This document shows, in pieces, positions 1-32,000 of a stretch of DNA of 32,000 bases (positions are counted from its first letter, which is position 1; each line of letters begins with the position of its first letter). The stretch comes from Candidatus Absconditicoccus praedator. GTDB taxonomy: Bacteria > Patescibacteriota > Gracilibacteria > Absconditabacterales > Absconditicoccaceae. A model generated the notes under the pieces. It saw nothing but the letters and a program-made list of their open reading frames with translations, was not told where the DNA came from and made no database searches. The stretch covers positions 630,001-662,000 of the forward strand of contig NZ_CP054059.1 in the NCBI RefSeq assembly GCF_021057185.1. Reading direction: 5' to 3'. The position numbers and the translations under genes were made by a program.

Positions 1-2358
1 GAAGCTGAAGTTGGTGAAAACGATGATTTGATAGAAGAAATAGTATCAAATTTTTCATCTTCTGAATACAATGAGCAAGAGCTTTCTATAAGAATACTAG
101 AAGATTGAATAGAATTGTCTAATTGAAGACAAATAGACATCCAATATCTTGAAGAGCTCTTCGAGGGGAATCCAAGTAATAACCAAATAGTGGATAAATT
201 AAGTGATGACATTGGTCTTACAGAATCTTGAAAACAAAACCTTCTTGATCAATTAAATGAAGTAGATCAAACTTGGATGGATTCAAGAGATAAAATAAGG
301 GAATGAATAGTTGAAGATATAGAAGAAATGGTAGAAAAATATAATAACGAATCAACTTCCGAAGAAGAAAAACAGCAAATTGCACAAATTTTTGGAGTAG
401 AGTATCCAGATCCTATAAGTTGAGATATGATAGATATAGAAGAAAGGATGGAAGAGGCTGAGAAAAACTTCAAGAATTATATGAAAATGTCTGTTGTTTC
501 ATGATTTATAATAAGAAGATATATGCATGATAATAGCTCTAACAGTTTTTGGAGTAAATGACAATATGAATGAGATAGAAGGTTGGTAGATATTTATTGA
601 GATATTATGTGAGAGTGAAGGTTTAATATGTCTCAAAACCAAATAGATATAGCTTCTACTATAGCCAAAGAAGCAGGAATATTTTTAGTTACTTTACCAA
701 TATGAGGTTTGGCTATACATTGAGCAAGATGGGCTGTTACTTGAGCAAGAGCTTATAGGGCTGCATGATGAATTCAAAGATGATGACAATATATTTGAAG
801 GTGAGATAGACTTAGGAGAGCTTGGTGAGCAAGATGAGCGTCTGAGTTTATGCCTACAGGTAGGTTGTGAAGGTTTTGAATGTGATCACTTGAGTCTGTA
901 GCATGATGATCTGCTTTTATGGCATCTTATGATCAAATCAAGAACTTAATAGATGAAAATCATGAATTTGCTGGAGTCCCAGAATATATGAAGTCGGTTG
1001 TATTCTTTGGAGTTTTTAGAGCTTCTCAGGCTATTAGAAATATGCAAACATTATGAGGTAGATCAAATCCTTTCTACATATGAGAAAACACTTCAAGAGC
1101 TGCTGCCTGAGCGAAATTAGCATGATGAATTACAATAGAGGCTGGAGCTATATGACTTACCGCAGCTGGTATAGATGCTATTGCTTATGATGAAGACCTT
1201 GAGTTAAGTAAAGAAGAATTTTTGCTTTCACTAGCTTTGGTTTCTGTGTTTAGGTGAATAGATAGGACGTGAAGGTCTGAAGTAGTTAGAGTGTTTAGGT
1301 GACCAGATTGAAATTTGAGAGTTTGAAATGCTCAAAGGTGAGGTCAGGATCAAAGAGCTCCACAGCAATGACAGAGATGAAATCAGGAGTCTCCTCAATG
1401 AGCAAGACGTCCTAGAGAAAGTATAAATACTAATGAAAATAGGGTTCTATTGAATAATCTTGAAAGATGAAGAAATTATGATTTATGAGATTGAAGGGCT
1501 CTTAGAGTTACAGATGAAGGAAGGTATGTTCTTACTAAGCCTCATCACAGATCGGATGGAACAACCACTACAAGAGAGTTTGAGTATAATTCTGCTAGAG
1601 AGTTATTGAGTAATGCAAGGATAGATAGAGGTGCATTTTCTAATCTTGGAAGGGAAGTAATGAATAGAAATCGTGAAAGATTTTTGGGTAATTTGGAATG
1701 AAGAGATATTAGTATAGCTTGAAGTAGGTATAGAATAACAAGAGAATGAGATAATGTATATTTTAGAAATTCAAGTAATGGTGAAAGAATTTCTGCCGAA
1801 AGATTTATGCAACAGCACTGAGATGATTTGGTTAATAATTATATAAGAAACTTAGATACTAATGTCTCTGGAAGAATGTCTGATTCTCTTTCTTGAAGAA
1901 AATTATCAGAAGTTAACCCACAATTGTCAAATAATCTTGTTTCAAAATTTGGTCAAAAGGCTCGTGATTGGACAGTATGAAGGGGTATTAATGAAATTAG
2001 GCAAGTAATGAATACTGAATGATTTAGAGCCAAGTTAACTAGTTGAGCAAAATTTGCACTTACATGAAGAGCAAACCCAGCTTGAAAAGATTGGTGATGG
2101 ACTTGAGGTATATATGGATGATTGTTGTTTGCTCCATATTTTGCTGAATCAGTTGATGATAATTTGTGGGAATGAGATTATTTACAACGAATTACTTGAG
2201 ATCCTGAAGACTTATCTTTTGCTAGAACTGCTGTTGATACACTTGCTTTAAGGCATCTTAATGCTTTATGAGCTTTACTTGTTGTTTGAGCTAGTGAGCC
2301 TATTAGACAAATATGAGATGACGAACCTTCAGCAGAATGAGAATATACATTAGAATAA
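1..2358 (+). CDS. Large hypothetical protein, 5'-partial (at least 785 aa), with Gly/Arg-rich low-complexity core
   Basis: Frame 1 has no TAA/TAG from base 1 to TAA 2356-2358 but dozens of in-frame TGA, so it is open only if TGA is sense. No family recognised. Confidence 0.75.
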
Positions 2359-2382
2359 GAAATTTAAAATTAACAACAAAAA

Positions 2383-5196
2383 ATGCCTTTGGAAACTATG
2401 TGAGAAAGGCTTCTAGAACAGTCTTCATCTCCTGAAACTCAAGAAGAGCAAGAAAGAAGTGAGATAATAGAAAACATTAGAAGAGAACTAGATTCAATCA
2501 AGCAAAGTATTGAATCTTCTCAAGAACAGGATTTTTCTGTTAGAGAAGATATATTGAATTTCCTTGATAGATTCAATCAAAGTTTTTGAGATTCTGTACA
2601 GCAGATAGAACAAATCAAACATAATATAGAGTCCAAAGAATCCTTACAAATTGAAGATATACATCAAATAAATGAATTTTTAAGTTCTCTTACTCAAGAA
2701 CAAATAGACGGCTTGGAAGATGATAGGCTTGCAGAAGCATACAATACCTTACAGGATACATCTAGAGAGCTTTCAAATCTTGCAGAGGATGTTTCTTCTA
2801 GTTTGGATGAGTCAAGACAACAAGTTCAAGAAACAGCTAAAGGTAGTTGAGGTATATTTGGTTTTGTTTGATGATGGGTTGCCAATAAATATACAGAAAG
2901 GATAAATGATTGAAAATCAGTAAATAGCTGAATATGGTGAGTTTGATTGTCTGTTGTATGATGGTTTAATTCTGACTTAAAAGATTCAATACTTTGATAT
3001 AAAGATACAAAAAAAACTTATAGACAGGCTCAGGGGGAATTGCCTGATTGAGATGAAGCTGCTGAAGTTACTCAAGAAAAAATAGATGAATTTAAAGAAA
3101 ATTTTAAATCTTCTGTAAAGGAAAAGTTGGAAGAAGAGTTTTGAGTGGATGTAGATGATGAAAAATTTGAGAGAGCATTTTCAAGATGGCAAGAAAATCA
3201 TAACTTTTCAGAGCATATATCAGATAAGTATGATGAACTTCATGAAGCAATGTACTGAGAGTGAAGTTTTAATACGATGTGAGAGCTTTTTGATACTGTG
3301 CTTTATTGACCAAGAGCTTCAATTTGACTTATTTTGGAACTTAGAAAAGAGTGACTTATATCTCTTAGACAAATTTGATTTACTACAGTAGAAAAGTCTT
3401 GACGCTTGGTAGTTCAATTTTGAAAAAATTCTGCATGATTGGTGTCAAATTGAATAGAAACTATCTTTGGTGAGATGGAGATGGATGATTTTATTGATTA
3501 TGTGAAGCAGACTTACTGAAGCTTTGAAGAAATGGATGGTGCAAGCAGAGAAGCAATTCTTGGAATGCTTTATAGGCATTGATGAGTGGTGCATACATTG
3601 TTTCGTGGTATTTGAAATGCTTTTGGTCACTTGATTACCGCTCCTATACAGGTATGAGATGATATAAGTAAGCTTAGAAATGTTAGTTGACATTTTATGG
3701 ATAGTTTAAGCTCCCAAATGGAGGCATGGGATAGGATATCTACTGCTTTTTGAGATTCAGGTAGTGCACTTTGAGCTGATTGAGAACTTAGGTCTTATTT
3801 CCAAAGAATAAATACAAATGTATCTTTGTATCATGCTATTAGTACTGCTTCTGACTATGATGATTTTATAAGAAGAGCAAGTTCTCTTGGTATAGATAAT
3901 GTAGATGAAGCTTTGAGACAAATATGAACTGATGAACTTCCTTCAAGAAGTAATTTTTCTGAATACAAAAGATCTGTATGAAATCGTTTGTGATGATGGT
4001 TTAATGATTTTTGAAATAGAGTACAATCTACTTATTGAGGTTCTCTTTGAAATATACAAGCTTATGTACCAGGTAGTGTAAACAATGAAGCAAGAAGGCT
4101 ATGACAATTCTTGAATAGGTATTGAAACCTTTCTCAAAAAATTATAGACAATGACAGTGTTGTTTCTCGTCTTAGAAAGTGGTTATATCATACTGAAAGA
4201 TCTTTTCAGTCTGCAGAAATGGCTGATATAAATAATTCTGCTCGTTTTTATCTTAATTCTATGGATGATATTCAAGATTTTACAAGAGATCTTAGACATA
4301 TAGCTCGTACCGTTCCAGAAATGCTTGGACATTTTGCCTGAAATATTCCCTTAATAATGCTTGGTTCTGAATTAAAAAATAAACTACAAGATCCGGAAAG
4401 TAGAGAATTTTGAGAGATAATGAGAACTATTGGTTATGTTTTCCCTTTTATTTGACCAGCATTGTTAGTATGAGAGTGATTTAGTATAAAAGATTGAGAA
4501 ATAAATAGTTGGTGAATGGCTTGAGCTTGAGTTTTTATAGCAGGTGTAGATATGTATTTTGTAGTGAAAGATATTCCAAATCACTGACTTTTAAGATCTG
4601 TTGGTAGACATTTTGCTACTCCAGTGACACAAGCTTCAAGGTTTTTTGCTTCTTTGCCTCGTGCCTCATATGATATGTATCATTTTAGTAGGAAAACCTG
4701 AAGAATGGTGGCAAGTAGAGGGGTTGGAAGTCTTCTTAGAGAAGCTGTAGAAACTTCTTCAGGTCGTAGTTTTTTGAGAAGGTGAGCCCTGGCTTGAGCT
4801 TTGATAGCTGGTTGATACTATCTTGTTAATGAATATTTTGATAATGATGAACTTCCTAGAGAAGTTAGAGATAAAATGGATGATCCAGAAAAAATGGATG
4901 AAGTAATAGATGAGCTACGAACTAATTTTTCAAAAGAAGAAAAAAAGGAGGCTATAAAATATGCTATAGTAATTAGACTTTGAGTAGATCCATCTGAAAT
5001 CAATAATTCAAGTTTTGAAGTAGATTTGGAGGAAGATGATTGACAGATAAGTTTAAGATATAAGCTACCATATAGTTGGTTTGGATATGAAGATGAGGAT
5101 GAAGCTGATGATATAGATGAATCAATACTTTCTTCTCAAGTTGTATCTGATAATGTTAGTGATATTGTTAATTATGTTTGAGAAAATGATAAATAA
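2383..5196 (+). CDS. Large hypothetical protein (937 aa), coiled-coil/acidic N-terminus, Gly-rich hydrophobic segments near C-terminus
   Basis: ATG 2383 to TAA 5194-5196, length divisible by 3, TAA/TAG-free with many in-frame TGA. It starts 25 nt after the previous stop. No family recognised. Confidence 0.75.
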
Positions 5197-5295
5197 TTTT
5201 TTGTCAATCTTGATTTGTATTTTTATTTTTATTTTCTTGCAAGTTTTGTTTGTTTTATTAAAATATAGTTATTAAATTTTAAATAAAAATATAAA

Positions 5296-5871
5296 ATGAG
5301 GTTTAATTATAATATAGAAATTCTTTGAAAAAGTTATGATTTGGATAATAATATACTAAATCTTTCTGATCAATTATTGTGAAATGATTGAATTTATGAG
5401 CTTTCAGAAAAAATTGTTTATAAAGCAATGATAGAAAGCCTTTTTCTTATACAAAACAACATATATGATGAATCTTTGAAGCAGCTTCTTAATTCTTTGA
5501 AAATAATAGACAGTATAAAAGAATTGGATCTTAGTTATAATTTTATTAATTGAGATTGTTTTGATTATTTCAAAGATTATCTTTTGAATACCAAAAGTTT
5601 GAACTATCTAAACCTTTCAAATAATAATATAAAAGAAGAAAATGTTTTAATTTTATGTGAATGAATAAAACATAATAAGTCACTTAAAGAGATAAATTTG
5701 TTCAATAATGATCTGAATACAAAAAGTATAAAAGCATTGAGGGATGCATTGATAGTGAATAAGTGAATTGAAAAGGTTAGTGTAAACTTTTATACTCTTT
5801 GATTGTATGCAGCCGAAGAATTCTTAAAAATTTATAATTATAGAAACGCTTTGAATATAATTTATAAGTAA
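5296..5871 (+). CDS. Leucine-rich repeat protein (ribonuclease-inhibitor-like LRR), 191 aa
   Basis: Table-25 ORF. Repeating pattern such as LDLSYNFINGDCFDYFKDYLLNTKSLNYLNLSNNNIKEENVLILCEGIKHNKSLKEINLFNNDL, typical of roughly 28-aa RI-type LRRs. Confidence 0.65.
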
Positions 5872-5880
5872 AATTGTGTT

Positions 5881-6636
5881 ATGCAACTTGAAAAAATAGA
5901 GGAAAAGGTTTTTAGAGAAAATTCCAATGAGTTACAATGATATGAAAAGACTCTTAAAAGGAGTTATCAAAAAGAAAAAAGTCCTATAAGAAGTTATACT
6001 CTTTCATTATCAACTCTAGTTTTATTACTAAAAAAATATCAATTTGAAACATCGGAAATTTCAAATATTTTTAAAGATATGATTGAAAACACTCAAAAAC
6101 TTGAAAAACAGTTATCAGACAATTATAGAAAAAATAAAAGTTTTAAAGACAAGATGATGCTGGATATTTTTTATAATAACACAATGTATAAGCTTTTTTA
6201 TATAGAAGGTTTGTATAGAGATATCAACTATATTTCCAATGCTGACAAATTACAAGTACTAAGAAAAAATCTTGAATTAAAATATCAATTATTTATGAAA
6301 AATTACAAAAATTTTATTTATCTATTTTTGTTTAAAATAACATCAAATTATGGTACAAGTTTTTGGTATCTTTGATTATTAGTTTTTATTATTACTTCTT
6401 TATTTTGAGTTTTATATTATACATTTCTCAATTTGTGATTAATATGAAATTTTCCTGAAGAAAAAACAAGTTTTGATTTTTGGATGTATATATCTGTGGT
6501 TACTATGACTAATGTGTGATCAGATGTGTGAGTGGATATTGGTAACTCTTTTTTGAGAGTTTTGTTAGCTTTAGAACAGTGATTGTGAGCTATATTGTTT
6601 TGAGTATTTGCAATGCTTTTAGTGAAGAAGTTATAA
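5881..6636 (+). CDS. Ion-channel-like membrane protein (two TM helices flanking a pore-loop-like segment), 251 aa
   Basis: Starts 9 nt after the LRR gene. The C-terminal 100 aa read TM - FDFWMYISVVTMTNVGSDVG - TM, resembling the K+-channel pore T-x-T-T-V-G-Y-G-D but with a non-canonical filter (TNVGSD). The N-terminal 150 aa are soluble. Confidence 0.5.
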
Positions 6637-6694
6637 TTGAATTTTATTGTATTATTATTATAATTAATAATATTTTTAAAAAATTATCATAGAA

Positions 6695-7774
6695 ATGAAC
6701 GAAAGGAAAGAAGGTTTGTTGGAAGAAGTTTTGTCTCAAGAAGGTTTATTGAGAAATTTTGAAAAAACAATCAGAGAAGAGCTTAAAAATAAATTAACAG
6801 CTGGGTTTCTAAATTTAGATGAAAATGAAAAAAGATTTCTTATATGATCAGGTTTTATTCAGTCAAAAGAAGAATTAAAAAAAAGGCTTTTTAAGGTTGC
6901 AATCTCTTTTGGAGTAAATAAAATAGAATTGTATAGAATGTATCCTGATACTGGAAAATTTGAGGTTTTGTTTTCTTATTCTACAGATTCAGAAGATATG
7001 TTAAGTAAAGTGGGAGATGTTTTTGATGCAAAAGAAAATATAAATTTTGAGAATGTTTTGAATTGAGAGCATATGTCTCAAGTTGGTGTGGATTGAGTTG
7101 GTATTGATATAGCATTTAGATTTTCTAATAATAACGTTGTTATATGACTTGATAATGTAAATTGTGCAAGAGAGTTTACAGAGATAGAAAAGATGCTAAT
7201 ACAGCCATTTGCTTCAGAATTGGCTCTAGCATATGATGCAGGTAATCTTTTGTTTAAAAATTCATCTGATAGTCTTACAAAAGTTTTGAATAGGTGAGCT
7301 TTTGATAAAAGAATAGAAAATTGAGTTTGAATATTTTGACAACCTATGCCAGATCCTTTATGAATTGTGTTTTTTGATATAGATCATTTTAAGCAGGTAA
7401 ATGATGTGCGATGACATGAAGCAGGTGATAAAATACTTATATGAGTAAGTAGGGTTCTTCATGATTATTTATCTAAGGTAGATTGAGAGCTTTATAGGTA
7501 CTGATGAGAAGAGTTTGTTGCAGTAATACCACAAGACTCTTGATTTGAAACTGCACAACAGATAAAATCTTATCTTGAAGAGATAAGGCAGTATGTTTGT
7601 TCTTTGAGATGAGATTTTTATGGTATAGGTGAAGAGTTTGATTGAGTTAGTTTTTCATCATGAGTTTCTTTGATAAAAGATCAATCAACAGAAGCAAGGA
7701 TACAAGCAGTAAGAGATGCGGATTATCTAGTTTATGATGCAAAAAATTCTTGAAGAAATTGTATTAAAATATAA
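6695..7774 (+). CDS. GGDEF-domain diguanylate cyclase with N-terminal sensor (GAF-like?) region, 359 aa
   Basis: Motifs DSLTKVLNRGAF, FFDIDHFKQVNDVRGHEAGD, RYGGEEF (TAC TGA TGA GAA GAG TTT at 7499-7516) and DAKNSGRNC. Several invariant Gly are encoded by TGA. Confidence 0.9.
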
Positions 7775-7808
7775 TTTGCCAAAGTTTAATAATTTTTTAA
7801 AGATTTAT

Positions 7809-8396
7809 TTAGAAAATTAGTAGATATACTATCAAAGGAAGTAGAAGTATTCATACAAAGATTTTAATTTTACCTTGTGCTGAGTTTGTAAGATTTTTAA
7901 GTTTTTCTCAATAAAATAAATCAAGTGCAAATATTGTAATTACAAATAAAAATAGTCATAAAAAGATGCCTATAGTAAAAGAATATATTTGATGTAAATC
8001 TGTGTGCTGACTATAAAAACTTGTATATAATACAAAATCATCAATTCAATTTACTATATACATTTTCATTGCTAAAATAGCAACAGTTATATTGTGTGAG
8101 TTAAGTAATTTTGAAGGTGGTTCATCTTTTTGGTCTTTTATTCATTCCCTAATGAGTCGGATGCAAATCCAGGTTAGAATTAATGCTATAATTTCTTGTG
8201 TAGGAAGTTCCCAGCCAGATATTATTTGTCATAAGAATGCTGCAGGAATTGTAATTATTATTAATCATATAAGAGTTCCTACTACAGTTGCTGAAAATTT
8301 CCGTGGGTACATAAGCCATAAGGCAACCAATACAAGAAAATCGTCAAGTCATGTTACTATAAAAGCTATTATTCAAAATAAAAGTGCTTCTAGCAT
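7809..8396 (-). CDS. Multi-pass membrane protein, CadD-like (cadmium-resistance transporter family) candidate, 195 aa
   Basis: Minus-strand table-25 ORF of about 6 hydrophobic segments. It has duplicated acidic motifs TGLDDFLVL and NGIDDFVLY, reminiscent of the CadD family. The track ORF 8092..8415 (+) is its antisense. Confidence 0.45.
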
Positions 8397-8732
8397 TTTA
8401 TTATTTAGAAACTAAATTATATATTTTGATAAATTAATAATTTTTCATAAAATTGACTTATATAATAATTATTAATTTATTAAAAACAAGTCTCTTGATC
8501 ATATTTTTTGCATTTAGGTATTTTTTGATTAAATTATAAAGCAATTTTTAATTATGAAGCTTCAAGAATATACAAAATATGACTGATGAAATGGTGTTCC
8601 TTGACCAAACACAATAGAGCATCTTATTGAGTTTATGAAATTAGATTATTAAATTAAAAAAACTTGATTTTAAAAAGTATTTGTTTAAATTCAATATAGT
8701 TAGTATTGGATTTATTTTTAAATTTATAAATT

Positions 8733-9953
8733 ATGTTTAAAAAAACAGTTTTATCCCTTTTTTGAATAAGTTTAATGTTTCTTGTTTGATGTCAAATTCC
8801 TTTTTTAGATGATGATACAGAAAAGGAGATTGACTTAGAAAGTGCTACATTTCAGCCTATATACGAATCAAAACTAGAAAAAGCATTTGAAAATTATTCT
8901 ATGATAGAGTCTATTTATGATGATTGATATGTCTGAGAAGAGCTAAATATAGAATTTGATTGATACGTATGAGATTATTTTGAATGAAATTTTGACTTGG
9001 ATTTGGATGTGCAAACTTCTACAAATGATTCTATTGTGGATGTTAATTCACTGGTAAATCTAGCTTTATTGTGAGATGTTATGATGAAAGAAATTTGACA
9101 GCAGATGGAATTTTGAGTAGATGTTTTGTGAAAGTTAAAAGTTTTGGAATGACATATCTTTTGAAATCTAGAAAGCTTTGACATTATTTCTGATGATCCC
9201 CAAGTTTGATTTGCTGCAGCATTTTTGTCGAATTTTGAAAATCAACGAATCAAACTTTATGATTTGGCAGAATTAAGTGAAATTGATGATTTTGATATAA
9301 ATATGAATTTTAGTGAGTGACTTCAAATTTTGTATGATATCAAAAATGTTCTAAAAAATTATCCTGTATTGGATTCTGATTCAAGGGCTGTATATGATGA
9401 CTATATTTCATTTGATTTGGAAATAGATGAAGATAATTTAAAAATACTCTTAAAAGAACTTTTAGAGGATGAAGAAATATTAGATGATATTGTGCCATAT
9501 ATTGATAAGGTTGATATGGAAGCAAATATGAATTATTATGAAAATTGAGATGTTTCTATAAATATAGATAAAATTTCTTTTGATGAGTTTTTGCAGGTAA
9601 CATGAAAACTTTGAGAAAAAGAATGAAATTTAAGTTTTGATATTGATAATATTGGAGAAAGTTTTTCATTGGAATTGGATTATACTAAAGAAGATGGACT
9701 ATGTGTTGTAAACTGAAAAATTATTCAAGATGAGGATTTGGCAAGATTTGAAGTTGTTTGAGATATTAGTATTGATGACTCCAAAGTGAAGACAGATTTT
9801 GATGTTTCTGTAAATTCTATATCAGAAAATGTAGAACAGTTTGAATTTAATTTAAGTATACAAGATGAGGTTTATCCAATAGATGATATAGAAATACAAA
9901 AACCTTCTGACTTTCTTGATATTGAGCAAATGTGACAATGATTGTGATTTTAG
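8733..9953 (+). CDS. Acidic lipoprotein, 406 aa, function unknown
   Basis: N-terminus MFKKTVLSLFGISLMFLVGC has a lipobox L-V-G-C whose Gly is a TGA. The rest is D/E-rich. Ends at TAG 9951-9953. Confidence 0.7.
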
Positions 9954-9977
9954 AAATTAAACTAAATTTAATTTAAA

Positions 9978-11390
9978 ATGGGATTTAAACGCAAAAAACT
10001 ATGAAAGTTTTGAAATTTTTCTGACTTGTTTAGTTGGCTTAGAGAAAGTTTTATAAATATGGCTTTTTCTTTAAAGCTTTTTTTGGTAATTTTAAGTTTT
10101 GGTATATTATTTCATCTTTCCAGTTATGCTATAGATTTCTGAAGAGGTTTAGTAAATAGTGCTGTTGTGACTTTTGTACAAACTATGAGCAGCACTGTAG
10201 GCGAAGAAATGAGTACAGATAAGTTTGGCCAAGTAAATGCTTTACTTTTATGAGCAGATGAATGAAACCTAGCAGATAGTATTATAGTAGCTTCTTTTGT
10301 CCCAGATGAGTGATTGGTTAGTATGTTATCTATACCAAGAGATTTGTATGTAGAAAACTCTTCTTTGAATTATCAATGAAGAATTAATTGAATAATACCT
10401 ACTACATATAATCGTACTGATAGTCTTGAGGAATGAATATGGAATTTGTCTGATACCATAAATGATATTACTTGAGTAGAAATTGACTATTATGCCATGA
10501 TAGATTTTGACTGATTTGTTAATTTTATTGATAAAATTTGATGAATACAGGTTGATGTGCCTTATTCTATTGTTGATAACCAGTTTCCAACTCCCGATGG
10601 CTGATATCAAACTTTCAAGGTGGATGAGTGATTGCAACAATTTGATGGTGAGAAGGCACTTAAGTATGCAAGAAGTAGACAAACTACATCAGATTTTTCA
10701 AGAGCAGAAAGGCAGCAACTAATAATTTCTGGTATAATAGATGAATTAAAAAGTATGAATGTGTTTACAGACTTTGGGCAGTTACAGGATTTGTATGCTG
10801 AAGTAAATCAAATGGTAGATACAAATATAAGTTATAGGCAAATATTTGGTATGATAAATTATGTTGATGATATAAATTGAATACATACTCAAGTGTTGAC
10901 TGCAGATTGTGAGAGATCTCATTATACTGTAATGGAGCCATGATGTTTCCTTTATTATCCAAGAAGAGATAATTTTGGTTGACATTCAGTACTTTTGCAA
11001 CAATGAGCAAATGCAGGAAATTTTAGTAATTACAAAGAGATACAAAATTACGCATTTTTTGTGTTGCATAATCAATGATTTCTTCAGGAGAATTCTAGTA
11101 TAGAAATATTAAACTGAATAAGTAGACAGGCTATGTTGGAAGAGTTTCAAAGAGTAACCCCAGTGGCTAGTAATTTTGCTAAACAGCTTGTTAAATATTG
11201 ATTCAATATTAAAGAGGTGGACAATTATGAAGATGATGAAATAGAAGAAAATATTATATACACAAATAGTAAAGAAGATAATAAGGTTACTTTAAATCTT
11301 TTAAGAATGTTTATGGAGGTAGGAGAAATTATAGAAGATCCTTCCTTGGAAAGTGATATTCAAATAGTTTTGTCAGATAATTTCTTGTAA
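9978..11390 (+). CDS. LytR-CpsA-Psr (LCP) family cell-envelope polymer transferase, 470 aa
   Basis: N-terminal TM, then ADSIIVASF..SMLSIPRDLYV, YYAMIDFDGFVNFIDKIGGIQVDVP, FDGEKALKYARSRQTTSDFSRAERQQ: the characteristic LCP core. Confidence 0.85.
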
Positions 11391-11548
11391 TGAGTGTTAT
11401 GGTTAAAAAAACTGCAATTATGTCCTCAATGCTTCCTTTTGTGGTGGTTTTTGCTTTTATAGTAAATGATTTGTTGTTAAAATTGATTATAGTTGAATTG
11501 ATATTTTTTTTAATTATAATCAGTTATATTATTTATAAGTTAAAATAA
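11390..11548 (+). CDS. Small membrane protein (52 aa)
   Basis: Its ATG overlaps the LCP stop (TAATG). Two hydrophobic stretches. It ends 4 nt before the SPFH gene. Function unknown. Confidence 0.4.
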   Translation: MSVMVKKTAIMSSMLPFVVVFAFIVNDLLLKLIIVELIFFLIIISYIIYKLK

Positions 11549-11552
11549 TTTT

Positions 11553-12413
11553 ATGGAAGCTGCTTTATGGTTTTTTGGTTTGTTGTTGATAGCTCTTGCT
11601 GCTACCATAGTTTTTCATACTCTTATAAAAGTTTCACCTTATGAAAGATGAGTAAAAGAGAGACTTTCCAAATATGTGGGAACTTTGGAGGCTTGATGGC
11701 ATATAATAGTGCCATTTATAGAATCGGTTAAAAAAGTTGATATGAGAGAAAGGGTGGTTAATACACCTGCTCACAATATGATAACTTATGATAATGCTGC
11801 TGTTACAGTTGATGCAGTAATATTTACTCAAATATACGATGCTAAAAAATCTGTATATGAAATACAGGATCCATTATTGGCTGTATCCAATCTTTGAGTA
11901 ACAACACTAAGGTGAATAATATGAACTATGAGTTTGGATGATATTTTATGAGATAGGACTAAGATAAATACTTATGTACAAACACAGCTTGCTCAAGAAA
12001 CAGCAAAATGGTGAATAAGAATAAACAAGGTAGAAATTCAAAAAATAGATCCTCCGCAAGATCTTGTGGATGCTATGAGTAAACAAAAAATTGCTCAACA
12101 AGAAAAGAGAGCATCAATTCTTAAGGCTGAATGACAAAGAGAAGCATATATTATAGAAGCTCAATGATACAAAGAAAAGCAAATTTTGGAAGCTCAATGA
12201 GAAGCAGAAGCTATAGAAAGACTTGCACAAGCAAGAGCAAAAGAGATAGAATATGAATCTACAGCTGCTATAAATTTCTTCCAGTGAAATGCTATCACAA
12301 AAGAACAATTGAAGGTCGCAAAAGATGCCTTGAAAGAAAATACAAAATTTGTAGTTTGATCAGAAATTACAGATACTGTTAGATGAATTTTTGAAAAGAT
12401 AATAAAAAATTAA
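11553..12413 (+). CDS. SPFH/Band-7 (stomatin/prohibitin-like) membrane protein, 286 aa
   Basis: N-terminal TM, then VSPYERGVKERLSKY, LEAGWHIIVPFIESV, VDAVIF, LRGIIGTMSLDDILGDR, WGIRINKVEIQKIDPP and an Ala/Glu/Gln-rich coiled coil, typical of SPFH. Confidence 0.9.
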
Positions 12414-12438
12414 TTTATTAGATTTTAATATTTTATAG

Positions 12439-12957
12439 ATGAATAAAGAAAGAATATTTGAAGTTGCAGAAGAACATTTTTTTGCAAAAAGGTATACCGA
12501 TGTAAAACTTGATAATATTGCCCAATCCTTATGAATAAGGAAGCCGAGTTTGTATTATTATTTTTTTGATAAAAAAGATTTATTTATACAAACTCTTAGG
12601 TATTCTATGAATAAATATCTTGATGAACTAAAAAAAGTATCAAAAAAAGATGATTTGTATGAGTTTATAAAATGGTATCTAGTATATCCTTCAGAAAATA
12701 AAAACTTATTTGCAGTTGCATTTCAAAAATGATATTGTATTGACGAGGATGTTAACTCTACAATTTTTTCTTGAAAAATGATAGTGGAAAAAACTATCAA
12801 TCAATTCCTATCTGATTTTGGATGAGCACCGGTTAAAAAATATCTTATAATTAATATGTTGGAAAAGCTTGCTCAAGATAATTGTGTTGATTGATATTGT
12901 TTGATGTATGATATAGATTCTATTTACTCTCAGATAAAAAAATTTTTAGAAGTCTAA
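12439..12957 (+). CDS. TetR/AcrR family transcriptional regulator, 172 aa
   Basis: N-terminal HTH: IFEVAEEHFFAKRYTDVKLDNIAQSLGIRKPSLYYYFFDKKDLF. Confidence 0.8.
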
Positions 12958-13072
12958 TTTTTTATTTTAAAGAATTTGCTATAACTACAAAATTAATTTT
13001 ATATACTATATTATTTGATATTTTAAAAAAAATTCTTAAAATTGATTAAGATTTAAACATAAAAAAAAATAA

Positions 13073-13516
13073 ATGAGAGTTTTTGTGCCAAGGCATATTG
13101 AATGATGAATGTTTAATATGAACTTGTCTTTGGGGCCTTTGAATATTAGTATGATTCAACTTTTTATACTTGCAATATGAGTGGCTATATCATTATCTTT
13201 GTGGAACTGACTTACCAATGCGTGACTTGATAATACAGTTGCAGCAATTTTAGTAGCACCAATAGTAATTATATTCATTTTCGTTGCATTTTTTAAGATG
13301 TCTGAATTGACTTTGTTGCCATTTATAGCTAAACTATTAAGAACATACTTTTTTGATGCTACCAAAAAATACTATGTAAACTGTAAAAAAGTGGATCCAA
13401 TAGAGGTTATGAAAAAAAAGATAAAACAGTGAAAACCAGAACAGAAAATTCAAGAAAAAAAACCTATGCAAATAGATCAAGAAAAAATGAGAAAGCTTGA
13501 CTCTCTATTAGAATAG
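13073..13516 (+). CDS. PrgI-like (type IV secretion VirB3-like) membrane protein candidate, 147 aa
   Basis: MRVFVPRHIEGG..LSLGPLNISMIQL, followed by two TM helices and a Lys-rich tail. Resembles the PrgI family N-terminal signature (VP-x-x-I...GPL...Q). Confidence 0.45.
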
Positions 13517-13664
13517 TTTTTATTTTTAAAAAATATTGACAATGTATGTCAACTCCATTATTGTGTATTATATACAATTTTAAGATTTAGAGATGTTTTT
13601 TGTATTCGAAGTTTGTGGTTTGTGATGAGAATAGTTGATATTTATTTTTACTATAAATTGAATT

Positions 13665-14102
13665 ATGAAGTTTTTTTGAAAAAATAGGTTGAGTTTGAGA
13701 CTTGAAAACACAAGGCTTTTTTTTTCAGGAAAAGAAAAAATTGAAATGAAATTTAAAAAAAAGGCTTTTGATGTGATAGCTACAGAATCTGATGTTCAAA
13801 AAACTAATGCAGTGTATATATTAGAAAACTGATTTGATATGTGAATGATAAAATATTTAATTGTATGAAACACAATAAATGTTTATTATCTTGAAATTTA
13901 TGATGAAGAAAAAGTAAATTATTATCTAGGAAAGCTGGTAGCAGTTGTAGAAAATATTGCTAAAAAAGAAAAATTGCAGTATATCTATTTTATAAATATA
14001 AAATGAACTGAAAACTCTCAAATATTTGGTGATTATTATGTAGGTTTGATAGATGATGCTGATTGATATCCTATGCTTGTAAAAATTAGAAAAATGTTTT
14101 AA
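13665..14102 (+). CDS. Hypothetical protein, 145 aa
   Basis: Table-25 ORF from ATG 13665 to TAA 14100-14102. A TTGACA box lies about 130 nt upstream. No family recognised. Confidence 0.55.
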
Positions 14103-14195
14103 ACAATGTCAATCTTGATTATATAAAATCTATTGAAATATATATTGATATAAATAGTATGGAAATTGTTATTTTAACTTTTAAATAAATATAGT

Positions 14196-14717
14196 ATGTC
14201 AGAAGAAAATAAAAACAATCAAACTAATAATTCTATGCTAACTGGAATTATTATGACTATTGTTGTATGTAGTGTTATTATAATAGCAGCTGTTTATTTT
14301 ATATTTGATATGAAGGCTCAGGAAATTAAACAAGAGGTTGCTCATCATAATATGTTGCAGCTTGGAGGTGAGGAAAATTATGAGGTGGCAAAATCATTAT
14401 TTACTTCTGAATGATTTCAGCAAATGATAGCTGAACAACTTGAAATGGAAAGACAACAAATAGAGTGATGAATGTGACAAGAACAAATGATGCCTCAGTG
14501 AGAAGAAGAAATGATGCCAGAGTGAGAAGAAATGGAGCAGCTAGAAGAAATGTTACAAGATGAAGAACAAATGCAAATCGAATTGGATGAAGAAGATTTG
14601 ATGGAAGAAGGTCCTGAGGATGAAGAACAGATAGAAGAATGAGCTGATGATGAAGTACAAATTGAGATGAATGAAGAGGATATGATGGAAGAAGATGTAG
14701 AGGATTTAGAACAATAA
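14196..14717 (+). CDS. Single-pass membrane protein with extremely acidic Glu/Met-rich tail, 173 aa
   Basis: The track ORF 14196..14414 continues through TGA codons to TAA 14715-14717. One TM (LTGIIMTIVVCSVIIIAAVYFIF), then a repetitive E/M/Q-rich region. Followed by a terminator. Confidence 0.7.
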
Positions 14718-14742
14718 TAATATAATCTATAAATTTTGAAAG

Positions 14743-14772
14743 GGTGATATATACTATATATCGCCTTTTTTT
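14743..14772 (+). terminator. Rho-independent terminator
   Basis: Hairpin GGTGATATAT..ATATATCGCC (one G-U pair) followed by a T8 run, 25 nt after the stop at 14717. Confidence 0.7.
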
Positions 14773-14846
14773 AATAAAATATTTAATATTTTGAATTAGA
14801 TAAAAAAAATTATAAACTCTAATAAATTTAATTGATAAAAAGATCT

Positions 14847-15065
14847 ATGGTTAAATCTTTTTTTATATTATTTGTTATGTTGTTTACACCTAGATTATTG
14901 CAAGCTAATAGTGTAGAGGAAGATTATTTTATGATGTGTTCTACTAGTGATGAATTGTCTTGGTGGGAGTATATAGTTGAATCTTACTTGTTTATCCCTA
15001 TAATTGTAATAATTGTTTTCATTACTTGGATTTTTATAAAAAATAGAAAATCTAATGATGATTAA
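14847..15065 (+). CDS. Small secreted/membrane protein, 72 aa
   Basis: ATG 14847 lies within track ORF 14832..15065. Signal-like N-terminus plus a C-terminal TM (IPIIVIIVFITWIFI). Contains no TGA. Confidence 0.45.
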   Translation: MVKSFFILFVMLFTPRLLQANSVEEDYFMMCSTSDELSWWEYIVESYLFIPIIVIIVFITWIFIKNRKSNDD

Positions 15066-15252
15066 ATTGAATATTTATGCTAATATCTTTTATTTTAATA
15101 CTTGCAAGCTTTATTTTGATGAACTTATAGTTTAGGGTTATTATAATTTAAAAAATGTATTTCAATACAAGAATTTTGAAGTTTAATATATAAGTTTTTT
15201 CTAAAACTTTATAAGTCAGGGTTGATGTCTTAGTTGTTTTAATAATTATATA

Positions 15253-15681
15253 TTAACAAATATATGATGTACTGCAATTTATAAGATCATTTTCTTCTTT
15301 CATCCATTCTTGAATTCATCACTTTAAATGAAATGCTTTTTCAAATCACATATTTTCCATAATATCCAAAGTATGAGAGGTTCTATTGCCAGTATTGCAG
15401 TAAATTAGATATTTTTTATCTTTATCTAGATTTTTGAGTATCTCTAAAAACTCTTTGCTGTAGTATTCAATTTTTTTTGCTTTTGGTATATGTCAAGTGT
15501 TTTGAAGTTCATGCTTGTTTCTTATATCTATTATTTGATACTTTCAGCTTTGTTTTAGATTCACAAACTCTTCTGTAGATATACTGTTGAAATTATTTTT
15601 ATAATTAGTAGTGTTTTGTTGTATACATCAAGTTAAAAAACTAAATGATATAGTTGTAATTATTATAAAAAGTTTTTGCAT
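15253..15681 (-). CDS. Rhodanese-domain lipoprotein (sulfurtransferase-like), 142 aa
   Basis: Lipobox FSFLTGC (Gly = TGA). Rhodanese pattern IIDIRNKHELQNTGHIPKA ... YLIYCNTGNRTSHT ... GFEKAFHLKGGIQEW with the active-site Cys loop C-x-x-G-x-R. Confidence 0.85.
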
Positions 15682-15777
15682 AATTTAAATATTTTTCTAA
15701 AAGTATAAAAATCTATTGAATAAATTTATACAATTTATATATTATCCTACATCAGCAAATAATAAAAGGGAATTATT

Positions 15778-15960
15778 ATGTACATGCTTGAATATCTTGC
15801 TTTTGGGGTGGGATTTTTGTTCGTATGGCTTGGTATCAAGTTTTTGAAGCAAATTTATTGTCTTTTTTGTGAGTTTATTCTTCCAAAAAAAGAATCCGAT
15901 ACTCCAGGATACTGGATGGGGGTTTATTTTGAGAAGATGAGATATGACAAAAAAAACTAA
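15778..15960 (+). CDS. Small membrane protein, 60 aa
   Basis: Standard-code ORF preceded by AAAGGGA 8 nt upstream and followed by a hairpin with a T-run. All Gly are GGN, with no TGA. Confidence 0.4.
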   Translation: MYMLEYLAFGVGFLFVWLGIKFLKQIYCLFCEFILPKKESDTPGYWMGVYFEKMRYDKKN

Positions 15961-15978
15961 ATCCCATCTATTATATGG

Positions 15979-16009
15979 CAAAGGAAGTTGTTTACCTTTG
16001 TCTTTTTTT
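15979..16009 (+). terminator. Rho-independent terminator candidate
   Basis: CAAAGG (10-nt loop) CCTTTG followed by TCTTTTTTT. It lies between convergent genes. Confidence 0.5.
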
Positions 16010-16032
16010 GTATATTTTATACAATAGCTATT

Positions 16033-17109
16033 TTACATGTTTTCTGCTTCCCATTTTATTAACTTTAAAAACATTGTAATAACTCAATCTCTTATGGAGT
16101 CTTCAAAATCTTCATTAAGATTTCAGTTAGCATAGTATGATTTTGTAGGTGTGTTGTTGGATGTTAATCAGTTGTATAAAACTGCTTGCAACCTGAGACT
16201 TCTTAGGTCATAGTTATCGTATTCAACTGTAAGCTCTCTTTCTCAATAATGCTCTCTTAGCATTGGGTTTGTTTGGTAATATCTTTGTTTGCTTTTAGAA
16301 AAATCAATGAAATCATTTATTTTTTCTTCTAATTCATTTTTAGTTATTTCTCCAGGCGTATAGTCAATTGATAATATTTGAAATGGTCAGTCTCAATTTT
16401 CAGGATTTTCCATACGACAATTTGACTCTCTAAACCATGTTGCAACTATAAATGCTGTTGGGAAGTTTCTCTCTTTTGCTATCTGATCGACAAATTCATA
16501 ATGTTCAAGACATTTTTGTGGTATGTTATCTACTCAAGAAGTTATTTCTTGTCAGTATTTTTTGAAAAAGTCTATTTTGTCTTCTATTCATTCTTGTCTA
16601 CTTGATATTTTATCATTTATTCATTCTTTGATATTATCAAATGCATAACTAAAAAATTTGTTATTGTTGCGAAACCTTATGCTAGCTAATCTAAATCTTT
16701 CTGAAATGTCTTTGAGTCTTGTTGTGCTTTTTGTTTCAAGTTGATTTAATACATATCTTTTTGCATTTTCTATTTCTAAAAGTTCTTCTTGACTTGGAGA
16801 GTATTCTTCTTGTGTTGAAGAGTCATCTTCTTTTTTAGTTTTTCTTTCTTTGATTTTTTTATCAAGTGCTTTTTTGATTTGTTTTAATGCGTATTTTTTG
16901 TCTTCACTTAAATTTGAGCTTTGTTTGGTTGTACTAATTTTTTGAGAGATATTTTCTATTTGTTTTGTGGTTTTGTCTCATGCCTTATTAATAAATGAGT
17001 TAACTGTTTGATTGACTTCTTCTTGTCGTTGTTGTGTAGGATTATAATTAGCATGCCCTACAATTAAAACTCAAGATATTATAATAATTATTATGGATAT
17101 TATTTTCAT
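16033..17109 (-). CDS. Secreted lysozyme-like / lytic-transglycosylase-like protein, 358 aa
   Basis: Signal/TM N-terminus MKIISIIIIIISGVLIV, a Lys/Glu-rich linker, and a C-terminal domain with ATWFRESNCRMENPENGDGPFQIL, resembling the SLT catalytic E-S ... G-x-x-Q motif. Confidence 0.5.
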
Positions 17110-17249
17110 TTTAATCTAGAAAAAATAAATTGAAACATGATAATAAAGAAAAAAAAATAAAAATCAATTTTATGTATTTAAATAGTACAAAATAACTTTT
17201 AAGTATTTTATAAATTTAGAAATGTCAATCATTAATTTTCAACAATGTT

Positions 17250-17277
17250 TTGACATTTCTTGTGTTTTGATTATATA
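17250..17277 (+). promoter_or_regulatory. Sigma70-like promoter upstream of rsmH
   Basis: TTGACA (17250-17255), 16-nt spacer, TATATA (17272-17277). The leader contains the inverted repeat TCTACT-N5-AGTAGA at 17294-17310. Confidence 0.45.
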
Positions 17278-17338
17278 GTAATTGTCTACTTTTTCTACTT
17301 ATATAGTAGAAAATATGTTGAAAACTAAATAAAATATT

Positions 17339-18202
17339 ATGGAAAGACATAAACCTGTGCTTGTTGAAGAAGTTTTTTCTTTTGTCCCTGAAAAAGCTAA
17401 AATATTGGTAGATGGGACTTTGTGACATTGATGACACACTCAGTATATTCTTGAAAATATTGAACATAATAGTATAGAAAAAATTTATGGGATTGATGTG
17501 GATAGTAAAGTTTTGTGAAGAGCAAGAGAAAACTTATTTGGATACGAAAAAAAACTTGTCTTTACAAATGATTCATATTCAAATATAGATAAAATCTTAA
17601 ATCCTAATAGTGTTGACTTCATATTGCTTGATTTGGGAGTAAATATGGAGCACTTTAAAGATTTTGATAGAGGGTTTTCAATAAAGGAGAATTCATATTT
17701 GGATATGACATTTGATGGAAGTAAAAATACGGCAGCTAATTTTATAAATACTGCTTCAACAGATACTATTGCAAGTATGCTTCATGACTTTGGGGATTTT
17801 AGCTATAAATTTTCCCAGGCTATTGCAGATACAATAATACAAAAAAGAAAAATTAAGCCAATAAATACAACTTTTGAACTTATAGATATTTTGAAAGAGT
17901 TTAGATTTTGACAAAAAAAGATTGCTGTGGTCTTTCAATGTATAAGAATAAAAGTAAACTTAGAATTAGAAAAATTGAAAACCTTTTTGGATAAACTTCC
18001 ATATATATTATCAAAATGATGAGTTTGTGCGATAATAACATATCATAGTATAGAAGATAGAATTGTAAAATTTGCATTCAAGGATTATTCAAAAAATTGA
18101 TTTCAATTAATAAACAAAAAAGTAATAAAACCATCTTGGGAAGAAATAAGTAATAATAAGGCTGCTAGAAGTGCAAAGCTAAGATGAATAAAACTTTTAT
18201 AA
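17339..18202 (+). CDS. rsmH: 16S rRNA (cytosine1402-N4)-methyltransferase RsmH, 287 aa
   Basis: HKPVLVEEV; DGTLGHGGHT encoded GAT GGG ACT TTG TGA CAT TGA TGA CAC (17411-17437); LLDLGVN; ITYHSIEDRIVKF; NNKAARSAKLR. Confidence 0.95.
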
Positions 18203-18218
18203 ACTATAATAAAAAAAT

Positions 18219-18608
18219 ATGAAAAAAGTTGTTTTCCTAAATAATTTATCTAAGCAGTACAATAACATAAGACAAAAAGTAAAGAAAAATTATAGAATGA
18301 TAGATTGAATTAAGCTTTTTATTACTGTATGAATATTTGTGTTAACTGTGTGAGCTTACTGATACTTTGTAAACGTTAGTTCCACTAAATGATACTTTCT
18401 AAGAGAAGAAGAGAGAAAACTTAACGATGCAGAGTTTTCTCATAGTATAGCTCGTCTTGATGTATTGGAAAAAGAAAGACAAATACGGAGAGATATTCAG
18501 GAGGATTCAATATTTAATCAAGATAATATATGAAGACAGCCTCAAGGGCTTTCTGTACATGATAGGGTTATACATATACAACCAGAGGTTCAGCTTACTC
18601 ATAATTAA
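18219..18608 (+). CDS. FtsL/DivIC-like cell-division protein candidate, 129 aa
   Basis: Lies immediately after rsmH, as in dcw (cell division/cell wall) clusters. Basic N-terminus, one TM (IKLFITVGIFVLTVGAYGYF), then a coiled-coil-like segment. Confidence 0.45.
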
Positions 18609-18650
18609 GAAAAAATATTGAAAAAATTCAAAAAATAATTATACATAAAG

Positions 18651-18679
18651 CTACTCATCACTTGAGTAGTTTTTTTTTA
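18651..18679 (+). terminator. Rho-independent terminator
   Basis: CTACTCA-tcact-TGAGTAG followed by about 10 T. Confidence 0.75.
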
Positions 18680-18689
18680 TATTATAAAT

Positions 18690-18851
18690 ATGGGTGGAAT
18701 AATGAGTACTGTAGTAACTATAATTAGTCTTATTTCTATGATAGCTGTTTTGTTGGTGGTTGTTGCTTCTCTTTTGGTTGTGTTTTCTCCTGATACTCAT
18801 AAAATTACAAAAGATTTGAGATCAAAAGCTGAGGAATATGCAAAAAAATAG
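18690..18851 (+). CDS. Small single-TM peptide, 53 aa
   Basis: MGGIMSTVVTIISLISMIAVLLVVVASLLVVF... Its stop TAG 18849-18851 abuts the IS1595 left end. Confidence 0.35.
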   Translation: MGGIMSTVVTIISLISMIAVLLVVVASLLVVFSPDTHKITKDLRSKAEEYAKK

Positions 18852-19611
18852 GGTCTTGGGTACTTTAGCCTAAAGAAGAAGTAAAATTTTTACATAATTT
18901 CATTAGTTGTTTATATTTATTTTGTTTCAATAATCAACAATTAAATCTCCATTCACATTCTTTTAGGTATATATCATAATATTCCTTTTTGATTCAGTTA
19001 AATTTAGCCAATCTTCTTTTACAATAGCTTCGAAAACTTTCTATTCAATTTATATGTTGTTTTCATCTAGCAAACTCATTATTACTATGTTTAACTCTAT
19101 AGTGTTTCTTGTATCATAAGTCTACTAATCAATCATAGCTTTTCCAGTAGTCTGTGTTTATCTTGCTGTTCTCTAAACTTACTTTATCTCTTATAATTGG
19201 TATTAAAGTTTCTGCTGAACAATCAGGAACTATACGCACATAAACTTCTCACTCTCTCTTCAATAGTCATAAAATCTTAATTTTTCAACTAGCTCAACGT
19301 CATCTTTTTCACCTAACTCTTCTAGCTCCAAAGTAGCTCTCATCTATCTCTACTACTCATCATCGTATCTCTAAATCTGTTTCTTTACTATGGTTGTATA
19401 TTACTTCTCTAAAGTATTTATACCACCTATTTACTGTTTTTCTTTCAATATTTAATAAATTACTTGTTGTTGAAGCAGTCAAATCTTCACAAAATAGCTT
19501 CATAATTTGTCTTGTTTTTTGTACACTCAAATGGCTATTTTTTCTATAAGGGTTTTTCATAGTTATGACCTAGTATAATTAATTTCTTTTTGCTTTCAAG
19601 TACTCTAGACC
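18852..19611 (-). mobile_element. IS1595-family insertion sequence (about 760 bp)
   Basis: Imperfect terminal inverted repeats: GGTCTTGGGTACTTTA (18852-18867) against the reverse complement of 19596-19611 (GGTCTAGAGTACTTGA), 13/16 matches. They enclose a single transposase gene. No clean target duplication found. Confidence 0.65.
18865..19560 (-). CDS. IS1595-family (ISXO2-like) DDE transposase, 231 aa
   Basis: The track ORF 19360..19560 continues through TGA=Gly. Motifs: LTASTTSNLLNIERKTVNRWYKYFREVI, GGVVEIDEAYFGARRVRGKRGRGASGK, LIPIIRDKV, INTDYWKSYDGL, HINGIESFRSYCKRRLAKFNGI, YLKECEWRFN. Confidence 0.9.
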
Positions 19612-19623
19612 TCAAAATATAAC

Positions 19624-19758
19624 ATGGATGTTAAAGTATTTGTGGCTATTGTAGGTGTGGTTTCAGTTATTTTAATACAATTGGTGCAAGTAATATTGTC
19701 AAATGTGTTATTAGCTTTTTTCTGACCTGAGGTTCCTACAGAAATGCCAGAGCAATAA
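19624..19758 (+). CDS. Small single-TM peptide, 44 aa
   Basis: MDVKVFVAIVGVVSVILIQLVQVILSNVLLAFFGPEVPTEMPEQ. Starts 12 nt after the IS right end and is followed by a strong terminator. Confidence 0.35.
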
Positions 19759-19778
19759 TAAACTAAAACATACTAAAA

Positions 19779-19805
19779 ATAGGAGATTTCTCTCCTATTT
19801 TTTTA
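19779..19805. terminator. Bidirectional rho-independent terminator
   Basis: Perfect 8-bp stem ATAGGAGA-tttc-TCTCCTAT with T-runs on both strands. The dus stop codon (19795-19797) lies inside the 3' arm. Confidence 0.7.
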
Positions 19806-20817
19806 TAAATTTTGAAATTTCATTTCTAAGTTGATGATGTGTTTTTATATTTACTATTTTTTGTTTGAAATCCTTGCTATTTGGTAGTCATTTTAAATAA
19901 GCAAATAAATGCTTCCTAAATTCTATAGGTGATTTAAGCTTGTTGTTATCTTTTTTTAATAGATTTTGTTTTTCTTTTTGAATTCCTTGCTCTTTGATTG
20001 TTGGTAAGTATTTATTTCATTTGTATTTTTCAAAAATACTTTCTAATGAACACATCTCATCAAGATGTTCTAATATTGTTTCTAGTATCTCATTGTAGTT
20101 GGGGGTGGTGTTTGTAAATATCCATGGATTTCATATGCTAGCTTGTCATATCATTATCCCATCCAAATTACCTATTTTTTCTTTTGCTTTTGCATAACTG
20201 TCTATTCATCAGTTTCCAAAAATTTTGCATCAAAAGTTAGAGTTTTGTCTGATTTCATATATAGTTTCTCGATCTACATCCCCAGAATGAGCTTGTTTAA
20301 AAGTTCTTCAATGAACTGTTATTAGGTTGCAAAAATTAGAAGCCTCAATAATAAATTTTTTTTGTGAATTTATGTCATATTTGTCTACTCATATTCTTGT
20401 TTTGATACTAAAGGGAGAGTTTATCTTTCTTGATATTTTTTGTATAAGTTTTAGGGTTTTTTCTTTTTCATAAAGCATTCATGCTCAACCTCCAGATGAC
20501 ACTACCTTGGGAGAAGGACATCAAATATTTAGTTCCAATCAGGAAAAATTATAGTTTTTGTCTATATCTTCAAATGTTTCCAAGAGTTCATACTCATCTC
20601 ATCAGTATATTTGTGCTGTAAGATTTTTTTCTTGGGTTGTGTTAAGTATGTGTTTGTAAACTCATTCAGGATTGCGAATATATCCACTTGCATTCATAAA
20701 TTCTGTGAACAGGAAAAACTCATCGGTTTTTTGTGTTTGTTGCTCAAAAACTTTCTGACAAATTCTTCTATAAGCACTATCTGTAATTCAATCCATAGGA
20801 GCAAGTGCAAGATTCAT
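19795..20817 (-). CDS. dus: tRNA-dihydrouridine synthase (Dus family), 340 aa
   Basis: MNLALAPMDGITDSAYRRIC; LELNIGCPSPKVVSSGGGAGML; SIKTRIG; ITVHGRTFKQ; FGNGGI; GIMIGQASIGNPWIF. Confidence 0.9.
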
Positions 20818-21009
20818 AACTTTAAATAAAAAATAAATTAATTTTTAGTTTGTGTTTCAAATTATAGTAATTGTAATATATAATACTTATTGGTTATAAA
20901 CTTAATGTATCTGATTTTCAAGTCTATATTACAAAAAACTATTGATTAAATATATGCAATTTGTATACTTGATTAAATTTAAGCTTTTAAAACATAAAAT
21001 ATATAAAAA

Positions 21010-22371
21010 ATGAAAAAATCAAGTAGTATTTTGATTATTTTGTTTTGATTATTTAGTTTTTCTTTTGGTCATGAGTATATAAACACTCAAATAGACTGAA
21101 AAAATGTTCAGTTATTGCAAGTAGACTTGTCTTCTGAATATAAAGTAGTAACTTCTCTCTCTCAAGATTGAGATAGCCTTGAAACTTTAGTTGATAATGT
21201 TTGAGGGGTTTCTGGAGTGAATTGAGTTTATTTTTGTCCTGATGATTACTCTGAGTGTGATGGAAATTATACTCATACTTATAGGGTTTATGAATGACAA
21301 CATGAATCTAAATATTGAGAAGACTTGTGAGCAAGATGACTTTTTGGATTTGATGATAATTGATTACCGCTTATGATATTGAATAATTATGGTTATGTTG
21401 ATTGAATTGACAGAAATTTCAATGAAAACAAATTTGAAAAGCTTCAATATTGACTTGCAAACTATCCTGTGCTTATGCTGAATTGAGAAAATGTTGTAAA
21501 TGAAAGCAAAGATATTATGGACGACAAGATGACTACACCCTGAACAAAATCTTTTATTTGTTCTACAAACAATCAGGAGGAGGTAATTATGTGAACTGTA
21601 TCGGATGTGAATATTGAGTGATTGGCAGATTTTGTTGATGAGTCTTTGGGATGTTATGATGCTATAAATTTGGATGCATGATGAAGTCTTGGAATGATGT
21701 ACGAAAATGACAAAAAAATGTCTCCTTGAAGAGAAATAATGGATGCTTTTGTGGTGGTGAAGAAAGAAGATTATGATCCTGCTCAAATACAAGATTCTTC
21801 GCAAAATCAGCAACAGGATATGTGAAATTATACTATTAGATGAGATGATTTGTACTACAATCAGCAGAAAGTATATGATGTTGATTTGGATAGTTTTGAA
21901 TATTTGTGAGAAGGATATTGAAAAGATGATAGTTATGTTTACTATGAAGGTGAAGCTCTCACTATTCAGTGGTGAGAAGACCCTCAAAATGTTCAACCAT
22001 GATATTCTGTAGAATGGGCAGATGCTAGTACATTTGAAAAAATTTGAGACTGATATTTCAAGGATAAAAATTATATTTATAAAAACTGAGAAGCTTTGAA
22101 ATGAGAAGAACTAGAAGATTATAAAGATATTCAAGAATCACAGGAAACTTCTACAAGTTTGACTCAACAGCAAATACAAACAGCAAGATGATTTATGAGA
22201 AAGCTTGATAGTATAATAGATGGGAAAGCTGCTACTAATCCTGAAAAAAGAAAACTTTACAGACAGGTATCTTCAAAAATACACAATGCAACTCAAGATT
22301 ATGATAAATCAGATAGAGTAATGTTTGATTATATAAGGTATCTTTGTTATCAAAGGTATAATAGATTGTAG
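21010..22371 (+). CDS. Phosphodiester glycosidase (DUF2233/NAGPA-like) family protein with C-terminal DKNYY-like repeats, 453 aa
   Basis: Signal peptide; GVNGVYFCP; GLPLMILNNYGYVDG; FICSTNNQEEVIMGTV..LADFV..LGCYDAINLDAGGSLGM. The C-terminus has GYFKDKNYIYKNG and DDSYVYYEG. The 210-aa track ORF 21364..21996 (-) is its antisense. Confidence 0.75.
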
Positions 22372-22439
22372 CCAAAAACTATTGCAATTTTGATTTCTTT
22401 TTGTACACTTTTAATCAAGTATAATATTAAATATAAAAA

Positions 22440-22784
22440 ATGACAAATAATTCTTGATATGATGTTTTGTTGGATAAAACAAAAGAAAATCTTTGTTGGA
22501 AGGTTCAATCAATTTTTATCTTGTCTGACTGAGAGAAACAACAAATAAGTGATGCAATACAATCAACAAATGATATAGATCAACTTCACTATTATGAATA
22601 TAGAATCAATACAATCTTACAAAAATCTTGAGCTGTAGCAGTCAAACTTATAGAAAATGCTTGAGAAGAAGACTTAGAAGAATTAAAGTCAATCATGGAA
22701 AAAGATATAATAAATAAACTAAACAAAGAACAAGAACAACTATCTAAACAAATGTGAGATATACAAAACCATATAAATATTTAG
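22440..22784 (+). CDS. Hypothetical protein, 114 aa
   Basis: Table-25 ORF preceded by TTGCAA...TATAAT-like boxes. No family recognised. Confidence 0.5.
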
Positions 22785-22800
22785 ATTTTAAGTAATTGTA

Positions 22801-23010
22801 ATGACAGAAAAATTTGAGTATCCAGATAGCTCACCTGAAAACCCAGAAAGTTGTGATATAGCCCAAGAAATAGAGCAGCTTGTGACAAGTTGAGAAATAT
22901 CAGAAGATATGTGAAGATACTTATCAAGTTTAGCAGAAAAAAACCCTAATGCTTGTACAGCATTAAGGAATGATATAAAAGGATTGAAGTCTGATATGTG
23001 AATAGGCTAA
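22801..23010 (+). CDS. Hypothetical small acidic protein, 69 aa
   Basis: Table-25 ORF starting 16 nt after the previous stop. No family recognised. Confidence 0.45.
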
Positions 23011-23699
23011 TTTTCAATAATTTCTTTGATTTTTTCTATAGCTTTTTCTTGATTGATAAAATATGGTGATGTGGCCACAGTTATCAGATCAAACTTTCAA
23101 ATCATATTTTTTACTATTTTGTCTTTGGTTTTTGTATTTTCCATTCCTTCCGCCCAGAAATCAATATCAATATCCAAAATCTTAGTATTTTCGTTTTTTG
23201 GTATTTTGAAGTTTTCTAGTGAGTATGCTGTTCTTATCTGATGAACTTCTCATACAAGACCAGTCTGCATAGCAGGCTTTATGAAGTTTCCAACATTAGT
23301 ATGATAATTTGTATATGTTCGTATATATTCTAAAATTTCTTCTTTTATAAATTTATCTGGAGTTCTCATATCGGTATGTTGATCTATATGTACAAGTAGA
23401 CTGTTTTTTTTAATGATGTTTTCAAAATAAGCCTTGTACCAGAAAAATAATGCATGATTGTGATTATCAAATATATAAATTTGTTTGTTTTTTAGTTTTA
23501 TGAAATTTTTGATTCATTTAAAACTTTTGATTTTTCAGTTTTCTTCTACTTCAAAGTGTATATGAGGAGAAATCTCTAATTGATCTAAATCTCCTTCAGT
23601 TAGTTGGGGTATATACAACTTGGGGTTGTTTCTTTTCTGATAAGAAAAAGAGTTGTTTCAGTAATCTCATTTGAGGTAAAAAGGTTTTTGATAATACAT
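23007..23699 (-). CDS. UPF0489 family protein, 230 aa
   Basis: IYIFDNHNHALFFWY, LLVHIDQHTDM, NVGNFIKPA, ILDIDIDFW, LITVATSPYFI match my recollection of the UPF0489 (C5orf22-like) signature. Confidence 0.6.
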
Positions 23700-23918
23700 G
23701 ATTTAGTTGATTTGAGTTTAGGTTTAAAAATTTTGATATATTATTTTTTGATATCTTGAATACTATTTATACAAATAAGTAGTGCTAGTATATCATTAAT
23801 AGTATTAAGACAATTTTTTTTTATATAACTCCAATATAGTATAATAAAAATGTTCAATCTTTACAAGTCTTTTCGTGAATGGTTAGTTGTAGACACCCTC
23901 CAAAAGATTGTAACAAAG

Positions 23919-25230
23919 TTGAAGAGGGTCACCCCAGTCTTGTCCGAAACATTGATTTTATTATAAAAAAAGCTATAAGTATAGCATTTAAAATAATAAA
24001 ATATATTTAAATATGGAAGGAATTAATGTAAAACAGATATTAGAAATAATACCTGATGAATTTATAGAAAAATTAGAAAAAAACTGTAATATAAATCATC
24101 AAGTTAAAAAAATGAGTTGAAAGGTAATGTTTAAACTGTTATTAATGTGAATATTAGATTGAGATAATTTAACACAAAGAACATTAGCATCAATATATAA
24201 CAGTCCTGAATTTACTCAATATGCAGATAAATGAGAACAACAAACAAGACATACAACTATAAGTGATAGACTTATAAACATGGATTATAAATTCTTTGAG
24301 AAATTGTTTGAAGAAATAAGTAAAAAGTTTGAAAAAGTATTAAAAATATGAGCAACAAAAATGAAGGTGGTGCTAAAGAGATTTGATTCTACATTAGTTT
24401 GAATATCAGAAAAACTACTTAAGTTTTGAATAAAAGCATGAAGTCCAGATGAAAGACATATAAAATTTACAGTCTGATTAAAGTGATTGTTGCCAAATAA
24501 AGTTTCAGTTTATGAAGAGCAAAAAGCAAGTAGTGAAGATGTAGCATTATGAGAAACTATTTTACAAGAGACAACATCTAAAAATCAAATATTATTATTT
24601 GATAGATGAGTTCAAAAAAGAGAAACTTATTCAAAGCTAATAGATAAAAATACAAATTTTGTAAGTAGATTAAGACAAAATACTAAGTATCAAGTTATAA
24701 GACAAAATAAAGAAGTAGAATGAATAAAAGTATGAAATTTAGTGTTAGAATGTGATGAAATAGTAAAATTATATTGAAAATGATGAGATATATTAGAAAA
24801 AGAATTAAGATTAATAAAAGCAATAAATCAAAAAAATGAAGTATTTTTATTTATAACAAATATGTATAATTTCACAGCAGAAGAAATAACAGAATTTTAT
24901 GCAAGGAGATGGGATATAGAAGTATTTTTTAGATTTATAAAACAAGAATTTTGATTTAGTCATTTTGTATCAAGATCAAAGAATTGAATAATGAATATGC
25001 TATATATGACACTAATAACATCAATACTTGTAATAGTATATAAATCAAAAAACAGTATAAAATCCTACAAAGAAGCTAAAAGAAGATTTATTGCTGAATT
25101 AGATGAATTAATTTTAATTGAGCTAGCAATAGCAATCTGAGGAGATGTTGATCTTCTTAAAAAGAAATATTTAAATTATTATAAATACTCTTAATAAGGT
25201 TTCGGACAAGACTGGGGTGACCCCCTTCAA
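23919..25230 (+). mobile_element. IS4-family insertion sequence (1312 bp)
   Basis: 32-bp terminal inverted repeats with one mismatch: TTGAAGAGGGTCACCCCAGTCTTGTCCGAAAC (23919-23950) and the reverse complement of 25199-25230. They flank one transposase ORF. The GC-rich ends stand out from the AT-rich background. Confidence 0.85.
24013..25194 (+). CDS. IS4-family DDE transposase, 393 aa
   Basis: KRFDSTLV, LLFDRGVQ (DRG with TGA Gly) and EITEFYARRWDIEVFFRFIKQEFGFSHF (the Y-x-x-R-W-x-I-E signature). Many in-frame TGA. Confidence 0.85.
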
Positions 25231-25353
25231 AAAATCCAAAATCTCACCAAAACATGAAATTAGTTTGTTCTTTTGAAATTTGCTTGGTTTTGTTTTTAAA
25301 TTGTTTTCATACTCTTTGTAATAACCAAAAGCCAAATCAAAATTTCTGTTCAT
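25231..25353 (-). pseudogene. Small ORF apparently interrupted by the IS4 insertion
   Basis: ATG 25353 gives MNRNFDLAFGYYKEYENNLKTKPSKFQKNKLISCFGEILDF, then runs straight into the IS right inverted repeat at 25230. The remaining residues of track ORF 25171..25353 are IS-encoded. Confidence 0.3.
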
Positions 25354-25373
25354 AAAAAAAAGGGATTATAATT

Positions 25374-27248
25374 TTAAACAGTTTTTAGCATTTCTTCCAG
25401 TCTTGCATCTGCAATAGATTCTTCTGAATTATTTTTTTGAAAATCAAATTCTTCTTTTCTATAAACTGAATCTACAAAATTGGAAAATTTATTTGCATCA
25501 AAACTTTCTCTTCCATCTTTGATAACTAGAAAGTTTTCTACAAATCACATATACTCACTACTATCATCTGGTTTTTGAAAAGCATCAAGCATGGATTTCA
25601 TATTTTCATCTGGTAAAGAGTCTTTTTCACCAAATCATGCCAAAGCATCAAAATTCATTCTTAATTGTTGTGCTTCATCAGGAGTTTGTCTATCCAAAGT
25701 ATTTTTCATAATATCTGCAAACCTAAACATTTCAGGATTTGATTCTTGGGTAAGTTTTTCTCCGTTTGCATAAGAGATAGCATCACTTGGTGGTTGATAA
25801 TGAGAAATTATTCAATTAGCTGAACTAATCTTTTGTACATTTGCATTTAGCATAGATTGAGAAAATTTATCTTGGTTCTCTTGTATAAAAGAATCAAACT
25901 TTTCTGATGTAGCAGATCTAGCATTTTCCAAAAGCTCATCCGGATTTGAACTATCAGTTGCTATTTCTCATACAAAATTGGAATCTATTTGATTTGTAAA
26001 ATCACTCAAAGACAAGACATTTATTCATTCTAGTTTTTCTTTGGATGCTTGTAATGCTCATTCTTGAGAAGATAAAAAATTTGTCACAAACAATTCTCAC
26101 TTGGAATTTACTTCCAATTCACCATTAGCATCTCAGATTTGAAACTCCATACTATAAGAACCATCTGAATGTATTTCTTGGTTTTGGACTTGCATCTGAT
26201 CAGCTGTGTTTTCAAAATCTTGAAAAACTGATAGTTTATCAGATAGATATTCTCAATATTTTGTAAGCATAGTATTATTTATCTCAAATTGGGTATCAGC
26301 AATAGCTTGGTCTGTATCATCAAACTTTTCAAAATCTTGTCTATTGATATCCAAAGAATTATTGGCTACAAACTCATCTGCTCATTCTGATTGATTGATG
26401 GATTTGTCCAAATTGCTAGCAGTAGCATTGTCCAAAAATCACAACTTGGATGATAATTCTTCATAAGATTGATTAAATTCAGCAGCTTGTCTTTGTAAGT
26501 TTGGATTTGAACTTCCAGCAATGATATAATGAGTAGCCATCACAGTAGCTACCTCATCTGAGTCAATTCATTGATTTTCAAGCTCTGCAATTCTTTGTTC
26601 TCACATAGACTCCAGAGCATTTTGTTTTTCTTCTTCAATATTTTCAAACTCATCAGGAAATTCTTGTTGAAGTTCTTTTGCCTTATCATGAGTTTCTTGT
26701 AACTTTTCTCTTGTTTCAATTAACTCTTTATTTTCTTCTTTTACTTCTTGTTGTTTTTCTTCTACTTCTTCTTTTTCTACTTCTACTTCTTCTTTTTCTT
26801 CTTCTACTTCTTCTTTTTCTTCTTCTACTTCTTGTTGTTCCATATTATTTAATTCTTTCAAAACAAAAGACCTTATATTTCATTCATTTTCTGAATTTAA
26901 TACTCAAAACATTCCTTCTATTGTCCTACCACCTGTTTCTTCTTCAAAATTGTTCAAAAATTGATTAATATATTCTGGCTGAGTATCCAATTCTGCAAAC
27001 CAACCAAGAAAAGTTTCTCCTTTTTCTCTGTCTATTTCCATTACTTCTTTGAAATTTTGTTGGAGTTCTACCTTTATCTGATCATCCATATTTTCGTGTC
27101 TTTGATCTATTTGTTCTACTAGATTATTTACTACTACAAAATCATTGGCTTGCTCTAGCTTTTCTTGTCATTCAATATCTTCTCTTTGGTCTTGTGATTC
27201 TCAAGATTCTATTTCTTCTACTCTAGGTCATACTTCTGGATTTTGCAT
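25374..27248 (-). CDS. Acidic coiled-coil protein 'X1', 624 aa, function unknown
   Basis: ATG 27248 to TAA 25374-25376, length divisible by 3. It incorporates track ORFs 26904..27089 and 26601..26861 joined through TGA codons. Contains an EEEKEEV heptad array. No TM and no family recognised. Confidence 0.75.
26741..26835. repeat. 21-bp periodic tandem repeat inside X1 (EEEKEEV heptads)
   Basis: About 4.5 imperfect units of ttcttctacttcttctttttc on the plus strand. Confidence 0.7.
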
Positions 27249-27258
27249 TTTTGTTTTT
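26977..27258. repeat. Dispersed/tandem duplication, copy 1 of X 5' region
   Basis: Near-identical by eye to 28163-28446 (scattered single-base differences). Confidence 0.85.
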
Positions 27259-27268
27259 ATTTAGAATT

Positions 27269-28033
27269 TTAATTAATTTTGCTTAAATAATATTCTCTAT
27301 CATTTTCAGAATAGTTATTCTCAATATATTCTATAATATCACTTTTATATATATCAATACTATTACTCCAAGAATCTATTTCTTCAGTTGAAAATACTCA
27401 TCTAGATTTAACAAAATCAAAATTTGCCTCATACCAATTTAGATTATCCCTTCTTACATTATATGCATCTATTGCTTCTTCAATATCAGCATTTCATTGC
27501 TGCCATTCCAGTAAAACATTAGTTGCTTCTTGTCATCTATTAAGTCTATCATTAAGCTCTTTAGAGATATTTAAATCCTCTTGTGCTTCTTGTGCTCTTT
27601 CTTGTGCTTCTTGTGCTCTTTCTTGTGCTTCTTGTGCTCTTTCTTGTGCTTGTTTTCTTTCTTCTCTTGTCTCTTGATAACTATCTCTTGCTTCTTTCCA
27701 ATCATCTTCTCACCTACTATCATCTTCAGCCGCTTTTTCAAAAGGATTTGCATGAGCTGGTGGTATCACAAAATCTACTCATTTTGCTAGCATAGATTTT
27801 ATTCATTCCGATATTCTATCTCATACTCATTGTCTTTCTACTTGCTCCAATACTTCTGATTCTGGTATTGATACAGCTTGTCAATTCTCCAAATTTTTTC
27901 AATCTCAAATCTGTATATTCAATGCCAAAAGTGCCGCTGCCGCACTTGTCAGTACTGTATTTCTTAGTCATTTGGATTCTTTTTCTTCTATTTTATCCCT
28001 TGTCTCAGGTGTTTGATTCATTTTTTCTGTCAT
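27269..28033 (-). CDS. Membrane-anchored coiled-coil protein 'A1', 254 aa, function unknown
   Basis: Has one N-terminal TM (LRNTVLTSAAAALLALNIQIG) and a conserved 95-aa N-terminal region. These are followed by a (QERAQEA)x3 heptad array and a W/Y/N-rich C-terminal domain. Lies 20 nt upstream of X1. Confidence 0.7.
27580..27660. repeat. 21-bp tandem repeat inside A1 (QERAQEA heptads)
   Basis: cttgtgcttcttgtgctcttt x3 perfect (27580-27642) plus a degenerate fourth unit. Confidence 0.9.
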
Positions 28034-28127
28034 GAGTATTTTGTGTTAGGAAATTAAAGTTAGTTTGATTATTAATCAAATTTATCATTATGTCAAGTAT
28101 ATTTGTTTTGGGTGGATTTGTCAAATT
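27750..28127. repeat. Duplication, copy 1 of A 5' half plus promoter
   Basis: Near-identical by eye to 28841-29217, with roughly 20-25 single-base differences over about 375 nt. Confidence 0.85.
28069..28124 (-). promoter_or_regulatory. Tandem sigma70-like promoters plus palindrome upstream of A1
   Basis: On the minus strand: TTGACA (28124-28119), 17 nt, TATACT (28101-28096); and TTGACA (28096-28091), 16 nt, TAATAA (28074-28069). The palindrome TTGATTA-T-TAATCAA (28065-28079) overlaps the proximal -10. Confidence 0.5.
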
Positions 28128-28434
28128 TTGAAAATAATATTTTGCTTGGACAAATCATTTTTGGCTGAATATCCAATTCTGCAAACCATCACAAAAACAT
28201 TTCTCATTTTTCTCTGTCTATATCCATTACTTCTTTGAAATTTTGTTGGAGTTCTGATTTTGTCTGACTATCCATATTTTCATGTCTTTGGTCTATTTGT
28301 TCTACTAGATTGTTTACTACTACAAAATCATTGGCTTGCTCTAGCTTTTCTTGTCATTCAATATCTTCTCTTTGGTCTTGTGATTCTCAAGATTCTATTT
28401 CTTCTACTCTAGGTCATACTTCTGGATTTTGCAT
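28072..28434 (-). pseudogene. Truncated paralog of X1 (first ~92 codons conserved, then reads into the A1 promoter)
   Basis: ATG 28434. About 280 nt are near-identical to 26977-27248, and homology ends at about 28163. The frame then runs through the promoter sequence to TAA 28072-28074. Confidence 0.6.
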
Positions 28435-28446
28435 TTTTGTTTTTGT
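28163..28446. repeat. Duplication, copy 2 of X 5' region
   Basis: Near-identical by eye to 26977-27258. Confidence 0.85.
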
Positions 28447-28461
28447 CTAAATTATATGAAA

Positions 28462-29124
28462 TTATATTGTTTGCCTTTGTTCTTCTATCCATTGTCTTTG
28501 CTCTTGTATCCAATCAAAATCAATTTCATCAGAGTATTCTTTATTCTCTTCAAACCATTGTAAATTATTCTCCATTGTATTTATTGCTTCAAAAGCTTCA
28601 GACCTTGATGCATTTCAATTTCTATATTGAGTTAGTATATTTACCATTTCATTATCTTCTTCTAATCTCTCTCACATTTCTCAAGTCATTTCTAATCCTT
28701 CTCTAGATTGTTCTAATTCTGATCTAGATTGTTCTAATTCTGATCTAGATTGTTCTAATTCTGATCTAGATTGTTCTAATTCTTGTTGAGATTCTTCATA
28801 CTGTTCTTTCATACTATCATCTTCTGCTATATCGTCCCATGCATGAGCTGGTGGTATTACAAAATTTACTCATTTTGCTAGCATAGATTTTATTCATTCT
28901 GAAATTCTATCTCATACTCATTTTCTTTCTACTTGCTCCAATACTTCTGATTCTGGTATTGATACAGTTTGTCAATTCTCCAAATTTTTTCAATCTCAAA
29001 TTTGTATATTCAATGCCAAAAGTGCCGCTGCCGCACTTGTCAGTACTGTATTTCTTAGTCATTTGGATTCTTTTTCTTCTATTTTATCCCTTGTCTCTGG
29101 TGTTTGATTCATTCTTTCTGCCAT
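28462..29124 (-). CDS. Membrane-anchored coiled-coil protein 'A2' (paralog of A1), 220 aa
   Basis: The N-terminal 95 aa are almost identical to A1. Next comes a (ELEQSRS)x4 heptad array and a diverged but alignable C-terminus (NILTQYRNGNA..EAINTMENNLQWFEEN against NVLLEWQQGNA..EAIDAYNVRRDNLNWYEAN). Confidence 0.7.
28702..28785. repeat. 21-bp tandem repeat inside A2 (ELEQSRS heptads)
   Basis: tctagattgttctaattctga x3 perfect (28702-28764) plus a fourth unit with changes at its end. Confidence 0.9.
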
Positions 29125-29217
29125 GAGTATTTTGGGTTATGAAATTAAAACTTACTTTGATTATTAATCAAATTTACCATTATGTCAAGTATAAATTTTT
29201 TGGGTGGATTTGTCAAA
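28841..29217. repeat. Duplication, copy 2 of A 5' half plus promoter
   Basis: Near-identical by eye to 27750-28127. Confidence 0.85.
29161..29216 (-). promoter_or_regulatory. Second copy of the tandem promoters plus palindrome, upstream of A2
   Basis: Minus-strand TTGACA boxes at 29216-29211 and 29188-29183, with TATACT (29193-29188) and TAATAA (29166-29161). The palindrome TTGATTATTAATCAA lies at 29157-29171. Confidence 0.5.
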
Positions 29218-29219
29218 TA

Positions 29220-30059
29220 TTACTTAGTTGCAATAAATAGTAAAGTATTTCATCTAGAAGCTAAATTTTCATCATATAAATTGCTATACTCTAAGTCTAA
29301 AATTTTATTAAAAGTATTTTTATCTTTTAAAATGTTATATTTTTGTTCATTTTGTCATTTTAGAAATGTTTCTTCCATTCAAGGATATATATAATTTAAT
29401 AGTCAATAAACTTTCACTTCTTTAAATCAATTATTCTTAAAAAGATTTCTTAATTCATCTGGGGTAAAGCAATGCATATAAGGCATTAAATCGTTAAATC
29501 TAATTTTATTATTATTTATACTATCTAATTCATTAATTCTATTCGTTAACAACGAAAAATAATAAGAATGATGTTTATTTCAAACTATTCAAATATATTT
29601 TCATCAATCATTTAATTTTTTATATACTTCTCATATAGCTGTATTATAATCATTTACAAAACTTAATACATTATAAAAAGAAATAGCAAAGTCATAATAA
29701 TTATTTATATAATCATCTAGATTTTCAATATTTCATACTGAACTTTTAAAATTGTTTTGAATTCTTAATTTTTTAATTTTATTATCTGCTTCATCAAGCA
29801 TTTCTTTTGTAATATCAATTAAATCGGCTTTTAATTCTACTTTATTTTTTAATATTTCATAAAAATTTAAAGCCCATCTTCAAGTTCAAGCTCACGCATC
29901 TAATAATTTTAGTTCATTTTTTTGATTTTCTTTTAATATATCTATTAAAAATTTTTTAGCTAATTCATCTGATAAAACCCAATATAATTGTTCATCGACT
30001 AGATCATATTCAGAAGCTTTTTTAGAAAAATAACTTGTTACATCATTATAATAACTCAT
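29220..30059 (-). CDS. Class I SAM-dependent methyltransferase, 279 aa (alternative start at 30104 gives 294 aa)
   Basis: MSYYNDVTSYFSKKASEYD; motif I LLDAGAGTG encoded GAT GCG TGA GCT TGA ACT TGA; LNDGGKYIGIV. Track ORF 29892..30104 is its N-terminus, cut at the first TGA. Confidence 0.8.
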
Positions 30060-30084
30060 AAAAAAATAATTAAAAAATAAAAAA

Positions 30085-31113
30085 CTATAAAACTCAGGAT
30101 TCATTAATAAAAACTTTTTGATTATCCATATCCAAAGTTGTTTCTGCTCACATTGGTATCACAAACATAGGATCTGTATGTCCAAAATCCATATTTGTAA
30201 TTATTGGTAAATTATCCAAACCAAATTCTCACTTCACTATTTTCAAAATAGATTCATTATAATTTTTTTCATCTTGGGCTCTTCATACAATTATTCAATT
30301 TATATTTTCCAAAATTCATTGCACTCACATAGTTCTCAAAATTCTTTCAAGATTGCCTTCAGATATATTTTCTTCAGAAGTTTCAAAAAACATTATTTTT
30401 CATTTCCATTCATCTGCAGTTGGCCAAAGTTCTGTTCACCACATAAAATAAAATACATCTATACATCATCACAATAATTCTCATTTAATAAGTCAATTTC
30501 ACTGCAAAAATCTCCATCATGTATTAGGATTTAATTTTCTTTTTATATTAAGATTTTCTGGATTTCACCAATCTAAAAATTCGTTAGTCCATCAATTAGT
30601 ATTTGGTTTGATTTCTCAAATTATGTTATTATTAAATAATGTTTTTTCTACGCTTTCTATCATGTATTCAAACATTCCTGCATTTTCTGCAAATCAAGCC
30701 ATGATTGCTGGTCAATAATAACTCCTCAATCATGCTTTGTAGCAAATAAAATGCGTGATAGTACTATCAGAATATCACATATAAATTTTTGGATTATTCC
30801 TAATAATATTAAAATCAATGTATGGTAATATTCTAATGCTGTCATCTCATCAAATACTTGAAAATATTGCATCAATACTTGAATCTAAAAATGCATTCAT
30901 CAAGTCTTCTGCTCTTTTTTTAGGATTATTATAAACAAATCAAGGATCTTTTATTGTATTTTCCATTTCAATTATTTCTACTCAAAAATGTTCTTTTAAT
31001 TGTTTGATTCAATTGTTATATCTATAAGGGAAAGTTCCAGGTCATCACCAAGAACTACTAACTACAGCTATTTTTGATCATTTTTTTAATTTTTTAGGGA
31101 TTTTAAAAATCAT
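30085..31113 (-). CDS. S66 family LD-carboxypeptidase (LdcA/MccF-like serine peptidase), 342 aa
   Basis: IAVVSSSWGG; AIFSSIGGDDSIRILPYID; nucleophile motif IYMGYSDSTITH; LLGGCIDV; MFFETSEE; NMDFGHTDPMFVIPMG (Ser-Glu-His triad context). Confidence 0.85.
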
Positions 31114-31216
31114 AATTAAGTAATTATTAATAAAATTATTCTAATATTTCATTTGAAATAAATTCTTTCAAAATATGAGTTTTTTCACTATTATTAAATT
31201 AAAAAATAAAATTTAA

Positions 31217-32000
31217 TTAAAAGTTTTTTCATAATAATTCTATTCCAGTTCAAAATACTACTTGTTTAAGTCACTTAGTCTGTAATAATTCATTTGCCCA
31301 ATTAACACTTCATCAATCAGATATATCAGTATATATTCATCTGTCTCATTCTATAAAAATTGTAAATATTGTTCAACTATAATGCCCAATTCATGCAAGT
31401 CTTGAAAAATCTATTTCTATATTTGATATTAAAGACATATCTATATTATTTATCAGATTTTTGAAATAAATGTAATATTTTGAATCTTTGATATCATCTA
31501 TTCAAAATTTATATTTTTCATCTATGTTTAAATCCTTTAAAATATTAGAAGAAAATCAATTTCAGTATTCATTTCTATAGTTATATACTATTTGTTCAAC
31601 TTCTTGATTTTGTAATCAAAATTGTTCTTTTAATATTTTATATAAAATCATTCAATGTGATAATTGTATAGTAATTTTTCATATATTAAGTCAATTTTCT
31701 CTTAAATATTTTAAAAATTTTAAGTTGTTGTTTATTATTTCTGCAATTGATTTATCAAAATCTTCATTTGTAGTACCTTTTTTACAGATTTGTATTCAAG
31801 ATCAAGTTTTAAAATAGGGTAAATATAAAGGGTTTGAAAATTTTTGATTTCTTATTGAAGTAGAAATTGTAAATAATGAAACATCATTTTTATTTTCTTT
31901 TTTAAATCTACTTACTCATTCTAATGTTAAAGAATATGTTGGATCATTTATTAATTCAGAATTAAATCAGGTTGTAATTACTTTATAAGGAGAATTTTTT
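31217..32000 (-). CDS. Class-II aminoacyl-tRNA-synthetase-like protein of the HisRS/HisZ type, 5'-partial (260 aa seen), no anticodon-binding domain
   Basis: The frame from 31999 is TAA/TAG-free down to TAA 31217-31219. GKITIQLSHGMILYKILKEQFGL resembles the HisRS/HisZ l-x-l-G-H-x-g-i-l region. FSRLAGIGHYSGTIFTIF resembles motif 3 R-G-L-D-Y-Y-T-G-x-v-F-E. DGGSVN replaces GGRYD. The protein ends about 10 aa after GTGIELL. Confidence 0.4.

What the first reader, a model, noticed from the sequence alone, without database searches (positions are those of the whole stretch)
1..32000. TGA is a sense codon for glycine (translation table 25), which hides nearly every gene from a standard-code ORF scan
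Seen directly: frames of 0.4-2.8 kb lack TAA/TAG but carry TGA every few to few dozen codons.

The TGAs fall on invariant glycines of unrelated families:
- RsmH D-G-T-L-G-H-G-G-H (TGA at 17423, 17429, 17432).
- GGDEF R-Y-G-G-E-E-F (TGA TGA at 7502-7507).
- Methyltransferase motif I D-A-G-A-G-T-G.
- S66 peptidase G-Y-S-D-S.
- IS4 transposase D-R-G.
- Dus N-I-G-C-P.
- The -1 position of two lipoboxes (LVGC in 8733..9953, LTGC in 15253..15681), where Trp is not tolerated.

TGG is still used where Trp is expected. Table 25 is established for Gracilibacteria and Absconditabacteria/SR1. Assigning this fragment to those lineages is inference.
Basis: partly seen in the sequence, partly recalled or inferred. 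Interest (0 to 1): 0.8.

Follow-up and report, generated by a model that had tools for sequence, protein, structure and literature searches.

The report
UGA read as glycine; known genome

Summary

- **ORF structure:** With TAA/TAG as the only stops, 36 frames (median 236 codons, longest 940) cover 92.5% of the window. Table 11 gives 72 fragments (median 77 codons) covering 55.6%.
- **Codon counts:** In 31 ORFs TGA is 5.2% of codons, GGN 1.7% and TGG 0.65%. TGA+GGN is 6.9%, a normal glycine content.
- **Independent alignments:** Against solved structures from standard-code organisms, 45 of 78 aligned TGA positions fall on Gly and 2 on Trp.
- **Profile scores:** Across six Pfam domains in five genes, Gly beats Trp by 215 bits in total.
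- **RsmH motif:** The three TGAs at 17423, 17429 and 17432 sit on columns that are Gly in 37 of 37 standard-code orthologues.
- **Source:** Table-25 translations of six genes match GenBank proteins UFX83094.1–UFX83125.1 of Ca. Absconditicoccus praedator exactly (complete genome, 1,129,696 bp).

GenBank shows Arg at the three checked by exact protein match. TGA supplies 75% of glycine codons, the highest share of 44 related loci sampled. The tRNA-Gly(UCA) gene and the loss of RF2 could not be checked.

The parts
1..32000 (.). Whole window: a chromosome segment of Ca. Absconditicoccus praedator in which only TAA and TAG terminate genes. There are about 31 genes, and TGA is 5.2% of codons.
   Evidence: ORF structure and codon counts. 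(exact matches to GenBank UFX83094.1-UFX83125.1). (0 mismatches over 15,196 bp to a Logan contig from SRR15691272).
17339..18202 (+). rsmH (16S rRNA m4C1402 methyltransferase), 9 TGA codons. Those at 17423, 17429, 17432, 18017 and 18020 lie on conserved glycines.
   Evidence: Pfam PF01795 scores 227.6 bits with TGA as X, 245.1 as G and 222.9 as W. Columns 29, 31 and 32 are Gly in 37 of 37 standard-code orthologues, and GGN or TGA in the recoded clade. Alignments to PDB 1m6y and 1wg8.
30085..31113 (-). S66 peptidase (LD-carboxypeptidase/MccF-like), 30 TGA codons, including the G-Y-S-D-S nucleophile motif at 30763-30777.
   Evidence: Against PDB 5f9m (305 bits), 22 of the 29 aligned TGA positions (30 TGA codons, one opposite a gap) fall on Gly and none on Trp; TGG falls on Trp in 5 of 7. 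Pfam S66 N- and C-terminal domains score 106.9/100.7 bits with G and 69.5/55.0 with W.
19795..20817 (-). tRNA dihydrouridine synthase (Dus), 17 TGA codons (N-I-G-C-P at 20515-20529) and one CGA at 20269-20271 on the family's conserved aromatic/Trp column.
   Evidence: Pfam PF01207 scores 123.9 (X), 160.6 (G) and 107.0 (W) for TGA. For the CGA site the scores are R 160.6, L 163.0, F 163.5, Y 165.6, W 167.2. The site aligns to Trp in PDB 1vhn. Clade orthologues have CGA x6, TGG x2 and CGG x2 there.
6695..7774 (+). GGDEF diguanylate cyclase, 19 TGA codons (the GG of GGEEF is TGA TGA at 7502-7507) and one CGA at 7409-7411.
   Evidence: Pfam PF00990 scores 86.9 (X), 102.8 (G) and 69.8 (W). The CGA site scores R 102.8 and W 106.1 and aligns to Trp in PDB 4zve and Tyr in 3ign.
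11553..12413 (+). SPFH/Band 7 (stomatin-like) protein, 13 TGA codons.
   Evidence: Pfam PF01145 scores 122.3 (X), 139.1 (G) and 115.5 (W). Against PDB 8z5g, 6 of 10 TGA positions fall on Gly.
29220..30104 (-). Class I SAM-dependent methyltransferase. Motif I D-A-G-A-G-T-G at 29880-29900 has all three glycines as TGA.
18865..19560 (-). IS1595-family transposase, 14 TGA codons, with a CGA at 19030-19032 on a profile column that prefers Trp.
   Evidence: Pfam PF12762 scores for that site: R 94.4, Y 95.7, L 96.7, F 98.4, W 99.2. GenBank UFX83113.1 matches exactly, and there are further copies in the genome.
18219..18608 (+). Small membrane protein downstream of rsmH, in the position where ftsL usually lies. 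It has 6 TGA codons and a CGG at 18486-18488.
   Evidence: Codons at the same aligned position in clade orthologues: TGG x8, CGA x7, CGG x1, TAT x2, CAA x2, CTC x1.
23919..25230 (+). IS4-family insertion sequence. The transposase gene is 24013-25194 with 20 TGA codons (D-R-G at 24601-24609), flanked by 74-nt imperfect inverted repeats.
   Evidence: Pfam PF01609. Inverted repeat I1. Motif coordinates.
8733..9953 (+). Predicted lipoprotein. Lipobox L-V-G-C at 8781-8792, with Gly encoded by TGA.
   Evidence: The lipobox rule comes from established knowledge, not a tool result.
15253..15681 (-). Rhodanese-domain lipoprotein. Lipobox L-T-G-C at 15625-15636, with Gly encoded by TGA.
   Evidence: Pfam PF00581. 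Coordinates.
9978..11390 (+). LytR-CpsA-Psr family protein, 22 TGA codons.
   Evidence: Pfam PF03816 scores 93.5 bits with TGA masked as X.

Best explanation
The window is a chromosomal segment of Candidatus Absconditicoccus praedator (Absconditabacteria/SR1, Patescibacteria).

**How it is decoded.** In this organism UGA is an ordinary sense codon for glycine, and only UAA and UAG terminate translation. By established knowledge of the lineage, a tRNA-Gly with anticodon UCA, charged by glycyl-tRNA synthetase, reads UGA, and release factor 2 is absent. This mechanism is inferred here, not shown, because neither gene lies in the accessible sequence.

**How far it has gone.** In this 27.7%-GC genome UGA has become the main glycine codon, at 75% of glycine codons. 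A standard-code ORF scan therefore cuts almost every gene into pieces.

**A second departure.** The rare codons CGA and probably CGG appear to encode tryptophan rather than arginine. That would make the real code 'table 25 plus CGA/CGG = Trp', as Codetta predicted for Absconditabacteria. I put this second point at about 0.85.
For: **Shown here**
- ORF structure and shuffles.
- Codon counts: TGA 479, GGN 155 and TGG 60 of 9217 codons. TGA+GGN is 6.9%, inside the 5.2-8.8% range seen in 44 clade loci.
- Alignments to solved structures for five genes: 45 Gly and 2 Trp in 78 aligned TGA positions, binomial P about 1e-32 against a 6.6% Gly background. TGG falls on Trp in 9 of 14.
- Pfam scores with TGA as G minus TGA as W: +33.0, +23.6, +22.2, +53.6, +37.4 and +45.7 bits (X baselines).
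- RsmH codon alignment: the window's motif TGAs lie on columns that are Gly in 37 of 37 standard-code orthologues. Across the clade, 56 of 58 TGAs on columns at least 80% conserved fall on Gly. The 37 standard-code orthologues have no in-frame TGA, while 42 of 43 clade orthologues have at least one.
- Window TGA codons align to GGN or TGA in 56% of clade comparisons.
- Identity: six exact matches to GenBank proteins of Ca. A. praedator.

**CGA/CGG = Trp**
- Replacing R with W raises Pfam scores by +6.6, +4.8 and +3.3 bits, and W beats Y, F, L and H at all three sites.
- The clade interchanges CGA, TGG and CGG at the window's Dus and ftsL-position sites.
- Opposite clade CGA codons, standard-code orthologues show Arg outside the top six residues, against 59% Arg for AGA.

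**From the literature**
- UGA = Gly in SR1 and Gracilibacteria; tRNA-Gly(UCA) charged by GlyRS (Campbell 2013, as summarised in PMC13293708).
- Proteomic support in a BD1-5 bacterium (PMC4032931).
- The Codetta screen and its CGA/CGG prediction (PMC8629427).
Against: - No tRNA gene lies in the window.
- The only tRNAs in the 5.5 kb upstream flank are Met and Ser. The 1.85 kb downstream flank (L082) was not scanned for tRNAs.
- None of the 43 related loci carries a tRNA(UCA).
- prfB presence or absence could not be examined.
- Two of the 78 aligned TGA positions fall on Trp in the structural partner: a weakly conserved Dus column and a gapped SPFH region.
- The CGA/CGG claim rests on only four informative sites in the window. 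Nine other CGA/CGG codons are uninformative.
- No protein-level data exist here, so low-level ambiguous decoding cannot be excluded.
Confidence: 0.97

Rival explanations
1. UGA is read as tryptophan (translation table 4, as in Mycoplasma, Spiroplasma and some insect endosymbionts).
For: Table 4 gives exactly the same ORF boundaries as table 25. Public catalogues do hold these very genes translated that way, in the Logan assembly of SRR15691272.
Against: TGA is 5.2% of codons, about five to eight times a normal Trp content, while GGN is only 1.7%. Only 2 of 78 aligned TGA positions fall on Trp, against 45 on Gly. Pfam scores drop below even the masked (X) translation when W is used: for example Dus scores 107.0 against 123.9 (X) and 160.6 (G).
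Confidence: 0.01
2. UGA is still a stop codon, and the window is a field of pseudogenes, a sequencing artefact, or genes rescued by selenocysteine insertion or programmed read-through.
For: Under table 11 nearly every gene is interrupted.
Against: There are no internal TAA or TAG in 9217 codons against 479 TGA, which decay would not produce. The TGAs sit on invariant catalytic and structural glycines. Full-length homology runs through them; for example S66 scores 305 bits end to end against PDB 5f9m. No Rfam family, including any SECIS element, reaches its gathering score. At one TGA per 19 codons, selenocysteine insertion is implausible.
Confidence: 0.005
3. Strict table 25: UGA = Gly and every other codon standard, so CGA and CGG are ordinary rare arginine codons, as in the GenBank annotation.
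For: GenBank translations with Arg at three of the four informative CGA/CGG sites match exactly, so that is the deposited reading. Only 13 CGA/CGG codons exist in the window and 9 are uninformative. One clade CGA column is 100% Arg in its standard-code partners (L020, 5 hits).
Against: All three CGA codons that fall in Pfam-modelled conserved columns score best as Trp, by +14.7 bits in total over Arg. Two of them align to Trp in solved structures. Clade orthologues interchange CGA, CGG and TGG at the same positions. Across 70 clade CGA columns, Arg is not among the six commonest residues in standard-code orthologues, against 40-59% Arg for AGA, CGT and CGC. Codetta's genome-wide inference says the same (PMC8629427).
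Confidence: 0.12
4. UGA is decoded ambiguously: mostly Gly, but with an appreciable fraction of Trp (U34 wobble between UGA and UGG) or of termination.
For: Hanke et al. found 3 peptides unique to a UGA = Trp database against 97 unique to UGA = Gly, and discuss low-level mistranslation (PMC4032931). Shulgina & Eddy note the wobble risk between UGA and UGG.
Against: With TGA at 5.2% of codons and at catalytic glycines in every gene, more than trace misreading would damage almost every protein. Sequence data cannot measure this.
Confidence: 0.05

Closest known systems
NCBI translation table 25 (Candidate Division SR1 and Gracilibacteria code; Campbell et al. 2013, Rinke et al. 2013)
   Same: UGA encodes glycine, UAA and UAG are the only stops, and UGG remains Trp. 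The organism belongs to the lineage for which the table was defined, and its GenBank record is translated with UGA as glycine, as in this table.
   Different: The informative CGA/CGG codons here do not behave as arginine. UGA usage is extreme: 75% of glycine codons, against 10-64% in 43 related loci.
Absconditabacteria code inferred by Codetta (Shulgina & Eddy 2021, eLife; PMC8629427): UGA = Gly plus CGA and CGG = Trp
   Same: Both reassignments are seen in this window. CGA and CGG are rare (12 and 2 per 10,000 codons), as that paper describes for the clade, and AGA dominates arginine (289 per 10,000).
   Different: Nothing detected. This genome is one more member, and a cultivated one. The prediction remains computational.
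Translation table 4 (Mycoplasma/Spiroplasma; UGA = Trp)
   Same: It shares the same two-stop ORF structure and the low genomic GC.
   Different: The amino acid differs. Here UGA falls on glycine columns and is far too frequent to be Trp.

Membership tests
Translation table 25 (SR1/Gracilibacteria code) | In-frame UGA inside conserved genes, falling on glycine columns of homologues from standard-code organisms | tested here: met
   45 of 78 aligned positions are Gly and 2 are Trp. Gly beats Trp by 215 Pfam bits. The RsmH motif columns are Gly in 37 of 37 standard-code orthologues.
Translation table 25 (SR1/Gracilibacteria code) | UAA and UAG remain the stop codons | tested here: met
   There is no internal TAA or TAG in 9217 codons, and the ORFs end in TAA (24) or TAG (7). 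Coverage is 92.5% with these two stops.
Translation table 25 (SR1/Gracilibacteria code) | UGG remains tryptophan | tested here: met
   TGG aligns to Trp in 9 of 14 positions against solved structures. TGG usage is 0.65% of codons.
Translation table 25 (SR1/Gracilibacteria code) | The organism belongs to Absconditabacteria/Gracilibacteria | tested here: met
   Six proteins are identical to GenBank entries of Ca. Absconditicoccus praedator. The nearest RsmH relatives are SR1 and Absconditabacterales genomes.
Translation table 25 (SR1/Gracilibacteria code) | tRNA-Gly with anticodon UCA and glycine identity elements (G1:C72, C2:G71, G3:C70, U73) | not testable with these tools
   No tRNA lies in the window. 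The upstream flank has only tRNA-Met and tRNA-Ser. No tRNA(UCA) lies in 43 related loci. The rest of the genome could not be fetched.
Translation table 25 (SR1/Gracilibacteria code) | Loss of release factor 2 (prfB) | not testable with these tools
   This needs the whole genome.
Translation table 25 (SR1/Gracilibacteria code) | All 63 other codons keep their standard meaning | tested here: not met
   CGA (three sites) and CGG (one site) behave as Trp. Clade-wide, CGA columns are not Arg. The sample in the window is small, at 4 informative codons out of 13.
Absconditabacteria code of Shulgina & Eddy 2021 (UGA = Gly; CGA, CGG = Trp) | CGA/CGG fall on Trp or aromatic columns, and interchange with TGG among relatives | tested here: met
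   R to W gains: Dus +6.6 bits, IS1595 +4.8, GGDEF +3.3, and W is the best of W, Y, F, L, H and R. Clade codons at the Dus site are CGA 6, TGG 2, CGG 2; at the ftsL-position site TGG 8, CGA 7, CGG 1.
Absconditabacteria code of Shulgina & Eddy 2021 (UGA = Gly; CGA, CGG = Trp) | tRNA(UCG)/(CCG) with Trp-like identity (G73, no A20) | not testable with these tools
Translation table 4 (UGA = Trp) | UGA falls on tryptophan columns and is used at about Trp frequency | tested here: not met
   2 of 78 positions fall on Trp. TGA is 5.2% of codons. The W translation scores below the masked translation in all six Pfam domains.
Selenocysteine recoding of UGA | Rare UGA in a few selenoprotein genes, each with a SECIS element | tested here: not met
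   479 TGAs are spread over all 31 ORFs. No Rfam family reaches its gathering score.

The most novel reading that the evidence does not exclude
In Ca. Absconditicoccus praedator, described as cultivated in co-culture with its prey (Yakimov 2022, not read here), CGA and CGG are tryptophan codons. If so, the deposited table-25 annotation puts Arg where the cell puts Trp, at about 14 codons per 10,000, including conserved aromatic positions of Dus, GGDEF and IS1595 transposase. This would be a bacterial sense-codon reassignment, so far only predicted computationally, sitting in an organism that can be grown and therefore tested directly by proteomics.
Probability: 0.85. Interest if true: 0.4.

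Novelty: already known. Interest (0 to 1): 0.15.

Why it matters
For discovery it matters little. UGA = Gly in SR1 and Gracilibacteria has been established since 2013, it has its own NCBI table, and this exact genome is published and annotated that way.

It has practical value in three ways:
- **Wrong translations in public catalogues.** The same genes also sit in public protein catalogues translated with table 4, with a Trp at every one of 479 glycine positions in this window alone.
- **An incomplete table.** Table 25 itself is probably incomplete for this clade, because CGA/CGG look like Trp. Deposited proteins would then carry wrong residues at conserved aromatic sites.
- **A test system.** The organism is cultivable in co-culture, so it could give the first protein-level test of a predicted bacterial sense-codon reassignment.

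The 75% share of UGA among glycine codons also shows how far a captured stop codon can displace the original codon family under AT pressure.

Tried and rejected
- **Own genome not reachable.** An exact look-up of the GenBank RsmH (P0001) in the contig index found nothing. The single genome-contig scan returned 80 RsmH loci but not A. praedator itself. The rest of the genome, with tRNA(UCA), tRNA(UCG) and prfB, therefore stayed out of reach.
- **tRNA searches came up empty.** ARAGORN found no tRNA(UCA) on the window, on 43 recoded-clade loci, or on the upstream Logan flank L081.
- **Flanks add little.** Logan contigs of the same organism, found through table-4 translations, extend the window by only 5.5 kb upstream and 1.85 kb downstream.
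- **Rfam.** No family reaches its gathering score.
- **Key papers not held.** Yakimov et al. 2022 and Campbell et al. 2013 are not in the library. Their content is cited only through papers that summarise them.
- **Uninformative CGA sites.** IS1595 residue 66 and UPF0489 residue 127 change the profile score by only 0.1 bit. The UPF0489 site aligns to mixed codons in relatives.
- **Shadow ORF.** I first called the plus-strand frame 28451-29167 as a gene. It is a shadow of a minus-strand gene.
- **Not done.** I did not scan all 20 amino acids at the TGA or CGA positions. Only G, W and X were tried for TGA, and R, W, Y, F, L, H and X for CGA.
Full report

The window is 27.7% GC.

| Stop codons used | Non-overlapping frames of 60+ codons | Median codons | Longest | Coverage |
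|---|---|---|---|---|
| TAA, TAG, TGA (table 11) | 72 | 77 | 248 | 55.6% |
| TAA, TAG only | 36 | 236 | 940 | 92.5% |
| TAA, TGA (TAG freed, control) | 82 | 83 | 295 | 70% |
| TAG, TGA (TAA freed, control) | 75 | 97 | 363 | 78% |
| TAA, TAG on 100 shuffles | – | – | mean 130, max 196 | mean 36% |

- In the 31 ORFs I called there are 479 in-frame TGAs and no internal TAA or TAG in 9217 codons. The ORFs end in TAA (24) or TAG (7).
- The two other registers of the same ORFs carry 669 and 561 TAA+TAG.

**2. Which amino acid does TGA encode?**

*Frequency.* TGA is 5.2% of codons, the four GGN codons together 1.7%, and TGG 0.65%. TGA+GGN is 6.9%, a normal glycine content. TGA+TGG would be nearly 6% tryptophan, which is not credible.

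*Families.* With TGA masked as X, Pfam still recognises the following: GGDEF, LytR-CpsA-Psr, SPFH/Band 7, TetR, rhodanese, RsmH, IS1595 and IS4 transposases, Dus, a class I methyltransferase, UPF0489 and both S66 peptidase domains.

*Solved structures.* I aligned five genes to their best solved-structure homologues, all from standard-code organisms, and tallied the aligned residues by script.
- Of 78 aligned TGA positions, 45 are Gly and 2 are Trp. The rest are mainly Thr, Ala, Ser, Asp and Glu. The background Gly frequency is 6.6%, giving a binomial P of about 1e-32.
- The S66 peptidase alone has 30 TGA codons, 29 of them aligned. Against Bacillus 5f9m (305 bits), 22 are Gly and none is Trp.
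- TGG aligns to Trp in 9 of 14 positions. GGN aligns to Gly in 20 of 41, about the same rate as TGA.

| Pfam domain | TGA as X | TGA as G | TGA as W |
|---|---|---|---|
| GGDEF | 86.9 | 102.8 | 69.8 |
| Band 7 | 122.3 | 139.1 | 115.5 |
| RsmH | 227.6 | 245.1 | 222.9 |
| Dus | 123.9 | 160.6 | 107.0 |
| S66, N-terminal | 78.2 | 106.9 | 69.5 |
| S66, C-terminal | 66.0 | 100.7 | 55.0 |

Glycine beats tryptophan by 215 bits in total, and tryptophan scores worse than masking.

*Codon-level comparison.* A scan of one genome per species with an RsmH alignment gave 80 loci.
- The 37 loci from standard-code phyla, including four at 30-31% GC, have no in-frame TGA in rsmH.
- 42 of the 43 loci labelled SR1, Absconditabacteria, Gracilibacteria or Peribacteria have between 1 and 11.
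- The window's TGAs at 17423, 17429 and 17432 lie on columns that are Gly in 37 of 37 standard-code orthologues. In the recoded clade those columns are GGN or TGA.
- Across the clade, 56 of 58 TGAs on columns at least 80% conserved fall on Gly.
- In a wider comparison of all flanking genes, 102 of 112 such TGAs fall on Gly.

**3. Where does the window come from?**

- The RsmH protein is identical, with X read as G, to the NCBI RsmH of Candidatus Absconditicoccus praedator, on a contig of 1,129,696 bp.
- Table-25 translations of six genes are exact matches to GenBank UFX83094.1, UFX83097.1, UFX83101.1, UFX83113.1, UFX83114.1 and UFX83125.1 of that organism.
- A Logan contig from run SRR15691272 is identical to the window over 15,196 bp.
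- The organism is described in the literature as a predatory member of the SR1/Absconditabacteria lineage (Yakimov et al. 2022, cited in PMC13293708).

UGA = Gly in this lineage rests on published work:
- Campbell et al. 2013 report UGA at conserved glycine positions and a tRNA-Gly(UCA) charged by GlyRS, as summarised in PMC13293708.
- Hanke et al. 2014 found 97 peptides unique to a UGA = Gly database against 3 unique to UGA = Trp.
- Shulgina & Eddy 2021 inferred UGA = G in 6 of 6 Absconditabacteria and 13 of 15 Gracilibacteria.
- Moreira et al. 2021 report the same for the relative Vampirococcus.

The finding is therefore correct and already known, down to this genome's own annotation.

**4.

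Shulgina & Eddy also predict that Absconditabacteria reassigned CGA and CGG from Arg to Trp. They stress that only experiment can confirm this. The window has 11 CGA and 2 CGG codons in frame.

Three CGA codons fall in Pfam-modelled conserved columns. At each one Trp is the best of the residues tried:

| Site (window position) | R | H | L | F | Y | W |
|---|---|---|---|---|---|---|
| Dus residue 183 (20269) | 160.6 | – | 163.0 | 163.5 | 165.6 | 167.2 |
| IS1595 residue 177 (19030) | 94.4 | – | 96.7 | 98.4 | 95.7 | 99.2 |
| GGDEF residue 239 (7409) | 102.8 | 103.2 | – | 104.7 | 106.0 | 106.1 |

- The Dus site aligns to Trp in T. maritima 1vhn, and the GGDEF site to Trp in E. coli DosC.
- At the DNA level, the Dus CGA aligns in ten clade orthologues to CGA (6), TGG (2) and CGG (2).
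- The CGG at 18486, in the small membrane protein downstream of rsmH, aligns to TGG (8), CGA (7), CGG (1), TAT (2), CAA (2) and CTC (1).
- Opposite the window's own TGG codons, the clade uses CGA as often as TGG, 19% each.
- Across 70 clade CGA codons with standard-code orthologues, Arg is not among the six commonest aligned residues. For AGA, CGT and CGC, Arg is 59%, 50% and 40%.
- Two further CGA sites (IS1595 residue 66, UPF0489 residue 127) are uninformative, and the rest lie in unconserved proteins.
- GenBank has Arg at the three of the four informative sites that were checked, since the exact matches were made with Arg.

I rate CGA = Trp here at about 0.85. CGG rests on a single site.

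**5. Degree of UGA capture**

TGA supplies 75% of glycine codons in the window. That is the highest share among 44 loci of the recoded clade, where the others range from 10% to 64%. Total glycine content stays between 5.2% and 8.8%. The TGA share falls as GC rises (r = -0.65). This fits AT mutation pressure favouring the only glycine codon with a single G or C.

**6. What could not be shown**

- No tRNA lies in the window, and none with anticodon UCA lies in the upstream flank that was scanned or in the related loci.
- prfB status needs the whole genome, which the tools did not return.
- The mechanism (tRNA-Gly(UCA), loss of RF2) is therefore taken from the literature on the lineage, not demonstrated for this genome here.

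**7. Verdict**

The novelty class is 'already known'. The only point with some residual interest is the CGA/CGG = Trp signal in a cultivable organism whose deposited annotation uses plain table 25.

Noticed in passing
window 7409-7411, 19030-19032, 20269-20271 (CGA); 18486-18488 (CGG): These rare CGA/CGG codons sit on Trp or aromatic columns and interchange with TGG in relatives. This fits the published Codetta prediction that Absconditabacteria read CGA/CGG as Trp. GenBank translates the three checked by exact match (7409, 19030, 20269) as Arg.
   Followed up: yes
whole window, compared with L001-L042 and L044: TGA supplies 75% of glycine codons here, the highest share of 44 recoded-clade loci (others 10-64%). 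Total glycine content stays normal, and the share falls as GC rises (r = -0.65).
   Followed up: yes
window 26973-28129 and 28159-29221 (minus-strand genes): A tandem duplication of about 1.1 kb at 89-96% identity. Gene 28072-28434 is a truncated copy of the N-terminus of the 624-aa acidic protein at 25374-27248. Gene 28462-29124 is a paralogue of 27269-28033. All lack Pfam matches and carry short acidic repeats.
   Followed up: partly
window 28451-29167, plus strand: A 239-codon frame free of TAA and TAG is only the antisense shadow of the real minus-strand gene. With two stop codons and low GC, long shadow ORFs arise easily and can mislead a longest-ORF gene call.
   Followed up: yes
window 23919-25230 and 18865-19560: Two insertion sequences. 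One is an IS4-family element with 74-nt imperfect terminal inverted repeats. The other is an IS1595-family transposase gene that has at least two or three further near-identical copies elsewhere in the genome (UFX83268.1; UFX83255.1 and WP_231176323.1).
   Followed up: partly
proteins P0122, P0124, P0126, P0132, P0136 (Logan assembly of SRR15691272; loci L081, L082): Public protein catalogues hold the same genes translated with table 4. They differ from the GenBank proteins only by Trp at every TGA position (59 in one 937-aa protein). Some relatives' RsmH entries also show W at the Gly motif.
   Followed up: yes
window 1-5196; L081 3372-10694: Two adjacent very large genes have no Pfam match. 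The first is 1494 aa in full on L081, the second 937 aa. They have higher GC (33%) than the rest of the window, several hydrophobic stretches, and 6-8% TGA codons. GenBank calls the second (UFX83094.1) hypothetical.
   Followed up: no
window 1-16000 compared with 26000-32000: Very strong GC skew follows the coding strand: +0.23 to +0.34 where genes are on the plus strand, and -0.19 to -0.28 where they are on the minus strand.
   Followed up: no
L041 (RsmH frame, codon 195); also L005 and L012: In a few related genomes a CGA codon sits on an invariant or strongly conserved glycine column (37 of 37 Gly for L041). L041 also has the highest CGA usage and no TGG in the aligned frames. It is unexplained: it could be sequencing error, a T-to-C change from TGA, or a different meaning of CGA in that lineage.
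   Followed up: no
window 13073-13516, plus strand: A small membrane protein gives a weak match to PrgI (PF12666, 24.2 bits, below the 27-bit cut-off). PrgI is a type IV secretion component. No other secretion genes were recognised nearby.
   Followed up: no

Follow-up and report, generated by a model that had tools for sequence, protein, structure and literature searches.

How can neighbouring copies of a gene be nearly identical over their promoters and first 95 codons, diverged to saturation over their 3' halves, and nearly identical again in the gene that follows? The question is raised by a locus in the 32,000-nucleotide stretch of DNA analysed here (the window), whose source record is the closed 1.13 Mb genome of Ca. 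Absconditicoccus praedator, an epibiotic CPR predator and so a member of an episymbiotic lineage, as a sequence-only reading of the same DNA had supposed. Genetic code 25 (UGA = Gly) fits the window, which has 76 open reading frames of at least 100 amino acids under tables 4/25 versus 12 under table 11; the three glycines in the DAGAGTG SAM motif of a methyltransferase (29220-30104) are UGA-encoded. Once the window is translated with this code, the gene order given by the sequence-only reading holds, with boundaries right to within a few bases. All features described below are on the minus strand, in the order promoter, A2 (28462-29124, 220 aa), truncated X (P0010/UFX83122, 28072-28434, 120 aa), promoter, A1 (27269-28033, 254 aa) and X1 (P0001/UFX83120, 25374-27248, 624 aa).

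We estimate a probability of about 0.6 that the A genes encode helical stalk proteins that are exported, anchored at the N-terminus and equipped with exchangeable heads, and that homologous recombination has diversified them. Under this explanation, a lineage-specific gene family is represented by three clustered units, two of them inside the window; the third (an A gene and an X fragment, UFX83129/UFX83128) is six genes away, just outside it. Each unit consists of a strong conserved promoter/leader, an A gene and the 5' ~100 codons of X, with the whole of X in the last unit. Protein A would begin with a K/R-rich N-terminus and a short Ala-rich segment (a Sec signal peptide or an N-in signal-anchor), continue with a conserved core of ~45 residues closing with PPAHA, and end in an exchangeable cassette made up of a linker, a helical stalk of repeats 7 residues (21 nt) long, and a C-terminal helical head that exists in several alternative forms. 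Modules would be exchanged when paralogous units or alleles undergo homologous recombination, with conserved stretches serving as homology arms: the promoter/leader, the core as far as PAHA, the AEDDS motif, and the spacer together with the X N-domain. Gain or loss of 21-nt units would alter stalk length heptad by heptad, and the internal short-X genes of this genome would have been shortened further by deletions ending just upstream of the next promoter.

Two tandem units and their promoters

The two near-identical blocks described earlier were both recovered. Block 1 (28840-29221 against 27749-28129) is 94.8% identical over 382 nt, and takes in codons 1-95 of A2 (28840-29124) and of A1 (27749-28033). 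Block 2 (28159-28456 against 26973-27271) is 92.3% identical over 299 nt; its first copy, 26973-27271, comprises the A1-X1 spacer and X1 codons 1-~92. Neither block has a further copy within the window. Between them, the 3' halves of the A genes are ~45-50% identical with indels (~25-65% per 30-nt window). Divergence at synonymous sites follows the same outline: dS is 0.089 in the 5' part of A and 0.177 in the 5' part of X, and is saturated (~1.0, with dN of 0.78) in the A cassette. This profile excludes uniform drift after duplication, as had been argued. Of the alternatives offered in its place, we favour cassette exchange in the C-terminal part of A; gene conversion homogenising the 5' parts is unneeded, because the flank dS (0.09-0.18) is about that of orthologous X compared with its nearest relative (0.12). 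The 100% identity in X is limited to the first 120 nt, a stretch that is 100% identical in relatives too.

The promoter/leader of A2 (29125-29221) contains overlapping sigma-70-like sites at 29216-29188 and 29188-29160, with the stop codon of the methyltransferase gene g34 lying 6 nt upstream of the -35 hexamer. That of A1 has its sites at 28124-28096 and 28096-28068, and together with a 34-nt upstream extension spans 28034-28163. Both copies carry the same two sites (11/12 matches each); shuffles predict 0 occurrences of the pattern, and the window has exactly two. Relatives keep the same promoter upstream of all their A copies. The extension (28130-28163, AAATGATTTGTCCAAGCAAA...) is found upstream of A genes on relatives' contigs L005 and L008, and is missing upstream of A2.

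A plain tandem duplication of ~1.1 kb, after which the 3' half of A diverged in place with no exchange with other copies, would agree with the tandem layout and its q|p-type junction, with the inherent instability of 21-nt repeats, and with the architecture and motifs that the two C-terminal halves retain in common; the AEDDS, heptad-array, G-N-A and N-L-x-W-x-E motifs reported from the sequence are indeed found in the translations. It fits poorly with a saturated cassette between flanks of such low dS, and with the 34 nt upstream of the A1 promoter, which are ancestral A-upstream sequence that A2 lacks. The comparison with relatives weighs further against it.

Shared modules in relatives

The evidence from relatives comes from short metagenomic contigs. 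Close relatives have arrays of A and short-X genes, A genes standing alone and single A-X pairs, each of them preceded by the conserved promoter, and in a distant relative with 21% GC an A homologue adjoins an X homologue. The locus is not, therefore, a private duplication of ~1.1 kb as first described, but one instance of an array architecture common to relatives. A search for copy-number and cassette variants, proposed with the sequence-only reading, found both, as well as variation in 21-nt repeat number.

Recombination is well supported, from sequence comparisons, as the source of the mosaicism in A. Modules are 95-100% identical between copies that are otherwise 51-62% identical–for example, the A1 linker is 95-96% identical to those of L004 and L009, whose 5' parts match A1 at only 51-62%–and codons ~75-110 of A2 are 91-100% identical to L001, L005 and L009. 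Module junctions recur after PAHA and after AEDDS, and N-terminal types and linker types are found in all four pairings. The heptad unit GCTGAAGAAAGAGCACAACAA is present once, twice or three times in near-identical alleles. As far as X codon 100, only 5 mismatches in 781 nt separate L009 from L001; past it, one continues as full X, and the other has the short-X stop, a promoter and a different anchored protein. Divergence in place does not predict A1 and A2 modules 91-100% identical to strains far more diverged elsewhere, four-gamete combinations, or the same array type in relatives, and we consider it highly improbable.

L002 and L003 cover one locus, adjacent to dnaK, and show 1 mismatch in 4,333 nt until, exactly past GCTCATGCA, WDDI in one is replaced by NPFE in the other. 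This is also the breakpoint at which the A1 and A2 sequences part; L002 ends 44 nt further on, so the switch may be an assembly-graph join to a paralogue. As a between-sample pair that is 99.98% identical with different cassettes, they hint at switching on a short timescale.

Could the tandem array itself be false, with strain variants or paralogues collapsed or chained together during assembly? The repeated blocks are 300-380 nt long, and the relatives' metagenomic contigs break around these loci. Against this stand a closed genome record, the presence of A/short-X arrays in the order A, short X, A in independent assemblies, and NCBI annotation of all four genes in order (UFX83120-83123). The copies also differ by 5-8% within the blocks and are thus distinguishable in an assembly. 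An artefact of this kind is hardly credible.

Predicted architecture of A and X

The conserved part of A2 has a polar K/R-rich N-terminus, an Ala-rich hydrophobic signal/anchor segment and a core, ...GDRISEGIKSMLAKGV.FVIPPAHA. Its variable cassette (28462-28839, including the stop codon) consists of a WDDIAEDDS linker, an MKEQYEESQQ module, an ELEQSRS heptad array and a type-beta C-terminal helical domain, with a 21-nt (one heptad) tandem array at 28690-28783 (4.5 copies, 95% matches). The A1 cassette (27269-27748, including the stop codon) has an NPFEKAAEDDS linker, an RGEDDWKEARDSYQETREERKQA module, an AQERAQE heptad array and a type-alpha C-terminal helical bundle; its 21-nt array (27579-27651) has 3.5 copies with 100% matches. 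In the AF2 model of A1, a single 71-residue helix (residues 108-178) leads to a confident helical bundle (pLDDT >90), and the N-terminal half has pLDDT <50.

Near the N-terminus of A, the hydrophobic segment is short and only moderately hydrophobic (KD19 1.29), so a signal peptide and a signal-anchor are both possible, which refines the earlier description of A as membrane-anchored. The segment is flanked by 5-6 K/R residues on its N side versus 0-1 on its C side, a distribution that fits an N-in/C-out topology in all A types, and on these sequence features the variable part of A would be extracytoplasmic. The C-termini of A (...YIENNY(SENDREYYLSKIN), ...EEQRQTI or ...YIEANY) have no LPXTG, and the N-terminal 60 residues of A1, A2 and A3 contain no Cys that could form a lipobox.

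X1 is predicted to be soluble, with neither a signal peptide nor a transmembrane segment. Its conserved N-terminal domain of ~100 aa (26949-27248) is followed by a long helix, part of which is a hypervariable, E-rich heptad region, then by a helical body that includes a five-stranded beta meander, and finally by a C-terminal tail that is again variable. Within X1, a 21-nt tandem array of 5.2 copies (26731-26840) marks a segment only 53-74% identical to X of L001, X1 being 93-100% identical elsewhere. In the truncated X, homology to X covers codons 1-~93 (28159-28434), past which the frame runs into the next promoter cassette. Set against the short-X genes of relatives, which are intact genes of 99-103 aa under purifying selection (omega 0.24-0.4), it has lost its final ~8 codons together with the stop. 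It is thus truncated here, as had been claimed, but its counterpart is the short-X gene of relatives. Nor is acidity, by which X had been characterised as the partner of A, peculiar to it: 14 of the 36 window proteins have a pI below 5. The X N-domain, which stays beside A, may serve as a docking module or as a conserved partner; a physical interaction of A with X would clash in predicted compartments, because X has no signal peptide or transmembrane segment.

In another explanation, A and X form an intracellular pair, such as a scaffold at the membrane or in the cytoskeleton that has a single alpha-helix rich in E/R/K as spacer; the variation then comes from neutral turnover in low-complexity helices plus ordinary recombination between paralogues, and is unrelated to the cell surface. 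X has no export signal, its own variable region is E/K-rich, the adjacency of A and X suggests a common compartment, the hydrophobic segment of A is weak, and the AQERAQE and ELEQSRS heptads are poor in core hydrophobics, as in single alpha-helix spacers. Neutral turnover accounts less well for variation that goes beyond the repeats to the exchange of whole, well-folded C-terminal domains, and purifying selection on the conserved parts makes the turnover look targeted. An intracellular A is also at odds with a K/R distribution that is N-in/C-out in every A type. We hold this alternative to be fairly unlikely, and prefer exported stalk proteins with exchangeable heads; the A family would then probably sit at the cell surface, where its variation may be driven by prey, phage or other external partners.

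The sequence-only reading had recognised neither A nor X, and searches agreed with it: nothing reached curated cut-offs in Pfam-A, NCBIfam, PHROGs or PADLOC, and there was no significant sequence or fold similarity to solved structures (PDB). The best profile matches are coiled-coil noise (Alanine_zipper, 19.9 bits against a cut-off of 23.1; FlbB, 19 against 110), and matches to LmuB, JetC and tape-measure profiles, at 12-19 bits, are far under their cut-offs. This absence of homologues is weaker than it looks, because protein databases under-represent code-25 genomes. The window has no tyrosine or serine recombinase, the recombinases nearby being IS transposases only, and there are no significant inverted repeats around the locus. 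A diversity-generating retroelement target was considered and rejected: a scan of 20 window proteins turned up no reverse transcriptase, and what sets the copies apart is whole-module replacement and indels rather than A-to-N substitutions.

Likeness to known variable-gene systems

The A family shares with CdiA-CT/CdiI and Rhs systems a sharp motif between a conserved and a variable part (VENN or PxxxxDPxGL in those systems, PAHA in A), a small ORF after the variable end, and additional units downstream or upstream. These likenesses invite the view that A is a polymorphic-toxin-like protein with a conserved delivery part and a variable C-terminal effector demarcated by PAHA, that short X is its immunity or helper protein, and that the extra tandem units are orphan cassettes; the organism is also a contact-dependent predator. 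Unlike in those systems, the ORF downstream is a conserved one: a single type of X N-domain, type 1, is found behind at least four types of A C-terminus (alpha, beta, gamma and epsilon), and so lacks the co-variation expected of an immunity protein. None of the units is an orphan, each being full length and having a promoter of its own. Searches of A and X found no toxin, nuclease or pore-forming domain, the modelled heads being small hydrophilic helical bundles, and T5/T6/T7 secretion or Rhs/CdiA-type delivery domains were not found. We judge an effector role quite improbable.

Exported stalk proteins with exchangeable heads have closer parallels. M and M-like proteins (emm, mrp, enn) of streptococci are elongated helical heptad-repeat surface fibrils, conserved near the cell and hypervariable at the far end; their genes vary in repeat number in frame, and neighbouring paralogues recombine into mosaics. 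A resembles them in its long heptad-repeat helix and variable distal heads. It has no sequence or fold match to them, each A is paired with an X N-domain gene, and its polarity is reversed, because the anchor is N-terminal (signal or transmembrane) and not a C-terminal LPXTG. The heptads of A are poor in core hydrophobics, which makes a single alpha-helix and a coiled coil equally likely.

The vsp, vlp and vsa genes of Mycoplasma, which are also small, wall-less or reduced, host-dependent bacteria with recoded UGA, are clustered multi-copy genes with a highly conserved 5' region (promoter/leader and signal sequence) and divergent mature parts rich in in-frame tandem repeats. Like them, A paralogues share a promoter/leader and first 95 codons (95%) and vary in 21-nt repeats (x1, x2 or x3). 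Unlike them, A has no lipobox or Cys, every copy has its own promoter, no site-specific recombinase or invertible promoter is nearby, and UGA is read as Gly rather than Trp. With pilE/pilS, vlsE and MgPa/MgPar (Neisseria, Borrelia and Mycoplasma genitalium), the A family shares variable segments between short conserved homology arms and mosaic alleles from recombination among clustered or dispersed copies. Those systems have a single expression site and promoterless silent cassettes; all A copies are complete with their own promoters, and therefore show no sign of such a programmed arrangement.

A stronger version of our preferred reading, which we consider unlikely, is that the locus serves fast recombination-based switching of a prey- or phage-facing surface, with heads and stalk length changing very rapidly within populations and the X N-domain acting both as docking partner and as downstream homology arm. 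If true, Patescibacteria would gain their first described antigenic or receptor-variation system, one made of two protein families without known relatives. The mosaic, recombination-driven surface-gene families familiar from streptococci, mycoplasmas and Neisseria would in any case extend to ultra-small recoded bacteria, here made of proteins for which current family or structure databases list no relatives. Little is known of the means by which such cells recognise prey, or withstand phages and the defences of their prey, and the A family is a concrete candidate for the variable part of that interface. Ca. Absconditicoccus praedator, an obligate contact-dependent predator, is among the very few cultivated CPR/Patescibacteria, which makes the family testable in co-culture.

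Genetic code and layout of the A/X locus

Candidatus Absconditicoccus praedator, a cultivated CPR epibiotic predator, has a closed genome of 1,129,696 bp. Genetic code 25 (UGA = Gly) applies to the window, because reading UGA as sense gives long genes in a region where table 11 yields only scattered short ORFs (ORFs of 100 aa or more in the window number 12 under table 11 and 76 under tables 4/25), and because UGA encodes all three glycines of the SAM-binding motif DAGAGTG in a methyltransferase at 29220-30104 (minus strand). This SAM-dependent methyltransferase, in which every glycine of the DxGxGxG signature is a UGA codon, is a clean internal proof of the code.

The sequence-only reading had described a tandem module of gene A (a membrane-anchored coiled-coil protein) and gene X, its acidic partner, and we confirmed the gene order and the two near-identical blocks by BLASTN and global alignment. 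On the minus strand, a promoter is followed by A2 (28462-29124, 220 aa) and a truncated X (28072-28434, 120 aa), and a second promoter by A1 (27269-28033, 254 aa) and the full-length X1 (25374-27248, 624 aa). Two minus-strand blocks are repeated, one of 382 nt with 94.8% identity (28840-29221 versus 27749-28129) and one of 299 nt with 92.3% identity (28159-28456 versus 26973-27271), and BLASTN of the A/X region against the window found none beyond these. In the global alignment there are 26-30 identical bases per 30-nt window in the blocks and 5-21, with many indels, in the middle 390-490 nt. The motifs reported for the diverged halves of A1 and A2 are present in the translations. The A1 and A2 copies each have the same pair of 11/12 sigma-70-like sites, a promoter pattern that occurs exactly twice in the window, versus 0 occurrences expected.

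The neighbors of the locus are those of an ordinary chromosome (methyltransferase, LD-carboxypeptidase, GGDEF and LytR-Cps2A-Psr genes). An IS4-type DDE transposase (24013-25194, plus strand; PF01609, E = 1.6e-20) lies directly downstream of X1, and an IS1595-type transposase (18865-19560, minus strand; PF12762) 6 kb beyond it. A tRNA scan of window positions 1-32000 found no tRNA genes, and no Rfam family reached threshold anywhere in the 32 kb. Elsewhere in the window, two adjoining very large ORFs (1-5196, plus strand; >785 aa and 937 aa) have acidic N-terminal parts and Gly/Arg/Ala-rich hydrophobic stretches, with no Pfam match and no detectable similarity to X or to the proteins B and Y. 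Protein g14 (14196-14717, plus strand), a small TM-anchored protein of pI 4.05 with a repetitive acidic Met-rich tail (EEMMPEGEE...), is another anchored low-complexity acidic protein within the same window as A and X.

Units of A and short X in related genomes

The sequences of close relatives come from ENA/Logan metagenome contigs. In close relatives X is 93-100% identical at the DNA level outside its variable parts, and the genes occur in several arrangements: a single A-X pair between PBP and alpha-2-macroglobulin genes (contigs L001 and L005), a solo A beside dnaK (L002 and L003), arrays in which A and short X alternate, two of each (L008), and A followed by short X, an anchored helical protein 'B' and another acidic protein (L004 and L009). 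A promoter/leader of ~100 nt is kept 5' of every one of these genes, irrespective of the upstream neighbor. B (234 aa; L009 885-1589, L004 2047-2564) is a second type of anchored helical protein with this same conserved promoter; the L004 copy shares its first ~13 codons with A (MAERMNKAPETRE) and is unrelated to it thereafter. Since B and A are under the same promoter, the promoter/leader is a cassette common to different gene families. The start of g2 (MPLETMGER...), encoded by one of the two very large ORFs of the window, resembles that of the acidic protein encoded after B in L009 (MPETMERPRE...), with no significant alignment found. Searches of JGI metagenomes with the promoter pattern and the X N-domain returned nothing, and no A/X relatives were found in viral contigs.

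Short X, which matches the N-terminal part of X, is in these relatives an intact ORF of 99-103 aa ending in ...QPEYINQFL[NS][NK]*, with conserved sequence downstream. There are two types, ~65% identical to each other, and short X is under purifying selection in the relatives: comparing two short type-2 copies gives an omega of 0.29, and comparing the types with each other gives 0.24-0.4 (at dS 0.6-0.9). A GC-rich element (GGGAAATCCTCCCTCCCACTGTCGTGGGGTCCCG) lies 3' of both short-X genes in L008 (~640-700 and ~1790-1816); it is unusual in a genome of ~28% GC, is missing from the window's junction, and may represent either a terminator hairpin or some small repeat.

The truncated X of the window has lost its last ~8 codons and stop. 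At its junction CAGCCA has been fused by a deletion to AAATGATTTG, which in L005 and L008 lies ~45 nt 5' of the promoter. The tail of the truncated X (...SKFDKSTQNK...) is translated TTGACAAATCC promoter. Six gene accessions past A2, just outside the window, a third A paralog (P0006 = UFX83129, 213 aa) adjoins a third X fragment (P0015 = UFX83128, 77 aa) cut at about codon 57, a unit that we know only from proteins and accession order. This fragment probably also abuts a promoter copy, because its tail (...CKFDKSKIKS) resembles the promoter-derived tail of the truncated X.

Duplication of the A2 unit in one simple step does not fit the sequence: the 34 nt upstream of the A1 promoter are ancestral A-upstream sequence, which A2 lacks, and the -35 hexamer of A2 is 6 nt from the stop codon of the methyltransferase. 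The layout first described stands. The third unit and the arrays in relatives show a gene family, not a private duplication of ~1.1-1.2 kb. In place of a tandem duplication with a truncated by-product, the locus holds an array of promoter-A-short X units that is ancestral.

Divergence and mosaic structure of the A genes

The near-identical flanks and the cassette of A have very different divergence. Between A1 and A2, codons 1-95 have dS of 0.089 (omega 0.25), versus saturated dS (~1.0) and dN of 0.78 in the cassette; the 5' parts of X in the window copies have dS of 0.177 (omega 0.29). The sequence-only reading had suggested that gene conversion homogenized the 5' parts. Homogenization is not needed, because dS in the flanks is about the same as between orthologous X genes (0.12, Ca. 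A. praedator versus L001), and we rejected gene conversion of the A 5' halves as the main explanation. Identity reaches 100% only over the first 120 nt of X and part of the spacer, and these are equally identical in L001, L005 and L009.

Another suggestion of that reading, cassette exchange acting on a C-terminal part taken to be exposed, holds and extends across related genomes, as seen in shared modules and in a linker switch between two contigs. After ...PPAHA the linker of A is either NPFE.AAEDDS or WDDIAEDDS, the module after AEDDS is either RGEDDWKEARDSYQETREERKQA or M[KQ]EQYEESQQ, and beyond these are differing heptad arrays and then at least five C-terminal domain types. Modules are common to several lineages in conflicting combinations; for example, each of the two N-terminal types (MTEK.. 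and MVEK..) is found with each of the two linker types. In its linker region A1 matches L004 and L009 at 95-96% identity, and over the 5' parts at 51-62%. Codons ~75-110 of A2 are 91-100% identical to L001, L005 and L009. In the clearest case, L002 and L003, which represent the same dnaK-adjacent locus in two datasets, differ by 1 mismatch in 4,333 nt, and their alternative linkers start directly after GCTCATGCA, which is also the A1/A2 breakpoint. L002 ends 44 nt later, and this switch is possibly an assembly-graph join to a paralog.

X shows similar behavior. Over 781 nt, as far as X codon 100, L009 and L001 show 5 mismatches; thereafter one continues as full X and the other has the short-X stop, the promoter and B. 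X is hypervariable over codons ~120-210, an E-rich heptad region with 53-74% identity to L001, and its C-terminal tail is also variable. The last ~75 nt of X1 have just 53% identity to the X of L001, which is near-identical elsewhere.

Stalk length varies too. A 21-nt unit (GCTGAAGAAAGAGCACAACAA) is present in otherwise near-identical alleles once in L005, L006 and L007, twice in L001 and three times in L009; in the window, 21-nt arrays have 3.5 copies in A1, 4.5 in A2 and 5.2 in X1.

These comparisons lend good support to a mechanism in which the units, clustered as well as dispersed, would undergo homologous recombination at conserved short junctions and make mosaic A genes, and gain and loss of heptad units would change the length of the stalk. 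Divergence in place is disfavored as an explanation of the mosaic, as are an assembly artifact and a polymorphic toxin system, the latter two considered and rejected. We also rejected an invertible shufflon and a DGR. A scan of 20 window proteins found no invertase, reverse transcriptase or secretion system in the A/X neighborhood, and a repeat search of the window found no inverted repeats framing the locus. The closest known analogs are streptococcal M-like protein clusters, mycoplasma Vsp/Vlp families and gene-conversion systems of antigenic variation. The likeness is in logic only: the LPXTG of the first, the lipobox and recombinase of the second and the silent cassettes of the third are all absent here.

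We conclude that A and X are two uncharacterized protein families in a recombining variable gene family, probably one of surface proteins. We found no description of such a family for CPR bacteria in the literature searched, and the Vampirococcus genome paper does not mention paralog, tandem or hypervariable families.

The A and X proteins

Neither A nor X had been recognized from sequence, and neither has a credible match in Pfam, NCBIfam, PHROGs or PADLOC (sub-threshold coiled-coil noise only), among PDB sequences, or in Foldseek searches of their AlphaFold models against PDB. The hydrophobic segment of A is short and Ala-rich (KD17 ~1.7). Every A type has 5-6 K/R on the N side of this segment versus 0-1 on the C side, a distribution consistent with either a signal peptide or an N-in anchor that would leave the variable part outside. 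In the A model (7-sequence alignment, mean pLDDT 68) residues 1-109 are unconfident, followed by a single long helix (108-178) and a confident helical bundle (184-253). The heptads AQERAQE and ELEQSRS are poor in core hydrophobic residues, and the stalk may be a single alpha-helix instead of a coiled coil. From this topology, the pattern of variability and the lifestyle of the organism, we infer that A, exported or anchored, could form a stalk whose exchangeable head faces prey, phage or other external partners. Most head types, otherwise divergent, share D-[IY]-x-x-Y-I-x-x-N-Y close to or at their C-terminal end (YIENNY, YIEANY, YINSNY, YIDANY; window 27269-27330, P0005-P0009 and P0006, and not in A2). 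This may be a conserved motif for interaction or sorting through the terminus.

X is conserved and remains next to A, and selection maintains it even as a stand-alone gene of 100 aa, yet it has no export signal; we found no hydrophobic segment in it. A helical structure is modeled for X (pLDDT 77), which includes a helix of 75 residues and a five-stranded beta meander. Exhaustive HMMER searches found only 10 relatives of X among 1.84 billion representatives, all from recoded genomes, and the B, Y, 531-aa (L010), g1 and g2 proteins have no detectable relation to X. Two candidates that looked right by eye were not counted: an A-like 193-aa protein upstream of a distant X homolog in L011 (hhalign E = 0.23), and an X-like incomplete ORF of 302 aa located 5' of A in L004 (no phmmer match). 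In contig L010 (21% GC) an X homolog adjoins a confirmed A homolog (hhalign probability 97%), so both families extend beyond the genus and tend to be neighbors. The same contig encodes, 13 nt 3' of its A homolog, a 531-aa protein (12547-14142) with a zincin-like HEYGH motif and no Pfam or NCBIfam match, which suggests that A-type proteins pair with different downstream partners.
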